Origin: a virus
DNA length: 64,000 nt
Strand: one strand, 5' to 3'
IMG/VR virus record: IMGVR_UViG_3300013093_000001
Coordinates: 49,906-113,905 of that record
Shown: positions 1 through 64,000 of the stretch, piece after piece
How the letters are laid out: every line of letters starts with the position of its first letter
How positions within the stretch are numbered: the stretch's first letter is position 1
Made by a program: the position numbers and the translations under genes
Notes under the pieces: generated by a model
The model's input: only the letters and a program-made list of their open reading frames with translations
Told to the model about the DNA's origin: nothing
Databases searched by the model: none

Positions 1-58
1 TTCCTACCAGCTATCATCGACTGGATCACTAGTCGCATTAAAGAAAGAGGAACAAGTA

Positions 59-259
59 ATGTCTGACAATTTTTCCCTCGGCGCAGTAGACCCGGCTACG
101 ATTGCCAAGCAGCTGGATGAGGCAATCGTTGGACTCAACGCCGTGATCGGCGTACTGGAAACACTGCCGATCATCCCCGAATCGTTGCAGAAAAACTTGG
201 TGGAAGCCCAGCATGTCCTGGCTGTCATCAAGCAAATTCTGGACAAAGTTGCATCGTGA
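59..259 (+). CDS. small helical hypothetical protein, lysis region
   Basis: GAGGA SD before ATG; overlaps start of holin. Confidence 0.7.
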   Translation: MSDNFSLGAVDPATIAKQLDEAIVGLNAVIGVLETLPIIPESLQKNLVEAQHVLAVIKQILDKVAS

Positions 260-579
260 CCACACCGGTCATCCCACATAGCCTCTCGTCACTGGCCTTC
301 TGGCTAGACACGACAGAACGGGCACTCCGTAGCTTCGCGCAGGGTACCCTAGCGGCTCTCGGCGTGGGCAGTACCAGCCATGTTGCGCCGGGGGTGTCAG
401 TACCCTGGGATGCCGCGCTGGCATTCGGTGGCATCTTAGCCATCATGTCCGTCCTGACTTCTATTGCCAGCATTGCTGTACCCGGTAGCGACCCGCAAAA
501 TGGTTCTTTCTTCCCGCCTTACCCGGTACCGGAGGTTAAGATGGCAATGTGGTGGCGGCGACTTATCAGGAGGAAGTGA
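256..579 (+). CDS. holin, r1t-like actinophage family
   Basis: FWLDTTERALRSFAQG motif plus two hydrophobic helices and basic C-terminus. Confidence 0.8.
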   Translation: MTTPVIPHSLSSLAFWLDTTERALRSFAQGTLAALGVGSTSHVAPGVSVPWDAALAFGGILAIMSVLTSIASIAVPGSDPQNGSFFPPYPVPEVKMAMWWRRLIRRK

Positions 580-580
580 T

Positions 581-964
581 TTGCTCTGGCATCAAAAGCT
601 GTTAGCCAGATTCACTGCTTGGTTCGGTTCTGGTGGCGGCGTCATCCAAACCTTCATAGCAACCGTCGTCGTTGTGGCCTTGGAATTTCTATTCCCACAG
701 CTTGACAAGCATGGCATCTGGTTGCTGTACTGGCTTACAATCTATTCTGCCGTGACGCAGCCAGCCTTGGCGCACGCTGGCGCGGAGAGTAACAAACTCC
801 TACACAAAGTACTTCTCAACCAAGGCGAAATGCTCGCCAATCAGAGCAAGATTTTAGACCGCATAGAACACATGCTGCATGAGGACACGGTGCTGGACCG
901 CCGAACTCACGACCTCGTCCAAGCCATACACGCTTCCGTCGACACCAGTAAGAAAAGACGTTAG
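581..964 (+). CDS. membrane protein (DUF1003-like) with C-terminal coiled coil
   Basis: AGGAGG SD then in-frame TTG at 581; two TM segments. Confidence 0.6.
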   Translation: MLWHQKLLARFTAWFGSGGGVIQTFIATVVVVALEFLFPQLDKHGIWLLYWLTIYSAVTQPALAHAGAESNKLLHKVLLNQGEMLANQSKILDRIEHMLHEDTVLDRRTHDLVQAIHASVDTSKKRR

Positions 965-1020
965 TAGCTTCCACTAGCGTACTTGCCAGTACACGGCTAA
1001 AGGCGTGAGAACATAGAGTT

Positions 1021-1644
1021 GTGTACGCCGCAGATTTGCCGACACCCGTAGTCACAGGCGATCTTGCAGTATTGATTGCCGTGCTAGGCCATAGTTGGCT
1101 GACATGGATTCTATTCGTCGTCGTCCTGTGGCTCCTGATCACACGGCTGGCAGAGACTTATGAAGGCGCTGCTAAACTCCTCGGACCATTCGGTAAGCGC
1201 GTCATGCGCGGCTACCAGCAACGCCACAGCGAAAGATACATGCACGATGTTGCGGAGCAAGCAAAGGTTATTGCGGCAAAGCTGGAGGCAGACGGCATAC
1301 CGGCAGACTATGAACTGGTCAAGACCCAGTTGGACAACGTCATCACCAGGGTCACCGACTTAGAAGTAGAGAATGCAGCACTTCGATCCTTCGTCGTCTA
1401 CGACGAGCAATGGCACTTCGCCGTTCTCCTTCAAGCGGCGCAGAACGGGTCGGCCCCGAATTTCCCCATCAGGCTGACTTGGTTAGAGTTCCGAGAGAAA
1501 TGGCGGCAGGGTTGGCGGCCTCCAGCTGGTCCACCGACTGAGCTAAAGACCTACGTCGCAGACGTAGGGAAGGCGGCTCGCCGCGCTGCCCGTCAAGCGC
1601 AGGTTCACGAGGAAGATTTACCAGGTGAATACGCTAGCGACTAA
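1021..1644 (+). CDS. membrane-anchored coiled-coil protein (lysis-cassette associated)
   Basis: N-terminal TM helix, heptad region. Confidence 0.7.
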   Translation: MYAADLPTPVVTGDLAVLIAVLGHSWLTWILFVVVLWLLITRLAETYEGAAKLLGPFGKRVMRGYQQRHSERYMHDVAEQAKVIAAKLEADGIPADYELVKTQLDNVITRVTDLEVENAALRSFVVYDEQWHFAVLLQAAQNGSAPNFPIRLTWLEFREKWRQGWRPPAGPPTELKTYVADVGKAARRAARQAQVHEEDLPGEYASD

Positions 1645-1936
1645 AAATCACCGCGACGAGGTTCTGCTCAACACCTTTGCTGTCGTTTTGATAGAAGCGT
1701 CAACGGGTCGCATCATTTACGCCAATGATCAGATGTCCAATATGACCGGGCTGAAATTAGATGACCTGATGGGCTGCTACATAGCAGACATACTCGCAAA
1801 AGACAGCGTCTTTGAAAACGGACAAGTTCACATCAAACACAGGGACGGTACTACCCTCCCTGCGTGGGTCGCGCTAGACCGCAATATGAAATATGCACCT
1901 AAATACATCGCCGCCGCGCTGCTGCCCGCAATTTGA
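1625..1936 (+). CDS. stand-alone PAS-domain protein
   Basis: AVVLIEASTGRIIYANDQMSNMTG..DLMG and HRDGTTLP are PAS signature segments. Confidence 0.75.
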   Translation: MNTLATKNHRDEVLLNTFAVVLIEASTGRIIYANDQMSNMTGLKLDDLMGCYIADILAKDSVFENGQVHIKHRDGTTLPAWVALDRNMKYAPKYIAAALLPAI

Positions 1937-1942
1937 AAATCT

Positions 1943-2953
1943 ATGTTCGAACCACCGGAAATAATTTCTGAGCAACTCTACGCTGGACCGGGTGCTGCTC
2001 CGATGTTGACGGCGGCGGCAGGCTGGCAGGGCACTGCGAACAACCTAGCTGGTACAGGTCAAGACTTCGCTCGTATTATCTCCCAAATCCCCTGGTCGGG
2101 ACCAAGTTCAGAATCGATGCGCGCAACGGCAGCGTCTTACGCGACGTGGCTATTCGCGACAGCGGAACAAGCCGCGCAGACCGCTGCCTTGGCGCACGCC
2201 GCCGCAACGGCCTATGAATTAGCACGCGCGACCGCCATACCACCGGAAGCTGTGACATGTAACAGAATGCAACTGGCAATACTGACGGCAACCAACATCC
2301 TCGGCATGAACTCCGTTGCTATCGCAGCCACAGAATCCCAGTACGCAGAGATGTGGACACAAGATATAGCCGCTATGACAGCCTACAGCGCAACATCTGC
2401 TGAGCTAACGAGCGCATTACCGAATTGGACTACGCCCCCCGCCGCAACGGCTCCACCATCAGCACCTGCTATTTGGACTTATTTACTCGGAGGTCAAACA
2501 ATCCCACAGCTGTTTTGGACTACTTTCCAAGCCAATCTGAGCAGCGGACCATTTTCTTTACCGCTGCAACTCCTCAGCCTGTTTACAGTGCTATGGGCCA
2601 CCGGCAGTCCCGACAGCCCTATCAATCAAATACTGGGGCTGGCCCAGAATCCGGTCATTGCGCCGCCAACATACCTAGCAGAGCCGTTGGCGACAGCGCC
2701 AACACCTCAAATACGCGCCAACATGGGCAGCGGCAATACTCTGGGACCGCTGCGGGTGCCTCCGACATGGGCACAACCGCCTAAGCAACTAGTTCCCCGA
2801 CCCATTACCGTCAACACAGTGGGATCGGAACTAGAACCCTACCCGTTGGGACTGCCGATACTGACAGGTAGCGGCGGTACGACCACGCGGAAACCGTTAC
2901 CCGAATACGGCAAGAGCTCGACCGTGATGGTCAAACACCCATATGGCGGCTAG
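1943..2953 (+). CDS. PPE family protein (PPE-SVP-like C-terminus)
   Basis: FEPPEIIS..LYAGPG..MLTAAAGW, WSGPSS, IPPEAVTCNR, YAEMWTQD, LRVPPTW. Confidence 0.9.
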   Translation: MFEPPEIISEQLYAGPGAAPMLTAAAGWQGTANNLAGTGQDFARIISQIPWSGPSSESMRATAASYATWLFATAEQAAQTAALAHAAATAYELARATAIPPEAVTCNRMQLAILTATNILGMNSVAIAATESQYAEMWTQDIAAMTAYSATSAELTSALPNWTTPPAATAPPSAPAIWTYLLGGQTIPQLFWTTFQANLSSGPFSLPLQLLSLFTVLWATGSPDSPINQILGLAQNPVIAPPTYLAEPLATAPTPQIRANMGSGNTLGPLRVPPTWAQPPKQLVPRPITVNTVGSELEPYPLGLPILTGSGGTTTRKPLPEYGKSSTVMVKHPYGG

Positions 2954-3396
2954 GACTGTCGAATTGTTGGAGTAGAACTCAAATCACGCCGACAGTCGAG
3001 GAAGTTTCGCAAAGCTATGTGCATAACTTCTGACAGCTGCCACCCCTCGCTGGACTCACAGAAAGCCTGAACTATATTTTCTTCGCTGTTCGCCCAACCA
3101 TCCTCATGGTCATTGTAAATGCCAACACACCAGCCCATCGGTTTACCAAACCATTCCAAACCTAACCGCGACCGCAGTGAGTGGCAATCTGGGTCCGTGG
3201 CAACTATCCAATGGCCGCTCTCTAAGCGGCCCTCTAAGGCATAGCAACCACCACCTGTATGCACTTCATGCAATAAAATACCCAGGTCAAGCCTTACTTT
3301 CCACAGGATGATCGCGGCATGGGCACCTGACGATTTTCCAATCTCATGCTCATAGTCTGAGAACGGCGGGTCGGTTGGTTTCATAAAAATACCCAT
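2950..3396 (-). CDS. hypothetical protein
   Basis: last ORF of leftward array; HTGGGC motif. Confidence 0.7.
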   Translation of the reverse strand: MGIFMKPTDPPFSDYEHEIGKSSGAHAAIILWKVRLDLGILLHEVHTGGGCYALEGRLESGHWIVATDPDCHSLRSRLGLEWFGKPMGWCVGIYNDHEDGWANSEENIVQAFCESSEGWQLSEVMHIALRNFLDCRRDLSSTPTIRQS

Positions 3397-3812
3397 TACA
3401 CGTCCCGTCTGAAGCTGTAGGCATCATAGGGCTTTCGGCCACACCACACGTCCGTCAGAGCTTGTGTGACGTTAAGGCCAGTTGCTTCGTCAATGGCCTG
3501 CCACTCAACGATGCAACGCGGTTCTCCATCAAGACCCAGCAGAACAGACTCCACCGGTTCCATAAGTGTCATGCGGAGTCGGTTATACCACCACGACTTT
3601 TGCATCGTCAGGCGCATGAACCGCAAACCGTCATCAACACTGGCAAAAACGATGTTCCCGTTCGGCGTCATGTCAGGACTACCAGGGTAGTGTGCACCAC
3701 CTTGACAGGAGAACTGCGTTGCAATGCCAGACCGCCACACGGCGTCCAGCAGATCAACCATGCCTTCGTCAACATGGCCGTTGCTCGTCAATACTTGCTT
3801 ATGAATACTCAC
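3396..3812 (-). CDS. hypothetical protein
   Basis: GTG start just after SD of repeat element at 3815-3880; GIATQFSCQG motif. Confidence 0.7.
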   Translation of the reverse strand: MSIHKQVLTSNGHVDEGMVDLLDAVWRSGIATQFSCQGGAHYPGSPDMTPNGNIVFASVDDGLRFMRLTMQKSWWYNRLRMTLMEPVESVLLGLDGEPRCIVEWQAIDEATGLNVTQALTDVWCGRKPYDAYSFRRDV

Positions 3813-3886
3813 TATCCTCCTTATCTGGGTCGGCCTCTGCCGACCGCGCACCCAGGCCAGGTAATGAACCTGACCTGGGCCTTCTT

Positions 3887-4363
3887 TCAGTTGTGGTAGT
3901 CGACGTGCACCAGCCACGTTGACGGGTCGAGCGAAGCCAGGAATTTCAAAAACTGCTCTTCAAATTCCGGTCCGCGTTCCCAGTCACCAATCACGGTTGA
4001 CCCGCTACCCTCTGGGCCAAGCCACTTCGTGTGCCACACGCAATCAAGGTCCAGGTAACTGTAGACGTAGTCTATCGACTCTGCTACAAGGTCACCGACG
4101 CGTGCACAGTCGGTAGCGCCAGCTTCCGCGACTTCATCGGGGAAACCGAAACTGCTGGGCTCAGACGGCAGACCGCTAACACAGTCGGGTTTCAACCGCC
4201 ACTCACCACCCCACCTGCCGCCAACAACCCACCAGTCCCATTCAGGATCACCTTCTGGGTCACATGAATCGTAGCCATACCGGGACATGCGTAGTTCCAA
4301 CTCGGACCGCAAGTTATCCGGCTCAACATCTCCCGGTATGGCGACAACATGGCTATAGTGCAT
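3887..4363 (-). CDS. hypothetical protein
   Basis: WDWWVVGGRW and C-terminal VDYHN motifs of a common phage family. Confidence 0.75.
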   Translation of the reverse strand: MHYSHVVAIPGDVEPDNLRSELELRMSRYGYDSCDPEGDPEWDWWVVGGRWGGEWRLKPDCVSGLPSEPSSFGFPDEVAEAGATDCARVGDLVAESIDYVYSYLDLDCVWHTKWLGPEGSGSTVIGDWERGPEFEEQFLKFLASLDPSTWLVHVDYHN

Positions 4364-4763
4364 TAGCCGCCACCTCATCTGTCACCGTGGACGCTGGGTA
4401 TTTCGGCGCGAGTTGGTCCCGCAGGAACACCCAAATCCGGTCAGGCAGGCTGGTGGTTTCTCCCTGATCGTCGTGCGACGTCAGGGCAACAGGACCGCAA
4501 ATCACGTCCTGGTTACGCATCTCAGGGCATAAACCCCACCACAACGCTGTCGCTGGCTCATTAACCGGCAAGCCTTGCAGTTTGCCTTCTTCGTTACACC
4601 ACATGTCCAGTTCGTCTGTCACCCGAACCAGTTCAATGTAGCCACCGACAACACCCTGTAGGAATCCCAAACTGGTGGCTTCGTCACCTGACGACACCCG
4701 CCGAAATTCGTACAGACCACCAGAGTCCTGGTCGATAATGGCCGCTTTGTAACCTGTATTCAT
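4353..4763 (-). CDS. DUF3846-like protein
   Basis: LQGVVGGYIE, MWCNEEGKLQGLPVN, DVICGP. Confidence 0.8.
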   Translation of the reverse strand: MNTGYKAAIIDQDSGGLYEFRRVSSGDEATSLGFLQGVVGGYIELVRVTDELDMWCNEEGKLQGLPVNEPATALWWGLCPEMRNQDVICGPVALTSHDDQGETTSLPDRIWVFLRDQLAPKYPASTVTDEVAANAL

Positions 4764-4838
4764 CTTTCCTCCTGTCGGGTCTGACCTCGTGTCAGACCTC
4801 GTGTCGCGGCAAGGTAGTGAGCCTTGCCGGGACGAACT

Positions 4839-4994
4839 TTACGCTGGCGTGTCTGGGCCAAACATAGAGCGCAAGTAATTGAGCTCTTCTTTTTTGAGCT
4901 CACTGACATAGCGCAACTCGCCGCAGTGTTCGCAACTATGCGGGTGGTCATTGCCACCGTCGCATGAGCCACACACCCAATCGTCATACGTCAA
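4839..4994 (-). CDS. small Cys-rich (CxxC..CxxC) protein
   Basis: manual translation from TTG: TYDDWVCGSC..HSCEHC; below ORF-track cutoff. Confidence 0.5.
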   Translation of the reverse strand: MTYDDWVCGSCDGGNDHPHSCEHCGELRYVSELKKEELNYLRSMFGPDTPA

Positions 4995-5051
4995 TCTACT
5001 GCTACCTGCCTCTCTTGGTCACATTGAACTTGCCAGCCTTCAAGCGGTCTA

Positions 5052-5219
5052 CTAATTCTCCCAATGCCGCCTCAAAACCGTCCGCGAAGGCGCTCGCTTC
5101 GTTTTGGTCCAGGTTTTTTCGTCTTTGCACAGCCACATGGGAGAGTGTTCCAGTTGGTCACGGACCCCGGCGACTGCTTCTTGACACCACTCCTCAACCG
5201 CGTGCTCGTCAAACTCCAT
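5052..5219 (-). CDS. small hypothetical protein, possibly frameshifted
   Basis: ATG follows repeat at 5225-5294. Confidence 0.45.
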   Translation of the reverse strand: MEFDEHAVEEWCQEAVAGVRDQLEHSPMWLCKDEKTWTKTKRAPSRTVLRRHWEN

Positions 5220-5336
5220 TGTTGCCTTCCTATAAATTGGTCCTGGCCTGTGCCAATACTCGCGTCCCGGTAAGGTAATAAGCCTTACCGGGACTGTACT
5301 AATAATTAGTACGCTTCACCACACCGGCAACCACAG

Positions 5337-5549
5337 TTACGACGTTATCGGTTCTCCGCGTTGTTCGCCGCGTGCATTGTCCCAGGTATACATCATGACA
5401 TCGAGTGCATTAATGAACCTGACGTACATCTCCGATCCTGTCGGAAGGTAGCGCGGTATAGTTGCGCGTTGATCCCGACCGGTTACGGTTTCCGTCAAAT
5501 GCACGTCCACTTGTATGCCGTCGTAGTCAATGCTGACCCTGATCGTCAC
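5337..5549 (-). CDS. hypothetical protein
   Basis: 4-bp overlap with upstream ORF. Confidence 0.6.
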   Translation of the reverse strand: MTIRVSIDYDGIQVDVHLTETVTGRDQRATIPRYLPTGSEMYVRFINALDVMMYTWDNARGEQRGEPITS

Positions 5550-5728
5550 GACCTAGACTCCCGCTGCATTATACGAATTTCGTCACGGATAACTGGGTGC
5601 CAAAAACTGTTAATTTCCGTTCCTGGTGTCCAATTTTGACGTGCCCACGACCGAAATTCTGCTTCTTCCTCCGGGGTCAAGTCACGGAAAATGCTCTCAA
5701 ACTGACCCGACTTGCTGTTGCGGATCAT
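5546..5728 (-). CDS. hypothetical protein
   Basis: coupled ORF, FRSWARQNW. Confidence 0.65.
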   Translation of the reverse strand: MIRNSKSGQFESIFRDLTPEEEAEFRSWARQNWTPGTEINSFWHPVIRDEIRIMQRESRS

Positions 5729-5892
5729 TAAATTCCCCTCCGCATAGTCAAAACATGCGCTGCATGAGCTAAATTAATCCAAGCGTCAGCAAGTTGTATC
5801 TGACAATTGACTGTCAGTCTCTGACCTAGCGGACCATTCTCCACCGCAGTGAGTATTTTTTCTGCTTTCCGCAGGTACTCAACGGTTTCCAT
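5728..5892 (-). CDS. hypothetical protein
   Basis: ATG after repeat SD. Confidence 0.65.
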   Translation of the reverse strand: METVEYLRKAEKILTAVENGPLGQRLTVNCQIQLADAWINLAHAAHVLTMRRGI

Positions 5893-5965
5893 TCCTCCTC
5901 CAATCACCTTGGCCGGTTGCCAAGGACAGCGCCTGGGCGGGGCACTGAACCCCACCCAGGCTTCC

Positions 5966-6244
5966 TCAATCTTTGTAAATCTTGGACCCCAATGCTTCTT
6001 CGGTCGCAATGACCAAATTCTGCATTGTAGTCAACTCCTGCTCCGTGGTTTCCGCCGCCATTGGCATCATCTCAACCCGGTACTCGACAATTTCGTCAAA
6101 ACCAGCTTCTAGGTGGTCGTCAACGATTTTGGCAGCAGTAGCCGCTGTCATGCCGGGGTTATTCTCTCGCAGTTGCTGGATAAGTTCGCTGCGACTGCCT
6201 CGGTAAACTCGGCTCTGGCCTTCCGGCCTCTTGCCGTCAGTCAT
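5966..6244 (-). CDS. hypothetical protein
   Basis: ATG overlapping upstream stop. Confidence 0.65.
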   Translation of the reverse strand: MTDGKRPEGQSRVYRGSRSELIQQLRENNPGMTAATAAKIVDDHLEAGFDEIVEYRVEMMPMAAETTEQELTTMQNLVIATEEALGSKIYKD

Positions 6245-6707
6245 TTTGGCCGTCAACGTCGATATACAGCGTCCTGCTTGCACCCGGTCCTGTTTCAACG
6301 GTAATAGAAGCGTGGTCACCGTCAAAAACGATTTCAGCACTCCTGACTGCTTCCAACGACCGCTGCTTCACCGCCGCATACTTTGCGTCATGCGCCGCAA
6401 GACTCGCCGCCAAAGGACTTCTGTCTGTCAGGAATCCTGGGACTCGTTCTGACTGCAACCACTTGACCAAACCACTGACAAATTCTCGTGGTAAGGAAAC
6501 CGTTGCTTCTGGCGCCTGCTCTACCATTGTGCCAAGCAGCGCATGGGGCCGGTTATTGACGACGGCAAGCATGACATCCAATGCCGGGTTAAGCTGCTCC
6601 AGCGGTAACTCCACGTCCCAGTCCAGACGGTCGAATGCCTGATCGGCTAGTTCGACAGCCCTATTTCGCACGGACTGCAACACGTCAGCAGTATTAGTAT
6701 CTGCCAT
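6237..6707 (-). CDS. hypothetical protein
   Basis: ATG after repeat SD. Confidence 0.75.
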   Translation of the reverse strand: MADTNTADVLQSVRNRAVELADQAFDRLDWDVELPLEQLNPALDVMLAVVNNRPHALLGTMVEQAPEATVSLPREFVSGLVKWLQSERVPGFLTDRSPLAASLAAHDAKYAAVKQRSLEAVRSAEIVFDGDHASITVETGPGASRTLYIDVDGQND

Positions 6708-6793
6708 GTTTAACTTCTCCTCTAATCTAGTGCAGGTCGGCTCTTTGCCGACCTCGTACCGGGTGCCGGTACGACCCGACACCCGGCCTCTTT

Positions 6794-7351
6794 TTACGCT
6801 ACAGCCTCAACGCGGTGGGTGTAAAAACACCCATTCTTCCCGCAGTCCACTTCCTGCTGCACAAGCGACCACATTGCGTCCCACACGCCGAATAGCAAAT
6901 CATAATCGGACGGACGACGACCCAAACCGAAATCGTCTTCCGGCTTCATAAACATTGCTATGATCTCGCGTAGCGCCGCTGTCACAATGTCCTTCGCTGC
7001 GTCACACCAAACGAAATTCACGTCTGCCGGGTCGAAGCCCCGGTACCACGACCTCGGTCCCGGCGCTGGCTCTAAACCAGCGTTGGACCGCTCAATTTGA
7101 GCGGCCCTGTACGCCTTCGTGTCGTGGCAGTCGCAGTAATTCCTGTCAGACGCGACAATCTCATCACTGGCAAGTAACTGCCAAATACTGAGATGGACAC
7201 CGGCAAGCAACTCGCTGTCACTGGTCCTGCTGTGCAGGTCCGTGGCATACAAGTCCACGACCTCACGCAAAGCATCCTTCAGGATATCCGTGGCATCTTC
7301 ACACCACAGATAGTCGTCTGACTTTTTGTCGTCTTGGTACTCCCAAGCCAT
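6794..7351 (-). CDS. hypothetical protein with internal duplication
   Basis: WCxDAxDIxxxALRE..SDxxLLxGV occurs twice. Confidence 0.75.
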   Translation of the reverse strand: MAWEYQDDKKSDDYLWCEDATDILKDALREVVDLYATDLHSRTSDSELLAGVHLSIWQLLASDEIVASDRNYCDCHDTKAYRAAQIERSNAGLEPAPGPRSWYRGFDPADVNFVWCDAAKDIVTAALREIIAMFMKPEDDFGLGRRPSDYDLLFGVWDAMWSLVQQEVDCGKNGCFYTHRVEAVA

Positions 7352-7433
7352 ACTTTTCTCCTCCACTATGGGAACCGGCCTTTGCCAGTCCCTCGTACCC
7401 CGGCCGGATTTGACACCGACCGGGGCTGACCTA

Positions 7434-7898
7434 CTACCTACCCTGCGGGAACTCTTCCTGAATCAAAGCGGTGATAAACGCTTTGTGGTCAGCCAGGGCT
7501 TTATTCAGCGCAACGATCACGCCATACACCGCTTGTCGCTCTCGCCAGTCCTGCATCTGCTCCTCGTAGTATTGTCCAGCGGTGACCGTGGAAGCAGGCA
7601 AACGGAACTGTTTGTCCTCACTAAGCGAGTTTAGTATCGCGTTAGGGTCGTCCGGCTTCTGGGGTTGCGGTTCGTTGCCAACAACAGGAGAAAAACCCCA
7701 GTATTGTGCTTCCAGATGATCGATCAGACCTGTCAGAAATTGCTGCGTTATCGGGAAGCCGTCTTCTCCTGCTGGCTGATCATCCGTCAACACAACGTCG
7801 GCAGCCTGCTTCAGCGCTAGCTTCAACGTGCTGCCAGGTACTTCCAAGACGTAATGATCACACGCCTCGTCAATCCGACGCTGCAATTCTGTTGTCAT
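7434..7898 (-). CDS. hypothetical protein
   Basis: ATG after repeat SD. Confidence 0.75.
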   Translation of the reverse strand: MTTELQRRIDEACDHYVLEVPGSTLKLALKQAADVVLTDDQPAGEDGFPITQQFLTGLIDHLEAQYWGFSPVVGNEPQPQKPDDPNAILNSLSEDKQFRLPASTVTAGQYYEEQMQDWRERQAVYGVIVALNKALADHKAFITALIQEEFPQGR

Positions 7899-7973
7899 CT
7901 TTCCTCCAATCTGACCCGACCCTTTGCCGGGTTCGTACCCCGGTCAGGCTCGACCCTGACCGGGGCTGGGCAG

Positions 7974-8831
7974 CTAGCTGACCTTCCTGGTCGGCGCTGC
8001 TCGCTTAGCTGGCGCTTTCTTAGGCGCAGCCTTCTTAGCTGGTGTCTTACCAGCCGGATGCCGCTTGACGGACGCTTCCAGCTGCGCCATCAAGTCGGAC
8101 ACGTCGTCGTCGCGCTGGTCCAGATCAACGACGCTGGTCAACACGCCACCCTTAGCTTTCGTGTCAATCAACGCCGCGACCTGCGCGGTGTAGGTGTCAA
8201 CGAAGTTGGCGGGACTAAAGTCCTCAATCATGCTGTCAACGACTGCGTGCGCCATTTCCAGCATTTTGGGTGACTCAATGGTCCCGTTTAAATGCTGCAA
8301 ACCATTAGCGTCACGGATTTCGTCCAGCCAAATCAGGGTGTGCATGACCAACACGTTGCCAAGGACGCGGATGACAGCCATTTGCTGTCGTGTTCGCAAC
8401 ACAAACTTTGCGACCGCAACAACATCTGACTCCACCATGACCCGACGCAACAGCGCGTAACCTTGAGAGCTGTTGTCTGTGGGTTCCAAAAAGTAACTGG
8501 ACTCCCACATAATCGGGTCAATCTCGTCACTGTGACAAAACTGGACCACCTCAATGGCCGACAACTTATTGGCTTCCTGCAACTGCGCCAGGTCGTCATC
8601 GGTAATAACGACAATCTTGTCGTCATCAACCAGCTTGCCTTTAATGACTTCGTCAGACCGTGGGTTGACGCCACACTTCTTACACACGCGGGGCTGACCA
8701 ATCGCACCCTCGCAACCTGCATGGAACAGGTTAAACGAGATGTCATGGCTGTCCGTTGCCTTGTAGAGTTTGACACCCACATTCACTAAACCGAAGTTCA
8801 GTGACGTGTTTTTCACTGATCTCATACCCAT
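7974..8831 (-). CDS. ku: Ku DNA end-binding protein (NHEJ)
   Basis: SLNFGLVNVGVKLYKAT, EIDPI..SSYFLEP..GYALLR, DLMAQLEASV, basic PAKK tail. Confidence 0.95.
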   Translation of the reverse strand: MGMRSVKNTSLNFGLVNVGVKLYKATDSHDISFNLFHAGCEGAIGQPRVCKKCGVNPRSDEVIKGKLVDDDKIVVITDDDLAQLQEANKLSAIEVVQFCHSDEIDPIMWESSYFLEPTDNSSQGYALLRRVMVESDVVAVAKFVLRTRQQMAVIRVLGNVLVMHTLIWLDEIRDANGLQHLNGTIESPKMLEMAHAVVDSMIEDFSPANFVDTYTAQVAALIDTKAKGGVLTSVVDLDQRDDDVSDLMAQLEASVKRHPAGKTPAKKAAPKKAPAKRAAPTRKVS

Positions 8832-8992
8832 GTTTTCCTCCTCCACGGCGACCCTTTGCCACCGCTTATTTATTTTAGCCAGACAACTGGCTACTCACCA
8901 CCCGGTGGTGGCGAAATCTATGACCCCTCCAGGTAAAATCTCCTCAATACAGGGGAGGTGTAACGACCCGTCAGGTTCGCTACACCCCCTCC

Positions 8993-9196
8993 CTACTCAG
9001 GGTGGTAAATGCCGTGCATTTCGTCTAGGCATTTGTCGCAGTGCTTGACGTAAGACGGCTTTCCGTCAACTAGCCAAAACTCTGTACCATAAATCTGGTT
9101 TGGCAATATCTGCCTCACGCATGTACTACAGGCATGGCTCTTCCTTGCTCGGCGGTACCGGGTCTCACCTAGCTGTAATTCATCAATCCAGTCAAC
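8993..9196 (-). CDS. Zn-finger protein (start uncertain)
   Basis: RARKSHACSTC..HCDKC. Confidence 0.55.
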   Translation of the reverse strand, partial: VDWIDELQLGETRYRRARKSHACSTCVRQILPNQIYGTEFWLVDGKPSYVKHCDKCLDEMHGIYHPE

Positions 9197-9230
9197 TTCT
9201 TCTGGATCATCCCTGTAGCCAGCGTAGATG

Positions 9231-9620
9231 CTAGCCACAATGCCACCGCAGCATTTGAGAATAGTTGACGCAACCCTCTGCGTAACCCTCGGTATACATT
9301 TCCGCTCTCTGCTGGTCGTATTGCCGCTCCGACTCCTTGTACTGCGCGAGCAGTTCAGGCGACAGACGTGACTCGTCAACAGTCAACAAAACTCGCTGAC
9401 CATTGCACACAGAGCAAAGCGCATCATAGACACCCGACTTGTAATCCTGCCAAAAGTCGGGGTCTTGATCGTACATTTCATCCTGGGTCATACCGCCCTC
9501 CCAGCAATCATGCACACCGCGACCTTCACAACGCCAGCAGACCTCGTACTTGTCGGGCAAGTTGACGCTCGTCGGTCCGTCTTCGCTGTTTGCGTCGGTA
9601 CCAAGCATCTGGTACTTCAT
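9231..9620 (-). CDS. DnaJ-type Zn-finger protein
   Basis: CWRCEGRG and CSVCNGQR. Confidence 0.75.
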   Translation of the reverse strand: MKYQMLGTDANSEDGPTSVNLPDKYEVCWRCEGRGVHDCWEGGMTQDEMYDQDPDFWQDYKSGVYDALCSVCNGQRVLLTVDESRLSPELLAQYKESERQYDQQRAEMYTEGYAEGCVNYSQMLRWHCG

Positions 9621-9694
9621 GCTTCTCTCCTCCTAACCGGGCTGGCTTGTGCCAGCCTCGCACCCTGGCCGGGTTCGACCCCGGCCAGGGCTCG

Positions 9695-9895
9695 TCAGGC
9701 CAATCCCCTGACGTACAGGTAACCCTTCACCCGTTCGGCCAGCTCGTAAGCGGAATCGATGATATCCAATTCGTTGGACGAATTGTCATACCGCTCGTAA
9801 AACTGGTTCAGCGCAGCCACGACCGCCTTTGCGTCGTATTCTTGCCGCTCCTGCATAATCGGCAATGACTGCGGCGACCACCAGTGGCCGCTCAC
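9695..9895 (-). CDS. hypothetical protein
   Basis: coupled ORF between repeats. Confidence 0.6.
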   Translation of the reverse strand: MSGHWWSPQSLPIMQERQEYDAKAVVAALNQFYERYDNSSNELDIIDSAYELAERVKGYLYVRGLA

Positions 9896-10098
9896 ATACC
9901 CGGCTTGAAGTCGAAGTACACACGCGGGTTGTGCGTGAACTCCATGACACCTTCGACACGGTCCGACTTCCGTCGGACCATGACGTATGGAGCAGAGAAG
10001 CCAATGACTTCAAATTCTGCCTGTAACTGCTCGGTGTCCCACGTCTGTCCCTCTGGCTTGCGACCAGAGTCGTAGTTGTGGATTTCAATACCTGACAT
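9892..10098 (-). CDS. hypothetical protein
   Basis: ATG after repeat SD; FEVIGFSAPYVMVRRKSD. Confidence 0.75.
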   Translation of the reverse strand: MSGIEIHNYDSGRKPEGQTWDTEQLQAEFEVIGFSAPYVMVRRKSDRVEGVMEFTHNPRVYFDFKPGM

Positions 10099-10179
10099 TT
10101 TTCCTCCTCCACTTGGGTCGGCCTGGTGCCGACCTCGCGCCGTGGTTGAGTTCGACCCCAACCACGGCAATTCTTAGTC

Positions 10180-10530
10180 TCAAACCCGCAGCGTAACAGC
10201 CTGCGGGTTCCTCAACCCAACCGCGAAGGTGTGGTCACCACCGACATCCGTATTACAATGACGGCAGTAGGTTGTAGCACCTACCACTGACAGCGCTGAT
10301 CGCACCCAGGCGAAATGATCGCCAACACACGGCAGGCAAACAGCGCCTCCAGGTTGACCGCACTCCTGCATTGCAATATGCGTTGCTTCCCGTTTGCCAC
10401 ACAGGCCACACCGAATTACCCCGCCAGCTACCTCAGCTAACGAATAAATCTCCCTGAGAGTTTCGATATATGCTTCACCCGTTTTCTCGCTGAGAGACTC
10501 AAGTAATTCTGCTATTAATTCTTCTCCCAT
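10180..10530 (-). CDS. Cys-rich Zn-binding protein
   Basis: three CxxC pairs; ATG after repeat SD. Confidence 0.7.
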   Translation of the reverse strand: MGEELIAELLESLSEKTGEAYIETLREIYSLAEVAGGVIRCGLCGKREATHIAMQECGQPGGAVCLPCVGDHFAWVRSALSVVGATTYCRHCNTDVGGDHTFAVGLRNPQAVTLRV

Positions 10531-10600
10531 GTTTCCTCCTCCTTGTGGCTGGTTGTCAGCCCCGTGCGCTGGCCGGGTAATGAACCCGGCCAGGGCTGTG

Positions 10601-10954
10601 TCATAGCCGCGACAGGACACCGTTAATTAGTTCTGCCACCGCATCCAACGTCACGCCACCAGACAATTTTAGCTTCTCAGCAACATAATCAGCGCTGACC
10701 GGACTGTCGAAGGTGTATGCCCCGCAGGACTTGACTGCAACGAATACCTGCCTGTGGTTGACATAACTGATCGTATTGCTGCCACCGACGTCGCAAGGCG
10801 ATGCAAACAAAATCCGCAGCGCAGTAGCCTGTCTATCCGTCCAAAGCAGAGCGACCGACCCGTAGTAATTCATATCGAACACCACGGCGTCGAATGTACC
10901 GTCGCTGTTGACAACCTGATTGTATTCGTCAAGCGTGTACTGCCGCTCACCCAT
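10601..10954 (-). CDS. hypothetical protein
   Basis: coupled ORF. Confidence 0.7.
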   Translation of the reverse strand: MGERQYTLDEYNQVVNSDGTFDAVVFDMNYYGSVALLWTDRQATALRILFASPCDVGGSNTISYVNHRQVFVAVKSCGAYTFDSPVSADYVAEKLKLSGGVTLDAVAELINGVLSRL

Positions 10955-11115
10955 CACTCTGGTCCGTTCGCCCAAAAATCCAGCAACTCAAGAATTCCGG
11001 TGAGGGCTTCGGCAATAGCTATCTGCGCGTGGTCCTGGCTAGTTGGACGCAAATCCGCACGCCCGTTTTTAGCCCAACCGATCCGCTCTCGCGCATTTTT
11101 CAGGTGTTGATTCAC
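10954..11115 (-). CDS. hypothetical protein
   Basis: GTG after repeat SD. Confidence 0.6.
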   Translation of the reverse strand: MNQHLKNARERIGWAKNGRADLRPTSQDHAQIAIAEALTGILELLDFWANGPE

Positions 11116-11186
11116 TTTTCCTCCAATCTGGTCCGGCATTTGCCGGACTCGTACCCCGGCCAGGTTCGACCCTGGCCGGGGCGTGT

Positions 11187-11648
11187 CTAGCTCGCTATGA
11201 CGCCGCTACCCTCGCAACGCAGGCAGGTCTGGTATCCCAGCGACTCGTGGTCGTAGTCAAACCATTGCGACCCTGGTTCAAGTTGCAGAAGCTTGCTGCG
11301 GTGCAATTCCTCGCTGTAGTTAAAGCCTTCGCCGCTGCAACCCGCGCAAGTGCGCTTGCCTGTCAACTGCAATTCCAGTTCGTAGACAATCGCCGCAACC
11401 TCACAGTTGCAAATATTGACGCTGTGATCGCAACCCAAATCGTCTGAGAGGTATTCAATCAACGACGCCACCAGCGCCTTGGGTACAGGTTGACTGTCAC
11501 CCCGCTCTGGGTGTTTTTCCATCTCAGCGCGGTAGTCAGCGATCTCAGTTCTGCGCATCAATGTCCAAGACGGACGTTCGATGGGGTCACTGACCCGCAA
11601 CGCCTCACTCAGCAGGACATTCTCAATTTCGACCCACTCAGTAGACAT
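11187..11648 (-). CDS. DnaJ-type Zn-finger protein
   Basis: CDHSVNICNC, CAGCSGEG, CLRCEGSG. Confidence 0.75.
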   Translation of the reverse strand: MSTEWVEIENVLLSEALRVSDPIERPSWTLMRRTEIADYRAEMEKHPERGDSQPVPKALVASLIEYLSDDLGCDHSVNICNCEVAAIVYELELQLTGKRTCAGCSGEGFNYSEELHRSKLLQLEPGSQWFDYDHESLGYQTCLRCEGSGVIAS

Positions 11649-11720
11649 CTCTCCTCCTAACTGGGCTGGCCTCTTGCCAGCCTCGTACCCCGGCCAGGTT
11701 CGACCCTGACCGGGGCTATT

Positions 11721-12119
11721 TCAACGAACCGTGAACGACACGGTCATTCCGTCACTCCTACGGTCTATCCTGTCACGCAAACGCGACAGCGAAGCAAACA
11801 GGTGTGCGTGTGGGACTGCTGCAACACCGAACCGTTTGAAACCACCTGGATCGTCAAACTCATCTGCTAAAAACGACTCCGTGTAGTAGTCCTCTGCGTC
11901 TTCGTCAACGTAGCGCACAACTAATCTCCTCACAGGCAACGGACTCAACTCAGCCAGCAACGGCTCCCACAAGCATTGATCGGCAGTGAACGTCACTTCG
12001 TTCTTCGGCCAGCCAAACGTGTCCCTCGGTCCTTCTGACACCCAAGACCAACCTAGCCCTACGGCCATAGTCCGTATGTTTGCTCGGTTTTTCTCTGCAA
12101 TCTCGTACTCGTACTGCAC
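11721..12119 (-). CDS. hypothetical protein
   Basis: fills one inter-repeat interval. Confidence 0.7.
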   Translation of the reverse strand: MQYEYEIAEKNRANIRTMAVGLGWSWVSEGPRDTFGWPKNEVTFTADQCLWEPLLAELSPLPVRRLVVRYVDEDAEDYYTESFLADEFDDPGGFKRFGVAAVPHAHLFASLSRLRDRIDRRSDGMTVSFTVR

Positions 12120-12200
12120 AGTTTTTTCCTCCTCCTAACTGGTCTGGCTCATGCCAGACTCGTACCCGGTACAGGTTCGACCCTGTACCGGGCGCTACCG

Positions 12201-12440
12201 CTAAACCTTCTGCTTACGCGGCTCAAACTCGGTCACAATCGGTTGCGTAGCAGACCCATGATGTGTCCAGTGGTAGTACCCCATCTGGTCAACACCAGTG
12301 AACTCTAAGGGTGGCGGGAACTCTACTAAAACATAGCCGTAACCCAACCGGGCACCTTGCTGCCGGAAGTTATGTTTGGCTTCCGACACGCTGCTGCCTC
12401 GACCCCAGCGGTTTTGACCCATCACAAGGAATGTGGACAT
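12201..12440 (-). CDS. hypothetical protein
   Basis: fills one inter-repeat interval. Confidence 0.7.
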   Translation of the reverse strand: MSTFLVMGQNRWGRGSSVSEAKHNFRQQGARLGYGYVLVEFPPPLEFTGVDQMGYYHWTHHGSATQPIVTEFEPRKQKV

Positions 12441-12516
12441 TCTTTCCTCCAATCTGACCCGACCTCTTGCCGGGTTCGCGTCCTAGCCAGGTTCGACCCT
12501 GACTAGGACTCCTTTA

Positions 12517-12762
12517 TTAGTCTTGGGTACCGTAGCTACCCAACCTGCCACGCAATTCTTTCAGCGTGTCAATCTCCCGCGTCAACTGGTTGGCGTGTGC
12601 TTTGGCGACTTCCAGCGCCGCGTTCCCAACCGCTCGGGTGATGTGCCTGAGCGTGGCATTGATGTGGCTGATGTCAGTGGACTGCCGCAACCACATCGCG
12701 TCCCGCAAGCAGCCATCCAACTCCAAAACCAAGTCGTTGATGGCGTCTTGTAAGTGCTCCAT
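12517..12762 (-). CDS. hypothetical helical protein
   Basis: fills one inter-repeat interval. Confidence 0.7.
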   Translation of the reverse strand: MEHLQDAINDLVLELDGCLRDAMWLRQSTDISHINATLRHITRAVGNAALEVAKAHANQLTREIDTLKELRGRLGSYGTQD

Positions 12763-12835
12763 TTTCCTCCTTCTAACTGGCTGACTCTTTGTCAGCCTCG
12801 TACCCCGGCCAGTTCTGACACTGGCCGGGGCCACC

Positions 12836-13366
12836 TCACGCCGCAAATGCGTCGTACCACACCTTCCGCTTGTCACCACAGCAAGGGCCATAAAACCACC
12901 CACGCCTATTAACTCTAAGCCGGTGCGCTGTCACGTTACCGTGACAGTAGAAGCAATGCGGGACCAGCTTACCGTCAGCTATCGTAAACTCTAGCTGCTG
13001 CCTCGGCTTATTGTTCCAGCCAACAAAGAACCTAAAAATTCTCAGGTGACTGGTATGACGCATCAAATGCAATGACCTTGCTAGCCTCGCTAACCGCAGC
13101 AGGGCTAAACCACCACCTGCCACGGGCAGTAACGCTGCCACAATGACACAAGCATCAAACACGTTCCAAAAAGACCGGAAGAAAAGCCTGGTAAACGCGA
13201 CACGAAGAGCCAGTTCACACGCAAAGAACAGCAAAACAGCGTTGTCCAGCCGCTCAAGTAATTCAGCGTTCGTGTCATCTACAAGGCTCCACGCCACCAG
13301 ACCAAGGTTGGTTAGAATTGCGACCATCACTACCCGGTCTAGCGGGGAAGACCTGTTGTGCGACAT
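12836..13366 (-). CDS. ion-transport-family voltage-sensor domain (S1-S4) without pore
   Basis: FACELALR (S2), FFRSFWNVFDACVI (S3), LLRLARLARSLHL (S4 RxxRxxR). Confidence 0.8.
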   Translation of the reverse strand: MSHNRSSPLDRVVMVAILTNLGLVAWSLVDDTNAELLERLDNAVLLFFACELALRVAFTRLFFRSFWNVFDACVIVAALLPVAGGGLALLRLARLARSLHLMRHTSHLRIFRFFVGWNNKPRQQLEFTIADGKLVPHCFYCHGNVTAHRLRVNRRGWFYGPCCGDKRKVWYDAFAA

Positions 13367-13422
13367 TTCTCATAAACCTCCTCCTAACATCCCCGACCCT
13401 GTGTCGGGGAAATCTGTGTGGG

Positions 13423-13539
13423 GAGGCGGCGGCGCAGGTACTGCGCCCGAGCCATGTAACCGGGCAAGGCAATCCTTGCTTCCATTGCCACCAAAAATGA
13501 ATGAAAACGGTGGGATGGTGAGTTTAACGCCGCCGCCTC
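13423..13539. ncRNA. structured RNA motif, copy A (CAGGTAC...TGAGTTTAA core)
   Basis: 12-bp closing stem GAGGCGGCGGCG/CGCCGCCGCCTC, internal hairpins. Confidence 0.65.
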
Positions 13540-13572
13540 AAGCCTCAAAAAGTTTGTGTGGAAAGGTGGTGG

Positions 13573-13693
13573 GGGGGCGGCGGCGCAGGTACTACACGCC
13601 CCGTAGTAAAAGGGCGCTTATTGGTAGTCCTTACTTTCCAATTTCCCACCAGCAAGGAACGAGAAATTGGTTGAGCTTAACGCCGCCGCCTCC
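13573..13693. ncRNA. structured RNA motif, copy B
   Basis: same closing stem and core, different internal stems. Confidence 0.65.
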
Positions 13694-13696
13694 AGC

Positions 13697-13939
13697 CTAT
13701 GCTGACCGCCGTGAAGCGGCCATCGTTCGTACCTTGCTGACCACCCAGCGGGTGAATTTTACAAGATAACGAACTGCTGTGACCAAGAACCACGCGAGGC
13801 AAGCGAAAATCAGCAGTTCAGACAACTTGCGATTCTTTCGCATAACGCTCAGTATCACTTCTCCAGCGATTAGCTGGACCGCGTTACTGCTCAGGTGCTT
13901 CGTCAGTTCTTCAAACTGGTTTGGTCGTTCAAGCAACAC
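13697..13939 (-). CDS. small membrane protein
   Basis: one TM helix; start after repeat SD. Confidence 0.6.
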   Translation of the reverse strand: MLLERPNQFEELTKHLSSNAVQLIAGEVILSVMRKNRKLSELLIFACLAWFLVTAVRYLVKFTRWVVSKVRTMAASRRSA

Positions 13940-14012
13940 CTTTCCTCCTCTCCTAAGCTGGCCTTATGCCAGCTTCGTGTCCAGCACGACTTCGACATCG
14001 TGCTGGACTTCC

Positions 14013-14378
14013 TTACTTGCGGTGACCGTGACCGGCGATGTTGTAATGACCGATATCACCACTTGATGTACCGGGTTGGTCGCTGCGGAACACGGAGGGA
14101 CATAAATTCGCCACCGCAATCAACACCGCCTCATCAGCGCGAACCCGCGTCAAATCACTGTTCAGCCACAGGTCATGTGCAATCTTATCGGCAGACGCGC
14201 CAGCGCCGATCTTACTGCAAATCATGTAACCCAATTGAAGCTGGCCGACAGAACCGCCATCGTTAATAAATCCAGCTTGGGACATGGCGCTTAAATAACT
14301 ACCATCATCCGCGTTCGCGATACCCTGCTGGCTTAACGTGAGCGCCAGAACAGCAGACACCGCTGCCTTTAAGACCAT
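14013..14378 (-). CDS. secreted DUF732-family protein
   Basis: signal peptide, DGSYLSAM..GYMIC..AVANLCP. Confidence 0.8.
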   Translation of the reverse strand: MVLKAAVSAVLALTLSQQGIANADDGSYLSAMSQAGFINDGGSVGQLQLGYMICSKIGAGASADKIAHDLWLNSDLTRVRADEAVLIAVANLCPSVFRSDQPGTSSGDIGHYNIAGHGHRK

Positions 14379-14458
14379 CTTTCCTCCTCCTTGTTCGGGC
14401 TATCTGACTGACAGCCGCCGCACTGGGTGGGATTTTGACATCCCACCCAGTCACCTTA

Positions 14459-14665
14459 CTACGAAAACTTCTTACCTGCCTGCAACCACATCATTGCTAT
14501 TACGTCGCATAATTCTGTACGACGCTCTGGCGTGACAGGCGGGTGCTTGGGATTCTCCCACCTCGCCATAATCTGCGCCGCGACCAGCAGCGTTAAGGGT
14601 GTGCGAACCGTTTCCCTGTCTGCTGCCGCCTGGTTCGCGAGCTCAGCCGCGTCTGTTTCGCTCAC
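14459..14665 (-). CDS. hypothetical protein
   Basis: coupled ORF. Confidence 0.6.
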   Translation of the reverse strand: MSETDAAELANQAAADRETVRTPLTLLVAAQIMARWENPKHPPVTPERRTELCDVIAMMWLQAGKKFS

Positions 14666-14979
14666 GCCTCAACCCGCTTAATAACGGGGGCACCTGTTGC
14701 CGGATCACGGTGACCTGTCGTCCACCCACTAGGGACCGCCGCCTGGGCATCATCAATAATTCTCTCAATGACACCCCAGCGGATCGTGTCCGCGTCGATT
14801 TCTTCCGGGTCCACCGGCTCGCTAAAATAAAGCTCCCACGACGCTTCAAGCTCTCCGTCTGAGATTGCTAGTATCTCCTGCATCTCTGCGGCATACGCGC
14901 CACCATCGTTGGCGACCTCATCAACAGCCTGACAGAACAGCATCAAACCCCTGACGTAGTCTTCGTCCATGTCGCTCAT
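14662..14979 (-). CDS. acidic hypothetical protein
   Basis: ATG after repeat SD. Confidence 0.7.
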   Translation of the reverse strand: MSDMDEDYVRGLMLFCQAVDEVANDGGAYAAEMQEILAISDGELEASWELYFSEPVDPEEIDADTIRWGVIERIIDDAQAAVPSGWTTGHRDPATGAPVIKRVEA

Positions 14980-15054
14980 TTCCTCCTCCAATCTGGTCCG
15001 ACCCTTGTCGGACTCGTACCCCAGTCAGCTTCGACACTGACTGGGGCCTGCGTG

Positions 15055-15552
15055 TCAGTAAACGCGAAAACCGCCATGCTTCGCAGCGGCCTCTAAAAAC
15101 GGGACAAAATCGACTAGCTGTTCTTCAATAGACTGATCTGTGTTGTCGGCGTAAAAATTGCTCGCCAACTCCATTTCAAACAGCTTCAGCGCCGACTGGC
15201 ATTCAACCTTGGTCACCCACCAACCATCATTACCGATGAGCTTGTGGATCGGTATGCCTGGACGCTCATCCCGACTGTCCCGGTAGTAACGATCAACAGC
15301 TGCAACGAAGTCACGCGCTTCCTGCGTGACAGGCTCCCGCGACCAGCCGTCCTCCGACGTAACCCAGTGGTTGTCGTCTGGACGCTCCGGTACCTGCCGC
15401 CAGTTGTCTTCACCAACCGCCTCAAAGGCCATGTTGCAGCGAAGCAGTGCTAACCGCAGGTTACCTTGGTTCCACATGTTTCTGCGGCAGTAGAATTCGT
15501 CGCCGTGCAGCGTTTTACCGTCCTCATCACAAACATACATGTCGTATCCCAT
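15055..15552 (-). CDS. hypothetical protein
   Basis: MGYDM..NDGWWVT..GGFRVY pattern. Confidence 0.75.
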   Translation of the reverse strand: MGYDMYVCDEDGKTLHGDEFYCRRNMWNQGNLRLALLRCNMAFEAVGEDNWRQVPERPDDNHWVTSEDGWSREPVTQEARDFVAAVDRYYRDSRDERPGIPIHKLIGNDGWWVTKVECQSALKLFEMELASNFYADNTDQSIEEQLVDFVPFLEAAAKHGGFRVY

Positions 15553-15636
15553 GTTTGCTGCTTCCTCCTCACTATGGTCCGACACCCTGCCGGACTCGTA
15601 CCCCGGCTAGCTATGACACTAGCCGGGGCCACCTAA

Positions 15637-16272
15637 CTACCTTCTTTGCGCTGGGTCAACGTAGCGATCTAACAGTCGCCACCCGAAACCCTCACACGCG
15701 AAGGGACGGTCACCGATAATTACTAAATCGCCGACCGACAAACTGCGGTTCCCGTCGTCCCTGTATTTCCTACCCCACGCAAACGCAGGGTTGTCGCGGT
15801 TCAGTTCACCAAAAACTTTCCCCAGTAATCGAAACTCTGGTTCAAATTTCCACTGCAACCGCTCCGGTCCGCGCAACGTGGGAATGAAATCAGGCTCATC
15901 CCAACTGACCGCTAAGACGAGCTGGTCGCCTGGGCGGTGACCGTACATAAAACACTCGGTGTTTTGGTTCAAATAGACCCTCACTTGCCGGTGTCTCTGT
16001 ACGCAGTCGGGACAAAGATCGTTACCTACAAGATTTTCGGCTTGTAGCCAACCATCAGTTTGCAACCCTTCCTGTATGACCGCGTCCCGGATTTTCTCAT
16101 CTTCAGCGTAGCTATCTACACCCCACACGGCGTGACACTCATCGCATTCGATGAATGTCTCCCGTATTTTGTCTGTCAAGTCCAAGGGAAAATTCTCCCT
16201 CACACAGTCGGGTGGTAGATATGCTGTGCTCACGTCGGGCGGGTAACCCCAAAGCGCATCGCCTCGGGTCAT
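15637..16272 (-). CDS. Zn-finger plus YodL-like domain protein
   Basis: CDEC..CPDC; RSLSVGDLVII. Confidence 0.65.
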   Translation of the reverse strand: MTRGDALWGYPPDVSTAYLPPDCVRENFPLDLTDKIRETFIECDECHAVWGVDSYAEDEKIRDAVIQEGLQTDGWLQAENLVGNDLCPDCVQRHRQVRVYLNQNTECFMYGHRPGDQLVLAVSWDEPDFIPTLRGPERLQWKFEPEFRLLGKVFGELNRDNPAFAWGRKYRDDGNRSLSVGDLVIIGDRPFACEGFGWRLLDRYVDPAQRR

Positions 16273-16378
16273 TGCCGCCAACCCTCGTCAGCAGTCATCT
16301 TCTATCCTCCTTTACCAAAGTCCGGCTCCTTGCCGGACTCGCACCCGGTACGGTTCTGACACCGTACCGGGCCTGTGT

Positions 16379-16789
16379 CTAGCCTTCTTTTAGCGCAGCA
16401 ACGCGCTCCGCTATGTCACACACCCACTCAACGCCAGGGATGTCGGTACCCAGCTCGTCTTCATCGACGTATGCCATGGAGTTGTCCGGGCTCCCGGTGT
16501 ACGCCACCACGGGCCGGTCCACGGACTTACGCCCGAAACCCGTCAGGCCAGCGCACCAAATCGGCTGGTACATTTTCTGCTGACCTATGCGCTCCTTGCC
16601 TGCTTCCAGGCAGGGCGTGCATATGTTGACGACAATGTCCTCGTGGTCAAACGAGTCCCAGAACGTCGCGCCGTAATGACCGTCGGTCCTGAAGACATTG
16701 GCTTCGTAAGGCTGGTTATCAGCCTCTATGAAGGCGTTTTGTAGTTTCTTACCGCACACGAAGCACGGTAAAAATGCCTCAACAGACAC
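16379..16789 (-). CDS. Zn-binding hypothetical protein
   Basis: CFVC..GHYG..ICTPC; GTG after repeat SD. Confidence 0.7.
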   Translation of the reverse strand: MSVEAFLPCFVCGKKLQNAFIEADNQPYEANVFRTDGHYGATFWDSFDHEDIVVNICTPCLEAGKERIGQQKMYQPIWCAGLTGFGRKSVDRPVVAYTGSPDNSMAYVDEDELGTDIPGVEWVCDIAERVAALKEG

Positions 16790-16862
16790 GCTTCCTCCTC
16801 TAACGGGTCGGCTGTCTGCCGACCTCGTACCCGGTATGGTGTTGAAACCATACCGGGCCTTT

Positions 16863-16979
16863 TTACCGCGACGTACAGGCAAGGGCACGACAATCAGCGC
16901 AGTAGGTTTTGCCGTAGGCGCTGATGTACGCAGTCAGCAACGTCAACGGATTGTCGCAATAAAAGCAGTGGATTAGCAC
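16863..16979 (-). CDS. 38-aa Zn-finger peptide
   Basis: AGGAGGAG SD; CFYC..YCADC. Confidence 0.55.
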   Translation of the reverse strand: MLIHCFYCDNPLTLLTAYISAYGKTYCADCRALACTSR

Positions 16980-17113
16980 TGGTGCTCCTCCTTATAACCA
17001 AAGTGCGACTCAGGCAGCGTCACGGTCAACTCACCGGCAAGAAAAGCTACGGCCTGTTCGCGACTGAGTCGCATCTTTTGGTACTCCCAAATGTCGCGCT
17101 CGTCGTACTCCAT
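16973..17113 (-). CDS. 46-aa hypothetical protein
   Basis: ATG after repeat SD. Confidence 0.55.
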   Translation of the reverse strand: MEYDERDIWEYQKMRLSREQAVAFLAGELTVTLPESHFGYKEEHQC

Positions 17114-17182
17114 TTCCTCCTCCAATCTGGTCAGCTTCTGCCAACCTCGTACCCCGGCCAGGTTCGACCCTGGCCGGGGCTT

Positions 17183-17542
17183 TCACGCCATCTGTTTACA
17201 CGTCCCATCTGCGCTGTGCTTATCCGGCGGCGTCCAGAAGTGTGTCAAACACCCATGTACCGACCTGAGATACCGTTCTACGTCGGGGTGATCTAATTCA
17301 TCTGCCGGGTTGTCGACACGAGAACAAATCTCATTCCACATGACGTCTTCCAACACCGACCCGGTGAATGCGTCTTGGCTCCTACGCCGCTGGTAATCAT
17401 GTACCAGCAACTCGTCGGACAACTCAATGACCTGATCATTGATGTCTTCTCTGACGCAGTCGCTCACCATACCCTGTAGCGGATTAGCACTGGACGGTAA
17501 ACCAAAACCCTCATAGGGTAAAGGCTGCCAATCTCCCTGCAT
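17183..17542 (-). CDS. hypothetical protein
   Basis: ATG after repeat SD. Confidence 0.7.
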   Translation of the reverse strand: MQGDWQPLPYEGFGLPSSANPLQGMVSDCVREDINDQVIELSDELLVHDYQRRRSQDAFTGSVLEDVMWNEICSRVDNPADELDHPDVERYLRSVHGCLTHFWTPPDKHSADGTCKQMA

Positions 17543-17618
17543 GTTTCCTCCTCCTAAACGGGCTGGCTTCTGCCAGCCTCGTGTCCGGTGTGGATTCGAC
17601 CCCACACCGGACCGTATG

Positions 17619-17867
17619 TCAATCTATGCCGCGCCACCACCGCATCGTAATGTCCAAGTTCCAGTCTCCAATCTCCCATTGCCACTGATCGCGTGGCAAT
17701 TCGGCCACGTTTATTTTCTCATCTTCAAACCTGTCGTCACACCACAGCTGGGCAGCGGCAATCGCCTTCTCCTCAGTTGAGTGAAGAGTGACGGAGATGT
17801 ACGGACCCTCTGCATAACACTCGGTGTCAACCAAGCAAATGGTTAGCACCCAGATATCCTGTTCCAT
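17619..17867 (-). CDS. hypothetical protein
   Basis: ATG after repeat SD. Confidence 0.7.
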   Translation of the reverse strand: MEQDIWVLTICLVDTECYAEGPYISVTLHSTEEKAIAAAQLWCDDRFEDEKINVAELPRDQWQWEIGDWNLDITMRWWRGID

Positions 17868-17952
17868 TTTCCTCCTCCAATCTGGTCGGCTTTTTGCCAA
17901 CCTCGTACCCACGTCAGGTTCGACCCTGACGTGGGCGCTCAGCGCTAGCTGA

Positions 17953-18393
17953 TCATTGGCGTGCAGCGTAGAACAATTCCACGCATGTGACTTCACGGAC
18001 CGGCTCTACCGTCAGGTAGGCCCAATCGACGAGGTACGCCAATGCGAAGCGCTCTGCGTCCCGCTGCGCCAATTCGCGCGTAGCGGCCTTGCCATACGCA
18101 ATCAGTTCTCCGTCATCAACGGTCCAAGCCTTTAGCCCTAAGTCCGGTTTGCCGGACAGATGACGAACGTACCAGGACCAGGGCCGGGGCCGCGGTCCAG
18201 GCGACAGCTGCTCAAAAAGCAGATCGGTTGCTGCCGCATCAGCGCTAGGCTGGTCATCGTCGCCTGGTGGGAACACTTGCGCGAGCAATTCAAAAGCAGT
18301 CATGTACTGATCGCCAACTTGACCCCCCGTAACCTCAGCGGTTTCGGGCGTCATGGTTGACCATTCCCACGGTACTTCTATCGTTATTTCCAT
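17953..18393 (-). CDS. hypothetical protein
   Basis: fills one inter-repeat interval. Confidence 0.7.
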   Translation of the reverse strand: MEITIEVPWEWSTMTPETAEVTGGQVGDQYMTAFELLAQVFPPGDDDQPSADAAATDLLFEQLSPGPRPRPWSWYVRHLSGKPDLGLKAWTVDDGELIAYGKAATRELAQRDAERFALAYLVDWAYLTVEPVREVTCVELFYAARQ

Positions 18394-18476
18394 GGTTGGT
18401 ACTTTCTCCCTCTAACTGGCTCGGCTTTTTGCCAAGCTCGCGTCCTGGTGTGGTTCGACCCACACCAGGACTCCTT

Positions 18477-18725
18477 TCAGTCCAGGTAACTCGCCACCAC
18501 GTCTTCGAATTCAGCTTCGCAGCAGTCACTCACGTCTTCGTAGTACGTTTCGAAGTCAATGATCGGACTCCAGCTAATTCCTGGGCGTGGACGTTCATGC
18601 TCTAGCGCAATCACGTCACATTCGGTGTTGCACTCTCTGCAAACCTGCGTCAGCGGTGGATTTAAGCGCCTTCGCAGCGCTTCCGCTTCCTGCATACGCA
18701 TCAAAAAGTCTTTCATGCGTGACAT
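18477..18725 (-). CDS. hypothetical protein
   Basis: CREC..SDCCEA. Confidence 0.7.
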   Translation of the reverse strand: MSRMKDFLMRMQEAEALRRRLNPPLTQVCRECNTECDVIALEHERPRPGISWSPIIDFETYYEDVSDCCEAEFEDVVASYLD

Positions 18726-18803
18726 TTTTCCTCCTCCAAGGTGGGCATGGCTATTTGCCACGCCTCGTGCCCCGGCCAGGTTCGACCCTGGCCGGGGCTA
18801 GGT

Positions 18804-18990
18804 GCGACGCAGGTACAGTACGCCAGAGGATAGCTGGCGGTCACTCGGGCCGCATCGCAACATGGCTATGCGCGACCTGAGTGGACTGTCCTTGCATTCC
18901 CGCTCCAAAGGGAGCAATCTTACCGCCGAGAAATTGGGCACTCGGCCTCTGCGGCAAGCAAAAACCTTCGGGGGGTGAGTTTAACGTCGC
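18804..18990. ncRNA. structured RNA motif, copy C, occupying a whole inter-repeat slot
   Basis: GCGACG CAGGTAC ... TGAGTTTAA CGTCGC; no credible ORF; upstream repeat has a degraded SD. Confidence 0.65.
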
Positions 18991-19059
18991 TTCCTCTTTT
19001 GTGGTCGGCGTTCTTGCCGACCTCGTGTCCCAGGCAGGTTCGACCCTACCTGGGACTGC

Positions 19060-19308
19060 TCAGGCGCTGATCTTGTCAAACGGGTGCTTAACCCAACACC
19101 GCTCAGCGTTCATCAACGACCGTTTGCCGTCATCATGGACGACATAGAACCACAATGTTCGCTTTCCCGGGTACATCGCTGACGGCTCCCAATGATGGGG
19201 TCGGCAACCGGACAGGTCGATGTAGCCTGCACGCAAATCGTAGTCCCAGACCCGCAACCCGTGCGTGATTGGGACTCCATCAAGGGTGCGCTCTGTCGTC
19301 GTTTCCAT
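19060..19308 (-). CDS. hypothetical protein
   Basis: ATG after repeat SD. Confidence 0.75.
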   Translation of the reverse strand: METTTERTLDGVPITHGLRVWDYDLRAGYIDLSGCRPHHWEPSAMYPGKRTLWFYVVHDDGKRSLMNAERCWVKHPFDKISA

Positions 19309-19407
19309 CTCTTCCTCCTTCTAGCTGGCTATTTGCCAACTCGTACCCCGGCCAGGTTCGACCCTGGCCGGGGCTATATTCAGTTGTTATTCAGTTGTGG
19401 GTTAGTG

Positions 19408-19788
19408 CTAGGCGACCTTGGTCTCCTTCGGCGCAGCCTTGACCTCGGGCATCCGGTCGTAGTGGTAGAAGTCGACGATCACGTCGTAGGCTCGCTGACG
19501 CTTCACGTCAACAGCCAACTCGACCGTCTTGCCACCCTTTCGGACAGTCGACTTCCAGCCATTCTTCGACGGGACAATGCGGAAGACAACCTGCTCGTCT
19601 CCCTCACCGATCTTGGCCGTCGCAGAAGTGGCCTTGGTCGCTTTCGTGACGCCGTCCAGCTGGAACCAGCGGAGCTGGACCCGACCGGATTTCGTCGGCT
19701 TCTTGCGACCTGCGCCACCGTTGCTGTTCCCAACCGTCTCCACCTCGGGGACGGTGTCGATCACAACGGTTTCCTTAGTTGCGGTCAT
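19408..19788 (-). CDS. basic hypothetical protein (possible nucleic-acid binding)
   Basis: K/T-rich, strongly biased codon usage. Confidence 0.75.
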   Translation of the reverse strand: MTATKETVVIDTVPEVETVGNSNGGAGRKKPTKSGRVQLRWFQLDGVTKATKATSATAKIGEGDEQVVFRIVPSKNGWKSTVRKGGKTVELAVDVKRQRAYDVIVDFYHYDRMPEVKAAPKETKVA

Positions 19789-19890
19789 CTCTCTTATTTC
19801 CTCCATTGTTGTGTGGCATTCGCCACGCATCCGGCCTTGTGCCGGATGTCTGTACCCGGTGCGGTTATGACGCCACACCGGGCCTTGTTG

Positions 19891-20346
19891 CTAAGCTTCA
19901 ACCGACTGCGACTTCAACGCAGCAATCTGCTGCTGCAACCGCTCGATCTCAGCCACCGGGTCACCCATCATCTGGGTAAACGCCTGCTCAACCGCAGTCA
20001 CAATCCGGTCGGCAGGGTTCAAGCGATAAATCAGGCCTTTTTCATAACCCGACTCACCCTTAATTCCGGCGTAAAGGTTGGTTCCTGCGCGGTTCCGCTT
20101 GACCACGGCCACTCGCCCGTCGTCCATGCGGTACTCACCCGGCTCTGTCACGCGCTCTGCGGCGGGTTTACCACCGGCAAAGGGCGCTTCTAGGGCCTTC
20201 GCAATCAAGGCGCTGGCCTGTTCAGCTGTCATTCCAACAGCTAAAAACTGGTCAATCGCCGACCGCAAGCCGTCTGGTACTTCTCGCTTGACCAGCAGGT
20301 CACCGAGAAAGCTCAGCTGCTTTTCAGTCGCCATTCTTATCGCCAT
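19891..20346 (-). CDS. hypothetical protein (ATEKQ motif)
   Basis: ATG after repeat SD. Confidence 0.75.
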   Translation of the reverse strand: MAIRMATEKQLSFLGDLLVKREVPDGLRSAIDQFLAVGMTAEQASALIAKALEAPFAGGKPAAERVTEPGEYRMDDGRVAVVKRNRAGTNLYAGIKGESGYEKGLIYRLNPADRIVTAVEQAFTQMMGDPVAEIERLQQQIAALKSQSVEA

Positions 20347-20425
20347 GTTTCCTCCTCCATGGGTCCGACCCTGTGCCAGACCTCGTGTCCGGTGCGGTTT
20401 TGACACCGCACCGGACTCCCTAGCA

Positions 20426-20745
20426 ACCCAACATCGCTGTTGGGGGTGGGGCGGTAGGGGTTCCCTACCCACCCCAGTTTGGAGGTTAGAGGAAATCACT
20501 ATTCATTAGACCTGTCGGTGCCACATGCGACCAGCTTCGCGCTGGCCGGGTTTGCACCCTAGCGCCTTGTGTTCACTAGCGGTGCCTCTACGTGCGCGAC
20601 CGCTGCTTCACTTTTGCCACCATCGTCCAAGTGCGCGACGGCGGCCACAAAGCACGCAGGCGCAAGGCTGCTCAGCCAGGTTGCGTGGACACCACAGATA
20701 TAGGTGTCCCGTAAAACCCGACCGGCAACTTTGCGCCTAAAACAA
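20426..20745 (-). ncRNA. ~320-nt structured ncRNA, copy 1
   Basis: homologous to 25445-25789 with compensatory changes; G.U pairs form on minus strand. Confidence 0.7.
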
Positions 20746-20967
20746 GTATACCCAGGGGCCTGAGTGTTGCCTACCCCTAAGCACGACTAATTCTTTCTAA
20801 CCCAAACCTGCTGGCGGCTGCCGGAAGGCTTTACCTTCCCCAGCCAGCCTCGTACCCGGTGTGGCTTCGACACCATACCGGGCCTCCTTACTTGTGCGTC
20901 CAGTCCCGGTAAAGCACCGCGAACAGGGTGCAAGCCATAACAATCATGGCCTCAACAGCGGGTGACA

Positions 20968-21108
20968 TCATTTCTCCCGCTGGCTTTTCAGTCCCAAGCG
21001 TTGACGCACCCAGGCCAGACCTGGCGTTTCAGCCGGGGGCACATAATCCTGTGCGGGTTTAATCCCCTGCCAGACGCTCAACCCCATGTTGGGGTTCATG
21101 TATAGCAT
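20968..21108 (-). CDS. small hypothetical protein
   Basis: ATG after repeat SD. Confidence 0.55.
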   Translation of the reverse strand: MLYMNPNMGLSVWQGIKPAQDYVPPAETPGLAWVRQRLGLKSQREK

Positions 21109-21186
21109 TTCTATCCTCCTTCTAGGTCGGCCTCGTGCCAACCTCGTGTCCCGCGTGGGTTCGACCCCACGCGGGACCACCACCTA

Positions 21187-21372
21187 CTAGGAATTCTCCC
21201 AATTCCGGTAGCTCTTGTCTCGGCGTAACGCTTTCGCGTTTCGCTTCTTGCGCTGGTCTTGGTGGATACCAGCAGCGCCGGATCGTCGCAATTCAAGACG
21301 GGCTCGCAGTTGCTCCTCGCAGGCGCTCAGGTACTTGTCATCCACCAGTTGCAGATGACGCTTCATTATCAT
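21187..21372 (-). CDS. small basic protein
   Basis: ELRRSGAAGIH motif. Confidence 0.65.
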   Translation of the reverse strand: MIMKRHLQLVDDKYLSACEEQLRARLELRRSGAAGIHQDQRKKRNAKALRRDKSYRNWENS

Positions 21373-21460
21373 TATTTCCTCCTGTACCGGCTGGCTCTTT
21401 GCCAGCCTCGTACCCCGGCAGGTTCTGACACCCACCGGGGCCTGGGCCTTTATGGTCCTG

Positions 21461-21643
21461 CTAGAGCAGCACCAAATCTTCAGGCCACGCCTCATCTTCA
21501 CCGCCTGTGTCGAACTGGCCTGGATCCCATTCCAGGACAATGCCAATTCCGTTGGGGCCGTCCACCACCTCAACAACAGTTCCAATCATGGTAGGTGCAC
21601 CGCAAGAGCGGACACGATCTCCCGGTTTGAACTTTTTACTCAT
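21461..21643 (-). CDS. SH3-like small protein
   Basis: KFKPGDRVR..GTVVEV..VLEWD. Confidence 0.7.
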   Translation of the reverse strand: MSKKFKPGDRVRSCGAPTMIGTVVEVVDGPNGIGIVLEWDPGQFDTGGEDEAWPEDLVLL

Positions 21644-21718
21644 TCCTCCTCCACTCTGGTCGGCCTCGTACCGACCTCGTACCCGGTATGGCTTCGACAC
21701 CATACCGGGCCTCGTCAC

Positions 21719-21988
21719 TCAAGCAAAGTCTCGGTAGCGTTTTTCTGCTTCCACGACCGCTCGCGCGATCTTCGACGGTTCCAACCACTCCTGGTGACCG
21801 GACTTAGCTTCCGGCTGCTTCCAGTACCACGCCACGACCTCACTGTGCGTGTCTTCTGCTTTCCACCAGAACAAGCACGTTTCGTAGGTCAAGTCAGGTA
21901 ACTCGACCGTACTCACCAAGACCGAACCAACGCTCTCCAGCGTGACGACTTCTCGTTCGTGGTAACGGGCGTCTTCTTCGTAGTCCAT
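21719..21988 (-). CDS. hypothetical protein
   Basis: VSTV..YETCLF..AKSGH. Confidence 0.75.
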   Translation of the reverse strand: MDYEEDARYHEREVVTLESVGSVLVSTVELPDLTYETCLFWWKAEDTHSEVVAWYWKQPEAKSGHQEWLEPSKIARAVVEAEKRYRDFA

Positions 21989-22064
21989 TTTCTCCTCCTA
22001 ATCAGCTGACCGTTTGCCAGCTTTGCGCCCTGTGTGGTTTCGACACCACACAGGGCCATCTCAC

Positions 22065-22376
22065 TCAGTTGCGCCACCACGTTTCCCAGTCGTACATCTC
22101 ACTGTCGCTCAGGAACCCGTCGCCATCCGGGTCGGTACCAAACCGGGCGAACTCAATGCGCTTCGCCGCTAGGGCGAACTGCAAGTTCTTCGACTCTCCA
22201 GCCGGGACCAAAAACGTCACATCCCACACGGAGAAATCTGTACCGGAACCGGTGTCGTAGCCGTGGTGATCGGCAATGATCTGCTTCAGGAACACCCATT
22301 GGGGGTTTTCCCGTCCAGCGTCATCGCGCTCCGGGTAGGGCAGGTAAGCCTTGTACCGGTGCATTACTGTTGCCAT
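22065..22376 (-). CDS. hypothetical protein
   Basis: ATG after repeat SD. Confidence 0.75.
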   Translation of the reverse strand: MATVMHRYKAYLPYPERDDAGRENPQWVFLKQIIADHHGYDTGSGTDFSVWDVTFLVPAGESKNLQFALAAKRIEFARFGTDPDGDGFLSDSEMYDWETWWRN

Positions 22377-22454
22377 GTTTTCCTCCTCCAACGTGGTCCG
22401 GCCTTGTGCCGGACCTGCGTGCCCTGGCGGGTTCTGACACCCACCAGGGCTTTT

Positions 22455-22760
22455 CTAGCTGGTTGCCGCCTCAAACTCAGCGTTTAACTCAGCAACCTTC
22501 TGCTTGACCGTCCCATCCAGCCACGCTTGCGCCAGTTCATCAATTTTCGGTACCCGGTAGGGCCAAATCTCCCTGAACTCGCTCGCCAGCTTGAATTGCG
22601 CTGTCAAACACTCAGCCGTCATCTCCAACTTGCCGTCAAGTTCTTCTACTATAAACTTGACGAGCTGGGTTTCATTCTGACGGACGGCATCCAATTTCCG
22701 CCAAGTGTTGAAGACGCGCTCTCGCGCTTTTTCTAATTTGGTCGGTGGACCACCAATCAT
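22455..22760 (-). CDS. hypothetical protein
   Basis: ATG after repeat SD. Confidence 0.75.
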   Translation of the reverse strand: MIGGPPTKLEKARERVFNTWRKLDAVRQNETQLVKFIVEELDGKLEMTAECLTAQFKLASEFREIWPYRVPKIDELAQAWLDGTVKQKVAELNAEFEAATS

Positions 22761-22831
22761 TTTTCCTCCTCCTTATCTAGCCACTAGTGGCTTCGTACCG
22801 GTGCAGGGTTCGACCCCCACACCGGTTCCTT

Positions 22832-23101
22832 TTACTGCGAGAACTGCGCGTGGAGCTCTCGGGCGTACTCGGGTATAGCTGCTTTCCACCATGTCTCATA
22901 CCCAAGGTGTTGGGCAATTTGCTGCGCCAAGTGCAGCGCATCTTCCGGCGACAAGAACATGACCGCGTTGCTTCGGTCTGTTTTCGTTCCGGCCAGGTCA
23001 ATGACGACCTTCGTCCCGTCTTCCGTGCGGTGTACGTCTCGCCGTAGCGCGACGTAGTGCATGTAGACGGTGAAGGCGCTGCTTTCGTGGTCTTGTTCCA
23101 T
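22832..23101 (-). CDS. hypothetical protein
   Basis: ATG after repeat SD. Confidence 0.7.
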   Translation of the reverse strand: MEQDHESSAFTVYMHYVALRRDVHRTEDGTKVVIDLAGTKTDRSNAVMFLSPEDALHLAQQIAQHLGYETWWKAAIPEYARELHAQFSQ

Positions 23102-23178
23102 TTTTCCTCCTCCAACATGGGTTCGGCTTCTTGCCGGACCTCGCGTCCCGGTCAGGTTCGACGCTGACCGGGACTCCC

Positions 23179-23424
23179 TCACACGACCGTGAAATTCCCG
23201 GTCTTGGCTTTCACCTTCACGTTCGCGTACCAGCGCCGATCCCGGTAGGGGTCGGGGCCAACCACCACGTCGCTCGGTGTCAGCTCTGCAGCTTTCACAG
23301 TCCCACGGTTGCTGAACGCTGAGGTGTCGGTGAATGCCACCGGCTGCTCAGCCTCAACAGCGTCCTTCAACGCTTTCTTGGACGGGAAGTTACGTCCTCC
23401 TAGCGTGGCGTGGAAGTTGCTCAT
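23179..23424 (-). CDS. hypothetical protein
   Basis: FPSKKALKDAV..VVGPDPYRDRRWYA. Confidence 0.75.
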   Translation of the reverse strand: MSNFHATLGGRNFPSKKALKDAVEAEQPVAFTDTSAFSNRGTVKAAELTPSDVVVGPDPYRDRRWYANVKVKAKTGNFTVV

Positions 23425-23509
23425 TATTTTTCCTCCTCCAACATGGGTCCGGCCTTGTGCCGGACCCTGCGTGCCCCCGCCAGGTTCGACCCTGACGGGG
23501 GCTTCTGTC

Positions 23510-23854
23510 CTACTGGACGTATCCGTTGTCAACACACTCCTGGCAGGTAAAAAACCCTGTCTTTAGGTTGTAGAACCCATCCCAGCCGGTGTCCTTCGCA
23601 TTACAGGACCAGCAATCCGGGGCTGGCATGATTTCGGGCGCTTCGTCCTTGAATGCGTCCCACTCTTTGGGCGTCACCCCGCTGATGAGAAATTCTCTCT
23701 CATCAACACTCAGGTGTGGGAACGCGTCTTGCACGCACTCTCCCACGCCGCGCTCTCGCGCTTCCAGCCACGCTTCCATCGCGTGGGGTGCAACATCAAT
23801 GTCCATCTGGTTCACGTAACCAGTGATGATCGATGTCTTCTGGACTGTGACCAT
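23510..23854 (-). CDS. hypothetical protein
   Basis: VQDAFPHLSVDEREFLISGVTP.EW motif. Confidence 0.75.
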   Translation of the reverse strand: MVTVQKTSIITGYVNQMDIDVAPHAMEAWLEARERGVGECVQDAFPHLSVDEREFLISGVTPKEWDAFKDEAPEIMPAPDCWSCNAKDTGWDGFYNLKTGFFTCQECVDNGYVQ

Positions 23855-23934
23855 TCTTTCCTCCTCCAACTTGGCTCGACCTCATGTCAAGCCTCGTACC
23901 CGGTGGTGGTTCGACCCACCACCGGGCCTTGTGG

Positions 23935-24153
23935 CTAGTGCACCAATTCGTTCGGCATCCAGCCTGGTTGACGGTCTGAGTAGTGTGACTCATCGTCAAC
24001 CGCAGTAATCGTCGCTAACTGCATTCCGTCACCTTCGCTTAGCTTGCATATCGAAGCATTCGCGATTCCCTGCTCTTGCATCGCCAGCAAGGTCTTCAGG
24101 TTCCGTGTGGTCAGTTCAACGCGAAGTTCGTTTCCAACTGCGAACACCTTCAT
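23935..24153 (-). CDS. hypothetical protein
   Basis: ATG after repeat SD. Confidence 0.7.
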   Translation of the reverse strand: MKVFAVGNELRVELTTRNLKTLLAMQEQGIANASICKLSEGDGMQLATITAVDDESHYSDRQPGWMPNELVH

Positions 24154-24235
24154 TTTTTCCTCCTCCAACTTGGCTTGGCCTCGTGCCAGCCTCGTACCCC
24201 TGCCAGGTTCGACCCTGACAGGGGCTCCTTCCGCG

Positions 24236-24682
24236 TCAGCGGTAAAAACCATCACAATCGGTGTCATCTAACCCTAATACGTGGACGAATAGCTTCTCCC
24301 CACACATCAGGCATATCTGCTGGCTGTACTCTTCCAACAACTGATTTTCGACTGCCGAAGCCAGCTCTTCCCCAGACAGACCTTGTTCAGTAAAACTGCT
24401 GAACAACTCGACACAGCGGGGTGCTACCCTCACTGCGTCAATGTGGAAGTCTGCTATCCAGTCCCAGTTCAGTTGTTTATCGTCACCGTGTGCTTTACTA
24501 CTCGTTGACCCGGTGTGATACACATAATCCGACCAGCGGATGTATGTACCGGCCATCGGTGTACCAGAGAGTCTGTAGTGACGATCAACGTATGCCGGTT
24601 CGTGTGGCGGTTCTAATACCGTCTCAACGGTAATCAAAACCGACTCAACCGACAGGGCAGTTTGCAGCAACCGTGCGTCCAC
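24236..24682 (-). CDS. hypothetical protein
   Basis: GTG after repeat SD. Confidence 0.7.
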   Translation of the reverse strand: MDARLLQTALSVESVLITVETVLEPPHEPAYVDRHYRLSGTPMAGTYIRWSDYVYHTGSTSSKAHGDDKQLNWDWIADFHIDAVRVAPRCVELFSSFTEQGLSGEELASAVENQLLEEYSQQICLMCGEKLFVHVLGLDDTDCDGFYR

Positions 24683-24765
24683 TGCTGTTTCCTCCTCCAA
24701 CTTGGCTCGACCTCATGTCAAGCCTCGTACCCGGTACAGTTTCGAGGCTGTACCGGGCCTGTGCG

Positions 24766-24927
24766 CTACGCCAACCCGGCGCGGCGCAGTGCGTCCCGCA
24801 TCGCGGGGTTGCGGTAGTGCGTACCCCGCACCGGGGCGGGACCGCTCGCCTTCGCAGGCATGGCGGCCGGAGTGGCCTCTGCGGCCACAACCGCGACCAG
24901 CTTCCGGTTCACGTTGTATGCGTTCAC
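24766..24927 (-). CDS. small hypothetical protein
   Basis: GTG after repeat SD; NPAMRDALRRAGL. Confidence 0.6.
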   Translation of the reverse strand: MNAYNVNRKLVAVVAAEATPAAMPAKASGPAPVRGTHYRNPAMRDALRRAGLA

Positions 24928-25007
24928 TTTTTTCCTCCTCCAACATGGGCCTGACCTTTTGCCAAGCCTCGTACCCCGGCAGGTTCTGACACCCACCGGG
25001 GCCTTCG

Positions 25008-25280
25008 TCACACGGCGACGATCTTCAATTCGCCTCGCGTGACCAATCGGTACATCGGGCGACACCCATCATCGGTCCGACACAGGGTATCAATGGCGCA
25101 ACGAATGTCATCGACAAGCGTCTCAACTGGGTCATCACCCCTGCGCCAGTTCGGGTAGCGGAACACGTTCTTCATGTCCGCTTCGAACGCAGCAATGTAA
25201 CCAGTGCGTCCAAGAATCTCGTCGGCGTTCCGGGCAAGTGCAACCCAGGCCGCTTCGTCGTAAATCTCCGACATCCTCAT
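25008..25280 (-). CDS. hypothetical protein, first ORF of leftward array
   Basis: ATG after GGAG; start uncertain. Confidence 0.6.
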   Translation of the reverse strand: MRMSEIYDEAAWVALARNADEILGRTGYIAAFEADMKNVFRYPNWRRGDDPVETLVDDIRCAIDTLCRTDDGCRPMYRLVTRGELKIVAV

Positions 25281-25444
25281 GTGACAGCTCCAATCTGTCT
25301 CTAACTCGGTGGCCTCAACTGAGGTCACCGCCTCCGCTTCGTCAGCGGCAGGATGGTTGGTTGTGCAGCGCGGGGTAAATCTCCCAGCCGCGCTGCACAA
25401 CCTCGTGGCCGGTGCGGTTTTGACACCGCACCGGCCTCCAGTAC

Positions 25445-25789
25445 ACCCAACATCGCTGTTGGGGCGGGGGTGGGCGGGGGCTCCCCACCCACCCCCTGTT
25501 TGGAGGTTAGAGGAAATCACTATGTATCAAACCTGTCGGTGCTACATGCGACCGGCTCTTGCCAGTCGGGTTTGCGCCCTAGCTCGTCGTGTCCACTAGC
25601 AAGGCCTCTAACCGCGCACCTGCTGCTTCACTTTTGCCGACATCGCCCAAGTGCGCGACGGCGGCCACAACGAACAACGCAAAGAAGCCGGTCAAGGTAG
25701 CACCTACAGGGATGTACCCCTGTAGGTTGCGGACCCCTTAGATAAGGGTGTCCCTAAAACCCCGACCGGCAACTTTGCGCCTAAAACAA
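25445..25789 (-). ncRNA. ~345-nt structured ncRNA, copy 2, at 5' end of array
   Basis: homologous to 20426-20745. Confidence 0.7.
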
Positions 25790-25932
25790 ACGTACCAACG
25801 GGCAGGAGCGACCACAACCCCCAATCTTTTCTGGTCACTCATTCTTTGGCGCGGGGTCGGCGCTGGCAGCGGCTGGTTGAGCGGCAATTCTTTCCGCTAC
25901 CCAGGATGCTGGTTTCTTTCTCCACCAAGATT

Positions 25933-26016
25933 GAGTGACCGGAGCCGGTACCGGCTTCGGAGTGGCTGAGCGGAGCGACACTCGGAGCAAAAATCGGAGT
26001 GACATTCGGAGTAACT
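25933..26016. repeat. short direct repeats CGGAG(T/C)GAC
   Basis: about six CGGAG cores at roughly 10-13 bp spacing. Confidence 0.5.
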
Positions 26017-26295
26017 CTGATTGCGTGAGTTGATAGCGGCTCTGCACTAGGACTGCGCCCTAGCTTACTCGGCCCTGGCAGCCTCCGCGCTGTCCTCCGC
26101 GCTGTCCTCCAGCAGCCGCTCCCCAGCCACTCTGGGCAGTTGTGGCAGAAAAGATTGGGTGGCGTGAAGAGTAAACCCGTTGCACAGAACTATTGCCTGG
26201 TGTCAAGCTAGGTATTACGCTTGCCTTATGGCAAGCGTTACACGACACACCACCACGGTGGACAACGCAGCGCCAGGGACGGAGGTGACAACAAA

Positions 26296-26697
26296 ATGAG
26301 CAAACGCCAAAACGGCAAGGCACTGCCAATGAGCAGTGTCGCAGGCAAGGGTCACAAGCGAGCACCCCGCCTGTCGGCGAGGGTACCGGAGCACCTGCTA
26401 GCACCTAGCGAGAGGTCCACCGGCTCGCTGCGGTTGGACGACCCGGCACCACGCGAGATTAAGATCGTCGCGCCGCCGCAACCCGCCGTGGTTCCAAGCA
26501 AGGACCACAGCGCCGACGAGCGGCTGGCAGAGGGACGGGTCGGCAAGGACCGCCCCCTGCTTGAGTCGCTGGGTGTGGTAGACGGAGCGTTGTGGGTAGA
26601 CGCCCAGTTTACCGCATTGCCCCGGTTCAGCTGGTCGTACCGCAAGGATGGTACAGCTGAGTACAAGCGCCGCGACCCGGAGCTTGGGTGGTACTGA
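26296..26697 (+). CDS. hypothetical protein
   Basis: GGAGG SD; hairpin follows stop. Confidence 0.7.
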   Translation: MSKRQNGKALPMSSVAGKGHKRAPRLSARVPEHLLAPSERSTGSLRLDDPAPREIKIVAPPQPAVVPSKDHSADERLAEGRVGKDRPLLESLGVVDGALWVDAQFTALPRFSWSYRKDGTAEYKRRDPELGWY

Positions 26698-26769
26698 CGG
26701 TGGGGCGCAGGCCAACAACCTGCGCCCCACCCCCAACAAGCACACACACAGCACACAAAGGAGAGCAAC

Positions 26770-26928
26770 ATGGCAACAGATGTTGACATAGACGAATTGG
26801 AATACCGGCTACGCAAGATAGCAGAAGCTGGCCTGAGTTGGAGCAGGTTTGTTCAGGTAGCGCAGGGAAACGGCGACCTCACATACAAGCAAGCACAGGA
26901 ACTGCGCCAACGGATGCAGCACCGCTAA
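26770..26928 (+). CDS. 52-aa hypothetical protein
   Basis: AAGGAG SD, manual translation MATDVDIDELEYRLRKIAE. Confidence 0.6.
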   Translation: MATDVDIDELEYRLRKIAEAGLSWSRFVQVAQGNGDLTYKQAQELRQRMQHR

Positions 26929-27333
26929 AAGCGGAAACACGCGGCGAACCAACCACGGAATGCCGGGCAGTCGGGTGGCTGCTCTGCACCAGTACAAATC
27001 TCCACACCAGATTCCCAACGTGCCGCCCAACAGGATTCTGGCCTCGGCCCACCTCGGCACGGACACCACCCTTAATCTCCCTCCGCGTGAAAGGACCGCA
27101 GTTGCACCAGGCATCTGAGGCGCGGCCCTCTGCCCCCGCCCTGCCCCTGCCCGACCTCCACCTCCGCACCTGCCCGCCTCTGAACTGGGAACAACTCAAC
27201 CTCGGCCCACCTCGGCCCACCTCGGCCCCAGCCGCCCGAAACTCAGCTCGGCTCAGGGCCAATCTCCTTCGCTTCGCAGCAAATCTCCCTCGCTTCAAAA
27301 TCAGCTCAACGCCGGCTCCCGTGCCGCCGGCGC

Positions 27334-27490
27334 AAGTTACTGGTCGGTAACTTACTGGCCGGTAACATGGTCATGTCGGTAAACCTGGTCAAGTTACCCA
27401 ACATTACCGACATGACCAACATGACCAACATGGGTAAGTTACCCAACATGACCAGCTTACACCCGTGTAACTTAGCGTAGCCTTACCTAA
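27334..27490. repeat. 9-bp-period direct/inverted repeats (ACCAACATG, GTTAC/GTAAC)
   Basis: catgaccaa repeats, aagttacccaacat x2, gttac..gtaac palindromes; related motifs at 28091-28126. Confidence 0.7.
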
Positions 27491-27583
27491 CAACCCATAA
27501 CGTCGTCCCTTACACCATTGCCTGGCCGACTGTCAATAGCTGGACAGTGTGACGTACAACACAAAATTGGTCGGCCTAAACCC

Positions 27584-27612
27584 TTGCGACGTGTGTCCAA
27601 CTAAGGTAATTT
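27584..27612 (+). promoter_or_regulatory. SigA-type promoter
   Basis: TTGCGA-17 bp-TAATTT upstream of 27655. Confidence 0.6.
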
Positions 27613-27654
27613 GGTACTTGTCAGGCAATACCAACCAAGTAGTAAGGACACAAA

Positions 27655-28017
27655 ATGGACACCAACACCAACACCGCCGCCGCCGCCGCCGCCGCCATTG
27701 GCAGCGTCGTCGCAACCCACGGTAACGTCGTCGTCGCCGCGCCGCGCCGGACCGCATGGGTCGTCGTCGGCAAGGGGTATGACGGTCCGACCGGACCGTC
27801 CACCGGACCTGCCGACGGGTGGCAGACCGTCGGCGACACACACGTCCTGACCTACACCATGCGTCAGGTCAAGGCCGGTACGTGGGTCGCTACCAACAAG
27901 GTCACGGGTCGCAGCGCAAAGGGTCTGACCCGCAGCGCCGCGTACGCTTGGTGTGTCCGCGACAACAAGGCGCGTCACGCGGCGGCGGTCGCCGCCGCTA
28001 ACGCCGCAACGGCGTAG
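27655..28017 (+). CDS. Ala/Thr-rich hypothetical protein, monocistronic
   Basis: own promoter, AAGGA SD and downstream hairpin. Confidence 0.7.
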   Translation: MDTNTNTAAAAAAAIGSVVATHGNVVVAAPRRTAWVVVGKGYDGPTGPSTGPADGWQTVGDTHVLTYTMRQVKAGTWVATNKVTGRSAKGLTRSAAYAWCVRDNKARHAAAVAAANAATA

Positions 28018-28024
28018 CGGCCAC

Positions 28025-28061
28025 ACCGTACCCCACCCGCGACACGCGGGTGGGGTACGGT
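28025..28061 (+). terminator. 17-bp perfect hairpin
   Basis: ACCGTACCCCACCCGCG-ACA-CGCGGGTGGGGTACGGT; weak U tail. Confidence 0.55.
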
Positions 28062-28299
28062 TGCGCGTGGGCGGCTGGTCCCCCCGACAAGGTTACCCGC
28101 CAGTAACTTACGCCGGCGTAAGTTACATCCGCCCCCCTCCGCCCAAAGTCTGGGGGGCCGAGGGGGGGCGGGACGGAGGTGGTTCTAACTACCCCCGCAA
28201 TCTTTGAAGACCGTTTGGGCGGCACGTATCAGTTCTTTCCCATGTAATCAATTTTCAGATGTACCCTTGTTCTGTGTCCCAGAAGGGTGCTGATGCGAC

Positions 28300-28497
28300 A
28301 TGAGGTTGTTCCTGCGGGTTTGCGGTTTCACCGTCGTGGAGTTAGCTTTGGAGTCGTCTGAGTCGGTCCGTGACGAAGGGCCGCAGTTCGCTGGTGGCGG
28401 TCAGTCGGGTTGTTTGGAGCGAGATTTGTCGCCGTTGAGTCCTGATGATCGGTATGACTGGGAAGTTGAAGATCGACAGTCTTTCGGGTTTCACTAG
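28300..28497 (+). CDS. hypothetical protein
   Basis: first ORF of rightward run. Confidence 0.55.
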   Translation: MRLFLRVCGFTVVELALESSESVRDEGPQFAGGGQSGCLERDLSPLSPDDRYDWEVEDRQSFGFH

Positions 28498-28506
28498 GAG
28501 ATTATT

Positions 28507-28770
28507 GTGGATGCGTTACATGCGGCTGCGAATGTGGTGGGCTTCGCTGGCATGGTGTGTGTGATTCTTGCTTACGCGTACATCACTGCTGTTGACCGTC
28601 CTAATCCTTTTATCCAGCATGGGACTAATCTGCTTGGTGCAGTGTTGTTGGGCTTTTCGCTGCTCGTTAATACCAATCCTGCGAGCTTGGTTTTGGAGAT
28701 GTTTTGGTTGGCGATCTCATCGTGGGGTCTTGTCAAGGCCGTTGTGGATAGGAAAAAGCGTGATGCCTAA
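28507..28770 (+). CDS. CBU_0592-like 3-TM membrane protein
   Basis: GxxGMxxxxxAY..NLLGAVLL..LEMFWLAIS. Confidence 0.7.
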   Translation: MDALHAAANVVGFAGMVCVILAYAYITAVDRPNPFIQHGTNLLGAVLLGFSLLVNTNPASLVLEMFWLAISSWGLVKAVVDRKKRDA

Positions 28771-28924
28771 CCCTTTGACTGATGAGTTGTCGGATGCCGT
28801 GAAGGCTGATTTGGCGGCTGAGTTTGAGCGGTTGCGGCGGGTGATTGATTCCCGTCAGGGTGCGTTGCCGTGGCGTGAGCAGGCGCGGTTGTATAACGAG
28901 TTCACGTTGCGTCGTTTCACGTGA
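28763..28924 (+). CDS. small hypothetical protein
   Basis: overlapping ATG. Confidence 0.55.
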   Translation: MPNPLTDELSDAVKADLAAEFERLRRVIDSRQGALPWREQARLYNEFTLRRFT

Positions 28925-29239
28925 AACGATTGTTCGGTTAAAGGGCAGATTTCGTCGCGTGTGGAACAGCCGCTTTTTCCGAACATGTTCCGACACGTCT
29001 GGCAGATGGCGGGTTGTCACCGGGAACGGCTATGCTAGACCGGTGAAGGAATGGCCGATTGGTGAAAACCCCAGCGGTGTCACCCAAGGTCCGATCACAG
29101 CTGGTGACAGCTATGATGATGGCGGGAAGACGTTGCAACCTAATAATGATTTACCGTTAATGAATGACACCCCTTACGCTAAGGTTTGGCATCCTGTTGC
29201 TGGTACGCCAACTCTGGGTACTGACACCGGGTTTACACT

Positions 29240-29521
29240 GTGATGGCGTGTCGTTGTAAAACACCGATCTGGGCTCAGCAAATCCTTGCTGGTCTGAAGA
29301 AAATAGAGAAAGGAATCGAGGACATTATGGCTCTTGTTCAGGTTGACCAGGCGGCGTTGGACACGCTTGCCGCATCACTGGAGGCTGTCAAGTCGTCTTT
29401 GGCTACGGAGATTGCTGCGTTGGGTCAGGCGCTCCCCGCCGCTGACCTCACTGGGATCAACAAGGCGCTGACGGACTTGGAGGCCTTGGAGGCCCCCGCG
29501 CCGCCTGCCCCCGCCCCGTAA
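29240..29521 (+). CDS. helical hypothetical protein
   Basis: amphipathic helices; alternative start about 90 bp downstream. Confidence 0.65.
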   Translation: MMACRCKTPIWAQQILAGLKKIEKGIEDIMALVQVDQAALDTLAASLEAVKSSLATEIAALGQALPAADLTGINKALTDLEALEAPAPPAPAP

Positions 29522-29522
29522 G

Positions 29523-29711
29523 GTGCAGAGGTTGCTGGTCAAGGCACTCATCATCCTTGGTGTTGAGTTGATTGCGCTTGCCGTGGTGGTGACGGGGTGT
29601 AACGGTGGCTTAGCCGCCCTCCGTCACCACCAGCAAATGCACCTAGATTGCTGTAACCTGGGCGAAGGCTCCGAAATTACGGGCCTAGACAATGGGCCAG
29701 CAAACCATTGA
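29523..29711 (+). CDS. small membrane/lipoprotein
   Basis: hydrophobic N-terminus ending VTGC. Confidence 0.5.
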   Translation: MQRLLVKALIILGVELIALAVVVTGCNGGLAALRHHQQMHLDCCNLGEGSEITGLDNGPANH

Positions 29712-30567
29712 GGTCGGTCAGCTAGCGCCTGGTGACCAATGGGATCAAACCCTGCTAGCTGACCTCCTCAGTAACAAGTTGTATCCTACCGGCCTGTCAT
29801 TCCGTCGTTGCATGGGTTATCCGAACGCAGATGGCTGTGTCCTATTGATCCCTGGCCGGTATTGGTGGGATCACACGGAAGAGATTTCAGACGCTTTAAG
29901 TCGTTACCGTTGGGTGCTGTGCTTGCTGACTGGTGACGAAGAAGCGCTGTTTGATATCAGTCGTGTGGTGCATCCAAACATTAAGTGGTGGGTCCAGTCG
30001 CCGCGCCCAGACCGTGACTACCGAGATGCCAGGTTGGTGGGGTTGGGGTACACGCCTCACTGCCGGACGCAGGCGGTGGGTTACCCGTCCAAGGAATTAG
30101 ATATATTCCTCGCTGCACAGAATACGCATGAGCGGCGTGCACTCGCGTTTGCGGCGTTACGCGGTTCACCGTTCTTCAACATGCTGCTGCTGCCTACGGA
30201 GGGTTTTACCTGTGGGATGAAGCCAGACGCTTATGCTACGGCGATGCGGAACACACGGGTTGCGCCTGCGCCTGCCGGTCCCGCCACCCCCGACACCTTC
30301 AGGGTGTATGAGGCTTTGCAGGCACACGCCATACCGATTGCTGATGATGTGACACCGGGGTACCCTAGTCGCGGTTTTTGGCGCAACCTTTACCCTGATG
30401 CGCCATTCCCGATTTTGACTGACTACACCCATCTGTCCGGTCAGGTCCACCAACTTTTGGAGTCGTACCCGTCGTCGGCTAATGAAGTTGCGGCGTGGTG
30501 GATGCGGCAGAAGCGAGAATATGCGCGGTGGCTGCGTAGCGACTTGACGGCGTTGGGTGCCCTATGA
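29692..30567 (+). CDS. glycosyltransferase-like protein (exostosin-like)
   Basis: APAPAG..DTFRVYEALQAHAIPI. Confidence 0.7.
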   Translation: MGQQTIEVGQLAPGDQWDQTLLADLLSNKLYPTGLSFRRCMGYPNADGCVLLIPGRYWWDHTEEISDALSRYRWVLCLLTGDEEALFDISRVVHPNIKWWVQSPRPDRDYRDARLVGLGYTPHCRTQAVGYPSKELDIFLAAQNTHERRALAFAALRGSPFFNMLLLPTEGFTCGMKPDAYATAMRNTRVAPAPAGPATPDTFRVYEALQAHAIPIADDVTPGYPSRGFWRNLYPDAPFPILTDYTHLSGQVHQLLESYPSSANEVAAWWMRQKREYARWLRSDLTALGAL

Positions 30568-31301
30568 GGCAGCAGATTACGGTGGTCACGCCTGTGTCAC
30601 CCATCCCCAGCCACCCCGGTATGGAGATTATAGAGGAGACAGTTGCGTCGGTCAGACACCATTTACCGGACGCGGAAATCGTTTTGACCTTTGACGGTGT
30701 CCGAAAGGATGATGAGGACAGGCGGCCAGACTACGAGGAGTTTGTGCGGCGTACCTTGTGGCGAGCCGACCACCAATGGGGTCGCGTTGTTCCCTGGCTA
30801 TTCCCCCACCACACCCACCAAGCTGGCATGATGCGGCATGTGCTTGACAGCCTCGACACGCCGCTTCTTATGTATGTGGAGCAGGACACACCGCTGTGTG
30901 TGGACAAGGACATCAGTGTCTTTGAGACAACTAACTTCATCCTATCCGGCGCATCCGACGTGGTCAGACTGCACCACGAAAAACGGGTACCAGATGAACA
31001 CCGCAGAATGATTCATGGTTTTGACGGCGCTGACTACCTTCGGACCTCCCAGTGGTCGCAGCGCCCACACATTGCGTCCGTTGACTACTACCGGCGCATC
31101 ATGCAAGACCACTTCTCAGCCAACGCCTGCTGCTTTATTGAGGACGTTATGCACAGCGTCGTCCAGGAGGCCAGGAAAAGTGAGGCGGTGTGGGAAAACC
31201 ACCGGGTGCACATCTACCACCCAGATGGTGACATCCAGCGCAGCTACCACACAGACGGACGCGCAGGCGCTGAGAAGTATGAAGACAAGCAAACCTTTTA
31301 G
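30564..31301 (+). CDS. glycosyltransferase, GT-A fold
   Basis: ITVVTP..VLTFDG..LMYVEQD. Confidence 0.75.
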   Translation: MRQQITVVTPVSPIPSHPGMEIIEETVASVRHHLPDAEIVLTFDGVRKDDEDRRPDYEEFVRRTLWRADHQWGRVVPWLFPHHTHQAGMMRHVLDSLDTPLLMYVEQDTPLCVDKDISVFETTNFILSGASDVVRLHHEKRVPDEHRRMIHGFDGADYLRTSQWSQRPHIASVDYYRRIMQDHFSANACCFIEDVMHSVVQEARKSEAVWENHRVHIYHPDGDIQRSYHTDGRAGAEKYEDKQTF

Positions 31302-31303
31302 CC

Positions 31304-32335
31304 ATGAAAATTGGTTCGGTTTTCTCTGGTGGCGGTGGCCTCGACCTGGCGGTAGAGCAGGTATTCAACGGTCGGGTGGTGTGGCAGTCGGAAATCGACC
31401 GATCTGCGTCTAGGGTTTTGGCAAAGAGGTTTGGTGCACCAAACCTCGGAGATATCACAACCGTCAACTGGGATTTGGTAGAACCAGTGGACGTGCTGTG
31501 CGGTGGGTTTCCCTGCCAGGACGTCAGCGCCGCAGGCAAGCGCGCCGGAATCAAGGACGGCACCCGCTCCGGTCTGTGGGCTGTGTTTGCTGACGCCATC
31601 GACACCCTGCGCCCGCCCATTGTCATCATCGAAAACGTCAGAGGACTGCTCAGTGCCCGAGCCCATCGCAATATGGAACGCGCAGACACAACTCTGGGAA
31701 ACGAGTCAGAGCGATTTATTCTCCGAGCAGCAGGAGCCGTACTCGGCGACCTGGCCGACCTCGGGTATGACGCGCAATGGACAACTATTGCCGCTGGCGA
31801 TGTCGGGGCACCGCACAGGCGAGAACGAGTCTTTGTTGTTGCCTACGCCGGATACGGGAATGACTCCAAACGGTCACGGTCGGCGTGGCGGCACGAAGGG
31901 CAACGGTCACCAGTCAAGCAATTCGCTGGATTCAGAAGTTATGGACATGTAGAGCTGCTGCCGACGCCCAACGCCAGCGATGCATCCGGTGGCGGTGCCC
32001 ACCCCGACAAACGAGAAGGACATTCCCGCCAACTCATCGACTACGCGCTGCTCAACAACACCACGGCCTGGGGCAAGTACGCTCCCGCCATCCGACGCTG
32101 GGAATCCCTGACCCGTCCTGCCCCGGTGCCCACAGAGTTGACCAAGAACGGAAATCCCCGACTCAACGCGGCGTTTTCCGAATGGCTGATGGGCTGGCCT
32201 GCCGGGTGGGTCACCGACCCGGCCATCGGTATCAGCCGCAACGACCAGTTACGCATTCTCGGTAATGGAGTCGTTGTTCAGCAGGCAATTGCTGCGCTCA
32301 ACTACCTGCTGCTCACACAAAACATAACGCTGTGA
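31304..32335 (+). CDS. DNA cytosine-5 methyltransferase
   Basis: FSGGGG (motif I), GGFPCQD (IV), IENVRG (VI), PHRRER (VIII), LGNGVV (X). Confidence 0.95.
   Translation: MKIGSVFSGGGGLDLAVEQVFNGRVVWQSEIDRSASRVLAKRFGAPNLGDITTVNWDLVEPVDVLCGGFPCQDVSAAGKRAGIKDGTRSGLWAVFADAIDTLRPPIVIIENVRGLLSARAHRNMERADTTLGNESERFILRAAGAVLGDLADLGYDAQWTTIAAGDVGAPHRRERVFVVAYAGYGNDSKRSRSAWRHEGQRSPVKQFAGFRSYGHVELLPTPNASDASGGGAHPDKREGHSRQLIDYALLNNTTAWGKYAPAIRRWESLTRPAPVPTELTKNGNPRLNAAFSEWLMGWPAGWVTDPAIGISRNDQLRILGNGVVVQQAIAALNYLLLTQNITL
31653..31952 (+). CDS. nested alternative-frame ORF of methylase (WPTSGMTRNG..LLPTP)
   Basis: own GAGGA SD and GTG; LLPTP repeat matches the main frame downstream. Confidence 0.5.
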   Translation: MPEPIAIWNAQTQLWETSQSDLFSEQQEPYSATWPTSGMTRNGQLLPLAMSGHRTGENESLLLPTPDTGMTPNGHGRRGGTKGNGHQSSNSLDSEVMDM

Positions 32336-32613
32336 CGGCAGCGGCCACGAAGAAGTACGACACCGGCTTCAGTTGGCAGCTACGCGCGAATAAAGAGGCC
32401 GCAACAAAAACGATCACAAGTGTGGTCATGGTGTCACTGTACGCCTGACTCATATTTTCCACACGAGCAGCCTACAGGCAGGGTGGCCGTTAATTTTAAT
32501 CCGGGTAAAACACTCAAGGTTATTCCAGTCTGGACCTGCTGGTACCTTCGCAGTGTTATTAACGTCGCTCGTTATTAGCGTCCCGACGATAATGACCAGG
32601 CTGAGCAGGCGGT

Positions 32614-33429
32614 TCATCTTACCGCTCGTAGTTCCGTTCCCGACTTTGCGCGTTTCCCCCGGCAGTAACTCCCACAGCCGTCACACCTGTACTGGTTGTA
32701 GCCGAAGGTACCGGTGAAGTAGAGGCCAGCGGGTTTAAGCAGCCCTTCCTTACCGCAAGCTATACATACCAGTAACTCATCATCATCTGCGTGTTTGCGG
32801 TGGATAGCGACGTTGATTGGCGTCCACGGCAAGTACGCCACCAACAGCCGTTCCGTTAAAACAACGTCATGGCAGTTGTATTCCTTCATCTTGCGCTGCG
32901 ACTCTCTGCGCTCCGCAGCGGTACCGTAGCGGATCTGAAACCAAAGATCGGAACCCTGATGAGCTACCTTCTTATCCCCAAGCCATTGACGCGCAGACCA
33001 GTCGAGGCTTTTGTAGGCTGCACCTTTGCCGAATTTGCGGGTCACTTTGTAAAGGTCCACGCTCTTAGACGGCGCTGGCCGACCTAAACCCAGGACACCG
33101 CATTCATGTTCAATCCAGCCCAGGTCGAAGCGGTCGCCGTTATAGGTGACAAGGATATGGGCATCATTCATAAGTTGCCACAGGCTTTGCAGCATCTTCT
33201 TATAGCTGTCAGCGTCGTCATCAAGCCACGAGGCCTTGAAGACGACCTTGTCCTCCCCGAACCATTTGGCTGCGAAACACAAAATGCGGGGCGGTTTGAT
33301 GCACCGCGCAGCAGGTAGCCACTTGACATCTGCGCCAAAGGACTCCCAAATACCCCTCTGGGTTTCGATATCAAGGGTCAAGATTTTGGCGTCTGAGTGC
33401 AACGCGGAAACACGCTGGGCAAGGCTCAA
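32614..33429 (-). CDS. RNase H-like/DnaQ-type 3'-5' exonuclease with C-terminal Zn ribbon
   Basis: LDIET, TYNGDRFD, YNCHDV; CIAC..CDGC. Confidence 0.85.
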   Translation of the reverse strand: MSLAQRVSALHSDAKILTLDIETQRGIWESFGADVKWLPAARCIKPPRILCFAAKWFGEDKVVFKASWLDDDADSYKKMLQSLWQLMNDAHILVTYNGDRFDLGWIEHECGVLGLGRPAPSKSVDLYKVTRKFGKGAAYKSLDWSARQWLGDKKVAHQGSDLWFQIRYGTAAERRESQRKMKEYNCHDVVLTERLLVAYLPWTPINVAIHRKHADDDELLVCIACGKEGLLKPAGLYFTGTFGYNQYRCDGCGSYCRGKRAKSGTELRAVR

Positions 33430-33668
33430 GTGGCGGCTCCGGCCGGGTGGTGGTTATAAACATGGTCCCTAAACGGGGTACAGGAAATATCCAGCCCCTC
33501 CTCACAACACATGCGCCACAACCCGCGCACGGAGTTGCCGTCAAATATCCACTGGTCGAATGCTTGTTTGTCTGCTTTCGATAGTTCTGCATACCAGTTA
33601 CACGTCGTGCAACCGCGACGACCCTTCAGGCTTTCGCCGTGTTTCTCAATGCGTGTAGCGAGTCCCAT
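33426..33668 (-). CDS. hypothetical Zn-binding/HTH protein
   Basis: CTTC..H; coupled to exonuclease. Confidence 0.7.
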   Translation of the reverse strand: MGLATRIEKHGESLKGRRGCTTCNWYAELSKADKQAFDQWIFDGNSVRGLWRMCCEEGLDISCTPFRDHVYNHHPAGAAT

Positions 33669-33690
33669 GCTGCCCTTCCATCAACCCGCG

Positions 33691-33885
33691 TCAGCGGGAT
33701 CGGATCAGTGTTTTCTCTGCTTCCCACATAGTCCCATCTGTTTGCCACTTTACGAGGTAGATATTGCCTTCTGGCTTCATCAAGCTCTCTACGACGATAC
33801 CGACTTGCTTGGTATTTCTGCGCTTGACCACGTCGCCAGCTCTCAGTGTGGGTTTCATCGTGGTTCTTCTGCCATGTACCGTCAC
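33691..33885 (-). CDS. SH3-like small protein
   Basis: GDVVK..VGIVV..YLVKW. Confidence 0.6.
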   Translation of the reverse strand: MTVHGRRTTMKPTLRAGDVVKRRNTKQVGIVVESLMKPEGNIYLVKWQTDGTMWEAEKTLIRSR

Positions 33886-33900
33886 AGTGACGTAATGCGC

Positions 33901-34161
33901 CTATAGGTCAGCGGTCTTTACAGCGCGGGACAGCATGTTAATGGCGGTTCGATGGATAGGATTATGCCTGGAAATGAGATCGAACCGTGGGTCAAGCACC
34001 CCAGCTAGGTGACCGGCGACAGCGGCGATGGCAAATCTGACCAGTACGGGGTGCTTGTTGCGGTACCTTTCCACCGCATAAGTCATCAAGTCGTCGGCAA
34101 TCACCTCATAGACCAGGACACCGGCTATGAGCATGCCCCACGCAACGTCGCCGCTCCGCAC
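33901..34161 (-). CDS. membrane hypothetical protein
   Basis: AWGMLIAGVLVYE..HP..GHL. Confidence 0.7.
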   Translation of the reverse strand: MRSGDVAWGMLIAGVLVYEVIADDLMTYAVERYRNKHPVLVRFAIAAVAGHLAGVLDPRFDLISRHNPIHRTAINMLSRAVKTADL

Positions 34162-34206
34162 ACTCTCAGTATTAACCCACGAAACTGGTTATATGACGGT
34201 GACGCG

Positions 34207-34473
34207 CTAGGCCCAACCCAAGTCTTTAATCAGCTGATCGGCAATGTCCATGTTCGCTAACAGGCGTTCACTGACGTTTTTTTCTCGTTCAGCTCTTCGC
34301 TCTTTGTTACGTTGAACGTTGAGTTTAGCTACCTGTCTAGCGCACTTAACTTTATTGCGGTACGCCTGCCTCTTAGCTTTGAGTTTTTCCTGCTCCCGCT
34401 TCTTGGCTTGCAAGGCGCGGTACTCACTCACCAGCATGGGTCGCCCGTACCGCATCGGCCACGGTTCACTCAT
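34207..34473 (-). CDS. basic hypothetical protein
   Basis: ORF in leftward run. Confidence 0.6.
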   Translation of the reverse strand: MSEPWPMRYGRPMLVSEYRALQAKKREQEKLKAKRQAYRNKVKCARQVAKLNVQRNKERRAEREKNVSERLLANMDIADQLIKDLGWA

Positions 34474-34641
34474 AGCTACAAAAATAACGTCAAGAGTGGT
34501 ATGCCGTCAAGAAAGCAAGTACGCAGACGGCGGCAACCAGACACGGCAACTCCAAGCTGTCACCTATGAACATTTGGATAGTGGCGTACACGGTGGCGGT
34601 GACGGCAATGAGGAGCAGAAAATAACTCAGTAGGCGCGTTG

Positions 34642-34824
34642 TCATGCGCTGGCCGCCGGAACCATTTTGGCGAAAATATCGTCTACGATGTCCGTTGCCA
34701 GGTTCAGGGACATCTCGTAAGACATATTGGTGCTGCAATTGCTTAGGTGGCTGTAGACCAGTTTGATGAGGTCATGTCGCGCCTCTAGGTACAGTATGAC
34801 CAACTCTGCATCTTCTTGTCCCAT
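34642..34824 (-). CDS. hypothetical protein
   Basis: purine-rich SD, ATG. Confidence 0.55.
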   Translation of the reverse strand: MGQEDAELVILYLEARHDLIKLVYSHLSNCSTNMSYEMSLNLATDIVDDIFAKMVPAASA

Positions 34825-34838
34825 GTCATTCCCTTTCT

Positions 34839-35189
34839 TTGGTTAACAACACCCTATTATATGCCAGCGGACGGGTATATAATGCGTGTGTGACAGATCA
34901 GAATATGACAAGAACAAGCCAGAACTTCATGAGCGTTGTGGAGGTGGTGGAGCAATTTGATGCCATGCGGCATGAGTTGGAGCAGCTACACCGCCGCAAC
35001 ATTGAGTTAGAGAACATGGTCACGTTGGGAGATTTCCTGTGTGACTCCTGTAGTCGTCAAGTGGTTCCCGCGCCGTCTAGCGACGGCTGTTACATGTTTA
35101 TTTGTGAGCGGTGTATGGAACTTAAACGGTTCAGCAGTAAGGATGCGCGGGACGGTTGGGAGAGGACACACCGCGCCGCAGGTTGCTAA
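34839..35189 (+). CDS. coiled-coil plus Zn-ribbon protein (start probably later)
   Basis: CDSC..CERC; TATAAT at 34878. Confidence 0.6.
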   Translation: MVNNTLLYASGRVYNACVTDQNMTRTSQNFMSVVEVVEQFDAMRHELEQLHRRNIELENMVTLGDFLCDSCSRQVVPAPSSDGCYMFICERCMELKRFSSKDARDGWERTHRAAGC

Positions 35190-35218
35190 CCGACCGGGAC
35201 AGGGGTAAGGATGGAAAT

Positions 35219-35413
35219 GTGAAAGCACAAGACCAGGACCGGCATTATCAACTGAACGCGGGTCAGCGCGACCAAATGATATGGCAGCTACGAAAACGTG
35301 GTATGCCTATGCACAAGATCGCCAAACGTGTCGGCATGTCAGCGTCAGGAGTCTGCCGTGCACTTGAAAGAATGAAAGCTGGCAGGTCAGGCGTTGACAG
35401 GCGCGATACTTAA
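35219..35413 (+). CDS. HTH DNA-binding protein
   Basis: GMPMHKIAKRVGMSASGVCRAL. Confidence 0.75.
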   Translation: MKAQDQDRHYQLNAGQRDQMIWQLRKRGMPMHKIAKRVGMSASGVCRALERMKAGRSGVDRRDT

Positions 35414-35703
35414 TGCCCGCCTACCTCTGTCCGGTGTGCTTGCTGCGCGTTGCGCCGACACAACGACATAAAATCGTCAGCCACCTGGACAAATTGAACA
35501 AAATCTGTCCAGGTTCAAGCCAGCCCTGGGCTATAGCCGTCCGAAAAAACATTTTGAAGCCAAGAACCGCGCAGAAAAAGCCGGTCAAATGACTTGCATC
35601 TTCGGTCATAAATGGCGCAAGAAATTCGCCACAATTGACCCCACGATCCTCCACAGCGACCTTATGATACGAGTATGCGTGCGTTGCAAAAAGGAACGAA
35701 GCA

Positions 35704-36444
35704 ATGACCATCGGTGACCCCTGCGTCGTCGGAGTGGTTGCACACCCGCAGCGGGAATCCCGTCACCGCCTACTATGCGACTTTGCTCAACCGGAAGTCT
35801 TTTGCCTTGACGACGGCTCCCTAGGCTGCGCCAACAACCATATTGAAGTGTTGACCGAACTGCTTCAATATCCGAGGACAGCCCGGTGGGCCGTGGTGTT
35901 GGAGGACGACGCCGTACCGTGCTTTGAGTTCCGCAAACAACTGCGGTCGGCATTGGAGACAAGTCCAGCACCAATTATCAGCCTGTACCTTGGGACGGGT
36001 AACCCCAGCGGCCACATCCAGCGTCAATTCAAAGCCGCCGTGGACACTGCTACCGCCAAAGGGCACAGCTGGATTATGGGCGACTGCCTGGTACCGGGCG
36101 TCGGGTACGCCATTGAACGAACACTTCTGCGCGACCTCATAAAAACGCTGCCCACACGGTCAGAAGAATTAACCATGCGGATAACGCGCTGGGCACAGTC
36201 TCGGGGCTACCCCGTCGCCTACACCAGACCCAGCCTGGTAGACCATGAGGATAGCGACCCTATAGGCAGACCCTGGCGTGGCAGCAACTACCTCCCGCGC
36301 AAGGCTTGGTCTTTTAGTACCGGAACAGACATTTACGCCTGGGATACTCCCTTCACGGAGTTAGGCCATTGCGGCAACTGGAGCATCCCAGAGGCTGAAG
36401 AAGAAGTGACCGACTTTTTGCCGCCGTCGAAGATTTATGGCTAG
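35704..36444 (+). CDS. glycosyltransferase (GT25-like, mycobacteriophage type)
   Basis: VVAHPQR, VVLEDDA, SLYLG, PSLVDH. Confidence 0.8.
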   Translation: MTIGDPCVVGVVAHPQRESRHRLLCDFAQPEVFCLDDGSLGCANNHIEVLTELLQYPRTARWAVVLEDDAVPCFEFRKQLRSALETSPAPIISLYLGTGNPSGHIQRQFKAAVDTATAKGHSWIMGDCLVPGVGYAIERTLLRDLIKTLPTRSEELTMRITRWAQSRGYPVAYTRPSLVDHEDSDPIGRPWRGSNYLPRKAWSFSTGTDIYAWDTPFTELGHCGNWSIPEAEEEVTDFLPPSKIYG

Positions 36445-36736
36445 GTTGCGCCATCAGTACGTCGACACTTCCTAATGGACGTTGCCTCCGTTGCGGCCAT
36501 GACAAAGACAGTCACGACAAAGACGGAAAATGTCAAATCAAAATACAAACAGATTGGGACGAGCAGAAGCGCGCCTTCTTAGGGGAACGCCAGTGTTCTT
36601 GTCTGGTCTACACGACCGTTCAAGACCCTCAACCGACGGCAGATCAGGAAGCCCCCAAGAAACACTGTTGCCCACATGAATATATGAAGTCCAGCCTAAT
36701 CTGTGTTCACTGCGGCCAACGGCGCAAACCCCGCTT

Positions 36737-37375
36737 ATGAGCGTGGCCGTATGTATACCGTGGCGACCGTCCAAGCGAAGGGAGCCGCCGTATCGGCGCG
36801 TAAGAGAGTTTTGGGAAGCAACTGGGTGGCCGATATACACCGCAGACAGCGACAGCCGCATATTCAGCGCAAGTCAAGCGAGAAATAATGCGGTACGGCA
36901 AGCTGATGCAGAGGTAGTTGTCGTCGCGGATGCCGACAGCATACCGCCGATGAAGAATGTCAGAGCCGCCGTACAAAACCCGCAGGGCTTTATCTGGCCC
37001 TTCACCCGAACTCTCATTATCGACGGTTGTTGGACCGGACCCCTAAGCAAAGCCCGTGTCCAGAAGGAATACGACGGTATAGGCGGGGTTACCATTTGCC
37101 GCAGGTCAGAGTATTTACGGGTCGGCGGTCAGCCTGAAGAATTCTACGGGTGGGGTTATGAGGTCATGGCCTTTCATGTCATCGCGCAAACGCTGTCCAC
37201 GACACAGCGCATTCCGGGTGTTCTTTATTCCCTCAACCATAATGATGAAGAAGGACGTTCCGACTCCCCATGCTGGGACAGAGACAGGACTGACAATGAA
37301 GTCCTGCTTAAACCCTACCTCAACGCCATGCAGCGACCGTGGCTGATGCGTGAACTGCTCTCGGAACGGATTTAG
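36737..37375 (+). CDS. galactosyltransferase-like (GT2/GT7-C)
   Basis: IPWR, ARN, VADAD, GGQPEEFYGWGYE. Confidence 0.8.
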   Translation: MSVAVCIPWRPSKRREPPYRRVREFWEATGWPIYTADSDSRIFSASQARNNAVRQADAEVVVVADADSIPPMKNVRAAVQNPQGFIWPFTRTLIIDGCWTGPLSKARVQKEYDGIGGVTICRRSEYLRVGGQPEEFYGWGYEVMAFHVIAQTLSTTQRIPGVLYSLNHNDEEGRSDSPCWDRDRTDNEVLLKPYLNAMQRPWLMRELLSERI

Positions 37376-37534
37376 AGCGGTTCGTCAATGCCGCCACCGA
37401 CTCGCGGTGTCGGGCCATCGTCCAGCTTCTCAACCGTCCATACGATCACCATTATCAAGCCAATACACCCGACCAGGGTCAGCAGCATCGTCAACATGAG
37501 CAGACCCGCCACCACGAATATGTCCATGCAGTCC

Positions 37535-38242
37535 TCATTGGTCGTCCGGCAATTCAATTATTTTGGTCACCGCGACCTTTTCCGGCAACACCACAACCTC
37601 TTGCTCAGACCTGCCGTCAAAGTAGGCGATGATGTCTTTTTTGGCGACCGTACCTACTACAAGATTACGCGCCTCATCTTTGCCTGCCAAGCGCCGCGCA
37701 AAGAATTTAGCGACTACCGGATTAGTTGACCAGGAGAAGCCGTGTTGTATGCCGCGACCGGGGAAACCCCGATACACAGTGACCTCACCCGGCAGGTCGT
37801 GCTTAATGACGTTGCGTTCCTCCTGTTGCATCATTGCGTACCGGCAGGGTCGGTGACTACTCAACAGGTGTCGCCACTCCGACATGTTCTGCCGTATGTT
37901 CTCGCTGTCTGTCCATATGTCACCTAGCAGGGACCAATACTTCTTGTCAGGCAAAATGTCCTCCACGGACATAAAAGCATCCAGCCGGTACGGGCGCTCA
38001 TGGAGGAATATGAAACGGTCCCAACGCCTGGTATTCCGCGCCTTGTTGACAGCCAACTTCTTCTCTCGTAACTGTCGATTGACCAGCGCATTCATGGCGT
38101 CAAAGTGGGGCACACTAAAAACAAGGGGGTGACGCAGCATAGGCCACCCCAAATCCTCGTTTTCCTCCAGGTAATACTCCAGTTCCGCGCTCAGCGGCTC
38201 CTGCTTAGACATCAAGTCCTGTAGTTCTGTCAGCAAATTCAC
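37535..38242 (-). CDS. putative ADP-ribosyltransferase-fold protein
   Basis: VYRG ... FSWST ... EQEVV (R-S-ExE). Confidence 0.55.
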   Translation of the reverse strand: MNLLTELQDLMSKQEPLSAELEYYLEENEDLGWPMLRHPLVFSVPHFDAMNALVNRQLREKKLAVNKARNTRRWDRFIFLHERPYRLDAFMSVEDILPDKKYWSLLGDIWTDSENIRQNMSEWRHLLSSHRPCRYAMMQQEERNVIKHDLPGEVTVYRGFPGRGIQHGFSWSTNPVVAKFFARRLAGKDEARNLVVGTVAKKDIIAYFDGRSEQEVVVLPEKVAVTKIIELPDDQ

Positions 38243-38424
38243 CCAACTACCTCCGTCACAGGCGGCAGCGGTACTTCCGGCTTAAAAAAGTTGTGCATAG
38301 CCTCCGCTTCGCCGCAGTCGCTACAGATGTTGGTTTTGTTGTCGCAACGAGATGTTGCGGGGTAACTTTTAATCTCAGCGCCGCAACGTGGACAAACAAG
38401 ACCGGACCACCAGTCAGCCGTCAT
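38239..38424 (-). CDS. Zn-finger protein
   Basis: CPRC..PATSR.DN..ICSDCG..EA. Confidence 0.7.
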   Translation of the reverse strand: MTADWWSGLVCPRCGAEIKSYPATSRCDNKTNICSDCGEAEAMHNFFKPEVPLPPVTEVVG

Positions 38425-38828
38425 TAATCGGTCCCTTCTCAAGTCTGGCGACCGTTTGCCGCCATTACACAACTTTAGGCCACCACAGCTACCTTCACCA
38501 GTCGGTAGAGGTAACGAGGGATTCCAGTTTGCTGATGAATTCACGCAGGTCTTTGACATCAAACCATGTGAAGTCGCCGTTGTATCCCTGCCAAGGACCA
38601 ATGACGACCTCATTGAGTCCGGTGTCAATCCGCATGTCTGGTACTGTACTGTCGCTCATTTGTCACACGGCGCAATGATCAGACCTGGGCAGGCATCACC
38701 CTGTGGCGGGTCGGTCAACATCTTTATGTAAGCCGGTAGGAATGGCTCACCGGTCGGCTGTGGTGGCGCGGCAGCTTCCGTAGTTCCACACGCAGAAGTA
38801 ACTAACACAACTGCAACCAGCAGTCGCC

Positions 38829-39305
38829 TCATGCCATTCCTCTTCCTGTTGTGATTCCTTCTTCCCAGTCACGCTGACGCGCCTTACTAGGTCCGTTCAC
38901 TGCGACGTTTTCCTCTTGTGTTGTCACTAGGCCGTCTTGTATTAAGTACGGGAAGTCGTCTTGTAGCGCTTCCGGCAGTATCCACAAATGGTACTCGTTT
39001 GCTTGATCTGTCAGCTTAGACTCCGGTGGAAAAACCTCAATGCCAATTCGTTCGGGACCAGCTACCTCATTCTTAATTGCCTGCATGTGTCGCCAGTCGC
39101 GGATGGCTCTACGGTCATGCCGGTGGAAACTGACATGCAACGCGCCGAACCCTATGTCACGAACGAACACACTGTATAGATCGTTCCTGTAAGTAGCCTT
39201 CGGGACGGACATTCCAGCATTTATATAAAACTGCGCTGTCGTCTCGCATAGCTGAAGTGGTTGCCATCGGTGCCTCTGCTGCGGATTCCTCCTGCTTTTA
39301 TTCAC
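38829..39305 (-). CDS. conserved phage hypothetical protein
   Basis: WRHMQAIKNEVAGPE..EVFPPES.L.D.AN.YHLW. Confidence 0.8.
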   Translation of the reverse strand: MNKSRRNPQQRHRWQPLQLCETTAQFYINAGMSVPKATYRNDLYSVFVRDIGFGALHVSFHRHDRRAIRDWRHMQAIKNEVAGPERIGIEVFPPESKLTDQANEYHLWILPEALQDDFPYLIQDGLVTTQEENVAVNGPSKARQRDWEEGITTGRGMA

Positions 39306-39382
39306 TACCTCTCCTGCTCTTTGCTTGATTTGGCCTTTTGCCGCCAGCTACAATTATTTGTAAATTGTTTATTGCTCGCAAC

Positions 39383-39799
39383 CTACGACACCGCCTGTCG
39401 CATCAGGTCCGAGAACTCCATAAGGTGGCCGTACTTACGTTTCAGGTCACCGATTTCCCGCTGGAGCTCTTTCAACAGGATTTTCGTTAGGAACTCATCC
39501 TGTACTAGTTCCTCTGTCGGAATGTACCCAGTCCGTCTGTCGCCAGCTTCATGGAATGACTGGAAAGCCCTCACGTACCGACGCTCTCCAGACGGCGCAT
39601 CGGGTATTTGAATGCGTACAGACCTCACCAACTCAGCAGCCTGTACCTTCCGGTAAGCCTCTCCCGCAACGGTGTCGTCCCATTCAAACCGATGGTGGAG
39701 GGGCGCGTCCAACGGACGCGCCTCCTCGACAACCAGTTCTGGCGTTAACTCACCGTGGTTACGGTAAATTGCCGTCAAAACATCACGCAGGTTTGACAT
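39383..39799 (-). CDS. partner protein of RAMP-like gene
   Basis: LTPELVVEEAR..PLHHRFEWDD..YR; start overlaps RAMP stop (TGATG). Confidence 0.8.
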   Translation of the reverse strand: MSNLRDVLTAIYRNHGELTPELVVEEARPLDAPLHHRFEWDDTVAGEAYRKVQAAELVRSVRIQIPDAPSGERRYVRAFQSFHEAGDRRTGYIPTEELVQDEFLTKILLKELQREIGDLKRKYGHLMEFSDLMRQAVS

Positions 39800-40461
39800 C
39801 AGCCTTCAATGCCAATCTCAACACTGCGGTCCACCTCGTACGTCCCGTACTCACCACGCTTTTCTGGCCGCCACTCACCGACCCCAATACCCATGCCGCC
39901 AGCGTCAATGAGAGACAGCACGCTGTTGCGGTCAATGGATGACTTGACGTAGGTCACCGTCAGTACCGTCGTCCATTCGGGGAACATTGGACGGTATCGC
40001 AGGTCAGCCGACCGGGATGGACCGCCTAACCTGACCACGTCCTCACGCATCTCCGGTACACCCTTGATTTCGACCAACATTTGCGGGTCGGCCTTAGTCA
40101 AAACGCCGCGAAAAAACAGGAACTGCCGCAACGCCGTCATCGTGATGGACTTGTCGTAGAACCTGGCCGCGCTTGTCGTCGCCGCCTTAAACGCGGTGAC
40201 AGGGAAGCCGTAAGCCTCTACCGGCTGGTCCGGTGTTCCCACGTTCGGCATGTCACTACGCAGGATGCGGTAAAAAGATGCCTCATACTCTGCTTTGGGG
40301 TCGCGGATTTCCTTGACCTTTTTCTTACCTTGCTGCGCCTCCAGCATCTGCCGCTTAGACTTCTCGCTAAAGTTGTGGACAATCAGCGGAGATGTACCGA
40401 TGATCGGTACATACAGCGTTTCTACGTCAATTCTGTCTAGCTTTACGTTATCTGTCGTCAC
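39799..40461 (-). CDS. stand-alone RAMP/Cas7-like protein (Vipr-like)
   Basis: IIGTSPLIVH (beta1), GFPVTAFKAA (IPGSSLKGA-like), YRPMFPEW, C-terminal G-rich loop GIGVGEWRPEKRGEYGTYEV. Confidence 0.8.
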   Translation of the reverse strand: MTTDNVKLDRIDVETLYVPIIGTSPLIVHNFSEKSKRQMLEAQQGKKKVKEIRDPKAEYEASFYRILRSDMPNVGTPDQPVEAYGFPVTAFKAATTSAARFYDKSITMTALRQFLFFRGVLTKADPQMLVEIKGVPEMREDVVRLGGPSRSADLRYRPMFPEWTTVLTVTYVKSSIDRNSVLSLIDAGGMGIGVGEWRPEKRGEYGTYEVDRSVEIGIEG

Positions 40462-40469
40462 TACACTTA

Positions 40470-40534
40470 CCTCTCCTTATGGGTCAGCCCGTTGCCGACC
40501 TCGTACCCTGTCCAAGTTTGACCCTGACCAGGGC
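40470..40534 (-). repeat. orphan copy of the double-hairpin/SD element
   Basis: ggtcagc-ccgtt-gccgacc TCGTA ccctg..tttgac..caggg upstream of RAMP start. Confidence 0.8.
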
Positions 40535-40621
40535 TCGCGTGCCACGACGGGGTTCCTTATGCCACGCCTGCTGACCCGCATATATATATATACGGTAAAT
40601 AAAACCGGCTTACTTCACCAG

Positions 40622-41245
40622 GCCAACTTGTCATGCCCAGCACTGCCTGCCGTGCTAAGCCCAGCCCAGCCGCACCAAACCCGACCTCGCCGTACCGTAC
40701 CTCGCCTGCCTCGCCGTGCCAGACCCGACCTCGCCATGCCAGACCTCACCGCGCCAAACCGTACCGCGCCCCGCCTGCCATGCCATGCCTTGCGATGCCA
40801 TGCCGTACCACGCCTCACCTTGCCTGCCTCGCTAGCCTCACCTTGCCTGCCTCGCCATACCATTCCTCGCCTCGCCTTGCCGCGCCTGCCTTGCCACACC
40901 CTGCCTCGACACGCCAAGCAAAGCCCAGCCTCGCCTGCCATGACTTGCCTCAACGTGACATACCCGGCCTTGACCCGCCTGCCCTGCCTTGACTTGCCTC
41001 GACTTGCCTCAACCAGCCTCGACTGCCGCGCCACACCGCGCCAGACCGCGCCATCCACACCCAGCCGCTCCGTGCCTCGACTGCGTCGCCGCGCCATGCC
41101 TGACCGGGACTGCCTCGCCATACCAGGCCGTGCCGTGCCATGCCAAACCGCGCCCTGCCCGGTCCCGCCATGCCTTGCCACGCCTTGACTGCCGTGACTT
41201 GACAAACCCCGCCGTGCCCAACCAAACCTGACCATGCCTGCCAGC
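40622..41245 (-). ncRNA. GGY-NN pentamer array (~12 units), candidate guide-RNA array
   Basis: + strand reads (RCC-NN)n; units separated by GCCTGCC/GACTGC phase breaks at 40645, 40704, 40773, 40822, 40845, 40884, 40933, 40977, 41021, 41079, 41108, 41187, 41236. Confidence 0.85.
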
Positions 41246-41275
41246 CAGCTAGGTTGCCTTGTCGAACAATGCTCT

Positions 41276-41329
41276 GTATGGCAGTCCCGGCGACGGAGGT
41301 AGACACCGGGACCGCCATACCTTATTTTA
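41276..41329 (-). promoter_or_regulatory. leader hairpin plus -10 box for the pentamer array
   Basis: ~17-bp stem 41276-41320 (G.U on minus strand); TAAAAT at 41329-41324. Confidence 0.5.
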
Positions 41330-41353
41330 GTTGTAGGTTGTACTGTTCACCAG

Positions 41354-42421
41354 CTACCCCAACACAGACTCCAACGCCGCCACGAACTTGCGGTCCGACT
41401 CAGCCTGCTCTCCCTTAATTGCTCGCCAGGTGTTGCGCTCGCTACGAGATCCCTGAATTTGACTCAACCAGTGGTCCCAGGTGTTGTTCGTTTGGACTGC
41501 ACCAAAGGCGGTACCTTGCCACGGTGCACATCGGTCGTCGGACGTGTATAAATCCCACCACCTGTCGCGTTTATTCAACGCCACCGTCCTAGCGCGACCC
41601 TCATCCTCTGGTATGGGGATGACAATGTCCAAAACCTTGCCGACCTGCTGCGTTGTGACCTCTCGGTCCAGCAAAGCGTGTAATTCGGACACAAACTCCT
41701 CGTTGGTGGCTTCCAAAATACCCAGCGCGTCCCGCTCGTCTTGGAAATCAGCAAAGTTGCGGGTGTGTTTGCGCCTAAACAGGACACCAGCCTTGTTGGC
41801 TTCCAGCAGGTTCCACGACAACGTGTTATCGCAGACCGTTGCGTTGATTGTCCTGCCGCTCGTTTGGGAAATCGAACCGTCCATGCTGTCAGCTTTGAGC
41901 AGGTTGGGTCGGTAATCGAAACCCGACTTAGCGTCGTGTAGCGTTTCCGGCAACGAGAACTCAACCCAGGCGCGGCCACCTTTAGCTAGCAGACCGGCAG
42001 ACGAGATGCCTAACACTGAACCCGTTAACCGCTCTGCCTGCTGGATTAGGGTTATGCCGTAGGACTGGTGGATCGCGGTCTTGAAAATCCCCAGGTCGTA
42101 GCCGGTGTCGTCCCGCAACACTCCACGACGCGCCGCCTGCGACTCAATAACCTTAACCGCGACACCCTGCGCTGTTATGAAATCAGCTTCGTCAACCTCA
42201 CACGGTTTCAGGTACGCCACCTCAAGTGACTGCGGTAGCCAGTTAAATAGTCGGCGCTGCACGTCGGCGACTGGAATAAAACCCTCGTAATGGTTACATT
42301 CCATATAGGTACCGTCTTCGTTTTTGCGGAGGTCGTCGCGGCGGTGCCACGCATTCCCCCTTTGCGCGGTCATGCCGATCAATGTGTTGACCTGCAAGTC
42401 CCGCATCGTTTCTTGCGTCAT
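41354..42421 (-). CDS. DUF932 / TIGR03299-like protein
   Basis: NAWH, SSAGLL.KGGR, SMDGS, VCDNT, KHT, GTAFGAVQ. Confidence 0.85.
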   Translation of the reverse strand: MTQETMRDLQVNTLIGMTAQRGNAWHRRDDLRKNEDGTYMECNHYEGFIPVADVQRRLFNWLPQSLEVAYLKPCEVDEADFITAQGVAVKVIESQAARRGVLRDDTGYDLGIFKTAIHQSYGITLIQQAERLTGSVLGISSAGLLAKGGRAWVEFSLPETLHDAKSGFDYRPNLLKADSMDGSISQTSGRTINATVCDNTLSWNLLEANKAGVLFRRKHTRNFADFQDERDALGILEATNEEFVSELHALLDREVTTQQVGKVLDIVIPIPEDEGRARTVALNKRDRWWDLYTSDDRCAPWQGTAFGAVQTNNTWDHWLSQIQGSRSERNTWRAIKGEQAESDRKFVAALESVLG

Positions 42422-42467
42422 GCGTTCCCTCTCTTTGTTGTTTTAGTCCCTTGTGGACTAAATTCTG

Positions 42468-42707
42468 TTAGTAGTCGGGTAAGGGTTCACCGCCGCAGGC
42501 GCAGCCGCTGCTATGCCATGCAGCCCAGGCATGGGCTTTGCCGGGTTTGCCGGGGTTGTTTTCGTCCTCGTACCACTCCATCAGGTGTCCAGCCCACGAC
42601 TGGTATTGGACGGTGGTGTCGGTGGTACCTTGGCGGTCGAATTCGATCTGCCGCTGGTCGTAGCAGTCGATTTCGCTTTGTTCGTATGCGCTGGGGTCGT
42701 AAGACAT
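42468..42707 (-). CDS. hypothetical protein
   Basis: GGAGG SD. Confidence 0.65.
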   Translation of the reverse strand: MSYDPSAYEQSEIDCYDQRQIEFDRQGTTDTTVQYQSWAGHLMEWYEDENNPGKPGKAHAWAAWHSSGCACGGEPLPDY

Positions 42708-42752
42708 GTTTACCTCCTGTCCTGTCCGGCCATTTGCCAAACAGCTAAGGTA

Positions 42753-42781
42753 ATAGTATGGGTTTAGCTAGTTGCTCACAA
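42753..42781 (-). promoter_or_regulatory. SigA-type promoter for DUF932/array/RAMP operon
   Basis: TTGTGA-17 bp-TACTAT. Confidence 0.5.
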
Positions 42782-43505
42782 CCTGCTGCGGTTTGATGAT
42801 GAATGGTGCACCAGACAAGCCATGACGTATCCGCGCTGGAGAGCTCGTCTTACTGAGGAAGTCGTGGACTGCGCGGCAACAGCCGTCCCAGGCCCAGTAG
42901 TCGTCAATGAGGACAACGCCGCCTGGGACAACACTATCCCAAAACGCGTCGAGGCAGATCATGGTGGAGTCGTACCAGTCTGCGTCTAGGCGCAACACCG
43001 CAATCTTTTCTGGTTTCAAACAGGTGGGCAGTGTGTCTTCAAAAAAACCGGGTGTGATGTGTACGCTTTGAGGTTGCGGCGCTCTCGACAGGGTATCAAC
43101 GAAGGTTTTTGCTGACGCGGAGCAGTTATTGCGGTAGTACGGCCCCTCAACGTCACGCTGCCATTCCAGTGCAGATTGTCCGTCAATTTCCTGTGCTGGC
43201 GGCATACCTTGGAAAGAGTCGAAGAAGAAATAGTCGCGCTTAGGACCACATACTTCAATTAGAGCCGCCGACATGCCGCCCTTCCATGTCCCGCACTCTA
43301 TGACCGCGCCGCCTTTGCCTGCCAGATGACTGGCGACGATAGCGATGTTGTCAACGAATTGCAGCAGTGGGATCATGCTGCGGTCGCGGTACTTGTTATA
43401 TAGGTGTAGGCCGCGCAACCAGGAACTACTGTAACGCATGGCTCGCTGCGCGGAAAGTTGTTCGGGACGGATTAGTCTCAAATCTAGCTTCGGCAACATG
43501 GGCAA
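42768..43505 (-). CDS. TylF/MycF-family O-methyltransferase
   Basis: IECGTWKGG, FDSFQGMP, GFFEDTLP, LRLDADWYDST, IDDY. Confidence 0.9.
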   Translation of the reverse strand: MPMLPKLDLRLIRPEQLSAQRAMRYSSSWLRGLHLYNKYRDRSMIPLLQFVDNIAIVASHLAGKGGAVIECGTWKGGMSAALIEVCGPKRDYFFFDSFQGMPPAQEIDGQSALEWQRDVEGPYYRNNCSASAKTFVDTLSRAPQPQSVHITPGFFEDTLPTCLKPEKIAVLRLDADWYDSTMICLDAFWDSVVPGGVVLIDDYWAWDGCCRAVHDFLSKTSSPARIRHGLSGAPFIIKPQQVVSN

Positions 43506-43566
43506 AGTCTACATCCTGCGTCTGATGAACGTGCACCGAAAGCCAGTGCTGTGTGACAATGAGTAA

Positions 43567-44049
43567 ATGGCACGCACACGCAAACCTGGACCGCAACCAG
43601 ATATGAGCGCGGAAGACCGTCACCGCCGCAACACGCGCATCATGGCGTTGTTTGTTGCCGGGAACACGGAGAGCGAAATTGGTCGTGTCGTCAACCTGAC
43701 TGGTGCTCGCGTCCACCAAATCCTCAAAGCGGAACTTAAGAACGCTGCACGTCACCGGCAGTTATTGACTGACCAGGCTCTAGCCATCTACGTCACGCGG
43801 TTGGAAACCCTGATCCGCGCCGCGTGGCCTGGTGTTGTTCAGCAAGACCCGAAATTCATTGAAATAGCTCGCAGGTTATTGGAGCAGCAGGCCAGGTTGT
43901 ACGATCTGGAAGAGGACAGGATGCCAGGACTGCCGCCTATGGCTGAGAATGAATTGTCGGACGACGACGGCCTGGACCCGAGGGATGAGTTAGCGCAGTA
44001 CCGTCGCCGCCACCGGACCAGACCGGGTGAAGCTACAGGGACCGAGTAG
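43567..44049 (+). CDS. terminase small subunit (putative)
   Basis: N-terminal HTH; position upstream of terL. Confidence 0.65.
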   Translation: MARTRKPGPQPDMSAEDRHRRNTRIMALFVAGNTESEIGRVVNLTGARVHQILKAELKNAARHRQLLTDQALAIYVTRLETLIRAAWPGVVQQDPKFIEIARRLLEQQARLYDLEEDRMPGLPPMAENELSDDDGLDPRDELAQYRRRHRTRPGEATGTE

Positions 44050-44064
44050 TTGTAGGAGGTCATC

Positions 44065-44307
44065 GTGTTGTTCAAACTGATACCAGTCGGTGTTGTGAAC
44101 GCTTTGGAGAATTTCGTCAACAGTGTCATAACGGTAATTGTTGACTCTGTTGAGGACCGGATGCGGATGGTGATGCTGGAGTTCACCGTCGATGACCCTA
44201 ATGCTGGTGGACCCGTTATATGTAGTAAATGCGCCACTAATACCGAGTCGGGTATATGCCCTGACTGTCAGCCTATGGCGCACTCTCGACTCCCTAACCA
44301 GGCATGA
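44065..44307 (+). CDS. hypothetical Zn-finger protein
   Basis: AGGAGG SD; CSKC..CPDC. Confidence 0.6.
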   Translation: MLFKLIPVGVVNALENFVNSVITVIVDSVEDRMRMVMLEFTVDDPNAGGPVICSKCATNTESGICPDCQPMAHSRLPNQA

Positions 44308-45923
44308 CTGCCGCGTTTGTTGACGAGGTCATCCCCGCGCAGGGGAGTACCACGCCACGCATTTACACCAAGCCCCTGGATGTCAACTGCACTGGTCAGG
44401 TTGATGACGAGGAGTGCATTTGCGGGTGTGGACTCAACCCTGACACGTCGTGGGGTTTCGACTGCATCGACTTCCTCCTCAATGTGTGTCATTGGCAGCT
44501 TATGCCCTGGCAGGAGTGGTTGTATGTGCACGCTTTGGAGAAGCAGACAGACGGTACGGGTTTCCGCTTCCAAATCCTTGTCATCCTGGTGGCGCGTCAG
44601 AATGGTAAGTCGCGGTGGCTTAAGGGGCTGGGTTTGTGGCGGCTTTTCCTGTCCCGCTACGGGCGGGTTGACGCTCATTGTCCTGGCGCTCGACTCGCTG
44701 TCATCGCTGCTCAGAACCTTGACTATGCGGAGAATATGCTCAAGGAGGTTGTTGACGAAATCCGTGACAACCCGCTGCTGTGCCGTGAGCTGATTAACCA
44801 CCGGGTCACCAATGGTAAACACAGGGCTATCCTCACTAACCGCCGTTACTGGCGTGCCGCCACCGCGTCCCGTAAAGGCGCTCGTTCGTTGTCGGTAGAC
44901 ATAGCCATGTTGGATGAGTTGCGTGAGCATACGACGTGGGATGCGTGGAATGCTATTGTCCCGACGACGACGGTACGCCGATACAGCCAGGTGGTGTGTA
45001 CCAGCAACGCGGGAGACAGCCGCAGTGAGGTGTTGAGAGCGGCCAGGGATGGCGCTATGCGCCGCGTGTTGACGGGCGAAACGGAGAACACCAGGATCGG
45101 GTTGTTTGAGTGGAGTGTTCCTATGGAGGAAGACCCTAAAGACCCGGCGTTTTGGCACATGGCTAACCCGTCTATGGGTTTACTGAATGATTTTTCGCTG
45201 GATGATTTGCGTGGCTATTTGGAGGCAATGGAGTATAGGAACTTGGCTGGCTTTCAAACTGAACACCTGTGTCAGTGGGTTGACTCCCTGCAACCTGGCA
45301 TTTTGCCAGCTGAGCATTGGGCTGAAACTATTGACCCCACCAGTCGCAGAGATGAGTCGGCACCTGTTTTCGCGGCATTGGACGTTAACTATGATAGGAC
45401 GAGAAGCTATGTCTGCATCGCAGGCCGTCGCGCTGACGGTAACTTGCACATTGAAATTGCCGTCGCTGCCAGCGGAACTGACTGGGTTGTTGAGTACCTT
45501 GCGGAACGAAAGAAAAAGTTCAAAGCCGTCGCTGTCCAAAAGACCGGAGCGCCGGTCAGCGGTATGATTGACGACATTAAACGCGCTGGTGTCAAGGTTG
45601 TTGAGTGGGGTCCGAGCAACGAAATTGCTGGGGCCTGCGCCATGCTGTATGACCAGATCACTGAACACCGGATTTTCCACCGGCCAGCCGGAGCCCTGGA
45701 CCGAGCAGCTGCTAGCGGCGTGGCGAGGAATGTCAGTGAGGGTTGGGTGTTTGACCGCCGTAACTCCCCCGTCGACGTGTCGCCTTTAATTGCGTGCGCC
45801 GCTGCGGCATGGTTGGAGCATAAAAGGCCGGGAACGCCTACAGTTCATGAGTGGCCTGATGAAGATGTCATTAGGCAGTGGGAAGAAGAAGGCCGAGGCA
45901 TGGAGGCGCAATGGAAAACGTGA
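44304..45923 (+). CDS. terL: terminase large subunit
   Basis: LMPWQ, VARQNGKS (Walker A), MLDELRE (Walker B), SNAG, ANPSMG. Confidence 0.95.
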   Translation: MTAAFVDEVIPAQGSTTPRIYTKPLDVNCTGQVDDEECICGCGLNPDTSWGFDCIDFLLNVCHWQLMPWQEWLYVHALEKQTDGTGFRFQILVILVARQNGKSRWLKGLGLWRLFLSRYGRVDAHCPGARLAVIAAQNLDYAENMLKEVVDEIRDNPLLCRELINHRVTNGKHRAILTNRRYWRAATASRKGARSLSVDIAMLDELREHTTWDAWNAIVPTTTVRRYSQVVCTSNAGDSRSEVLRAARDGAMRRVLTGETENTRIGLFEWSVPMEEDPKDPAFWHMANPSMGLLNDFSLDDLRGYLEAMEYRNLAGFQTEHLCQWVDSLQPGILPAEHWAETIDPTSRRDESAPVFAALDVNYDRTRSYVCIAGRRADGNLHIEIAVAASGTDWVVEYLAERKKKFKAVAVQKTGAPVSGMIDDIKRAGVKVVEWGPSNEIAGACAMLYDQITEHRIFHRPAGALDRAAASGVARNVSEGWVFDRRNSPVDVSPLIACAAAAWLEHKRPGTPTVHEWPDEDVIRQWEEEGRGMEAQWKT

Positions 45924-45975
45924 CACCAGAAGAAGAAGGCCGAGGCATGGAGGCGCAATGGAAAACGTGACACCA
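45882..45975 (+). repeat. perfect 47-bp tandem duplication
   Basis: GAAGAAGAAGGCCGAGGCATGGAGGCGCAATGGAAAACGTGACACCA x2. Confidence 0.95.
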
Positions 45976-46338
45976 ATCGGCAGCGGTGGCCGTATTTATG
46001 CGGATTCTCGGCCAAAAACCGGAAAAAAGCCGCCTGTTGACGACAGGGAGGCGCAGACCCGTCAAGCGGAGAGCAAATTGTTTGAACGGATTGTCGACAG
46101 GTTGGAGCGGGAGGAAAAGGAACTCAAAACCTCGCCGCAACCTCGACCCGTCGTTGAGGAGCCGCCGCAGGACACTGTTGATTGGCCTGCCATTGGTTCC
46201 ACGGTCTTGGAGGTCAGCGGCGCTGGCCTGCTGGCGGTCAGCGGGTGGATGATTACGCACTGGTTGGGTGTGATGATTCTGGGTTTGTCCTGCATCCTCA
46301 TGGGTGTGGCTACCGGTATGCCTAAGCGCGGTGCATAA
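45958..46338 (+). CDS. membrane protein between terL and portal
   Basis: GGAGG SD; two C-terminal TM helices. Confidence 0.75.
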   Translation: MENVTPIGSGGRIYADSRPKTGKKPPVDDREAQTRQAESKLFERIVDRLEREEKELKTSPQPRPVVEEPPQDTVDWPAIGSTVLEVSGAGLLAVSGWMITHWLGVMILGLSCILMGVATGMPKRGA

Positions 46339-47664
46339 ATGAGTATCCTCAACCGCCTGATTACTCGCGGTAGCGTCGGCCAGACGGAGCGGGAACAGCG
46401 CGACCTGTCGGGCAGCAGCTTCGTCCCACCACCGTCTATGGGTGTGATGGATGATTTCGTTGGGGTTCACCGCGCCATGTCCAACATGACCGTCTTCGCC
46501 TGCGTCAGACTGCTGGCCGACACCATTGCCAGTTTGCCGTGGAAGGCTTATAGGCGGGACAGCAAGGGTGTACCCAAGGAGGTTAAACCGCAACCCAAAA
46601 TCATCACGCAGCCGTACCCAGGTTTCGACCTGTGGCAGTGGAAGTGGATGTGTGTGGCGGCGATGGGTTTGCGTGGCAATAGCTACCACTATGTGACCAG
46701 CCGCGACCAGTTAGGGTATCCCGCCGCGCTGCTGCCACTGCACCCGGATATTGTTTTTTTGGAGCGCCGCCCCGACATTCTCATGTGGTTTGACCCCATC
46801 TACCGCATTATGGGTGAGCCGGTGAAGCGGGAAGACATGATCCACATGCGGCGCTTCACCTTGCCGGGAGAGCCGTGGGGTTTGTCGCCCATTAAGCAGG
46901 CCGCTGTCGCCATTGGCATGGGGCTGTCGGCAGAGGAATACGGGTACCGGTATTTCAAGGAGTCGGCTAACCCGTCCGGTGTGTTGTCCACCGACTTGGA
47001 TTTGGATGACGACGCCATCACCGCTGTCCAACAGAATTGGATTAAAAGCCACGGTGGACGCAGGCTCCCAGCTATTCTCACCAACGGGTTTTCGTGGAAG
47101 AATTTGACCATCTCACCCGAGGAATCTCAATTCTTGGAGACTCGCCAATTCCAGCGTTCCGAGATTTGCATGATGTTTGGTGTCCCACCAATCCTCATTG
47201 GTGACACTAAGGAGACAACGGCGTGGGGTACTGGTGTTGAGCAAATTACGTTAGGTGCTGTCACCTACACATTCCGCGCCTGGACTAGTTGCATGGAGTC
47301 GGTGATTAGCGCATGTCTGCCACGCGGCCAATTTGTGCGATTCGACTACAACGCTTTGCTGCGCGGCAACCGTGCTGAACGCTATAACGCACTTAAGTTG
47401 GGTATTCAGTCGCCGTTCCTCACCGTCAACGAAGCGAGAGCGGAGGAGGAGTTGGACCCCGTAGACGGCGGTGACCAGCTAATTATGCCCGCAAACTTTA
47501 TGCCCTACGATGCACTGGATGAAACTGAATCCGGTCCTAACCCGGCTCAAATGCCCGCCGCGCATCCGGGTACACTGCCCATGCCGCCTGTTGGCGGGGG
47601 AGAAAATAATGGTGCTTTAGGAAATCTTAACGGCACGCCTAACGAACATGCGCGTCCTATGTGA
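46339..47664 (+). CDS. HK97-family portal protein
   Basis: VFACVRLLADTIASLP, GLSPI, SQFLETR, FGVPP, TVNEARAEE. Confidence 0.95.
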   Translation: MSILNRLITRGSVGQTEREQRDLSGSSFVPPPSMGVMDDFVGVHRAMSNMTVFACVRLLADTIASLPWKAYRRDSKGVPKEVKPQPKIITQPYPGFDLWQWKWMCVAAMGLRGNSYHYVTSRDQLGYPAALLPLHPDIVFLERRPDILMWFDPIYRIMGEPVKREDMIHMRRFTLPGEPWGLSPIKQAAVAIGMGLSAEEYGYRYFKESANPSGVLSTDLDLDDDAITAVQQNWIKSHGGRRLPAILTNGFSWKNLTISPEESQFLETRQFQRSEICMMFGVPPILIGDTKETTAWGTGVEQITLGAVTYTFRAWTSCMESVISACLPRGQFVRFDYNALLRGNRAERYNALKLGIQSPFLTVNEARAEEELDPVDGGDQLIMPANFMPYDALDETESGPNPAQMPAAHPGTLPMPPVGGGENNGALGNLNGTPNEHARPM

Positions 47665-47687
47665 CATTCTAACTCTACAGGAGGACA

Positions 47688-50036
47688 ATGACGGGTATGC
47701 CTGACTATCGGAGCAGAGCTAAGCTGCTTGATGTCCGCGAGGAACGGCGGGGTCGCCGTTTTGAGTTTCGTGAAGACAAAGACAGCAACCAAGTAATCCT
47801 TGAGGGATATGCGGCGACGTTTGAGCCGTATGACGTACATGGCGGTCCAGACGCGGGTGGCTGGGTTGAGAAGCTGGACTTGCGGTGTTTCGACAACACC
47901 CTGGCTGAGCAGCCGGACCTGCAACTCCTCATCAATCATGAGGGTACGCCGCTGGCGCGTACTAAGAGTGGAACGTTGCAGTTGTCGCGGGACCGCCACG
48001 GGCTCCGCGTTCGCGCATCCCTGGACCCCAGCGACCCTGACGTACAGCGACTGATCCCGAAGATGCGGCGCGGCGACATGGATGAAATGTCCTTCGCGTT
48101 CCGTGTTACTGATCAAACATGGGACACCTCCTACACCAACCGGACCATCAACCACCTGAGCCTCGAAAAAGGTGATGTCAGTGTCGTCAATTACGGCATG
48201 AACCCCGGTACCAGGGCTATTTTGTCGGCTGATGCTGTGGGTACGTTGGCGCAACTGTCGGACAAGGAACTGGTGGAGTTGCGGAAGGTGGACCGCAACA
48301 AACTAGCCAGGGCTCAGGCAATCCTGTCGGCGGCTGTTGAGCAGCGCGACACCAAACCGCAGTCCTACAAGCCCCCAGCCGGGGTTAAAGCTGAGGGTAA
48401 ACGCGCTTTGGAGTGGATTAAGGCAGGTCACGCTGGCGCTAACTTCACCGACGTTGGCCGTAAACGCGCTGAGGACTTAGCGCGGGGCGCATCGTTGAGT
48501 TTGGACACAATTAAGCGCATGTCCAGCTATTTGGCGCGTCACGCTGTTGATAAAAAGGGTAAGGGGTGGAGTCCTGGCGAGGACGGCTACCCCTCCCCCG
48601 GTCGTGTCGCGTGGGCCGCGTGGGGTGGTGATCCGGCTGTCTCATGGACACACAGCATCCTCAACGCCAAGGACGATGAGCGTGGCGACAGCAAACCCGC
48701 AAGCGGAGATGTTGCTTACGCCGACCCCGGCTACAAACCGGACGGAAAGAAACGCTACCCCATCGACACTGTAGAGCATTGCCGCGCAGCATGGTCGTAC
48801 ATCAACATGCCGAAAAATCAGGTCGGCTACACGTCGTCCCAGGTCAACTCCATTAAAACCCGCATCAAGGCGGCACTCAAAAAGTTTGGTGTAGATGTGA
48901 GTGAAGCAAAAACTGATGGCAGGGCAATGGACTCTGCAATCACGTCGACCACAAAGTCGCCGCTGCAGCCCGTCCAGTGGGCACCGGACACGACACAAGA
49001 CCCGCACACCATGAATTTCGACATGAAGGACGGCGACTACACCATGATGCCGGACCAGCTTGGCGAAATCCCAGGCAACATTGCCGGTGGCGCGTTAGCA
49101 ACACAACCAGACTTCACGCCGGGACCATTCGGCGACCCCCATGACATTGCGAAGGAGATGCTGGCGATGGACAGCGAAATGGCTCAGTGTACTGACGACC
49201 CGCATGAAACTCCTTACGATGTCGCAGAGGTCAAACGGGACGAGGAAGAAATGGGCATGGACATGGCCGAACGCGCCTACACCGAAGCCGACGTGATGAA
49301 ACTGCTTGCCGGTTTGGACGCGGTCATTGATGAGGCGGGTTGCCTGACTGGTGACATGGACCGCAAAGATTTGCCGGAAGACCTGGGTCAAGCCCTCGAC
49401 CTGTTGGCGGCGGCGCAGGGGTTGATCGACAAAATGATGTGGATGACCGGTACATACGACCCCGACGACCCCAGCAGATCATTGCGTGACGCTAAGGCCG
49501 ACCCTGACGGCGACGGCGACAACGAAGAAGAAGAAACGAAAGACATGGAAGAGGACGACTGCGAGGAAAAGGGCTTCGACTGGTCACTTGCTGAGGCTTT
49601 GGACCGGACCATCGTTCATGCCTACAAACTGGCTGGCGACAACATGGACGTGCGAAAAGCACTAGCTTTTGCGCGGTCACAACTGAAGCAGATGCGTGGC
49701 ATTGACGCGGCAGGTACCAGCGAAATCAGCAAAAAGCTGACGGAGCTGCGTAAAGAGGTCGGGATGCCCGACACTGGTTCTGTCAGCGACGGCCTCAAGT
49801 ACCTGCGTAGCATGGGTGCCGCGCCTGTCGGCTACCGTGGCCTGCTCAACGACCCGACTGCTAAGCAGGACGACCAGATGTGGCCCGGTAAGGCCGGTAT
49901 GTCGCCTGCGGAGTTGTTGGAGAAGGAGCGCCGCGCAAGGGTCGCGCAGAAAGAACTTGAGGAAGCGCAGGAGCGTAACCGTCAAGCGCTCCGCGAGGCT
50001 GAATTGCAGGACGCGATCAGTAGGATGCGGGGGTAG
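47688..50036 (+). CDS. HK97 prohead protease with long C-terminal extension (scaffold-like)
   Basis: LEGYAATF, LINH, LART, MSFAF, DVSVV; internal YADPG..RYPIDT..AAWSYI module. Confidence 0.9.
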   Translation: MTGMPDYRSRAKLLDVREERRGRRFEFREDKDSNQVILEGYAATFEPYDVHGGPDAGGWVEKLDLRCFDNTLAEQPDLQLLINHEGTPLARTKSGTLQLSRDRHGLRVRASLDPSDPDVQRLIPKMRRGDMDEMSFAFRVTDQTWDTSYTNRTINHLSLEKGDVSVVNYGMNPGTRAILSADAVGTLAQLSDKELVELRKVDRNKLARAQAILSAAVEQRDTKPQSYKPPAGVKAEGKRALEWIKAGHAGANFTDVGRKRAEDLARGASLSLDTIKRMSSYLARHAVDKKGKGWSPGEDGYPSPGRVAWAAWGGDPAVSWTHSILNAKDDERGDSKPASGDVAYADPGYKPDGKKRYPIDTVEHCRAAWSYINMPKNQVGYTSSQVNSIKTRIKAALKKFGVDVSEAKTDGRAMDSAITSTTKSPLQPVQWAPDTTQDPHTMNFDMKDGDYTMMPDQLGEIPGNIAGGALATQPDFTPGPFGDPHDIAKEMLAMDSEMAQCTDDPHETPYDVAEVKRDEEEMGMDMAERAYTEADVMKLLAGLDAVIDEAGCLTGDMDRKDLPEDLGQALDLLAAAQGLIDKMMWMTGTYDPDDPSRSLRDAKADPDGDGDNEEEETKDMEEDDCEEKGFDWSLAEALDRTIVHAYKLAGDNMDVRKALAFARSQLKQMRGIDAAGTSEISKKLTELRKEVGMPDTGSVSDGLKYLRSMGAAPVGYRGLLNDPTAKQDDQMWPGKAGMSPAELLEKERRARVAQKELEEAQERNRQALREAELQDAISRMRG

Positions 50037-50200
50037 TTTCCGGTGTGTCCCTGCTCAGGTGGCGACTGCTGTTGCGAGAATGACTGTACGGACTGTGACT
50101 GCCACGACGCGCAGTCACCCATCGCAACACAGGTGCCCTGGCAGGCACCACCGGTAATGTATACGACCCCGACAACTCAAGTCTGGTAACGGAGAACTAA

Positions 50201-50509
50201 ATGGCTACTGCGGTAACCCGCACCAACCCGCCGTCGTACACCGCTACCCAGGTGACGATGGCAAACGCCGCTGGGGTTGTCGAGCTGCTGGCCTCCCTGT
50301 ATCCCACTGTTCGCTCAACTGCGGAGCCGGTGGTCAACAACAACGAGGCCGACTGGCAAATCTCGATCCACCAGCCGGGTTTCGTGGATCAGATCGCCAA
50401 CCTGACGGACTGGATCCTGACTGGAGAGGTTCTGCCCAGCGGCCCAGTTGTTCTGGTCTACACTAACGAGGAATTCACGGCCACCTTCACCGTCCCGGCC
50501 GGAAACTAA
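50201..50509 (+). CDS. hypothetical virion protein
   Basis: GGAG SD; late-gene codon bias. Confidence 0.7.
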   Translation: MATAVTRTNPPSYTATQVTMANAAGVVELLASLYPTVRSTAEPVVNNNEADWQISIHQPGFVDQIANLTDWILTGEVLPSGPVVLVYTNEEFTATFTVPAGN

Positions 50510-50518
50510 GGAGACAAT

Positions 50519-51022
50519 ATGGCCGCGCCCTGCTTCATTACCCACAATGCCGTCACGTCGGCGCTGACTGCCCCAATGGCGGGTACCGCCACCTCTGCTA
50601 CCTCGGGTACGGTGAAGACCATTCTTCAGCTGAAGCCCGGCAGCAACAAGTGTCGCATCATTGAGTGGGGCTATATCTTTACCGCCACCCCGACCTCACC
50701 GGTCCAGATGGAGCTGATTGAGACCGGTACGGTGTTCGCCACTGTGACGGCGGGAAGCATTTCGAACTACAACGACACCACCGGTCCTGCTTCTCTTGCC
50801 ACTACGGGTACGGCTGCCACAGGATTCAACGGTTCAGCTGAAGGAACTATCACTGCGACTAGGCTGTTGGCGCAAACCCTGGACTCTTCTGGTTACTTCA
50901 AACAGCAATTCCCTCTGGGCAGAGAACCTGAGGTAAACGCTGGATATTCGCTTCGGGTGAGGGCTACTCCGACCACTGCCGCTGCGACTACGGTCCTCTG
51001 CTACATCATCTGGGAGGAGTGA
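50519..51022 (+). CDS. putative virion structural protein
   Basis: T/A/G-rich beta protein ending WEE. Confidence 0.7.
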   Translation: MAAPCFITHNAVTSALTAPMAGTATSATSGTVKTILQLKPGSNKCRIIEWGYIFTATPTSPVQMELIETGTVFATVTAGSISNYNDTTGPASLATTGTAATGFNGSAEGTITATRLLAQTLDSSGYFKQQFPLGREPEVNAGYSLRVRATPTTAAATTVLCYIIWEE

Positions 51023-51025
51023 GGA

Positions 51026-51739
51026 GTGGCCCGATTGGGACGGGCCTACCCTGGACCGCAGCTCAAGCCATTTCGCGAGGTAAATCTAGCTCCGTACTCT
51101 GCGACATTCGACAGCGCTTCATTTGGGGGATCACCCGCTGGCAACCAGAACTACATTAACTGGACGCACAACGTCCAGGGCAACTTTTTAGTGGTGACCA
51201 TTTTGGCCTCTTCGATTTTCGGAACCAATATCCCGACGGTTGGCGGCCAGCAGATGACAGCGATTTACAACAATAATGGCGGGGCCTTCGCGGTAATGAT
51301 GAATCCCCCCAAGGGACCGCAGCCGATAGTCAGCGGCCAGTATGGAAGCTACCCAATGTTCGGTTTCGCTGCGTCATATTTTAATGTTTATAATTGGAGT
51401 AACCCAACGACCGCAGGAAACTCGTTTGGTGGATATCCATTCTCGGTAACATTTCCGACGCAACCGAACGACACCATTGTGTCAATGTGGTGGACTTCGC
51501 TCGACCCGTCAAATATCTATAACTCAAACGGTATTCTGCGGGGTACTCTACCCGGTAGTAATGGCATCGGCAAACAGATCATGGAAAACCGGGCAACATC
51601 AAACGAAACCGTAATATCGGCCTCCACTTACGGGATTACAGTCAATGGCTTAGTCATTCGCTCGTACCCGTTCCGGTATTCTCAGCCGCCGCAACCGCAG
51701 TCGATGTCGCAGTCGGTGGTCAACCTAGGGGTGCTTTGA
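51026..51739 (+). CDS. MARL-family putative virion decoration protein 1
   Basis: MARLGRAYP N-terminus, WTHNVQGN.. Confidence 0.75.
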   Translation: MARLGRAYPGPQLKPFREVNLAPYSATFDSASFGGSPAGNQNYINWTHNVQGNFLVVTILASSIFGTNIPTVGGQQMTAIYNNNGGAFAVMMNPPKGPQPIVSGQYGSYPMFGFAASYFNVYNWSNPTTAGNSFGGYPFSVTFPTQPNDTIVSMWWTSLDPSNIYNSNGILRGTLPGSNGIGKQIMENRATSNETVISASTYGITVNGLVIRSYPFRYSQPPQPQSMSQSVVNLGVL

Positions 51740-51740
51740 A

Positions 51741-52472
51741 ATGGCGCGGCTGGGCCGTAGGTATCCGATAGCGCGAGTAGATGCACAACAGCCAATTCAG
51801 TTTTTCCTCGCGGCGGGTAACGGCGGATCTGCAACTACCTCCTGGACTGATACTATTCCCGCCAACGCCACCGCCGCCGTATTGGTTTCTACCGGCGGTG
51901 GAACGGTTTCGTCCCCATCAGTCACTATTGGCGGGGTTGCGATGAATCTGACCTCTGTGTCTGGCGGTTATGTCGGTACTCTGCTGCTATCCGGTACTGG
52001 TCTGCCTGGAACAAGCCAATCCGTAGTGCTGACTGGGATGCCGACCACTGGATCGAGCGGCGTAGCAGGTATTGTTTACTATCAAAACATCAGCGGTGTC
52101 GGAACCATCTCTTCTGGTACCGGAACCACCGGTAGCGGATTCGTCGTTAACGCGGGATCGGCAGCGCAAACCTTGTTTGTTAATGCTGTTCAAGGGCCAG
52201 GGTTTGGCGGCTTCACCGTGTTCGGTCAAAGGCTGCGGTTTACTGTTGGACAGATTTATCCAGTAAGCGCGGCCTTTGCTATTTGCGACGCCTTCGGCTA
52301 CTCGCCGGTCAATTTTTACTACGGGTGGACCGGGGTAAGCTACACATATTATTCGGTAATCATTCCACTAACCACGCTGTATGCACCGCCTGGCTTCCTG
52401 CGCGCCTCCAACAGCTACTACTTCCAGCAGCCGCCTACCCTGCCGCAGTCGGTGCAGAATGTGAACATGTGA
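51741..52472 (+). CDS. MARL-family putative virion decoration protein 2
   Basis: MARLGRRYP N-terminus, YAPPGFL. Confidence 0.75.
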   Translation: MARLGRRYPIARVDAQQPIQFFLAAGNGGSATTSWTDTIPANATAAVLVSTGGGTVSSPSVTIGGVAMNLTSVSGGYVGTLLLSGTGLPGTSQSVVLTGMPTTGSSGVAGIVYYQNISGVGTISSGTGTTGSGFVVNAGSAAQTLFVNAVQGPGFGGFTVFGQRLRFTVGQIYPVSAAFAICDAFGYSPVNFYYGWTGVSYTYYSVIIPLTTLYAPPGFLRASNSYYFQQPPTLPQSVQNVNM

Positions 52473-53146
52473 TGGCGCGACTCGTTCGGCGCTTCCCCGC
52501 AATGCTTCGCACTGTGCCATTCTCGCCGGTACTTACCTCATTCACTACGGCGGGATCGTTTTCCTACAAAGTGCCCGTTGGGGCAGCGTATGTCGATGTG
52601 ATTCTTATCGGCGCTGGCGGCGGTGGTGGCGGCGGCGGCTGGTCTGGGAACACCTATGGTGGCGGCGGCGGCGCTGGGCAATGGCAGGCAGTCACATTGA
52701 CCGTTGGAAACCAAATCTCAGCGGGTGGGGTTATCAATGGAACAGTTGGAGCTGGCGGCGGCGGCGCAGGTTTGTTTAGCGGACCCGGATCTCCTGGCGG
52801 TTCGACAACTGCAACGGCATCGGGTTGGGCAGGTTTGACCGCCTTGGGGGGATCTGGACAATCCGGTTCGGGCAATGGCGCATCACCTGGAAACTTCGTG
52901 TTCGATAATGTTACTTATATTGGAGGTACTGGCGGTCCTCGTGTCGCTGGTAATGGAACTGCGCCGGGGGCAGGCGGCGGTGACGGTCTTTCTTCCTACA
53001 CCAATGGCGGGAGTGGTGCTCAAGGAGGGGCATTCTTTTACGCGCATCCACCGTACGCGCCACCAGGTTTTCTGGCCGCTTACGCTCCGGTGAAACCCAC
53101 GTCGCAGCCCGGAACTTCTCAGTCTGTCACGAATTCAAGGCTCTGA
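52472..53146 (+). CDS. MARL-family glycine-rich domain protein 3
   Basis: MARLVRRFP; VILIGAGGGGG glycine-rich domain; YAPPGFL. Confidence 0.75.
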   Translation: MARLVRRFPAMLRTVPFSPVLTSFTTAGSFSYKVPVGAAYVDVILIGAGGGGGGGGWSGNTYGGGGGAGQWQAVTLTVGNQISAGGVINGTVGAGGGGAGLFSGPGSPGGSTTATASGWAGLTALGGSGQSGSGNGASPGNFVFDNVTYIGGTGGPRVAGNGTAPGAGGGDGLSSYTNGGSGAQGGAFFYAHPPYAPPGFLAAYAPVKPTSQPGTSQSVTNSRL

Positions 53147-53183
53147 TATGGTCGGGGAGTATACTCATTGAGGCGAGGCTCTG

Positions 53184-53855
53184 ATGGCGCACCTGTTACG
53201 GCGGTTCCCGATGGCGGCGTTTTCGCCTACGCCATCTCCAGTGAGTTTTGACGCGGTGAGCGCGTTGCAGTATTCGACATCGTCACCAGTGACTTGGTCG
53301 CACACGATCAATGGAAACTGTCTGGTCATCCCGTTTATTCAGGAAACAAATGGGACTTCAACGGGAACCATGTCAGCGACAGTGGGCGGTCAGGCAATGA
53401 GTAGCCTTTACTACGCATTATATTTTAATGCTGTTGGCTACTACGCATACGTTGGAATGTTTGGGTTAATCAATCCACCAACGGGCGCACAAACCATCTC
53501 AATATCGCAGCCGACAAACTCAAATCACTGGTTTCAGGGTGGATCGCTGTCATATCGCAACGTATCGTCGTTCGGTTCCGTAGTTGCAAACATCACGGCA
53601 GCCAACGGTCCAGCGACCGTGACGGCCACGTCTTCACCGCTTCAGCGAGTGGTCAACATTCTGGCAATGTGGGCCTCGACTCCAACAAGTTATAGCCAAA
53701 CCGCACGCATTGGACCGTGGAACACATCAAGCGCCATTCGCCCTGGAGTCATTGGTGACGCACCGGGTGCCGCGAGCGTGACGTTTTCGGAAACAGCTAC
53801 GGACTACGGCGCGAACCTCGGATGCCTCGCACTTCCGCTGATTCCACTCCCGTGA
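53184..53855 (+). CDS. MARL-family putative virion decoration protein 4
   Basis: MAHLLRRFP; WSHTINGN..NPPTGAQTI, paralogous to protein 1. Confidence 0.75.
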   Translation: MAHLLRRFPMAAFSPTPSPVSFDAVSALQYSTSSPVTWSHTINGNCLVIPFIQETNGTSTGTMSATVGGQAMSSLYYALYFNAVGYYAYVGMFGLINPPTGAQTISISQPTNSNHWFQGGSLSYRNVSSFGSVVANITAANGPATVTATSSPLQRVVNILAMWASTPTSYSQTARIGPWNTSSAIRPGVIGDAPGAASVTFSETATDYGANLGCLALPLIPLP

Positions 53856-54061
53856 ATGACCACGCCCGAGACCATCTCCACCCCAGTTGTTCTGATCCAA
53901 ATAACCCCACCGCAGAGGAAAGAATATGACCATCACCCCCGCAACGGGCAAACTCTAACCTTTGCCGCCATTGTCGGCCGGGTACGCTTAATCCAGGGAG
54001 CGTTGTACTGCCGATCACCACGACCTAAGTAACACTCATTCTAGAAAAGCGGATTGACGCA

Positions 54062-56503
54062 TTAGATCACGCTCGACCGAATGATAGACGCGTTAGAGTT
54101 ACCCGAGGGCAGAATGACAATGTTCTTCTGGCCGTGCTGTAGGTAGACGGTGTTGTTGATTGTCGGAGCGATGGAGAGGTTGGCGTTGGCGGCCCAAGCG
54201 TATCTGGCGCTGTTTGTGCGTATCGGGGTGACAGACAGCGATGCAGTCGCGTAGATGGTTTTGGCTGCTGCCGTGGTGCGTGTCGGCGTGACGGACAGCG
54301 ACGTGTTGGCGTTGGCGGTGTGCTGTATCGCCGTCGTGATAGTCGGGGTGACGGTGAGGAGCGCGCCCTTGGAGGTCTGTTCGACTTCATTTGCGGTGCG
54401 TATCGGGGTGACAGACAGCGATGCAGTCGCGTAGATGGTTTTGGCTGCTGTCGTGGTGCGTGTCGGCGTGACGGACAGAGATGCAGTTGCTCTGTGTGTG
54501 ACCGACACCGCAGTGGTGTACGTCGGGGTGACCGTCAGCGCGGCGGTTCCGTATCGGGTCTTGGACTGTGCTGCCGCCAACGTCGGTGTCACCGTGAGCA
54601 GAGCAGCAGATTTGATGGTCGCCTTCGCGGTAATCGAGACCGTTGGCGTGACCGTGAGGATTGTTGTCGCCGCGTACTCTGTTTTGGATCCACTGACCGA
54701 GGGAGTGGGGGTGACCGACAGTGACGAGGTGGCGTGAACCGTTTTGGCTGTCGCCGTGGACGCGGTGGGAGTAACGGACAGCGACGACGTGGCGTGGATG
54801 GTCTTTGCCGCCGTAACGGTGCGCGTCGGGCTGGCCGTCAGCGCGGCATTGCCCTTGGCTGTGTGCTGTACCGCCAGCGTGATGTTCGGCGTTACGGTAA
54901 CGCTGATGCCTGCTGATGTTGTTTCTACCTCAACTGCTGTGCGTATCGGTATCACGTTCAGGGCTGCGTTGGCCTTCGCTGTCCTAAACGGCGTTGTTTG
55001 CAGGTTCGGTGTGACGCTCAACGCTGCTTGCGGTCTTGTATTCCTGTGGCTGTCGGTTGTCGCTTGGGTAACGACAGCAAGAATTGCTGCCGCCTTCCTC
55101 GTCTTGGACAATGCCAGCGTTGCGGTGGGTGTTACGGCCAAGGCAGCGGTGACGTGAATTGTCTTGGCGATGGCAGCGGTTTCTACTGGGACAATCACTG
55201 CCGCGCTGCTCGCGGCGTGGTTGACCTTTGCGGCAGCGCCAATGTTGGGCCGAACTAGAAGGCTGACGCCATTGATGGGTATGGTCTTTAGTTCAACCGC
55301 CGTTTCTATCGGGGTGACCGCCAATGCGGCAGCCAGGGTTGCGGTGCGGTGTGTTGTAGTGGTGACAGTCGGTTGGTTTGTGATCGCTGCATTGACGTGA
55401 ATGGTCTTGGTAATAGTTGAAGTCGTTGCCGGTGCGACGGCTTTCGTTGCTGCAACTCTTGCCGGGTCTAGGTACTGTGCCGCGCTGAACGCAGGAGTTA
55501 CGGTTGTGGCGGCGCTGATGTGAATGGTTTTGGTGGTCGCAGCAGCGAGTGTTGGTGTCGCATTGAGGGTTGCGGCGGTAAAGCGGGTTCTGTGCGGCGT
55601 TACTAAAAAGTTTGGCGTGAAACTCAAGGTCACGGCGCTTATCGCAGTGCGGTGAGTCGTGGTAGTAATGCTCGGTGTGGCAGTAGCGGCAACGGAGAAT
55701 AAAGAGGCAACGTGAGCGTAAAAGGCCGGTGTCACGTTCTTTGTAGTGTTGGTGATTGCTGTTCTGTGGCTGCTGACTGCCGTCGTGGGTGTCACGGTCA
55801 GGGTCTTTTGTAGGAAGCCGGTCCTGTGCCCCGCCGCCGCCAGAATGGGCGTTGCGTAGAGCAGCGCAGGGTTGACACCCTCCAAGTTGTGGACGAATAT
55901 GCTGACGCTGGGTGTCACGGTCAGGCTGCTGTGAACCCTGGTTCGGTTAAAGGCAGTGGTGTTGACTGTTGGAGGTAGGGACAGTGTGGCCTGGTCGGTG
56001 GTTGACCTGTGCACCGTGAAGGACAGGTTTGGTGTGCATACCAGTGACGTTTGGCCGTAAGCGGTGCGGTGTCCTTGCGCGGTTTTACTCACTGCCAGTT
56101 GCAGGGAAGCCGCGGAGTAAACTGTTTTTGCTATCAGTAAGCTGATGCTGGGGTGAGCCAGGAATTGAGAGGTTGTTGCAGTCCGATTGGCCGCCGTGAC
56201 CTGCAATTGTGGTTCTAGGTTGAGCAGAAGATCACCATGCGTGATGCGGCCAATAACGCCAACAGAGGTTGGGATGACTTGCACAGAAGTCAACGCCAAC
56301 TCACTGTTGAATGTCAGCAGCGCATACAGTGTAGGTGTCGTGGCCTGGGACGACTGGATTCTGACCAGAATGCCAGCGGGGGTGACGTTCTCGGCCACAA
56401 CCAGCAGGTAGCGGTTCTCTTGCGGTATTAAGACATGCCGGTTTTCTGCGGGAACTGCTACGTCGCGGTTTTCCCCCTGGATGACGGCGACAGGGTACGT
56501 CAT
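54062..56503 (-). CDS. 813-aa Thr/Ala-rich protein with ~20-aa repeats (fibre-like)
   Basis: (A/S)xLxVTPxxT unit repeated more than 30 times. Confidence 0.85.
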   Translation of the reverse strand: MTYPVAVIQGENRDVAVPAENRHVLIPQENRYLLVVAENVTPAGILVRIQSSQATTPTLYALLTFNSELALTSVQVIPTSVGVIGRITHGDLLLNLEPQLQVTAANRTATTSQFLAHPSISLLIAKTVYSAASLQLAVSKTAQGHRTAYGQTSLVCTPNLSFTVHRSTTDQATLSLPPTVNTTAFNRTRVHSSLTVTPSVSIFVHNLEGVNPALLYATPILAAAGHRTGFLQKTLTVTPTTAVSSHRTAITNTTKNVTPAFYAHVASLFSVAATATPSITTTTHRTAISAVTLSFTPNFLVTPHRTRFTAATLNATPTLAAATTKTIHISAATTVTPAFSAAQYLDPARVAATKAVAPATTSTITKTIHVNAAITNQPTVTTTTHRTATLAAALAVTPIETAVELKTIPINGVSLLVRPNIGAAAKVNHAASSAAVIVPVETAAIAKTIHVTAALAVTPTATLALSKTRKAAAILAVVTQATTDSHRNTRPQAALSVTPNLQTTPFRTAKANAALNVIPIRTAVEVETTSAGISVTVTPNITLAVQHTAKGNAALTASPTRTVTAAKTIHATSSLSVTPTASTATAKTVHATSSLSVTPTPSVSGSKTEYAATTILTVTPTVSITAKATIKSAALLTVTPTLAAAQSKTRYGTAALTVTPTYTTAVSVTHRATASLSVTPTRTTTAAKTIYATASLSVTPIRTANEVEQTSKGALLTVTPTITTAIQHTANANTSLSVTPTRTTAAAKTIYATASLSVTPIRTNSARYAWAANANLSIAPTINNTVYLQHGQKNIVILPSGNSNASIIRSSVI

Positions 56504-56537
56504 CGCCGCTCCTCTACGAAATTACGTCATATTTCCG

Positions 56538-56921
56538 CTAGGACGCTGTGGGCAGCGACACGCTCAGGGACGACAGCTGCAAAGTGTCGCCGCTGCTCCA
56601 CGCCTTGCTGGTGGACAACGCAGCGGAAAACAGAAACGTCCCCGAACTCGCCGCGCTCCACACGGAGATGTCGGTGATTGTTTCAGTTGTCCCGCCGTTA
56701 GTCCACTGCGGCGTTGTCGATAATGAGATGCTGCCGCTGGCTGCCGTACCGAAGGTGGCCGATGCTCTAGTCGTACTTCCCACGCTGACAGAGGTCGTTC
56801 CAGCCGTACCCGGCGCGGCGGTGTGAATACCGATATACACCGTCGCGTAGCTTGTGGCGCTGGTGCCGTTAAGCAGATTCAGCAGCGCGTTGGTGAAGGT
56901 TGTTGAAAAGCCGTCGGCCAT
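56538..56921 (-). CDS. putative fibre/head structural protein
   Basis: NALLN..YIGIHTAAPG..ISVWSAASSGTFL..SGDT. Confidence 0.75.
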   Translation of the reverse strand: MADGFSTTFTNALLNLLNGTSATSYATVYIGIHTAAPGTAGTTSVSVGSTTRASATFGTAASGSISLSTTPQWTNGGTTETITDISVWSAASSGTFLFSAALSTSKAWSSGDTLQLSSLSVSLPTAS

Positions 56922-57048
56922 GTTATTCCTTGTCCTCAGATTGTGTTGCTTTGATGACGTTGATCTCTGCTTCTACATTGACGGGGATGCTTAGCGTCCA
57001 GCCCTGTTGGGGTTCCCAGTCGCAGTCTTGGCGCTCCATCTTTACTCC

Positions 57049-57387
57049 TTAGCTGTACCGCGTGTTGATGTAGAGCAGTTTAGACGTTTTATAGACCTCA
57101 GACTTTGAGGTTGTTATCTGACACTCTACGACTGCTTGCGTCCCATCGACACCACCTGAGATCAGAACGAAAACCGTGTTGCCTTGAATTTGTTGCGCGA
57201 CGGCTGTTGCGTTGCTGTCCACAGTGACCGTGTAGGTAGAGATAGTGACTGGAGGATTATGATTTTGTGGTATCCACTGCGTCCAGTCGAAGGCATACCA
57301 GGCCACGTCTGTGGGGTCTTTATGCCACGGCAACTCTGGTGTCTGAGCGGTCAGGCCGCGTGCCCACAGTTGCTCAAACGTCGTCAC
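57049..57387 (-). CDS. putative fibre adaptor protein
   Basis: KDP.D...YAFDW..ISGG..G....V.CQITT. Confidence 0.7.
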   Translation of the reverse strand: MTTFEQLWARGLTAQTPELPWHKDPTDVAWYAFDWTQWIPQNHNPPVTISTYTVTVDSNATAVAQQIQGNTVFVLISGGVDGTQAVVECQITTSKSEVYKTSKLLYINTRYS

Positions 57388-57642
57388 TGTTACATCATGT
57401 CACGGTGGCGGGTCATAATGCGGTAGACTCGACTATTGTTTTACGCGGTCGGCGTGTCCATTTAAGCGATATACGACAATCATTTGCTATTCTGCCTCCA
57501 GATACACGATTCCGGAGTAGCTATCCTTGGATCAAGTATCCACGCGCTTCCGGCGGTCGCCTTGGTACGTCCCGGCACATGCCTTGGAGTGGGAGAGTTT
57601 CAGAACAATTAACCCATTGGCACAAGGACGGGATCAAAACGC

Positions 57643-59085
57643 ATGAGTGACATTGAAGGCAGGGGTCTTGTCGCCGCTGGCGGCATGGAGGACTTCCTGG
57701 CAACCCTCATCAAGCGGCGCGGCTCGGTACAGGAAGAGCGTGCGCGCGCTCAGCAAAAGGGCGAGGCCGTCCTGCTGCTGGCTAAGGAGCAGGGCCGCGA
57801 GAAGCTGGAACCGCAGGAGGACAGCGAGTTCCGCAAGTACATGGACGAGATGAAGAATCTCGGTGCAGAACTGGTCGGCTTGGACGACCGCATCGAGGAG
57901 ATTCGCTCAGAGGTCGAGCGCAGCGGTCAGCTGAACGCTAACCTGTCGCGCATCCGTAAGGCAGAGGGCACGATCACGCGGGTGCGTGAGCAGGCCATCT
58001 ACCAGAAGGGTGACCCGCGTCGGTCCTACATGCAGGACTTGGTAAAGACCACGCTCGGCGTGGACGACACTGGGGAGTGCCGGGACCGTCTGATGCGGCA
58101 CGCGCAGGACGTGTCCACGCTGCCGGAGTACACGGAGTACCGCGACATCAACCGCACTGACGGTTCCGGTGGGTACGCCGTCCCGCCTGCGTGGCTGATG
58201 AACCAGTACGTCGAGTTGGCGCGTCCCGGTCGGGCATTCGCTAACCTCTGCCAGCGGCAGCCGCTGCCTGGTGGTACGGACTCCATCAACATCCCCAAGC
58301 TGTTGACGGGTACCACGGTCGGCGTCCAAACCACCGACAACAGTGAGGTTTCGGACACGGACCTGACAGACACCTACATCAACGCGCCTGTCCGCACCAT
58401 CAGCGGCCAGCAGGGTGTGTCGATCCAGTTGATCGACCAGTCGCCCATCGCGTTCGATGACGTGGTGTTCCGTGACCTCGTCGCCGCTCACGCTGCGGCC
58501 ACCGACAAGCAGGTCTTGGACGGTACCGGCTCTGCCGGTCAGGTGACGGGTGTGGACTACACCGCTGGGATTGGGACGGTCGCGGTCAGCGCGGTCACCA
58601 TCCAGGGTGTGTACTCCGCAATCGCCAACGCCATTCAGCGAGTGCATTCGACGCGGTTCCTCCCGCCCGAGGTCATCGTGATGCACCCGCGTCGGTGGGG
58701 CTGGTTCCTGTCGCTGCTGGACACGCAGGACCGTCCGCTGTTCCTGCCGAGCGCCAACGCGCCGATGAACGTCGCTGGCGTTCTGTCGGACGTGGCCTCC
58801 CAGCAGGTTGTTGGGCAGATGCACGGCCTGCCGGTCGTCACCGACCCCAACATCACCACCAGTGCCGGTTCGGAAACCCCGACCGGTACGGAGGACACCA
58901 TCTACGTCCTCCGCGCCAGCGACCTCATCCTGTGGGAGTCGGGCATCCGTGCCCGCGTTCTGCCGGAAACCAAGGCGCTGAACTTGACGGTGCTGCTGCA
59001 AATCTACAACTACCTGGCCTTCACCGCAGCCCGGTACCCGCAGTCCATCGTCGCGATCACCGGCTTGACCCCGCCGACCTTCTGA
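57643..59085 (+). CDS. major capsid protein (HK97 fold, N-terminal delta domain)
   Basis: coiled N-terminus, GGYAVPP, DKQVLDGTG, VMHPRRW, GLPVVTD; strongest codon bias. Confidence 0.92.
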   Translation: MSDIEGRGLVAAGGMEDFLATLIKRRGSVQEERARAQQKGEAVLLLAKEQGREKLEPQEDSEFRKYMDEMKNLGAELVGLDDRIEEIRSEVERSGQLNANLSRIRKAEGTITRVREQAIYQKGDPRRSYMQDLVKTTLGVDDTGECRDRLMRHAQDVSTLPEYTEYRDINRTDGSGGYAVPPAWLMNQYVELARPGRAFANLCQRQPLPGGTDSINIPKLLTGTTVGVQTTDNSEVSDTDLTDTYINAPVRTISGQQGVSIQLIDQSPIAFDDVVFRDLVAAHAAATDKQVLDGTGSAGQVTGVDYTAGIGTVAVSAVTIQGVYSAIANAIQRVHSTRFLPPEVIVMHPRRWGWFLSLLDTQDRPLFLPSANAPMNVAGVLSDVASQQVVGQMHGLPVVTDPNITTSAGSETPTGTEDTIYVLRASDLILWESGIRARVLPETKALNLTVLLQIYNYLAFTAARYPQSIVAITGLTPPTF

Positions 59086-59101
59086 TCGAAGTTCGCGGGT
59101 A

Positions 59102-59150
59102 AGGCGGGTGGTACACCCTCACAAGGGGTGTGCCACCCGCCTCATTTTTT
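59102..59150 (+). terminator. intrinsic terminator after capsid gene
   Basis: 17-bp stem followed by T6. Confidence 0.8.
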
Positions 59151-60299
59151 GGTTCGCCTGACCGTGTTTACCCCGGTTTGTCCCAGTCGTTCCACATGCG
59201 TCCAGTACGGTGCTATAAAAATCCATTCGCGGTGTCTGCCGTCGCAGGGGCATGTGCCGCGCATCAGTTGGCATGGTATGGCGTTGCGTGGTCCATACCA
59301 CTGCATCCTAAAGTGGCATTTACGGTGCTGCGGGTCTTGCTGGTGGGATATGTCGCCTTGCTGGCTACCTTCACCTATGCGGGACTGCCGGTATCTGCTC
59401 AGCGCAGCGCCAATCGTCCACCCCACCCGGTACATACTCAAAGGTTTACGGGCAATGGTCTTGCTAAAACGCCTGGTGGCGCTGGCCGGTACACGCTCCG
59501 CGTCCAGGGTAGTGGAACACAGGTACAGCAGGCAGCCGACAATAATGCGGTAAACCTCCGCGATCCACGCTTCTTGTTCAACGCGCTGCGACTCAAAAGC
59601 AAAGTTGAAGCGTTTGACTTGCGCCGCTACGAGGTCTTTGAGGTTTGAGGTACCAGTCAGCGGTATTGAGAAGCTGGCGCATTCACCGTCAACCCGTTTC
59701 CCGGTGGGGTCCAAAACATCAAAAATAGCTGAGATGCCGAGGGTATTGGCTTCCGGGTCATGTGTGGTCAACGTGTCGGTGGCAATCCTGTCTAACCATT
59801 GGCTAACGTCGGAGTCTTTCGGTGGGTTAAGTTGCTCCTGGGGTGTCAACCAGCGGGTATCCCCGTTTGGGGTCCGTATAAAACACGGTGTCCGTGAGCC
59901 GTGAACGAAAAACCCGACGAATTGCATCGACGCCTCTTGGTACTTAGCCATTGCTATGGGCTCCGCGCCTGCTCGCCAGCTTTTTATTTTGACGGGTTCA
60001 GCGAACACCACCATCGGGTTTTGGTACGGTATCGCAAAAAATATGCCAAGGTCGAATGTGGACGACGACGCCTTCGACACCTCAGCGACCAGTCCGGGGT
60101 GCATAGCCACCGTTTGTCGGCCAACGGATCGCCACAGCTTAGCTATCCTGGTGTTTCTCACAATGTTGTGCTGCCATGTGGCCGGTAATGCGTCTGTCAA
60201 CCTGCTGCCGCTCGCCATCTCGGCAGCCATTTTGGCGTCACCTTCACAAAACCGCAGCAACTGCTCTGCTGCGCGGATGGAATTGTCTGTGGCTACCAT
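59142..60299 (-). CDS. hypothetical protein with C-terminal HRxxHFR motif
   Basis: PQHRKCHFRMQWYG..IFIAPYW. Confidence 0.75.
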   Translation of the reverse strand: MVATDNSIRAAEQLLRFCEGDAKMAAEMASGSRLTDALPATWQHNIVRNTRIAKLWRSVGRQTVAMHPGLVAEVSKASSSTFDLGIFFAIPYQNPMVVFAEPVKIKSWRAGAEPIAMAKYQEASMQFVGFFVHGSRTPCFIRTPNGDTRWLTPQEQLNPPKDSDVSQWLDRIATDTLTTHDPEANTLGISAIFDVLDPTGKRVDGECASFSIPLTGTSNLKDLVAAQVKRFNFAFESQRVEQEAWIAEVYRIIVGCLLYLCSTTLDAERVPASATRRFSKTIARKPLSMYRVGWTIGAALSRYRQSRIGEGSQQGDISHQQDPQHRKCHFRMQWYGPRNAIPCQLMRGTCPCDGRHREWIFIAPYWTHVERLGQTGVNTVRRTKK

Positions 60300-60613
60300 A
60301 TGACGACCTCTGCGTTGTCACCGCCGTAGCATCGGGTCGCCACCAGTGTTTCACCGTCAATAAAGTGGGCTGGGAAGCGGCCAACACAGTCCATGACATA
60401 ACGCTCACCCGTCACCGGGCTGTACGCCACGAATTCCTGGTTCATGCCGCTGGCGTAGTAGGCGCGACGGACATTCTCAGCAAAATGGCAACTGGTGTGA
60501 CCGCCGACTACCCCTTCATACCCGTCAGGGCACATGGTAAACAAATCGGCCTTCGCTGGTGCTGCCGTGACAACGGCAGTCGCTAACATTCCCGCCAACA
60601 AAGCTAACCTCAT
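60293..60613 (-). CDS. small secreted Cys-containing protein
   Basis: signal peptide; TSCHFAENV..YSPVTG..Y.M.C..C.GG. Confidence 0.75.
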   Translation of the reverse strand: MRLALLAGMLATAVVTAAPAKADLFTMCPDGYEGVVGGHTSCHFAENVRRAYYASGMNQEFVAYSPVTGERYVMDCVGRFPAHFIDGETLVATRCYGGDNAEVVIW

Positions 60614-60777
60614 TGCGACTTCCTTCTCCTTTCCTCTAATACCAACCGGATAGCTAATTCTGTTGCTTCTTCGCTGCGTTCGGGGTCCAGGGCACGCAGG
60701 ACGCTGCCTAGTATCTGTCTTATCTCTTCGCTGGTCAGCTCTTCGATTTCCTGGTCGTCGTCACTCTCGTACAACAT
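60610..60777 (-). CDS. small hypothetical protein
   Basis: coupled ORF. Confidence 0.55.
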   Translation of the reverse strand: MLYESDDDQEIEELTSEEIRQILGSVLRALDPERSEEATELAIRLVLEERRRKSQ

Positions 60778-61672
60778 CTTGTGGTCCCTTGTCTGTGCGT
60801 AGGCCACGCCAACTCGGGTGGCGTAGCGTTGCTTCCTTAGTCCATTCCATAAACCGGACCTCACCAACCGTCACCGGCTCCACAAACGTCATACCCTTAC
60901 CGACCCGCAATGTGTTCCCAAACGGGTTGGTGGCGGTTGCCAAGGGTGCATACAGGCTGTGTAGCGCGTCTAAATCATTGCCCGTAAACCCTGTACCCAC
61001 CTTGCCAACATAGGTCAGTCCACCGCCATTCGGTATACCCATCAGTAGGCTGCCGATGCCGCCACTGCGGTGGCCTTTACCCTCCAACCAGCCGCCAATG
61101 ACAACTTCCTGCGTACACCAATTCTTTGTCTTAACCCATAGGGGTGAGCGCTGTCCCGGCTTGTAGGTGCTGTCCCAGCGTTTGCAGACCACACCCTCCC
61201 ACTGCTGCTGCTGCGCGTACTCCAACGCCTGACCGCCGTGGTCTACATCAATTAAACCTGGGACTGTAATGGGCAGGGTTTGCGCCAGTAACTCCAAAAG
61301 TTTGCGCCGTTCCCGGTACGCGACATGCAGCAACGGGCGGCCATCAAGTTCCAGCAGGTCAAAGGCCCACAGTTGGACTTCGCCGCGCCTGTGGTTCTGC
61401 ATGGCGTTAAAGTCTGGTTGTCCATTCTTGCCAATAACCACCGCTTCACCGTCAATGGTCATCTGCTTAAACGCGCCGTTCTGGTTGACCAACTGCCGCA
61501 ACTGCGGGTAGTCGGCGGTCACGTCCCTGCCGCTGCGGGAGGTAATTCTGACGTTGCCGCCGTCAACCTCAACAATCACCCTGTAGCCGTCCCATTTACC
61601 CTCAAAAGCCCACTCGTCGGCCTTAAGGTTCGCCGCCTCACCACTCAACGCCAGCATGGGTTTGACAATCAT
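60761..61672 (-). CDS. ATP-dependent DNA ligase (LigD ligase-domain-like)
   Basis: EGKWDGYR, IDGEAV, AFDLL, EGVVCK, WVKTK, YVGKVGTGF, LRHPSWRGLR.DK. Confidence 0.95.
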   Translation of the reverse strand: MIVKPMLALSGEAANLKADEWAFEGKWDGYRVIVEVDGGNVRITSRSGRDVTADYPQLRQLVNQNGAFKQMTIDGEAVVIGKNGQPDFNAMQNHRRGEVQLWAFDLLELDGRPLLHVAYRERRKLLELLAQTLPITVPGLIDVDHGGQALEYAQQQQWEGVVCKRWDSTYKPGQRSPLWVKTKNWCTQEVVIGGWLEGKGHRSGGIGSLLMGIPNGGGLTYVGKVGTGFTGNDLDALHSLYAPLATATNPFGNTLRVGKGMTFVEPVTVGEVRFMEWTKEATLRHPSWRGLRTDKGPQDVVRE

Positions 61673-62004
61673 TGACGCTGCGCCCTCCACCGTGTCAAGG
61701 CCGCGTCAATGTCGCTAGCAACCTCCTGGTACGGCTTGTTCGGGTCGTGGTAAGCCTTTTTCCGGTCTTTGCGGTTGGGGTGGACCGTGGCCTCAGACCG
61801 CTGCTTGTGGTATTGCGACTCAGGCAGTCCATAATTCAGCGCATACGCCTGGTCTGTGGCTTGCCGCTCCGTTGCATGGGCTGTCACTACGTCTTTCTTG
61901 ACTTCGTCGTACACCAACCACGGTAAGTTGAGGACGTTCAGCAGAGGTACAAAGTCGGGCACGTCTGTCAATTTTACCGGTCGGTATCGCACAGGGTTGT
62001 CCAT
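61669..62004 (-). CDS. hypothetical protein
   Basis: ATGA overlap with ligase. Confidence 0.65.
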   Translation of the reverse strand: MDNPVRYRPVKLTDVPDFVPLLNVLNLPWLVYDEVKKDVVTAHATERQATDQAYALNYGLPESQYHKQRSEATVHPNRKDRKKAYHDPNKPYQEVASDIDAALTRWRAQRQ

Positions 62005-62064
62005 AAACTTATTGTAGTCGGGGGTCCGGCGACTCGGTACCCCGGTAAAAAATGGTTTCCACCA

Positions 62065-62583
62065 GTGCGCCGCGTGACTCTTACTGCGCTGATTGATACG
62101 CTGATGGCTATGGCAGGTCGCAAAGAAAAAAATTCTATCGTTGCGCGAGAAGGAGTCGGTGGCCGCATGTCGCCGCCACCGGAGGGTGACATTTTCGTGC
62201 GTAGTCCGTTGTTCGCTCGGGCAGAGGCGATTAGGGAGCAGGTTGCGCTCCTCAAAAGCCTTAAGCAGCCCGTTCCTCCGCATTTGCAGGCGTTGTTCAA
62301 TGCGCTGAAGGAGGAGCCTAAGGCGGCTGTCCAGGCGGTTGAGGAAACGACCGGTGTTGAGGTTGCAGAGGTGACGGTGGACAAGGGTGAACCGGCACCA
62401 GCTGACGTGGGAAGCAACAGCAACATCTTCACGCAGCCCACACCGGAACCGGAACCCACGCCGGAACCTGAGCCGGAACCCGAGCCGGAACCACAACCTG
62501 TAGCAGAGCCGGAACCAGTAGTGACAGAAGCTCCTAAGCCACACAAGACCACCAGGGCACAAAGAACCTACCAGGGGAGGTAA
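62065..62583 (+). CDS. hypothetical protein with PE-repeat linker
   Basis: PEPEPTPEPEPE; start may be about 40 bp later. Confidence 0.65.
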   Translation: MRRVTLTALIDTLMAMAGRKEKNSIVAREGVGGRMSPPPEGDIFVRSPLFARAEAIREQVALLKSLKQPVPPHLQALFNALKEEPKAAVQAVEETTGVEVAEVTVDKGEPAPADVGSNSNIFTQPTPEPEPTPEPEPEPEPEPQPVAEPEPVVTEAPKPHKTTRAQRTYQGR

Positions 62584-62584
62584 G

Positions 62585-63265
62585 GTGACGGAGCCAACCT
62601 GGACGGCAACTGATGAGGTCAATGCGCTAGCAAAGCAACCGCCAGCGGCAGATGACCAGTACCCAGGTTTGGCGACGAGCGCAGACCCCGACTGGCAGTC
62701 GTTCCTCTCAAGCGACCCCGACTGGTTCCTCCGCGCCGCAGGCCGAACCATCAGACGGTTCTGTGGTTGGCATATCTACCCCAACCTGCGGGTCACTGTG
62801 AGTGATGAGCGGGTCGGTTCGTGGGGCATCATCAGTCTGCCTAGCAGGTATGTGACAGGGGTGGACAACCTGTCCCTCAGCGTTGGCGACAACCAATACC
62901 AGCTCATCCCACCCGACAAGTATGTGTGGCATAAGGGTGGTTGGATGCAGTTGCGTGACATGGCCTCCTGGGACTACTTCACACCCGGCTACTACTACGG
63001 CAATGACCAATACTATTTACCAGCCGGTCAGTCCACCAACCAGGCGCAAATCACTTTTTGGCATGGTTATGCGACGGTACCGCCTGACGTCAAGGAAGTT
63101 TTGTTTGAGTTGACGCAGCAGGCCATGACGCAAGCCAGCGGTAACCTGAAAACCGCTGAGGTTGCTGGCGGCTTTAAGGTAGAGTTGTCGCAGAATTTCG
63201 GATTGACATTGAACCCAGAGCAGAAAAACCGGTTAGCGACGTACCGTATCGGCATGGTCAAGTAG
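62585..63265 (+). CDS. head-to-tail adaptor
   Basis: IRRFCGWHI.P, ISLP, ITFWHGY..VPPDV, LATYRI. Confidence 0.8.
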   Translation: MTEPTWTATDEVNALAKQPPAADDQYPGLATSADPDWQSFLSSDPDWFLRAAGRTIRRFCGWHIYPNLRVTVSDERVGSWGIISLPSRYVTGVDNLSLSVGDNQYQLIPPDKYVWHKGGWMQLRDMASWDYFTPGYYYGNDQYYLPAGQSTNQAQITFWHGYATVPPDVKEVLFELTQQAMTQASGNLKTAEVAGGFKVELSQNFGLTLNPEQKNRLATYRIGMVK

Positions 63266-63675
63266 TGGGGCTTTTCCCCGAACCTTACACTGTTGCCCAC
63301 ATCGCACGCAGCGAGGATGGGCCGGTGGACCCTGACACCGGCAACCCTATTCAATTGGCGCAGACGGCGGTCATTCGTAAAGTGCAGGCCATCTCACAGG
63401 TCGGACGTATTAGGGGTTCCAGCATCGACGTCATGTCGCCAGAGTTTATTCAGCGCGTCAGGACTGACCTGCACCTGACTGTCAGCGACCCGATGGTGTA
63501 CGGCAACATGGATCAGGTTTTGCTGTTCCCCAGCCTGGATTCAGAGGGTAATTACGTCGCGGGTACCGGCATCGCCTTCTGGGTTGACGGCCTGCCAATG
63601 GATCAGTCGCTTTCGCCGTGGCCTACTTTCTTCAAAGTATTCGGTGGTCTTATACGGGTTAGGAGGGCTGGGTAA
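63265..63675 (+). CDS. head-to-tail stopper
   Basis: synteny; DPDTGNP..FWVDG.P.. Confidence 0.65.
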   Translation: MGLFPEPYTVAHIARSEDGPVDPDTGNPIQLAQTAVIRKVQAISQVGRIRGSSIDVMSPEFIQRVRTDLHLTVSDPMVYGNMDQVLLFPSLDSEGNYVAGTGIAFWVDGLPMDQSLSPWPTFFKVFGGLIRVRRAG

Positions 63676-64000
63676 TGGCATTCATCCCAGAAATCGCTGA
63701 ATTTGCCGTAGAGGCTGGTGGCGCAGAAGCAGGTGCTGAAGGTATTGAAGCCGAAGGCTCAGCAGAAGCCTACGGAGGTGAGGAGGAAGGTCCAGAGGGC
63801 GAAGACGGTGAGGGTGATCACCCGTCACGCGCTAAATATCACTGTAGCCACACGACGACGCTGGGTATCAACCAGGAGGGTTGGCGACTGATCCTCCACC
63901 ACCCCATTGTTGTAGAAGCAATTAAGCAACGTGCTACAGGCATTGCGGAAGCGGCCAACGACATGTCAATTACGCGCAACGCGGAAGAAAAAGCGGACTA
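63675..64000 (+). CDS. neck/tail-completion protein, truncated by window edge
   Basis: open frame from ATG 63675 to end; synteny. Confidence 0.5.
   Translation, partial: MAFIPEIAEFAVEAGGAEAGAEGIEAEGSAEAYGGEEEGPEGEDGEGDHPSRAKYHCSHTTTLGINQEGWRLILHHPIVVEAIKQRATGIAEAANDMSITRNAEEKAD

Follow-up and report, generated by a model that had tools for sequence, protein, structure and literature searches.

A double-hairpin/SD element repeated between the small genes of an uncultivated phage, a candidate intercistronic RNA processing module

The closest known connector repeat system is that of the PeSLs of T4-type phages, which mediate homologous shuffling and mini-circle formation (PMC2839356); the element described here belongs to the same class of phage gene connectors. 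In cluster K mycobacteriophages, genes are associated with a 13-bp SAS and with ESAS inverted repeats, and the latter do not covary (PMC3203893), whereas the stems of the present element do. The 13-bp SAS is absent from this phage, so the first-pass annotation was right to call the element more elaborate than the cluster K start-associated sequences. Mycobacterial RNase E acts on single-stranded RNA, makes 88% of its cuts 5' of a C, favors a preceding purine, and has its cuts most enriched between the genes of polycistrons (PMC10641625).

The phage is uncultivated, with a complete genome of 114 kb; positions refer to a 64,000-nt stretch of it (the window). Its G+C content of 55% is low for Mycobacterium. 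However, a PPE protein, an Rv2525c-like lysin domain, and a portal protein nearest to those of cluster J mycobacteriophages suggest that the host is probably Mycobacterium-like.

Copies of the element and their setting

A covariance model was seeded with 38 hand-found copies and searched with cmsearch, and matches were counted at E<1e-8. The model recovers 45 copies on the sense (minus) strand, 44 of them at window positions 3804-25441, in agreement with the roughly 44 copies initially proposed to divide 22 kb. Matches on the plus strand merely reflect the palindromy of the stems at these sites. The remaining copy lies at 40460-40539, and the model finds none in the ~50 kb of the complete genome outside the window (its first 49.9 kb). 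Families of direct repeats of 50-80 nt run across 3.8-25.4 kb. The features, all on the minus strand (-), are as follows.

3804-25441 (-), array of 44 double-hairpin/SD elements (cmsearch and gene map)
25376-25441 (-), element 1: hairpin 1 and linker, then a different long hairpin, no adjacent SD, R2 36.0 bits
24925-25007 (-), element, R2 79.3 bits
24682-24763 (-), element, R2 73.2 bits
24150-24230 (-), element, R2 85.5 bits; fold z -3.8
23851-23932 (-), element, R2 79.5 bits
23423-23507 (-), element, R2 77.0 bits
23097-23179 (-), element, R2 78.9 bits
22756-22831 (-), element, short hairpin 2, R2 58.8 bits
22373-22455 (-), element, R2 76.0 bits
21982-22061 (-), element, R2 72.1 bits
21636-21715 (-), element, R2 75.2 bits
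21366-21446 (-), element, R2 74.2 bits
21106-21182 (-), element, R2 75.7 bits
20787-20888 (-), variant: hairpin 1 and linker, then a different hairpin; precedes 330-nt RNA module, R2 49.0 bits
20342-20421 (-), element, first past 330-nt module, R2 77.6 bits
19808-19888 (-), variant, linker ACAGA, SD further downstream, R2 50.5 bits
19302-19379 (-), element, R2 69.6 bits
18981-19061 (-), element, R2 64.6 bits
18721-18803 (-), element, R2 82.6 bits
18396-18476 (-), element, R2 75.0 bits
17862-17941 (-), element, R2 79.2 bits; fold z -6.0
17538-17617 (-), element, R2 79.5 bits
17107-17185 (-), element, R2 77.3 bits
16785-16863 (-), element, loop UUCAAC, R2 72.0 bits
16297-16377 (-), element, R2 74.9 bits
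15555-15634 (-), element, R2 72.4 bits
14973-15052 (-), element, R2 78.3 bits
14374-14456 (-), element, divergent stem, R2 58.7 bits
13935-14013 (-), element, R2 72.3 bits
12757-12836 (-), element, R2 78.7 bits
12434-12514 (-), element, R2 77.2 bits
12119-12198 (-), element, R2 80.8 bits
11641-11721 (-), element, top-scoring copy, R2 86.9 bits; MFE -43.2, z -5.3; antisense strand -35.6
11108-11187 (-), element, R2 77.1 bits
10526-10601 (-), variant, 7-nt loop UUCAUUA, R2 50.3 bits
10094-10173 (-), element, R2 76.7 bits
9617-9696 (-), element, R2 78.2 bits
7891-7971 (-), element, R2 76.8 bits
7348-7431 (-), element, R2 63.3 bits
6712-6792 (-), element, R2 66.9 bits
5885-5966 (-), variant, 7-nt loop, R2 57.1 bits
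5217-5299 (-), variant, 7-nt loop, R2 47.5 bits
4756-4838 (-), variant, 7-nt loop, R2 61.8 bits
3804-3885 (-), final array element, 7-nt loop, R2 61.5 bits
40460-40539 (-), lone copy outside the array, ahead of a 220-aa phrog_4652 gene, R2 60.3 bits

About 51 small genes, transcribed leftward, lie between the elements (3804-25441, minus strand). They are mutually unrelated ORFans, and no paralogues were found among the cassette proteins. Gaps at gene junctions fall into two classes, -20 to +8 nt and 69-88 nt, the latter with one element each, and elements fill nearly every non-overlapping junction of the 21.6-kb array. The early description of one stop-to-start element per gap thus stands, but the size is about 70-80 nt rather than 68. 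Orientation is identical in all 45 copies; each sits between a stop and a start codon and supplies the SD of the next gene, and both gene interiors and the structural half of the genome are free of copies.

Promoter-like sites are few, at 25.8, 20.75, 13.78, and 8.88 kb. Both sub-arrays are headed by a 330-nt structured RNA that contains an anti-SD-like stretch, and a hairpin-2-like stem-loop with SD stands alone at two positions.

25445-25790 (-), ~330-nt structured RNA or leader module, headed by a promoter-like site; array start
20425-20742 (-), second copy of the 330-nt module, 82% identical; promoter-like TAGGCA-17-TATACT at 20773-20745
8845-8865 (-), hairpin-2-like stem-loop and SD alone, 6 nt past a TAAAAT -10-like box, ahead of the Ku gene
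42722-42744 (-), hairpin-2-like stem-loop and SD alone, 9 nt past TTGTGA-17-TACTAT

In a promoter scan, which stayed at shuffle level, neither sigma-70-type promoters nor U-tailed terminators were enriched, and the sense strand of the elements contains neither.

Anatomy, fold, and covariation

From 5' to 3', the element consists of 2-19 nt after the stop codon, hairpin 1, the linker RCGA, hairpin 2, 3-8 nt, the SD (GGAGGAGGAAA), and the start codon, which lies ~66-78 nt past the base of hairpin 1. The first hairpin comprises 12 bp, closed at its base by G.U or G-C, and begins with G in 43 of 45 copies. Its loop reads GUCRAA, with the U and C invariant among the 40 six-nt loops. The linker had been described as UACGAG; however, the U/C of this segment is paired at the base of hairpin 1, which leaves the 4-nt RCGA as the actual single-stranded linker; its C is invariant (45/45). 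In 37 of 45 copies, hairpin 2 is 7-8 bp long; its loop begins with A in 42, and the SD core lies 5-6 nt downstream of the hairpin in 29. Pairing in the stems is close to perfect and lacks conserved bulged bases; stem sequences vary freely, whereas loop and linker are conserved. Almost all predicted folds leave the SD unpaired. The first two bases of the linker form weak pairs with a GU after hairpin 2 in some minimum-energy folds, which would lower the accessibility of the linker.

The fold is strongly supported by covariation, the check proposed with the original covariance-model suggestion. Paired cells make up 96.9% of the total across 49 copies versus 73.0% in shuffles, with none of 500 shuffles reaching the observed value, and double (compensatory) changes occur in 17 of 19 pairs. 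The covariation score is 0.706 versus 0.246 in shuffles and falls to ≤0.10 when the partners are slid. RNAalifold on a MAFFT alignment likewise shows compensatory changes in 10 of the 12 pairs of hairpin 1. The excess of G.U over A.C pairs (85 versus 9) places the fold on the mRNA-sense strand, where pairing is 96.9% as compared to 88.6% on the antisense strand. Together these data bear out the initial claim of mRNA-sense folding. As for known motifs, a match to which had been raised as a possible objection, the element has none in Rfam and no tRNA match.

Unrelated metagenomic phages, which have almost no proteins in common with this one, carry the same architecture at low copy number, and the GUCRAA loop and linker are conserved there. 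This conservation suggests that the reader of the element is probably a host factor rather than a phage protein.

Readings of the element

Covariation, G.U asymmetry, and fixed spacing to stop codon, SD, and start codon make a cis-acting intercistronic module for RNA processing, stabilization, and translation insulation the best reading, which we hold tentatively, at somewhat under an even chance. The first-pass annotation had proposed such a signal; its mRNA-strand fold and its linkage to stop, SD, and start are observed, and the function is what we infer. In the proposed scheme, the array genes would be early genes on long polycistronic transcripts, and a host endoribonuclease, with RNase E the best candidate, would cut the linker 5' of the invariant C, directly after the purine. 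The case for RNase E comes from only two of the four linker bases, which fit the loose preference of the enzyme. The upstream cistron would then end in a 12-bp hairpin that blocks 3' exonucleases, and the downstream cistron would begin with hairpin 2 after only ~3 unpaired nt, followed by a strong SD. Hairpin 2 near the new 5' end would stop RNase E or RNase J from degrading the message in a 5'-end-dependent manner and would keep foreign coding sequence upstream from pairing with the SD. Each ORFan would thereby become an autonomous, stable, well-translated message regardless of its neighbors. The occurrence of hairpin 2 and SD alone at the predicted 5' ends of a few promoter-proximal transcripts fits this 5'-end role. 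RNase E cleavage leaves unexplained the conservation of the GUCRAA loop, the G and A of RCGA, and the exact 12-bp length; the loop may be contacted by a protein as well. No phage-encoded RNase III was found.

Alternatively, hairpin 1 could imitate the coaxial acceptor/T-arm of tRNA ("tRNA punctuation") and be excised by host tRNA-processing enzymes; RNase P would cut 5' of G1, and either RNase Z or RNase E would cut 3' of the discriminator-like purine. All copies, including those of unrelated phages, have a 12-bp (7+5) stem, the +1 G is nearly invariant, loop positions 2-5 (U C R A) are conserved like T-loop U55 C56 R57 A58, the 3' tail is one base off RCCA, and the reader appears host-encoded. 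However, the loop has 6 nt rather than 7, with G at the T54 position, the tail is RCGA and not RCCA, and neither ARAGORN nor Rfam gives a tRNA match even at E up to 10. RNase P cleavage would also strip the upstream cistron of its protective 3' hairpin, and hairpin 2 would be left without a role. We regard this mimicry as rather unlikely. A comparably low probability is given to a protein-binding site that acts without cleavage, in which a dedicated host or phage protein would read GUCRAA and RCGA to switch early-array translation on or off or to antiterminate in a nut/put-like manner. Conserved loop and linker against variable stems are typical of protein-recognized hairpins, the put RNAs of phage HK022 likewise have two hairpins a few nucleotides apart, and the 330-nt RNA at the head of both sub-arrays could act on SD regions through its anti-SD-like stretch. 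Yet a candidate protein was not found, the element-bearing phages share almost no proteins, 44 antitermination sites in series are without precedent, and the SD is already predicted to be unpaired.

Attenuator or terminator hairpins with an unrecognized promoter in each element would yield monocistronic transcripts, as with PeSLs or the hairpin promoters of phage N4. PeSL, the nearest known system, is of this kind, GTCGAA and TACGAG can be read as promoter boxes, and hairpin 2 sits at the predicted transcript start in the stand-alone sites. This is nevertheless improbable: the boxes are ~11 nt apart, TACGAG does not end in the T of a -10 box, the scan for promoters does not exceed shuffle level, and hairpin 1 is not followed by a U-tract. 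A phage sigma factor was not found, a search for a T7-like RNA polymerase was negative with an uninformative control, and a template-strand DNA hairpin would hold 85 C.A mismatches. Spread of a selfish miniature palindromic repeat (REP/MITE-like) through intergenic gaps is very improbable. Identical hairpin 1 sequences recur at four distant sites, another sequence (G011) has two adjacent identical copies, and copies exist in unrelated phages; but all 45 copies share one orientation, run from stop to start, and provide the next SD, none lies within genes or the structural half, and no transposase was detected among the scanned proteins.

A DNA-level recombination connector, either attC-like or acting by PeSL-like homologous shuffling with mini-circles, seems hardly likely as the primary function. 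Similar repeats do flank single-gene cassettes of unrelated ORFans, and PeSLs act in this way in T4-type phages (PMC2839356). However, tyrosine and serine recombinases are absent from the complete genome; as the stems also lack conserved bulged bases and the cassette proteins lack paralogues, the earlier suggestion of an attC-like capture site is not upheld. Single orientation, SD at fixed start-codon spacing, and G.U-tolerant covariation indicate selection on RNA, and adjacent copies are no more similar than distant ones (0.60 versus 0.57). Under the preferred RNA processing reading, forty-odd similar 70-nt repeats would make homologous exchange of whole cassettes a likely side effect. Such exchange may occur, since in a related fragment (L140) two shared genes lie close together, with a decayed element copy, where this phage has ~8 cassettes. 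In another sequence (L152), a homologue of one cassette gene follows an element beside a different neighbor; both comparisons consist of short tblastx matches.

The repeated element and the array that it divides

Families of 50-80-nt repeats occupy the gaps across 3.8-25.4 kb. A covariance model was built from a starting set of 38 copies, which came from a simple scan for a hairpin plus linker. It returns 45 minus-strand matches at E<1e-8, 44 of them at 3804-25441 and one at 40460-40539, and no match in the first 49.9 kb of the genome. A second covariance model, which contains both hairpins, recovers the identical set. The first-pass annotation had proposed a double-hairpin element with an SD in about 44 copies, and the 44 array copies plus one outlier bear this out. 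Minimum-energy predictions place all copies in one common fold. The upstream stop codon lies 2-19 nt 5′ of the element, with a purine next in 40 of 45 copies. The 12-bp stem of hairpin 1 begins with G in 43 of 45 copies and is closed at its base by a G·U or G-C pair; its 12-bp frame holds 11-12 standard pairs in every copy. The loop reads G-U-C-R-A-A, and its U and C are invariant among the 40 loops of six nucleotides. A linker, R-C-G-A, follows, with C in 45/45 copies. The stem of hairpin 2 spans 7-8 bp and keeps GGC/GCC at its top, with A as the first loop base; the SD, GGAGGAGGAAA, lies 3-8 nt beyond this hairpin and is followed by the start codon.

The stems vary freely in sequence. More than 30 distinct hairpin 1 sequences are present, one of them four times, and neighboring elements are no more similar than distant ones. 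Fold z-scores range from −3.8 to −6.0 in three example copies, and the predicted energy at one locus is −43.2 kcal/mol on the sense strand versus −35.6 kcal/mol on the antisense strand. The covariation of the element is strong. A plain MAFFT alignment contains compensatory changes at 10 of the 12 pairs of hairpin 1. The larger covariation set comprises 49 copies, 45 from the phage and four from elsewhere; its alignment was fitted to the model, yet MAFFT agrees with it for hairpin 1. In this set, paired cells amount to 96.9% as compared to 73.0% in shuffles, no bulge is conserved, and both sides have changed in 17 of 19 pairs. The covariation score is 0.706, versus 0.246 for shuffles and at most 0.10 when the pairing partners are slid. 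G·U pairs outnumber A·C pairs by 85 to 9 (58 to 9 with the basal pair excluded, p = 7e-10). This asymmetry identifies the mRNA-sense strand as the strand that folds, as the first-pass annotation had claimed. A pseudoknot between UCG of the loop and CGA of the linker was considered and rejected. The linker is unchanged in copies whose loop has A at position 4, which means that loop and linker do not covary, and the contact is also geometrically implausible across a 12-bp helix.

On a crude gene map, about 51 genes lie in the array on the minus strand, and their median length is 103 aa. Their junctions are of two kinds. In one, the genes overlap or adjoin each other (−20 to +8 nt); in the other, a gap of 69-88 nt contains a single element. 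Almost no function can be assigned to the array proteins by Pfam or PHROG. No paralogues were found among them, and the repeats are therefore not leftovers of gene duplication. A scan for sigma-70-type promoters gives 11 sites, as compared to 7.8 ± 3.0 in shuffles, with none inside an element. Promoters of the ECF-sigma or sigma-54 type in the conserved blocks were also rejected, as the spacing is wrong on inspection. U-tailed terminators occur at the frequency of shuffles, and none is called in any element on the sense strand. Hairpin 1 continues into RCGA-GG with no U-tract, unlike an intrinsic (rho-independent) terminator, in which a U-tract follows a G+C-rich hairpin.

Two copies of a module of about 330 nt, at 25445-25790 (−) and 20425-20742 (−), each lie behind a promoter-like site and begin a sub-array. 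They have diverged to 82% identity. RNAalifold predicts 90 pairs for the module, nine of them compensatory between the two copies. Its perfectly conserved UUUCCUCUAACCUCCAAAC segment resembles an anti-SD and complements the SD region of the elements. The module may serve the array as a structured leader or as a regulatory RNA.

Predicted cleavage at the linker and competing explanations

The layout of the element suggests endonucleolytic punctuation. Its stable first hairpin leads into a single-stranded 4-nt linker, in which a purine precedes the invariant C, and beyond the second hairpin a strong SD is exposed. Mycobacterial RNase E cuts single-stranded RNA directly 5′ of C at 88% of mapped sites, favors a preceding purine, and has its most enriched sites between the genes of polycistrons (PMC10641625). 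Cleavage of the element would fall between the R and the C of the linker. Hairpin 1 would then stay at the 3′ end of the upstream message as its cap, and hairpin 2, three free bases from the new end, would cap the 5′ end of the downstream message. In about 70 nt, this compact design would combine a predicted cut site with one hairpin that protects the 3′ end and another, followed by the SD, that protects the 5′ end. Such an element could serve as an intercistronic insulator for the engineering of mycobacterial operons.

Stem-loops resembling hairpin 2 also occur with an SD but without hairpin 1 at four places:

Lone hairpin-2-like stem-loops in the phage genome
Window 8845-8865, minus strand: hairpin-2-like stem-loop and SD without hairpin 1, before the Ku gene
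Window 13390-13410, minus strand: hairpin-2-like stem-loop and SD without hairpin 1, at the end of an untranslated gap of about 330 nt (13391-13696, minus strand)
Window 42722-42744, minus strand: hairpin-2-like stem-loop and SD without hairpin 1
Genome 46057-46075, minus strand: hairpin-2-like stem-loop and SD without hairpin 1

At three of the four (the Ku gene, 42.7 kb, and genome 46.07 kb), a −10-like box (TAAAAT or TACTAT) lies 6-9 nt before the stem-loop, and a −35-like TGGTGA or TTGTGA lies 17 nt upstream of that box. The untranslated gap at the remaining site precedes a 176-aa gene at 13366-12836. The lone sites fit a role for hairpin 2 as a 5′-end module. The model of cleavage by RNase E is nevertheless incomplete, because it explains neither the conserved loop nor the exact stem length.

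The most interesting rival, although we consider it improbable, addresses tRNA-like features of the element. It holds that hairpin 1 and RCGA mimic the acceptor/T-arm minihelix of tRNA, that tRNA-processing enzymes of the host (RNase P 5′ of it, and either RNase Z or RNase E 3′ of it) punctuate the long early transcripts, and that several unrelated actinobacterial phages have adopted this device. The 12-bp helix matches the length of the coaxial acceptor and T stems, its +1 base is G, the loop has a U-C-R-A core, and the RCGA tail resembles RCCA in placing a purine and then C past the helix; its location between cistrons also recalls the mitochondrial tRNA punctuation model. Acceptor/T-arm hairpins are substrates of RNase P (PMC11143913). 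However, the loop is a 6-nt GUCRAA, with G replacing T54, rather than the 7-nt T-loop UUCRANY, the tail is RCGA and not RCCA, and neither ARAGORN (0 genes) nor the Rfam tRNA and tmRNA families, even at E up to 10, match the element. The same ARAGORN search finds no tRNA genes in the phage. If this reading were true, bacterial viruses would have an equivalent of mitochondrial tRNA punctuation, built from a minimal substrate of 30 nt that is present 44 times in one genome.

Support is weaker for each of four other explanations, namely a protein-binding site for translation or antitermination, a hidden promoter, a recombination connector, and a selfish repeat. The first-pass annotation had also entertained an attC-like site for cassette capture. 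The element does share with integron attC sites a conserved structure on a variable sequence, a strand-specific fold, and the division of promoterless single-gene cassettes. This reading fails because the recombinase is missing and the anatomy differs. With positive controls that worked, neither a tyrosine (PF00589) nor a serine (PF00239) recombinase was found in the complete genome. An attC site requires the IntI integrase and has conserved bulged bases, a GTTRRRY core, and a bottom-strand fold of single-stranded DNA, whereas the stems here are near-perfect and lack a conserved bulge, the element carries its own SD, and the phage has no IntI. A GTTAGGA that recurs ahead of the SD ends in A, not in the pyrimidine of GTTRRRY. 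A mobile palindrome of the REP or MITE type fits poorly as well: such repeats occur in both orientations, sometimes within genes, and have no tie to translation signals, whereas all 45 copies lie on one strand, run from stop to start, and carry an SD.

Relation to known intercistronic elements

The closest known kind of element is the PeSL cassette of T4-type phages. PeSLs, the promoter-early stem-loops of RB49 and phi1 (Arbiol et al. 2010, PMC2839356), number about 50 intergenic cassettes per genome, are concentrated in a plastic ORFan region, extend from the stop codon of the preceding gene across a stem-loop to the SD and start codon of the following one, and are linked to modular gene shuffling. 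They contain a consensus sigma-70 early promoter, and their stem-loop works as a terminator (PMC2839356). Both elements place a stem-loop that tolerates G-T pairs between the upstream stop and the downstream SD, before ORFans in a plastic region. In contrast to a PeSL, the present element has neither a sigma-70 promoter nor a U-tract, and it combines two hairpins with a linker fixed at 4 nt and a loop that is conserved. The PeSL hosts are enterobacterial, whereas the host here is probably actinobacterial.

Hairpins between the genes of a long early transcript are also known from T7 (R0.3-R1.3) and the Bacillus phage SP82, in which RNase III sites yield monocistronic mRNAs with stem-protected ends. 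Each of the T7 sites, 5-10 in number, is a single irregular stem that spans about 20 bp or more, includes an internal loop, and is cut within the helix. The proposed logic is common to these sites and the present element, but the structure is not: the element consists of two short perfect stems (12 bp and 7-8 bp) separated by a 4-nt single-stranded linker, occurs in 44 copies, and would be cut in that linker. Such stems do not fit a T7-type RNase III site, which has about two helical turns of dsRNA, usually with an internal loop. In searches with positive controls, the phage encodes neither RNase III nor sigma-70 region 2. No T7-type RNA polymerase was found either, although the control of that search was uninformative.

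Cluster K mycobacteriophages, which infect the host group inferred for this phage, carry start-associated sequences (SAS) and extended SAS (ESAS) that likewise precede start codons. There are 11-19 SAS per genome, situated a few bases before the start codon in the non-structural half of the genome (Pope et al. 2011, PMC3203893). SAS favor gaps longer than 50 bp, and an inverted repeat precedes about half of them (PMC3203893). The ESAS are 17-bp inverted repeats whose half-site sequence is conserved and lacks compensation of the RNA type, and the authors therefore prefer DNA-binding sites (PMC3203893). Unlike those of ESAS, the stems of the present element covary (17/19 pairs), and conservation is limited to the loop, linker, and SD. 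The 13-bp SAS, GGGATAGGAGCCC, has no match in the window with up to two mismatches allowed.

The element is distinguished by its 44 copies, its two-hairpin design, and a loop and linker shared across lineages. If the proposed processing is true, no other phage early operon so far would show RNA "punctuation" as dense and regular as this, and the element would give a first view of how phages of mycobacteria-like hosts stabilize and translate dozens of unrelated ORFans from few promoters.

Distribution, probable host, and the outlying copy

Searches of GenBank phages with megablast and blastn return no match to the element, and it is missing from two cluster J genomes, Courthouse and LittleE. 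Rfam gives 0 matches at the gathering threshold in the 64 kb and nothing relevant at E up to 10 on 2 kb. Five copies lie on two 1.4-kb soil-metagenome contigs, with other stems but with a GUCGAA or GUCAGA loop, an ACGA linker, hairpin 2, and the same SD. Three more occupy consecutive junctions in G011, a complete virus record of 60 kb with 66% G+C, and two are present on a 33-kb contig; the 93-kb record G012 has one hairpin 1 with ACGA. Matches to loose DNA patterns proved to be chance and were discarded by the covariance model or by a check of stem complementarity. Across lineages, the element keeps its loop, linker, 12-bp length, and two-hairpin layout, whereas the stems and hairpin 2 vary. 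G011 and G012 have almost no proteins in common with the phage, and conservation under these circumstances argues for a host-encoded reader, with RNase E, RNase P, and another factor as candidates.

The portal protein led to IMG/VR relatives that are fragments and lack the early region; a single decayed copy was found in one such related-phage fragment. A search with the Ku protein retrieved no relatives. One cassette protein has a homologue on a 110.8-kb contig that is absent from IMG/VR. The comparison for shuffling between copies covered short fragments of relatives. Two genes that are 2.4 kb, or about eight cassettes, apart in the phage are close together in L140, a stretch of the related record G003, and in a second compared sequence, L152, a gene common with the phage has a different upstream neighbor. 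Exchange of cassettes through homologous recombination at the repeats is plausible as a side effect. L140 also contains, at 1260-2140, a different palindrome, GATTTCAAAWTGAAATC, repeated in intergenic gaps in at least five copies; the portal of G003 is 74% identical to that of the phage. One copy of this palindrome, which resembles an operator-type site, splits the decayed hairpin 1.

The virus record has 113,905 bp with direct terminal repeats and is rated complete; the window corresponds to bases 49906-113905 and has a G+C content of 53-61%. Genes for a portal, a prohead protease, and a capsid mark a tailed phage. A Mycobacterium-like actinobacterium is likely to be the host because of several gene affinities. 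The portal is closest to those of cluster J (Omegavirus) mycobacteriophages (46% amino-acid identity), the phage encodes a Ku protein, and its proteins include an Rv2525c-like lysin domain. A PPE-family protein at window 1943-2953 (+) matches PF00823 (E = 3e-47) and a PPE-SVP C-terminal region. Outside this phage, the family is characteristic of Mycobacterium, and the protein is both a host clue and unusual cargo for a phage. The phage also encodes 7-deazaguanine synthesis genes, namely a radical-SAM (QueE-like) gene, GTP cyclohydrolase I, and two QueC-like genes, at genome 26164-27419 and 42764-44235 (L128:6264-7519 and L129:2964-4435, in stretches outside the window). Their presence suggests that the phage DNA carries a 7-deazaguanine modification. 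G012 has these genes too.

The gene behind the outlying element, at window 39799-40461 (−), encodes a 220-aa protein of phrog_4652. Phages and prophages of actinobacteria contain over 3700 homologues of it, which are 70-80% identical. The protein belongs to no Pfam family and has a weak PDB match (E = 3e-4) to 'SUSP1 Vipr protein'. This protein was considered as a Cas6/RAMP-like reader of the element and rejected, as Pfam detects no Cas family and the protein is not limited to element-bearing genomes. Just upstream of the outlying element, at window 40295-41318, both strands carry low-complexity ORFs that overlap and are rich in Arg, Gly, Pro, and Ala.

Follow-up and report, generated by a model that had tools for sequence, protein, structure and literature searches.

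Which RNA stands in front of a voltage-sensor gene in an uncultured lake phage, at a place where nearly all its neighbors carry a double-hairpin element, and what might it do there? The gene lies in a 64-kb window, the right-hand part of an IMG/VR phage record that is complete at 113,905 bp and bears direct terminal repeats. The stretch with the RNA is also contained in lake-water metagenomes, and no RNA data set appears among the public runs listed with it. The large terminase (44304-45923, plus strand) shares 54-57% identity with those of the Mycobacterium phages Nadezda, Typha and Bipper, and the gene at 14013-14378, near the RNA, encodes the actinobacterial domain DUF732, which together suggest an actinobacterial host for this lake-water phage.

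The gene array of this phage is unusual in that a structured RNA element is found at nearly every cistron boundary and in that an RNA replaces the gene in some slots. In the ordinary element, a hairpin of 12 bp with a loop of the GUCRAA type is followed by the linker UACGAG, then by a small hairpin and a strong ribosome-binding site; this element separates nearly every small gene of the array. An original prediction, made from the sequence, held that in front of the ion-transport gene the large hairpin of this element is replaced by two adjacent units with the same closing stem and core, and that these are riboswitch- or ribozyme-like. Here we ask whether the units form a structured RNA, on which strand, how widely the RNA is distributed and which function accounts best for it.

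Anatomy of the junction RNA

The two adjacent units, A and B, were found on the minus strand as predicted, with a shared closing stem and core and unrelated arms, and a third, expanded copy, C, lies elsewhere in the same array (Table 1). Read 5' to 3', each unit runs from a GC-rich closing stem (P1) through UUAARCUCA, the P2 arm, GYAAGGA, the P3 arm and UACCUG back to the closing stem. The closing stem is identical in A and B (GGCGGCGGCG / CGCCGCCGCC) and amounts to ten G-C pairs in A. The junction blocks read UUAAGCUCA(A), AAAGUAAGGA and UACCUG in A and UUAAACUCA, AAGCAAGGA and UACCUG in B, and the sequences of P2 and P3 are unrelated between the two. Unit C has the same junction blocks, a closing stem of other sequence with six pairs, and arms that are each about 40 nt longer. 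Across A, B and C some 22 junction nucleotides are fixed, the arms being free in both sequence and length.

The alignment of the copies also points to how the junction may be built. P1 probably closes with a U.G pair in every copy, formed by the first U after P1 and the G that ends UACCUG, and P3 appears to follow directly, its first pairs being those of the invariant AGGA with U(A)CCU, from which one A bulges out. P1 and P3 would then abut without a linker and stack as one helix of about 20 bp, and P2 would branch off this stacked helix between two conserved single strands. Since the closing U.G pair and the AGGA/U(A)CCU pairs are invariant, covariation neither favors nor opposes them. Two letters vary within the junction blocks, and they co-vary: unit A has G together with U, whereas B, C and a strain variant of B have A together with C. 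As wobble pairs, G.U and A.C are isosteric, and their exchange hints at a short RCU/NGY helix at the base of P2; this co-variation represents one evolutionary event and is therefore a lead only.

Table 1. Features of the junction-RNA loci and their surroundings, and strain-variant changes in unit B (positions in the 64-kb window).
Feature	Position	Strand	Basis or detail
Unit A, three-way-junction RNA	13574-13695	minus	fold, model R1
Unit A P1	13690-13681 with 13585-13576	minus	closing U13680.G13586; outer GG/CC extension
Unit A J12	13679-13671	minus	
Unit A P2	13670-13638	minus	
Unit A J23	13637-13632	minus	
Unit A P3	13631-13587	minus	
Spacer A-B, C-rich, G-poor, ~30 nt	13543-13573	minus	sequence
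Unit B, three-way-junction RNA	13423-13542	minus	fold, model R1
Unit B P1, 12 bp	13539-13528 with 13434-13423	minus	closing U13527.G13435
Unit B J12	13526-13519	minus	
Unit B P2	13518-13482	minus	
Unit B J23	13481-13477	minus	
Unit B P3	13476-13436	minus	
Unit C, expanded junction copy	18799-18999	minus	sequence, fold, model R1
Unit C P1	18990-18985 with 18809-18804	minus	closing U18984.G18810
Unit C J12	18983-18976	minus	
Unit C P2	18975-18899	minus	
Unit C J23	18898-18893	minus	
Unit C P3	18892-18811	minus	
Upstream ORF, 80 aa	13697-13939	minus	stop 13697-13699; no Pfam family
Small hairpin and ribosome-binding site	13377-13409	minus	retained half of the ordinary element; hairpin 13409-13391, site GGAGGAGG 13384-13377
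Voltage-sensor gene, 176 aa	12836-13366	minus	Pfam PF00520, E 4.9e-13, profile positions 3-118 of 241
Ordinary double-hairpin intergenic element, ~40 copies	3800-25500 (e.g. 12126-12193, 18723-18802)	minus	
Variant change U>C	13493	minus	G13508.U13493 becomes G-C
Variant change U>C	13472	minus	P3 pair U13472.G13441 becomes C-G, the state of A and C
Variant change G>A	13482	minus	outermost P2 pair lost; restores the AA found there in A and C
Variant change A>G	13480	minus	sole J23 position already differing among A, B and C
Variant change U>G	13526	minus	second letter of the first junction block

Fold, covariation and strand

The three-block pattern of the junction occurs three times in the 113,905-bp genome, always on the minus strand, and a backwards control pattern does not occur at all. 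The minimum-energy folds of the units are three-way junctions (-58 kcal/mol for A), with z of -4.7 for A, -4.8 for B and -3.0 for C. The isolated arms fold too, and the fold of A is retained when the whole leader is folded. A covariance model (R1) was built from the three copies with a hand-set structure, a check that the original prediction had proposed, and it recovers exactly A (131 bits), B (126 bits) and C (94 bits), whether the window or the whole genome is searched. In the fitted alignment, 95.2% of the pair cells hold standard pairs, compared with 28-56% in controls with slid partners. Both sides differ between copies in five pairs, of which three lie in P3 and one each in P1 and P2, a number reached by one of 500 shuffles; resting on three sequences, this covariation is modest in number but consistent. 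In the closing stem of C the pairing is kept through a change from G-C to A-U.

The wobble pairs had been thought to give mixed evidence on the strand, a view that the folding energies do not bear out. The minus-strand folds contain five to nine G.U pairs per unit, and the helices come to -59.9 kcal/mol on the minus strand versus -48.1 on the plus strand for A, -58.0 versus -50.4 for B and -80.2 versus -50.4 for C. A different fold of similar energy is possible for the plus strand of C, but it lacks the shared junction. On the plus strand these helices lose 8-30 kcal/mol of stability, and the junction architecture is therefore that of the minus strand, the one in mRNA sense.

A strain variant of the region is present on contigs of a different study, dated 2020, from other lake metagenomes. 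Over 13296-13724 it differs by six substitutions and one deletion, all within 13472-13559. Unit A is identical, the spacer has a substitution at 13559 and a deleted base at 13547, and unit B has five changes, two of which convert G.U to G-C (Table 1). Of the four changes listed for P2 of unit C, three (18914 and insertions at 18915 and 18959) lie in internal loops of the predicted fold, and the one at 18941 affects a G.U pair in the distal portion of the arm. The variant C has another sequence in the distal portion of P3, with CAGGTA (= UACCUG) retained. This pattern of change is what a selected fold predicts. On the basis of the covariation, the strain variation and the strand asymmetry, it is well supported that the junction RNA is a structured RNA under selection with a conserved core.

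Genomic setting

All genes neighboring A, B and C are on the minus strand, and we propose that the three units are transcribed within leftward early polycistronic mRNAs. The extended P1 of unit A starts 3-4 nt past the stop of the 80-aa ORF, and the ordinary large hairpin likewise lies directly past a stop codon, for example the one at 12836. Between the stop at 13697-13699 and the small hairpin with its ribosome-binding site the large hairpin is absent, so its replacement in front of the ion-transport gene was correctly read. The 176-aa product of that gene corresponds to the voltage-sensor part of Ion_trans only and has no pore. When the leader is folded in full, the structure of minimum energy pairs the 3' strand of P1 of unit B (CCGCCUCC, 13421-13434) with the complementary ribosome-binding site GGAGGAGG (13377-13384).

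Unit C is placed in another way. It has its own slot between two complete ordinary elements, no ORF begins at the ribosome-binding site of that slot, and the next gene encodes an 82-aa Cys-rich protein unrelated to the voltage-sensor gene. The genes that flank A/B and those that flank C are not paralogous and have no shared function, and none is metabolic. As C fills a whole slot and is then followed by an ordinary element, the idea of a substitute for the large hairpin fits A and B only. Coding or readthrough use of the units was also considered and rejected, as the copies share neither a start codon nor a frame.

Two further features of the array were observed. The stretches at 20442-20780 and 25463-25824 are diverged copies of a sequence of about 330 nt, with 77-83% identity in blocks; these copies make up the repeat families D11, D13 and D15 of the same array, have no match in Rfam and may be a second RNA-only cargo. 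In addition, metagenome contigs from several runs join or break exactly at intergenic repeats (16860, 17181, 17589, 17936, 18766, 18799 and 19374), and the contigs joined there skip or reorder cassettes. Such reordering could reflect shuffling between strains or assembly chimeras at the repeats.

Distribution

In IMG/VR, 80 capsid-related loci were found. Within the 30 longest capsid-related contigs, which include a 113,757-bp relative with 81% capsid identity, a search with the pattern at two mismatches gave control-level matches only and R1 gave nothing, nor did R1 find the motif in two more pattern-matched phage contigs (32 contigs in all). The exact three-block pattern, with short or long gaps, has no match in viral contigs, and a relaxed pattern has five, none of which is scored by R1. 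Species-representative genomes yielded one match (8 bits) and metagenome contigs two (14 bits at most), all without pairing. No nucleotide match to the region was found in the phage collection, and no description of the motif was found in the literature searched.

The ordinary element has a similar distribution. Its degenerate pattern has 25 matches in this genome versus zero in four complete or nearly complete genomes of related phages, and single chance matches only in other viral contigs. In the related phages examined, both the ordinary element and the junction RNA were looked for and not found. From these searches, the ordinary double-hairpin element appears private to the phage examined, and the junction RNA, with three copies in the genome, appears restricted to one uncultured lake phage lineage.

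The voltage-sensor protein itself is more widespread. Homologues are encoded in four related phages (33-49% identity), the junction motif is absent near each of them, and in the closest relative the homologue overlaps its upstream gene, an arrangement of translational coupling. No close relatives of the protein were found in viral contigs, and the protein database holds one 99% strain copy and three distant ones. The homologues in four relatives without the motif indicate that the gene is older than the RNA motif before it. Units A, B and C are best explained as paralogous copies of a structured RNA module specific to one phage lineage.

Comparison with RNA families

No family of Rfam 15 has a gathering-level match in the 64-kb window. 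At E <= 10 around both loci, the matches are to unrelated families at 13-20 bits, where gathering thresholds are 40-150 bits. The families covered include twister-sister, pistol, hatchet and HDV-like ribozymes, the glycine, glnA, THF, Na+ and Li+ riboswitches, 5S rRNA and YrlA. The junction RNA matches no described family and is new.

Several specific identities were rejected in turn. ARAGORN finds no tRNA or tmRNA in the window, and with this negative result and P3 loops that are not conserved, a tRNA-like cloverleaf was set aside. A retron is excluded by the lack of a reverse transcriptase, the complete phage genome having no RVT_1 match. In integron attC sites the inverse core sites RYYYAAC and GTTRRRY are paired and flank a variable stem; the junction RNA does contain GTTAARC, but it lies in single-stranded sequence and no inverse core site matches it on that strand. 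Readings of the junction as a K-turn, loop-E or T-loop fail on sequences that misfit in some copies, and a 5S rRNA-like RNA suits the size and shape but has no model match.

Possible functions of the junction RNA

Our tentative preference, held at clearly less than even confidence, is that the junction RNA folds constitutively and serves the early polycistronic transcript as a module for recognition or processing. With a P1 of 10-12 G-C pairs in A and B, the module should always be folded. The fixed junction would then be a specific recognition site for a trans-acting factor, possibly a host or phage RNA-binding protein or a ribonuclease, and this factor may process or stabilize the transcript or set translation at the cistron boundary. 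The tandem A/B before the voltage-sensor gene would hold the place that the large hairpin has at about 40 other boundaries, and a position shared with that hairpin suggests a specialized version of the same punctuation function. That it is a module for recognition or processing is our guess from the start of unit A directly past the stop codon and from the small hairpin and ribosome-binding site being kept. No RNase III or RNase E/G was found in the phage genome, which, as noted, has no reverse transcriptase either, and no partner protein or nuclease was identified in it; a search for a T7-type polymerase had no match in the phage or in the control genomes and is therefore uninformative. Protein sites usually need fewer than about 22 fixed junction nucleotides, and so many invariant positions are also in keeping with a core for catalysis or ligand binding.

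Such a core, either of a new class of self-cleaving ribozyme or of an aptamer for a ligand outside the known models, could cut or gate the early polycistronic transcripts, a possibility that we consider real but doubtful. A new class of small self-cleaving ribozyme taken by itself, with the junction as the candidate catalytic core that cuts the polycistronic transcript at or near the junction, is unlikely, although it suits the architecture and the multi-copy intercistronic setting equally well as the recognition module does. The three-way junction with its invariant nucleotides, the variable arms that accept 40-nt insertions, the several copies in one phage with a tandem pair at intercistronic sites, and the very stable flanking helices, which suit a constitutively active fold, are all in keeping with a ribozyme, and hammerhead and twister ribozymes are common in phages and often multi-copy. 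However, no Rfam ribozyme model matches even at E <= 10, there is no hammerhead core, junction position 13526 differs between strains, and new ribozyme classes are rare. Of the ribozyme-like character originally predicted, the architecture and genomic pattern fit, but no known ribozyme core or Rfam model does. Still less probable is a tandem riboswitch in which the junction binds an ion or metabolite and controls translation of the voltage-sensor gene. The A/B pair does lie in a 5' leader, tandem aptamers are known, and the pairing of the 3' strand of P1 in B with the ribosome-binding site would have the layout of an ON-switch. Against this, P1 forms ahead of transcription of the ribosome-binding site and should need no ligand, and the 12 G-C pairs of P1 in B compete with the alternative pairing; a full ordinary element stands between C and its next gene; the voltage-sensor homologues of four relatives lack the motif, one of them being translationally coupled upstream; and no known riboswitch model matches. 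A classical riboswitch is therefore unlikely, because P1 is too stable, the genes of A/B and C are unrelated, and C is followed by an ordinary element in a slot of its own. For the same reasons the riboswitch half of the original prediction is weakened, and what stands of it is a structured RNA with a conserved core.

Two other accounts do not place the function in the transcript that carries the RNA. The units may encode a stable trans-acting non-coding RNA, a cargo of the cassette array that would act on a host factor, for example a defense nuclease or an RNA-binding protein, in the manner of a decoy or sponge. The place of C in a gene slot between complete elements, with no ORF at the ribosome-binding site of the slot, favors such a cargo, as do the further ORF-less RNA-like repeats in array slots (D11, D13, D15) and the very stable closing helix, which suits a long-lived RNA. 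A and B, however, are embedded in a leader without a slot of their own, and we consider this account rather unlikely, slightly behind the ribozyme and ahead of the riboswitch. The least probable account, and a quite improbable one, is a DNA-level element without any role as RNA, whose inverted repeats would work at the level of single-stranded or cruciform DNA, for example as a signal for recombination or replication or as a miniature insertion of the selfish kind. In its favor, the two strands of each closing stem form a perfect inverted repeat, GTTAARC conforms to the consensus of integron core sites (GTTRRRY), and the metagenome contigs that join array repeats in different orders make recombination at the repeats possible. 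However, the G.U pairs of the minus strand would be A.C mismatches in plus-strand DNA, the ends have no target-site duplication, and GTTAARC is single-stranded, with no inverse counterpart. Moreover, the closing stem of C has another sequence with the pairing kept, which indicates that the structure is conserved rather than a terminal repeat sequence.

Small junction RNAs with a fixed core and free arms have repeatedly proved to be ribozymes, aptamers or specific protein sites. If the junction described here proves catalytic or ligand-binding, it would represent a new class of functional RNA. As a recognition site, the reading that we tentatively favor, it would offer a handle on the punctuation and control of an early transcript of about 22 kb.

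Relation to known systems

Like units A, B and C, the hammerhead ribozyme has three helices around a three-way junction, conserved nucleotides that all lie in the junction strands, and arms that vary and tolerate insertions; its third helix likewise begins with an A-U pair, and its third-to-first strand has 0-1 nt. The junction strands differ, UUAARCUCA standing against CUGANGA and AANGYA against GAA, and there is no Rfam match. The hammerhead cleavage site needs a non-G, whereas A, B and C have a G before P1. With junction strands UUAARCUCA, AANGYA and G in place of the core CUGANGA/GAAA/non-G, the units were rejected as hammerhead ribozymes. Tandem aptamers, namely the glycine riboswitch and the glutamine glnA RNA of cyanobacteria and cyanophages, resemble A/B in having two adjacent three-way-junction domains in a 5' leader, and they provide a phage precedent. 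Unlike them, A, B and C match no model, have a closing helix that is far too stable, lack conserved distal loops or a pseudoknot, and include a third junction copy, C, that is not linked to a related gene.

A possible parallel is offered by the exoribonuclease-resistant RNAs (xrRNAs) of flaviviruses, compact three-way junctions with fixed junction nucleotides that are typically duplicated in tandem, block a processive nuclease and define RNA ends. They belong to eukaryotic viruses, act against Xrn1, need a ring-forming pseudoknot and lie in the 3' UTR. No pseudoknot is evident in A, B or C. As to the ordinary double-hairpin element, its nearest described analogue is the start-associated and extended start-associated sequences of Cluster K mycobacteriophages (PMC3203893). 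There, too, a conserved element recurs directly in front of many genes of an actinobacteriophage, but it consists of short motifs and inverted repeats without a branched fold, unlike the junction RNA.

Follow-up and report, generated by a model that had tools for sequence, protein, structure and literature searches.

The closest known analogues of the locus reported here are the Pleft noncoding RNAs of Cluster A mycobacteriophages. In L5, D29 and StarStuff the stretch that separates the early lytic promoter from the first leftward gene yields an abundant noncoding RNA, and the D29 array contains a second one, in the 63-64 gap (PMC5712189). Abundance, stability and toxicity have been shown for the L5 Pleft RNA, and in both L5 and D29 the early RNA, of no known function, is toxic to the host (PMC5712189).

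The phage considered here comes from lake water, has a genome of 113.9 kb and is related to mycobacteriophages; the window, the whole stretch of its DNA that was analysed, is 64,000 nt long. Its capsid matches are confined to Mycobacterium phages and it also encodes PPE and Ku, so that its host is probably mycobacterial. Two copies of a structured unit are present, called A and B. Like the Pleft RNA, the unit is noncoding, several hundred nt long, without a conserved ORF, and at the head of a leftward operon of small genes; a second RNA again occupies a slot within the array (the 63-64 gap in D29, copy A here), and the host clade is probably the same. The covariance model of the units, R1, gave at most 4 bits on the right end of L5 with filters off, and Smith-Waterman scores against L5 and D29 equal those of shuffles. 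There being no similarity in sequence or structure to the L5 RNA, the analogy is positional only. The present case also differs in that the head and internal copies are paralogues, set in a hairpin-punctuated cassette system. An earlier note, made from the letters of this DNA, had read the units as a new large phage noncoding RNA, perhaps an antiterminator, decoy or ribozyme; the first part of that reading stands, as set out below, whereas the note had left out the Pleft precedent of the Cluster A mycobacteriophages (PMC5712189).

Other large RNAs invite comparison. Ms1 and 6S RNAs bind RNA polymerase (PMC4191392, PMC9130861) and form a rod with a large central bubble, a mimic of open promoter DNA (PMC9130861). 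The phage RNA shares with them a highly structured character, an actinobacterial or mycobacterial setting and, with Ms1, a length of about 300 nt. We rejected membership of this group, as the predicted folds are multi-domain, with a three-way junction, rather than rod-like with a central bubble, and Rfam gave no match. GOLLD, ROOL and similar large, ornate RNAs are 500-800 nt long, widespread, with many homologues, and often phage-borne (PMC12286853). Here too the RNA is large, elaborately structured and phage-borne, and, as for GOLLD, the source is a lake metagenome; it differs in having no Rfam match and in being present as two copies in a single phage lineage.

Small early genes in cassettes are also familiar. 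In T4-like phages, early genes that are small and variable are bordered by the repeated stem-loops of PeSL cassettes, which mediate shuffling (PMC2839356, PMC4122927). PeSLs are punctuating elements, whereas in the present phage a large noncoding RNA occupies a cassette slot in place of an ORF. Also punctuating elements are SAS and ESAS, the start-associated sequences that Cluster K mycobacteriophages reportedly carry, with a conserved extended RBS motif at small early genes.

Results

Two paralogous units in a leftward array

The two units are about 77-85% identical by pairwise alignment.

20380..20800, minus strand: copy A, whole unit, with decayed cassette start, promoter-like region, RNA, array hairpin and linker (alignments)
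25400..25850, minus strand: copy B, whole unit, in the noncoding gap heading the leftward array (alignments, BLAST)
19891..20346, minus strand: gene downstream of copy A, 151 aa, strong SD, orphan
20801..20883, minus strand: SD-less array element upstream of copy A, with hairpin 1, linker, enlarged hairpin 2, and decayed RBS and start
25008..25280, minus strand: first array gene, downstream of copy B, 90 aa, no Pfam match

Whole-genome BLAST gave just two matches, the unit itself at 100% and its paralogue at 77% over 380 nt (E 2.4e-83), and R1 found the same two units and no others in the phage genome, at 174 and 171 bits. Two diverged copies had been claimed in the earlier note, at 20426-20745 and 25445-25789; BLAST, R1 and the alignment agree on the pair and on its location, but the extent has to be revised to that listed above, since in both copies the repeat takes in an array hairpin and linker at the 3' side. 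Similarity between the copies stops at the linker on that side, and near 20795-20800 (copy A numbering) on the 5' side. Inside the units, stretches of up to 29 nt are unchanged, and all five of the invariant blocks listed earlier are found intact in the alignment. In contigs of a related strain from another study, covering ~570 nt of both RNAs, there are no differences, whereas adjacent cassettes are ~1% different and whole cassettes are deleted.

The leftward array has some 40 small genes, probably early genes, and ~45 GC-rich intergenic hairpins, which lack U-tracts. Copy B heads it, as had been noted, lying in a gap of ~1 kb of noncoding DNA (25281-26295) between the first SD-bearing minus-strand gene, which starts at 25280, and the first plus-strand gene, which starts at 26296. 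A repeat-rich region adjoins this copy. Copy A lies between two array elements, behind an SD-less one as had also been noted; that element contains a family D1 copy (20834-20883) and has no SD-led ORF. The 151-aa protein has a weak PHROG 636 match and no Pfam match, and the 90-aa protein is unrelated to it.

Strand and coding potential

On the minus strand the fold z-scores of the two copies are -6.7 and -7.5, and none of 100 shuffles folds as well; the plus-strand values are -1.5 and -5.0. The minus-strand fold has numerous G-U pairs, which would be A-C mismatches on the opposite strand. On these predicted folds the sense of the RNA is that of the minus strand, as for the small-gene array, which supplies the strand that the earlier proposal of a noncoding RNA had left unassigned. 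No ORF is common to the two copies, each of the six frames having 2-9 stops, and the 91 substitutions between them have no 3-nt periodicity (codon phases 35/25/31), in keeping with the absence of a shared ORF stated before.

A predicted fold conserved between the copies

The RNA of each copy would be ~315-340 nt long by its predicted ends, and at least nine helices are predicted in each. From 5' to 3' the predicted order is a long hairpin, a three-way junction, two small hairpins, a conserved strand and two terminal hairpins, with one GNRA loop in the small-hairpin pair and one in the terminal-hairpin pair. The parts, including the candidate promoters, are as follows.

20745..20773, minus strand: copy A candidate promoter, sigma-70/SigA-like; -35-like 20768-20773, 17-nt spacer, -10 TATACT 20745-20750 (consensus scan; TANNNT register common to copy B)
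~20738, minus strand: copy A predicted 5' end, first base of P-a
20658..20738, minus strand: copy A 5' domain, long irregular hairpin with helices P-a, P-b and P-c (predicted fold)
20562..20655, minus strand: copy A three-way junction, with closing helix P-e, hairpins P-f and P-g, and an invariant 9-nt joining strand
20548-20559, minus strand: copy A P-h, GCAA tetraloop
20529-20547, minus strand: copy A P-i
20477..20528, minus strand: copy A 3' strand, nearly invariant, mostly unpaired (alignment and predicted unpaired probability)
20477-20502, minus strand: copy A anti-SD-like block with two CCUC motifs
20427..20476, minus strand: copy A 3' hairpins, GC-rich P-k (20447-20476) and invariant P-l with GCGA tetraloop (20427-20444)
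20380..20414, minus strand: copy A array hairpin 1 (20389-20414) and linker (20380-20388), family D8
25789..25817, minus strand: copy B candidate promoter; -35-like 25812-25817, 17-nt spacer, -10 TACGTT 25789-25794 after TG
25676..25782, minus strand: copy B 5' domain, with P-a, P-b, P-c and inserted P-d (25700-25730)
25582..25675, minus strand: copy B three-way junction with P-e, P-f and P-g
25550..25579, minus strand: copy B P-h (25568-25579) and P-i (25550-25567)
25498..25549, minus strand: copy B conserved 3' strand, with anti-SD-like block 25498-25523
25446..25496, minus strand: copy B 3' hairpins, P-k (25466-25496) and P-l (25446-25463)
25400..25434, minus strand: copy B following array hairpin 1 (25409-25434) and linker (25400-25408)

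The extra hairpin P-d of copy B is absent from copy A. Array hairpin 1 and the linker have been duplicated along with the RNA and are almost identical between copies.

Is the fold kept in both copies? All 44 pairs predicted for the 147-nt core can form in either copy, and none is broken; five pairs are changed on both sides and five on one side compatibly. When partners are slid as a control, 25-50% of the cells pair, with 0-1 double changes. Column shuffles of the core match the observed covariation values in 16 of 500 cases, a statistic that is weak because there are just two sequences, paralogues of one genome. When a structure derived from one copy alone was projected on the other, fewer pairs were broken than with each of 2000 sets of random substitutions. 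P-c and P-k show additional compensatory changes (two double changes in P-k), and P-b, once registered by hand, has one double and four single compatible changes. In P-i there are one double and two single compatible changes. Thus the stems between the invariant blocks do vary in sequence and length while still pairing, as first described. Since no homologue turned up in any collection searched, this conservation of structure is that between the two paralogues of one genome.

One might ask whether the units act as DNA, for example as an origin, a site of recombination or cassette mobility, or a protein-binding region, or are simply decaying ex-gene cassettes with no RNA function. The borders are suggestive: the 5' one falls at a decayed RBS with its start codon, the other at the array linker, where cassettes appear to recombine; the whole-cassette deletions in related strains and the repeats beside copy B fit as well. 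Neither neutral decay nor a duplex-DNA site would be expected, however, to keep the pairing through every substitution in the 44 core pairs. The pairing is also strand-specific and rich in G-U pairs, and the long invariant runs stand in units only ~80% identical, so that we regard an element of this kind as highly improbable.

Relatives and known RNA families

No homologue was found in 25 related phage contigs, in 50,697 phage records (blastn), or in IMG/VR, JGI metagenomes and GTDB genomes. Rfam 15 gave no match in the whole window at the gathering threshold, and at E<=10 gave only chance hairpin-like matches of 12-23 bits, against thresholds of 36-106 bits. The families covered include tmRNA, RNase P, 6S, Ms1, group I and II introns, GOLLD, ROOL, HEARO, T-box, riboswitches and small ribozymes, and ARAGORN found no tRNA or tmRNA. 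The earlier note had recognised no tmRNA, RNase P, Ms1 or intron, and none of these matched even at E<=10; it had also named a match to a known family as an outcome that would count against it, and had proposed a homologue search, and both came back empty. Two further candidates were rejected. For an omega RNA the TnpB or IscB partner is missing, PF07282 having no match in the phage's complete genome (the control search was positive in 8 of 14 genomes). A retron msr-msd or DGR template would call for a reverse transcriptase, and PF00078 had no match in that genome either. The units constitute a genuine and novel RNA gene or leader, structured and orphan; the strand-specific fold, the compensatory changes, the lack of coding signal, and the lack of Rfam match or homologue all uphold the new large phage noncoding RNA proposed at the outset.

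Few bacterial or phage RNAs longer than 300 nt have elaborate conserved structure, and several of these proved to be ribozymes or RNP scaffolds. The present RNA might found a new class of large functional RNAs, a mobile cassette cargo acting as a ribozyme, or as a mimic that engages the ribosome or the RBS shared by some 40 early genes and so serves as a master switch of early translation. Its fold may combine the two GNRA loops and the three-way junction with two loop-to-strand pseudoknots of SD-like and anti-SD-like sequence. We consider so ambitious a reading distinctly unlikely.

Candidate promoters and predicted RNA ends

A TANNNT hexamer resembling a -10 element lies 7 nt upstream of P-a in both copies, in the same alignment column, although all three N positions differ between them. 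TANNNT occurs on the minus strand at 0.0048 per nt, and the copy A site was picked independently by the consensus scan. In the same scan both -35 regions are weak, and promoter-like sites are no commoner in the region than in shuffles. Each RNA most likely has a candidate SigA-type promoter of its own, a feature absent from the earlier proposal. A canonical intrinsic terminator, hairpin plus U-tract, was found after the RNA in neither unit, which makes a discrete 3' end a conjecture.

The 3' strand and the downstream genes

The conserved 3' strand has a mean unpaired probability of 0.69 when copy A is folded from its predicted start. Its complement resembles the array RBS with a 4-nt insertion. 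Does it pair with that RBS? Each copy is followed immediately by an array element and a gene, with no terminator in between; one copy stands at the operon head and the other 5 kb further in. Against the extended RBS of the array, the strand forms duplexes of -15.5 kcal/mol on average, versus -8.6 for random array windows. Such an arrangement would suit a purely cis-acting leader, either a processive antiterminator carrying transcription past the ~45 hairpins or a switch, riboswitch- or T-box-like, in which CCUC masks the next SD. The pairing is less telling than it looks, because 31 of 300 shuffled strands that keep one CCUCC pair with the RBS equally well. Riboswitch regulons would not be expected to serve two unrelated downstream genes, here coding for proteins without family, and the riboswitch and T-box models, like all aptamer models, give no match; a leader of that type was rejected.

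For antitermination the precedent is HK022, where putL and putR are reportedly two diverged, promoter-proximal antiterminator RNAs in phage early units, with no protein product. The put RNAs are said to be ~70 nt long, with two stem-loops, and to lie in two divergent operons. The present RNAs resemble them in being two diverged copies, plausibly promoter-proximal, that code for no protein and whose structure has outlasted changes in sequence. They are, however, four to five times the size of a put RNA, and a put-type architecture of two adjacent stem-loops was rejected, as the RNA has 315-340 nt and at least nine predicted helices; both copies lie in one operon. The need for antitermination is itself a supposition, the intergenic hairpins having no U-tracts. 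On balance a purely cis-acting leader seems unlikely, though it deserves to be kept in mind.

Alternatively, the strand might act in trans, pairing with the extended RBS that some 40 array genes share, so as to time or shut off their translation. It is invariant between copies and predicted to be partly unpaired, and it has 7+6 bp of complementarity to the array RBS consensus in most of 41 RBS windows. Given the CCUCC core, that complementarity is statistically unremarkable. On the model the SD-like loops in P-f and P-g are alternative partners for the strand, and such internal pairing would explain its conservation. A trans-acting anti-RBS regulator is thus very unlikely in our estimation.

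Discussion

The reading that we prefer, with a probability of roughly 0.6, is that each unit is a noncoding RNA gene or promoter-proximal leader with its own SigA-type promoter and a compact fold, carried as cassette cargo in the leftward early array, and is the counterpart of the Pleft RNA by position. Each unit would ride in the array of small, probably early, genes, and minus-strand transcription would start from its own promoter, whose -10 lies 7 nt before the first helix; the RNA would act early in infection. The ~315-340-nt transcript would fold into a compact, multi-domain and perhaps stable structure, and the array hairpin that was duplicated with it may define or protect its 3' end. 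Copy B, in its gap without coding signal and behind its candidate promoter, has the position of the Cluster A Pleft RNA and is its counterpart in that sense. What might the RNA do? As a working guess, the conserved exposed strand and the loops could act on the translation or transcription machinery.

That a distant mycobacteriophage-like lineage has an unrelated RNA at the Pleft position would point to a shared requirement. The early promoter would first have to give a stable, structured RNA, and non-homologous molecules would supply it. The two diverged paralogues are a natural mutagenesis set for structure probing. More broadly, the case shows that RNA, besides proteins, can be the cargo of small-gene cassette systems in phages.

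A repeated unit in the leftward array

The earlier note described two diverged copies of a large structured RNA in this phage. That observation is real, and the RNA is a new one, an orphan. When copy A was used as a query against the whole phage genome, BLAST returned copy A itself and one other full-length place, 77% identical over 380 nt (E 2.4e-83), so that there are exactly two copies, and every invariant block quoted in the note is present in their pairwise alignment. The two-copy unit is larger than the roughly 330 nt first proposed, taking in a hairpin and linker of the surrounding array:

20380-20800, minus strand: repeated unit, copy A
25400-25850, minus strand: repeated unit, copy B

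The phage genome, 113,905 bp long with direct terminal repeats, comes from lake-water metagenomes, and the window covers its right-hand 64 kb. The host is likely mycobacterial or closely related, because the capsid protein matches those of Mycobacterium phages only (at most 55% identity) and the phage encodes a PPE-family protein, Ku and an ATP-dependent DNA ligase. The PPE-family protein (1943-2953, plus strand) has an N-terminal PPE domain (E 3e-47) together with a C-terminal PPE-SVP region; elsewhere the family typically comprises cell-envelope and secreted proteins of mycobacteria. The Ku homologue (7974-8831, minus strand) and the ligase (60761-61690, minus strand) make an end-joining pair of the kind seen in mycobacteriophages Omega and Corndog.

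The array consists of about 40 small minus-strand genes running from ~25300 down to ~4000, each with an extended SD and most with a two-hairpin element before them. Some 45 of these intergenic elements lie at 4700-25440 on the minus strand, ahead of nearly every small gene (e.g. 11115-11190, 17113-17188 and 24157-24229); each is made up of a GC-rich hairpin of 10-12 bp, a conserved linker, a short hairpin and the extended SD, and the stems covary. Copy A occupies a cassette slot, behind an upstream element that has both hairpins and lacks an SD. Copy B lies in a non-coding gap of ~1 kb, with the first minus-strand gene starting at 25280 on one side and the first plus-strand gene starting at 26296 on the other, and therefore heads the leftward array; both placements are as the earlier note had them. 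On the low-coordinate side of the repeat is one hairpin plus linker of an array element, near-identical between the copies, and similarity ends exactly past the linker. On the high-coordinate side similarity fades near 20800 and 25850, where a former cassette seems to have left a decayed RBS and start codon. The array hairpin beside each RNA (20389-20414 and 25409-25434) is identical at 26 of 26 nt, the RNAs themselves being ~80-85% identical, which suggests either gene conversion or a stronger constraint on the hairpin.

Other repeats occur in the window. The non-coding stretch upstream of copy B, 25851-26295, has many short direct repeats, with five CTCCG-containing repeats at ~25930-26020 and a duplicated 12-mer at ~26090-26130; they may serve the divergent early region as operators or promoters. 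Elsewhere there are two repeat fields: a C-rich one with a period of 8-10 nt (40660-41220; families D10 and D16), and one of 60-nt period (54215-54967) inside an 813-aa ORF (54062-56503, minus strand) that has no PHROG or Pfam match.

Predicted fold and probable selection on structure

Which strand carries the structure? As minus-strand RNAs the two copies fold at -181 and -206 kcal/mol, with z-scores of -6.7 and -7.5 and none of 100 shuffles equal; the plus-strand z-scores are -1.5 and -5.0. The consensus fold is rich in G-U pairs, which on the opposite strand would give A-C mismatches. For a family of two sequences, a structured minus-strand RNA is a well-supported prediction. Independent folds of the copies have the same helices in common, named P-a to P-l from the 5' end: a long 5' hairpin (P-a/P-b/P-c), to which copy B adds an inserted hairpin, P-d; a three-way junction closed by P-e, with P-f, P-g and a joining strand of 9 nt that does not vary; the small GCAA-loop hairpin P-h, followed by hairpin P-i; a near-invariant strand of ~50 nt, mostly unpaired; and two last hairpins, the GC-rich P-k and the invariant P-l, whose loop is GCGA.

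A 147-nt core has 44 predicted pairs, every one of which forms in either copy. Between the copies five of them have changed on both sides and five on a single side, to another standard pair, with no pair broken; shifting the 3' partners by 1-3 columns leaves only 25-50% of cells paired and zero or one double change. Projecting the structure of one copy on the other breaks 26 pairs (A to B) or 22 (B to A), and the same number of substitutions placed at random breaks ~40-42, with 0 of 2000 random sets matching the observed value. Most of the remaining broken pairs reflect MAFFT misalignment near the copy B insertion: P-b, registered by hand, gains one double change and four compatible single changes, and P-c and P-k hold more double changes. 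The evidence that the structure is under selection is good but not conclusive, because there are only two sequences and with two the column-shuffle control is weak (16/500). An element acting at the DNA level, or a relic, is a very improbable reading indeed.

The absence of a shared ORF, claimed earlier, is borne out by 2-9 stops in every frame of both strands. A coding sequence or conserved small ORF is rejected on these stops and on the substitutions, 91 in all, which split 35/25/31 across the three phases; the one 11-codon frame common to both copies has mostly non-synonymous changes and no SD.

A related strain is present in contigs from a different lake-water study. Over 20420-20682 and 25511-25816 its contigs show zero differences; neighbouring cassettes do differ, one 1-kb stretch for instance by 12 substitutions and 14 gap letters. 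The unchanged RNA may be a faint sign of constraint, faint because some other stretches are likewise unchanged. Two cassettes are absent outright from the related strain, at joints 23890/24189 and 21365/21637, which skip 298 and 271 nt and share 11 letters at one joint. Since the contigs join across these cassettes, whole cassettes appear to be lost through recombination between the repeated elements.

Families and homologues searched

Is the RNA a member of a known family? The Rfam scan proposed in the earlier note was run and matched none: with Rfam 15 there was no match at gathering thresholds in the whole window, and at E<=10 only chance hairpin matches appeared, in the 6-kb region and in each unit alone. 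ARAGORN found nothing. Guide-RNA and retron readings are rejected, since the complete phage genome encodes neither a TnpB-type nuclease nor a reverse transcriptase that could be their partner. A riboswitch is rejected as well, because the proteins encoded downstream of copy A and copy B show no relation to each other and belong to no Pfam family. Ms1, an RNA of ~300 nt that binds RNA polymerase in mycobacteria, has a rod-like shape with a central bubble (PMC9130861) and is covered by Rfam; neither feature fits the RNA here.

The search for homologues, also proposed earlier, was carried out and found none, leaving the compensatory changes between the two copies as the only covariation. Copy A had no blastn match (word size 11) among 50,697 phage records, and neither BLAST nor R1, a covariance model of the RNA, found a copy in 25 related phage contigs, three of them at least 96% complete. 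Exact and degenerate block patterns gave no homologue in IMG/VR, JGI and ENA metagenome contigs or GTDB species genomes; every pattern match, re-scored with R1, proved to be chance, two also on inspection by eye. The relatives share ~60-87% capsid identity and almost no DNA with this phage, and their G+C content is 62-66%, versus 55.7% here. The cassette architecture is absent altogether from the related soil phages (three genomes checked), which are therefore uninformative on it. Synteny could not lead to homologues either, as the gene that follows copy A, an orphan, has itself as its sole match among 5.8 billion proteins. Other RNA-only slots are reported in the array (13391-13696 and 18804-19056), with a smaller motif built on a three-way junction and present three times; since they go unmatched by R1, they make up a different RNA family.

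The conserved 3' strand

The conserved 3' strand has two CCUC motifs, and its complement resembles the array RBS with four extra bases. Its mean duplex energy with the RBS windows of array genes is -15.5 kcal/mol, compared with -8.6 for random array windows and -12.2 for a generic 16S tail. We downgraded the significance of this complementarity, because 31 of 300 shuffled strands that retain one CCUCC pair with the RBS windows as well as the real strand does; a regulator acting in trans against ribosome binding sites seems quite improbable. By alignment and folds, the terminal loops of P-g and P-f, which are SD-like and invariant, are complementary to the 3' strand as well, and the sole loop difference between the copies preserves this pairing. 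Two putative loop-to-strand pseudoknots, which we infer without covariation, would explain why loops and strand are invariant.

Predicted transcript ends and counterparts in mycobacteriophages

The TANNNT hexamer is the chief determinant of mycobacterial SigA promoters, and both copies have one in the same alignment column, 7 nt upstream of the base of P-a:

20750-20745, minus strand: TANNNT hexamer of copy A, TATACT
25794-25789, minus strand: TANNNT hexamer of copy B, TACGTT

The T, A and T are kept and all three N positions differ between copies; one other TANNNT is common to both, within an invariant block, and the motif occurs on the minus strand at 0.0048 per nt. A consensus scan over 10 kb gave two promoter-like sites, a total no higher than in shuffles; the copy A site, where a 4/6 -35 hexamer stands at 17 nt, is among them. 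From the position of the hexamer and its role in SigA promoters we infer that each unit may carry its own start, the transcript beginning at P-a. No hairpin-plus-U-tract terminator was found 3' of the RNA. The 3' end could arise by processing, or by protection from the three consecutive hairpins; alternatively, the RNA could form the leader of the message that follows. That it is strictly an antiterminator or translational switch acting in cis is unlikely.

What might such an RNA be? In the Cluster A phages L5, D29 and StarStuff, RNA-seq and Northern analysis document a ~500-nt non-coding region between the early lytic promoter, Pleft, and the first leftward gene (PMC5712189). From this non-coding region comes the phage transcript that is most abundant and most stable; it is processed to RNAs of 100-400 nt, and it is toxic to M. 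smegmatis, with no known function. Within the Cluster A array, one of the intergenic gaps holds a second non-coding RNA (PMC5712189). Homology to the Pleft RNA is rejected, as R1 reaches no more than 4 bits on the right end of L5 and local alignments to L5 and D29 equal those of shuffles; a tRNA-like end in the L5 leader is rejected too. The positional logic is alike, and for this kind of element, a non-coding RNA first in the early leftward operon of a mycobacteriophage and a second inside the array, there is documented precedent. We favor, at a probability of about 60%, an independently promoted stable RNA or leader, which would be to this phage what the Pleft RNA is to the Cluster A phages.

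What the first reader, a model, noticed from the sequence alone, without database searches (positions are those of the whole stretch)
40645..41242. The pentamer array is punctuated into ~12 guide-sized units with a readable dinucleotide code
Seen: 4-nt phase breaks (minus strand GGC-A-GGC or GGC-A-GUC) recur at spacings 59, 69, 49, 23, 39, 49, 44, 44, 58, 29, 79, 49, nearly all 5n+4. The NN strings differ per unit; 40711-40772 reads TC GT AG CG TC AT AG TC GC AA GT GC CC on the + strand. Slippage microsatellites would homogenise NN, which is not seen. Inference: the breaks are processing or boundary signals and the NN strings carry target information.
Basis: partly seen in the sequence, partly recalled or inferred. 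Interest (0 to 1): 0.88.

Follow-up and report, generated by a model that had tools for sequence, protein, structure and literature searches.

The report
Phage VIPR guide-RNA array (staggered)

Summary
On the minus strand, 40648-41238 is 121 head-to-tail units: 107 GGY-NN pentamers and 14 four-base units, almost all GGCA followed by G. The 5-nt periodicity occurs nowhere else in the 113.9-kb phage genome.

The gene just downstream (39799-40461, minus) is a Vipr protein. Its family profile hits PDB 36pp 'SUSP1 Vipr' at E 3.5e-6, its predicted fold is Cas7/RAMP, and the published GGY-contact residues are kept. A conserved 138-aa accessory gene (vap) follows it.

The same three parts lie together in the IMG/VR relatives and in Gordonia phages Pipp and Ecliptus and Mycobacterium phage Saal. 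The punctuation GGCAG|G[GT]C is conserved across these arrays.

This matches the 'staggered vrRNA arrays' with 1-nt overlaps of bioRxiv 10.64898/2026.04.26.720920, where NN dinucleotides pair with DNA while skipping every third base.

- No natural target was found; the seeds were few and had to match exactly.
- No RNA data exist for this DNA.
- A ~98% identical phage from 2020 lake samples carries a rearranged array, with junctions mostly at unit boundaries.

This scan has already noted VIPR-type loci in at least 261 other genomes. Verdict: new member of a known kind, modest interest.

The parts
40648..41242 (-). Staggered vrRNA array: leader GGCA (41242-41239), then 14 guide units made of 107 GGY-NN pentamers and 14 four-base GGCA-type delimiters
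   Evidence: Same-type arrays lie beside vipr homologues in the relatives.
41190..41238 (-). Guide 0: 9 pentamers + GGCA. NN = AT CA TT TG AC GG TT AA AC (AG)
41111..41189 (-). Guide 1: 15 pentamers + GGCA. NN = AA GT AA AT GG CG AG GC TT AT AC AC CT AT GA (AG). Read as codon positions 1-2 it gives [KN]V[KN][IM]GR[RS]A[FL][IM]TTL[IM][DE]
41024..41110 (-). Guides 2, 3 and 4: three short units of 5 pentamers + one tetramer each (41082-41110, 41053-41081, 41024-41052). The delimiters ending guides 2 and 3 are non-canonical (CGCA, GGAT).
40848..41023 (-). Guides 5-8 (40980-41023, 40936-40979, 40887-40935, 40848-40886). This block is retained in the 2020 variant phage.
40825..40847 (-). Mini-units 9 and 10, created by a 23-nt direct duplication (TRF 40812-40855, 100% match). 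One 2020 contig lacks the 23 nt.
40648..40824 (-). Guides 11, 12 and 13 (40776-40824, 40707-40775, 40648-40706). Guide 12 decodes to GAT[FL]A[DE]L[IM][DE]RLT[DE]. The 2020 variant lacks 40627-40846.
40601..40647 (-). Degenerate last units, then a terminator-like hairpin with a T-run (40621-40605) that closes the array
39799..40461 (-). vipr gene: 220-aa Cas7-like RAMP, G-loop GIGVGEWRP
   Evidence: PDB 36pp_D SUSP1 Vipr, E 3e-4 for the single sequence, 3.5e-6 for the profile; AF2 pLDDT 78.5; Foldseek top hits Csm3/Cas7, probability 1.0; R157, E196, W197, R198 invariant
39383..39799 (-). vap (vipr-accessory) gene: 138 aa, start overlaps the vipr stop. N-terminal ~100 residues look winged-helix-like, followed by a long C-terminal helix.
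   Evidence: found beside vipr in 12 of 12 loci with enough sequence

Best explanation
The tract is the vrRNA array of a VIPR (Viral Interference Programmable Repeat) system carried by a 114-kb uncultured lake-water actinophage.

Proposed mechanism:
1. The array is transcribed on the minus strand, the same strand as the vipr-vap operon just downstream.
2. Vipr protomers bind one per pentamer. They bury each GGY and expose the two variable bases.
3. The exposed NN dinucleotides pair with a DNA target in which every third base is skipped (NNxNNx...). The bound filament then represses that locus, most likely in a rival phage, prophage or satellite.
4. The array is 'staggered'. It has no 3' handle. 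Instead, successive guides are delimited by GGCAG|G, where one G is shared, so the register slips by one base and a 4-nt unit appears.

What is shown here: the anatomy, the protein family and fold, conserved GGY-contact residues, the conserved vap partner, the conserved punctuation, guide lengths of 9-11 repeats in the family, absence of self-targets, and rearrangement of the array between near-identical phages.

What is taken from the published SUSP1 work, not shown here: transcription, processing at the breaks, the 1-nt skip rule for this clade, and silencing.

My own inference: the register slip itself ends one Vipr filament and starts the next, and exposed RNA is then trimmed by host nucleases.
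For: Array: real and unique in the genome.

Vipr protein:
- The neighbouring 220-aa protein hits PDB 36pp_D 'SUSP1 Vipr protein' at E 3e-4. A 23-sequence family profile hits it at E 3.5e-6.
- In that alignment R157, E196, W197 and R198 match SUSP1 R138, D177, W178 and R179. Paper .720927 names these as the contacts to G1, G2 and Y3. All four are invariant in the family alignment.
- The AF2 model (pLDDT 78.5) gives 87 Foldseek PDB hits at E<=1e-3. The top hits are all Cas7-type RAMPs: Csm3, type VII Cas7 and Cas7-11, probability 1.0, TM ~0.5.

Comparative evidence:
- GGY-NN arrays, G-rich on the vipr sense strand, lie next to vipr homologues in 9 of 10 IMG/VR loci and in Gordonia phages Pipp and Ecliptus and Mycobacterium phage Saal.
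- The 138-aa gene accompanies vipr in 12 of 12 loci.
- Over 14 arrays, the four-base units read GGCAGGC 65 times, GGCAGTC 13 times and GGCAGGT 5 times, out of about 105.
- Guide lengths peak at 9-11 repeats, inside the published 9-16 range.

Other support:
- No self-target exists in the phage's own genome under any skip rule, as the paper also reports for its systems.
- Contigs from two 2020 lake-water runs share the flanks at ~98% identity. They skip 40627-40846 and 41048-41303 and carry other guide sequence, with junctions at 40847, 41024, 41028 and 41047, all on unit boundaries.
Against: - No natural target was found. Seven IMG/VR scans, two metagenome scans and one genome-collection scan used 9- or 10-dinucleotide exact seeds from guides 0, 1, 7, 12 and 13. 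They gave 0-9 hits each, and extension into the rest of the guide was at chance.
- A scan of 78 guides from 14 arrays against 486 kb of related phage genomes showed no excess for the 1-nt skip over 0, 2 or 3 nt or over shuffled guides.
- Five of the 14 units are shorter than any published vrRNA (6, 6, 6, 3 and 2 repeats) and may be dead.
- In this phage the array lies upstream of vipr, after an unrelated DUF932 gene. No convincing promoter was found on the minus strand.
- The paper did not confirm staggered arrays by RNA sequencing.
- The sequence match to SUSP1 Vipr covers only the C-terminal ~55 residues.
Confidence: 0.9

Rival explanations
1. The tract is a protein-coding gene: the 206-aa Arg/Gly/Trp-rich ORF 40615-41235 (minus) that spans the array exactly. 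Gordonia phage Pipp annotates its own array this way, as gene 43.
For: One minus-strand frame is open across the whole array. Pipp gene 43 is annotated over the homologous tract.
Against: - All six frames carry long ORFs here because the composition holds few stop codons.
- In relatives L009, L004 and L010b every sense frame is broken inside the array.
- The conserved unit is 5 nt with 4-nt slips, which scrambles any reading frame.
- The ORF has no Pfam or PHROG match.
Confidence: 0.02
2. The tract is a slippage-prone microsatellite or a DNA structural element, such as a two-tetrad G-quadruplex/i-motif run or an origin or iteron region. It would carry no information in NN.
For: GG recurs every 5 nt on one strand, GC skew reaches -0.42, and GC rises to 0.68 locally. 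Array length varies between strains.
Against: - NN entropy is 3.47 of 4 bits.
- The delimiter GGCAG|G is conserved across 14 arrays.
- The array is linked to a RAMP gene and its partner on the same strand in every array-bearing locus examined.
- One guide family is conserved dinucleotide-for-dinucleotide in six diverged phages.
Confidence: 0.03
3. It is a genuine VIPR array, but the guides are aimed at host genes such as defence or DNA-modification genes, or they work as decoys that redirect a rival phage's Vipr. The target would then not be rival mobile elements.
For: Paper 10.64898/2026.10.15.759431 shows decoy and orphan vrRNAs. The only IMG/VR seed hit for guide 1 fell in a DNA methyltransferase motif (25 of 32 positions). 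Earlier notes of this scan propose such targets on other DNA.
Against: The methyltransferase hit is in a 35%-GC phage, and its extension (7 of 14) is near chance. No host genome is known for this phage. One such claim from this scan partly fell on later checking.
Confidence: 0.2

Closest known systems
VIPR systems with staggered vrRNA arrays (bioRxiv 10.64898/2026.04.26.720920, fig. S18 legend)
   Same: A lone small Cas7-like Vipr gene plus a vap gene. A tail-less run of GGY-NN pentamers in which neighbouring guides overlap by one base. Phage-borne. No CRISPR repeats and no cas1.
   Different: Which of the paper's seven types this clade belongs to could not be checked, because its tables and figures are not held. 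Here the array lies upstream of vipr, whereas most relatives have it after vap. It is long (14 units, ~600 nt) and contains five sub-length units. The delimiter consensus GGCAG|G[GT]C and its conservation in actinophages were worked out here; I could not read them in the paper text.
Type II VIPR of Escherichia phage SUSP1 (PDB 36pp; bioRxiv 10.64898/2026.04.26.720927)
   Same: The protein family and the G-loop and thumb residues that hold GGY. Guides of 9-16 GGY-NN repeats. A small accessory gene predicted to bind DNA.
   Different: SUSP1 vrRNAs are separate ~100-nt transcripts, each capped by a conserved 3' tail with a pseudoknot. No such tail separates the guides here. Sequence similarity is detectable only over the C-terminal ~55 residues.
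Class 1 CRISPR-Cas backbones (Cas7/Csm3 on crRNA)
   Same: RAMP fold. One protomer per fixed number of guide nucleotides. A thumb that flips bases periodically.
   Different: The period is 5 nt with three bases sequestered, against 6 nt with one flipped. The guide is non-contiguous. There is no repeat-spacer array, no Cas6 or Cas5 and no adaptation genes in the neighbourhood examined.
TRAP (trp RNA-binding attenuation protein) binding sites
   Same: Triplets repeated about every 5 nt on an RNA, each read by one subunit of an oligomer.
   Different: TRAP reads 11 (G/U)AG triplets for attenuation, and its spacers carry no information (from my own knowledge, not tested here). The protein here is a RAMP, not a TRAP fold.

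Membership tests
VIPR system | Small stand-alone Vipr protein with RAMP fold (RRM core, G-loop, thumb) | tested here: met
   220 aa. Family profile hits PDB 36pp_D SUSP1 Vipr at E 3.5e-6. The AF2 model hits Csm3, Cas7 and Cas7-11 with probability 1.0 and TM ~0.5. No Pfam family.
VIPR system | Residues that hold GGY (SUSP1 R138 in the thumb; D177, W178, R179 in the G-loop) | tested here: met
   R157, E196 (Asp to Glu), W197 and R198 align to them and are invariant in 23 family members. H17 and K33 lie outside the aligned region and could not be placed.
VIPR system | vrRNA region of tandem GGY/NN pentamers with conserved GGY and hypervariable NN, 9-16 repeats per guide | tested here: met
   GGY in 98 of 121 units; NN entropy 3.47 of 4 bits. 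Nine of 14 units have 8-16 repeats. The family mode is 9-11.
VIPR system | Array adjacent to vipr on the same strand, across relatives | tested here: met
   Every array-bearing locus is G-rich on the vipr sense strand: 9 of 10 IMG/VR loci plus Pipp, Ecliptus and Saal.
VIPR system | vipr-accessory (vap) gene | tested here: met
   138-aa gene beside vipr in 12 of 12 loci. The winged-helix-like fold rests on Z 5-6.4 only, which is inconclusive for function.
VIPR system | Staggered architecture: neighbouring vrRNAs overlap by 1 nt | tested here: met
   12 of 15 four-base units in the window read GGCA+G. About 85 of ~105 across 14 arrays read GGCAG[GT][CT]. Definition taken from the fig. S18 legend.
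VIPR system | Array is transcribed, processed into guides and bound by Vipr | not testable with these tools
   No run on record as RNA holds this DNA. All holders are lake-water metagenome contigs.
VIPR system | Guides match natural DNA targets under the 1-nt skip rule better than under other rules or shuffles | tested here: inconclusive
   Exact-seed scans for five guides gave only chance-level hits. Scanning 78 guides against 486 kb showed no signal under any rule. The searches could not tolerate mismatches in the large collections.
VIPR system | No self-targeting of the carrier genome | tested here: met
   Best matches in the own genome equal the shuffled-guide null for skips 0-3.
Type II VIPR (SUSP1-like) | Each vrRNA ends in a conserved 3' tail with a pseudoknot | tested here: not met
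   Guides abut one another with only a 4-nt unit between them. No Rfam match.
CRISPR-Cas | Repeat-spacer array of ~60-79 nt period, with cas1/cas2 or other cas genes | tested here: not met
   TRF finds only 5-nt-based periods. The neighbouring genes are DUF932, DUF7694 and a TylF-like methyltransferase. PADLOC gives no hit.

The most novel reading that the evidence does not exclude
In tail-less staggered arrays the one-base register slip (GGCAG|G) may be the only thing that defines a guide. It would stop one Vipr filament and seed the next, so guide ends would be set by a protein ruler and not by a handle or a dedicated nuclease. The same junction may act as the recombination point at which whole guides are swapped, duplicated or lost between co-circulating phages. 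That would give a route to guide turnover without Cas1. The rearranged array in the 2020 variant, with junctions on unit boundaries, and the 23-nt duplication that begins and ends at junctions are compatible with this but do not show it.
Probability: 0.3. Interest if true: 0.6.

Novelty: new member of a known kind. Interest (0 to 1): 0.3.

Why it matters
The class was published in 2026, so this locus does not open a new field. It does add four points.

1. The staggered, tail-less array architecture was not among the architectures the paper confirmed by small-RNA sequencing. It turns out to be widespread in actinophages, with a sharply conserved delimiter.
2. The same system sits in cultured, genetically tractable phages (Mycobacterium phage Saal and its relatives, Gordonia phages Pipp and Ecliptus). 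There the array is either unannotated or annotated as a protein gene. Small-RNA sequencing and knock-outs could test processing and targets directly in those phages.
3. Two near-identical lake phages sampled two years apart carry different guide sets. That bears on the open question of how VIPR guides are renewed.
4. Genome annotators should stop calling ORFs across such tracts.

Tried and rejected
Readings considered and rejected:
- Protein-coding reading: rejected because relatives have stops in all frames.
- Known RNA family: Rfam gives no match on either strand at E<=1.
- DUF932 gene 41354-42421 as part of the system: not conserved next to vipr in any relative.
- Second array elsewhere in the genome: the only other lag-5 blip (window 24696-24875) is ordinary coding sequence with hairpins.

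Target hunt:
- No self-targets in the own genome.
- No signal in relatives' loci and whole records under any skip rule.
- IMG/VR seeds for guides 1, 12, 13, 0 and 7, and second seeds for guides 1 and 12, gave 1-6 hits each, with extension at chance. Several hits lie in 35-39% GC phages.
- Two metagenome seeds for guides 1 and 13 gave 0 hits.
- The genome-collection seed for guide 12 gave 9 in-frame hits to a common 'AT[FL]A[DE]LI[DE]RL' helix in unrelated proteins of unrelated bacteria.
- tblastn of a decoded guide-1 peptide gave no match.

Composition test: fitting NN to codon positions 1-2 beat positions 2-3 and 3-1 only slightly (-2.80 against -2.84 and -3.10 per NN) and was worse than a uniform model (-2.77). 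Per-guide strand asymmetry exceeded all 500 permutations, but that test is confounded by differences between arrays. I draw no conclusion from it.

Tools and data that gave nothing:
- No RNA holder listed for this DNA.
- A Foldseek search of the vap model gave nothing at E<=1e-3.

Full report
**Observation**

The window is the right-hand 64 kb of a 113,905-bp IMG/VR virus record with direct terminal repeats. Runs from lake-water metagenomes hold it.

Between 40648 and 41242 the sequence has a strong 5-nt periodicity. Lag-5 identity is 0.55, against less than 0.38 in every other 200-nt window of the genome. Read on the minus strand, the tract is 121 head-to-tail units:
- 107 pentamers of the form GGY-NN
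- 14 four-base units inside the tract, plus a leader GGCA at 41242-41239

The first three bases are GGY in 98 of 121 units. The two variable bases use 14 of the 16 dinucleotides, with entropy 3.47 of 4 bits.

The '5n+4' regularity follows from the construction and adds nothing. The quoted NN string is correct.

**What it is**

Both flanking genes are on the minus strand.

*The upstream gene* (41354-42421) is a DUF932 protein. It is not found next to the system in any relative.

*The downstream gene* (39799-40461, 220 aa) has no Pfam family. Three lines of evidence place it in the Vipr family:
- It hits PDB entry 36pp, 'SUSP1 Vipr protein', at E 3e-4. A profile of 23 family members hits it at E 3.5e-6.
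- The aligned stretch holds the G-loop GVGEWRP and the thumb arginine. R157, E196, W197 and R198 correspond to SUSP1 R138, D177, W178 and R179, the residues the cryo-EM preprint names as holding G1, G2 and Y3 of each repeat. All four are invariant in the family.
- An AlphaFold model (pLDDT 78.5) finds Cas7-type RAMPs as its best PDB matches: Csm3, type VII Cas7 and Cas7-11, probability 1.0.

*The next gene* (39383-39799, 138 aa) starts on the vipr stop codon and accompanies vipr in 12 of 12 loci. Its model (pLDDT 87) has an N-terminal domain that resembles winged-helix DNA binders at Z 5-6.4, which is suggestive only. It fits the published 'vap' accessory gene.

**Published framework**

Three 2026 preprints describe VIPR systems.
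- 10.64898/2026.04.26.720920 (discovery): Vipr proteins bind vrRNAs made of 9-16 GGY/NN repeats. The NN dinucleotides pair with double-stranded DNA while one target base per unit is skipped. The complex silences genes of rival phages, prophages and satellites.
- 10.64898/2026.04.26.720927 (structures).
- 10.64898/2026.10.15.759431 (phage-satellite competition).

The first paper lists seven types and several array architectures. [quoted passage not shown] S18 legend). That is exactly a 4-nt unit in a 5-nt register. In GGCAG|GC the G is both the last base of one guide's final GGC-AG unit and the first base of the next GGC. The paper states that the ribozyme-separated and single-guide architectures were confirmed by small-RNA sequencing. 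It does not say so for staggered arrays.

**Comparative evidence**

The Vipr family has more than 3,700 members in the protein collection. The nearest named ones come from Microbacterium genomes.

Arrays of the same kind, always G-rich on the vipr sense strand, lie next to vipr in:
- 9 of 10 IMG/VR loci
- Gordonia phage Pipp, where the array is annotated as gene 43
- Gordonia phage Ecliptus, in an unannotated gap
- Mycobacterium phage Saal, genus Cheoctovirus

The order of the parts varies:
- array-vipr-vap: this window, L005 and Saal
- vipr-vap-array: most IMG/VR loci, with the array starting on the vap stop codon as TAGGCAGGC
- vipr-array-vap: the Gordonia phages

Over 14 arrays the four-base units read GGCAGGC 65 times, GGCAGTC 13 times and GGCAGGT 5 times, out of about 105. 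The punctuation is therefore a conserved signal and not noise. Guide lengths peak at 9-11 pentamers.

The ORF that spans the array in this window (206 aa) is not conserved. In L009, L004 and L010b every sense frame is interrupted.

**Array dynamics**

Contigs of two 2020 lake-water runs from one study carry the flanking genes at about 98% identity, but a different array:
- They skip 40627-40846 (guides 9-13) and 41048-41303 (guides 0-3).
- They keep guides 5-8.
- They place a guide-0-like segment after guide 4 and contain guide sequence absent here.
- The mapped junctions (40847, 41024, 41028, 41047) all fall on unit boundaries.
- One contig also lacks the 23-nt duplication that creates mini-units 9 and 10.

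These are short assembled contigs across a repeat, from one study. I treat this as an indication of cassette-like turnover, not as proof.

**Targets**

I could not name a target.
- The phage's own genome holds no match above the shuffled-guide null under any skip rule. The paper reports the same for its systems.
- Exact 9- or 10-dinucleotide seeds with a 1-nt skip from guides 0, 1, 7, 12 and 13 were scanned against IMG/VR (7 scans), JGI metagenomes (2) and GTDB genomes (1). Hits were few, the rest of the guide matched at chance, and several hits lie in low-GC phages unrelated to this one.
- Guide 12 decodes, as codon positions 1-2, to GAT[FL]A[DE]L[IM][DE]RLT[DE]. Its seeds hit in-frame 'AELIERL'-type helices in many unrelated proteins. 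This shows the string is protein-like, but it does not identify a gene.
- Guide 1 decodes to [KN]V[KN][IM]GR[RS]A[FL][IM]TTL[IM][DE]. My only database hit lay in a methyltransferase motif, at 25 of 32 positions. Neither reading is established.
- Seventy-eight guides from 14 arrays were scanned against 486 kb of related phage records. The 1-nt skip showed no advantage.

These searches were underpowered because the large collections accept only exact patterns. The result is therefore inconclusive, not negative.

**Mechanism and confidence**

I put about 0.9 on the statement that this is a VIPR locus with a staggered vrRNA array.

For this locus the following are inherited from the SUSP1 experiments, not shown: transcription of the minus strand, one Vipr protomer per pentamer, NN pairing with a 1-nt skip, and transcriptional silencing of a rival element.

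Two points are my own inference. First, the register slip itself may delimit filaments and hence guides. Second, the five short units may be non-functional remnants.

A terminator-like hairpin with a T-run (40621-40605, minus) closes the array before the vipr upstream region. No convincing minus-strand promoter was found upstream of the array.

**Novelty and score**

This scan has already recorded VIPR-type loci in at least 261 other genomes.

What this locus adds:
- the delimiter consensus and its conservation in actinophages
- the presence of the system in cultured mycobacteriophages and Gordonia phages, where it is mis-annotated or unannotated
- a hint of guide turnover between near-identical phages

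I class it as a new member of a known kind, interest 0.3.

Noticed in passing
L012:4611-4880 (Gordonia phage Pipp MN234179, gene 43); L013:4612-4874 (Gordonia phage Ecliptus OP820472); L014:3583-3840 (Mycobacterium phage Saal NC_023580): Cultured actinophages carry the same staggered GGY-NN arrays next to vipr and vap homologues. In Pipp the array is annotated as a hypothetical protein. In Ecliptus it is an unannotated gap. In Saal the annotated start of gene 51 (the vipr homologue) reaches back to the array edge, about 56 codons before homology begins.
   Followed up: partly
L002:5011-5321, L003:2331-2631, L005:821-1021, L006:5031-5651, L007:5051-5771, L010:796-1421: One guide is shared by six diverged relatives (NN consensus TG AT AY AG TG CC AG TC TG GC; 80-95% pairwise identity in most pairs, against 0.71-0.81 as the best pair in 19 of 20 shuffles, with one shuffle at 0.88). 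It is absent from the window, apart from a possible remnant GGCAG TGCTG GGCAT at 40633-40647. A conserved guide implies a conserved target.
   Followed up: partly
window 40812-40855: A perfect 23-nt direct duplication spans two delimiters and creates two mini-units (3 and 2 repeats). One 2020 lake-water contig lacks it. It looks like a recent slip or recombination at the GGCAGGC junctions.
   Followed up: partly
window 40580-40595: A (TA)7 tract lies between the array terminator and the vipr upstream region. One 2020 variant contig has 6 nt fewer here. It could be a promoter or spacer element of variable length.
   Followed up: no
window 40776-40814: Summed contig depth jumps from ~10 to 400-600 in three lake-water runs, because many short contigs at under 95% identity pile up here. 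They are probably GCCAT-type pentamer tracts of other VIPR arrays in the same communities.
   Followed up: no
window 41283-41318: An 11-bp GC-rich inverted repeat (GGCAGTCCCGG ... CCGGGACCGCC) lies between the DUF932 stop codon and the array start. The 2020 variant replaces the sequence just downstream of it. It may terminate the DUF932 gene or belong to the array leader.
   Followed up: no
window 42768-43505: A TylF-like (macrocin O-methyltransferase family) gene in a phage genome (Pfam PF05711, E 4.7e-30). Its function here is unknown.
   Followed up: no
window 44304-45923: The large terminase is closest (54-57% identity) to Mycobacterium phages Nadezda, Typha and Bipper and to M. abscessus prophages. 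Yet the phage has 55.7% GC, is 114 kb long and comes from lake water, so it is an actinophage lineage without a cultured close relative.
   Followed up: partly
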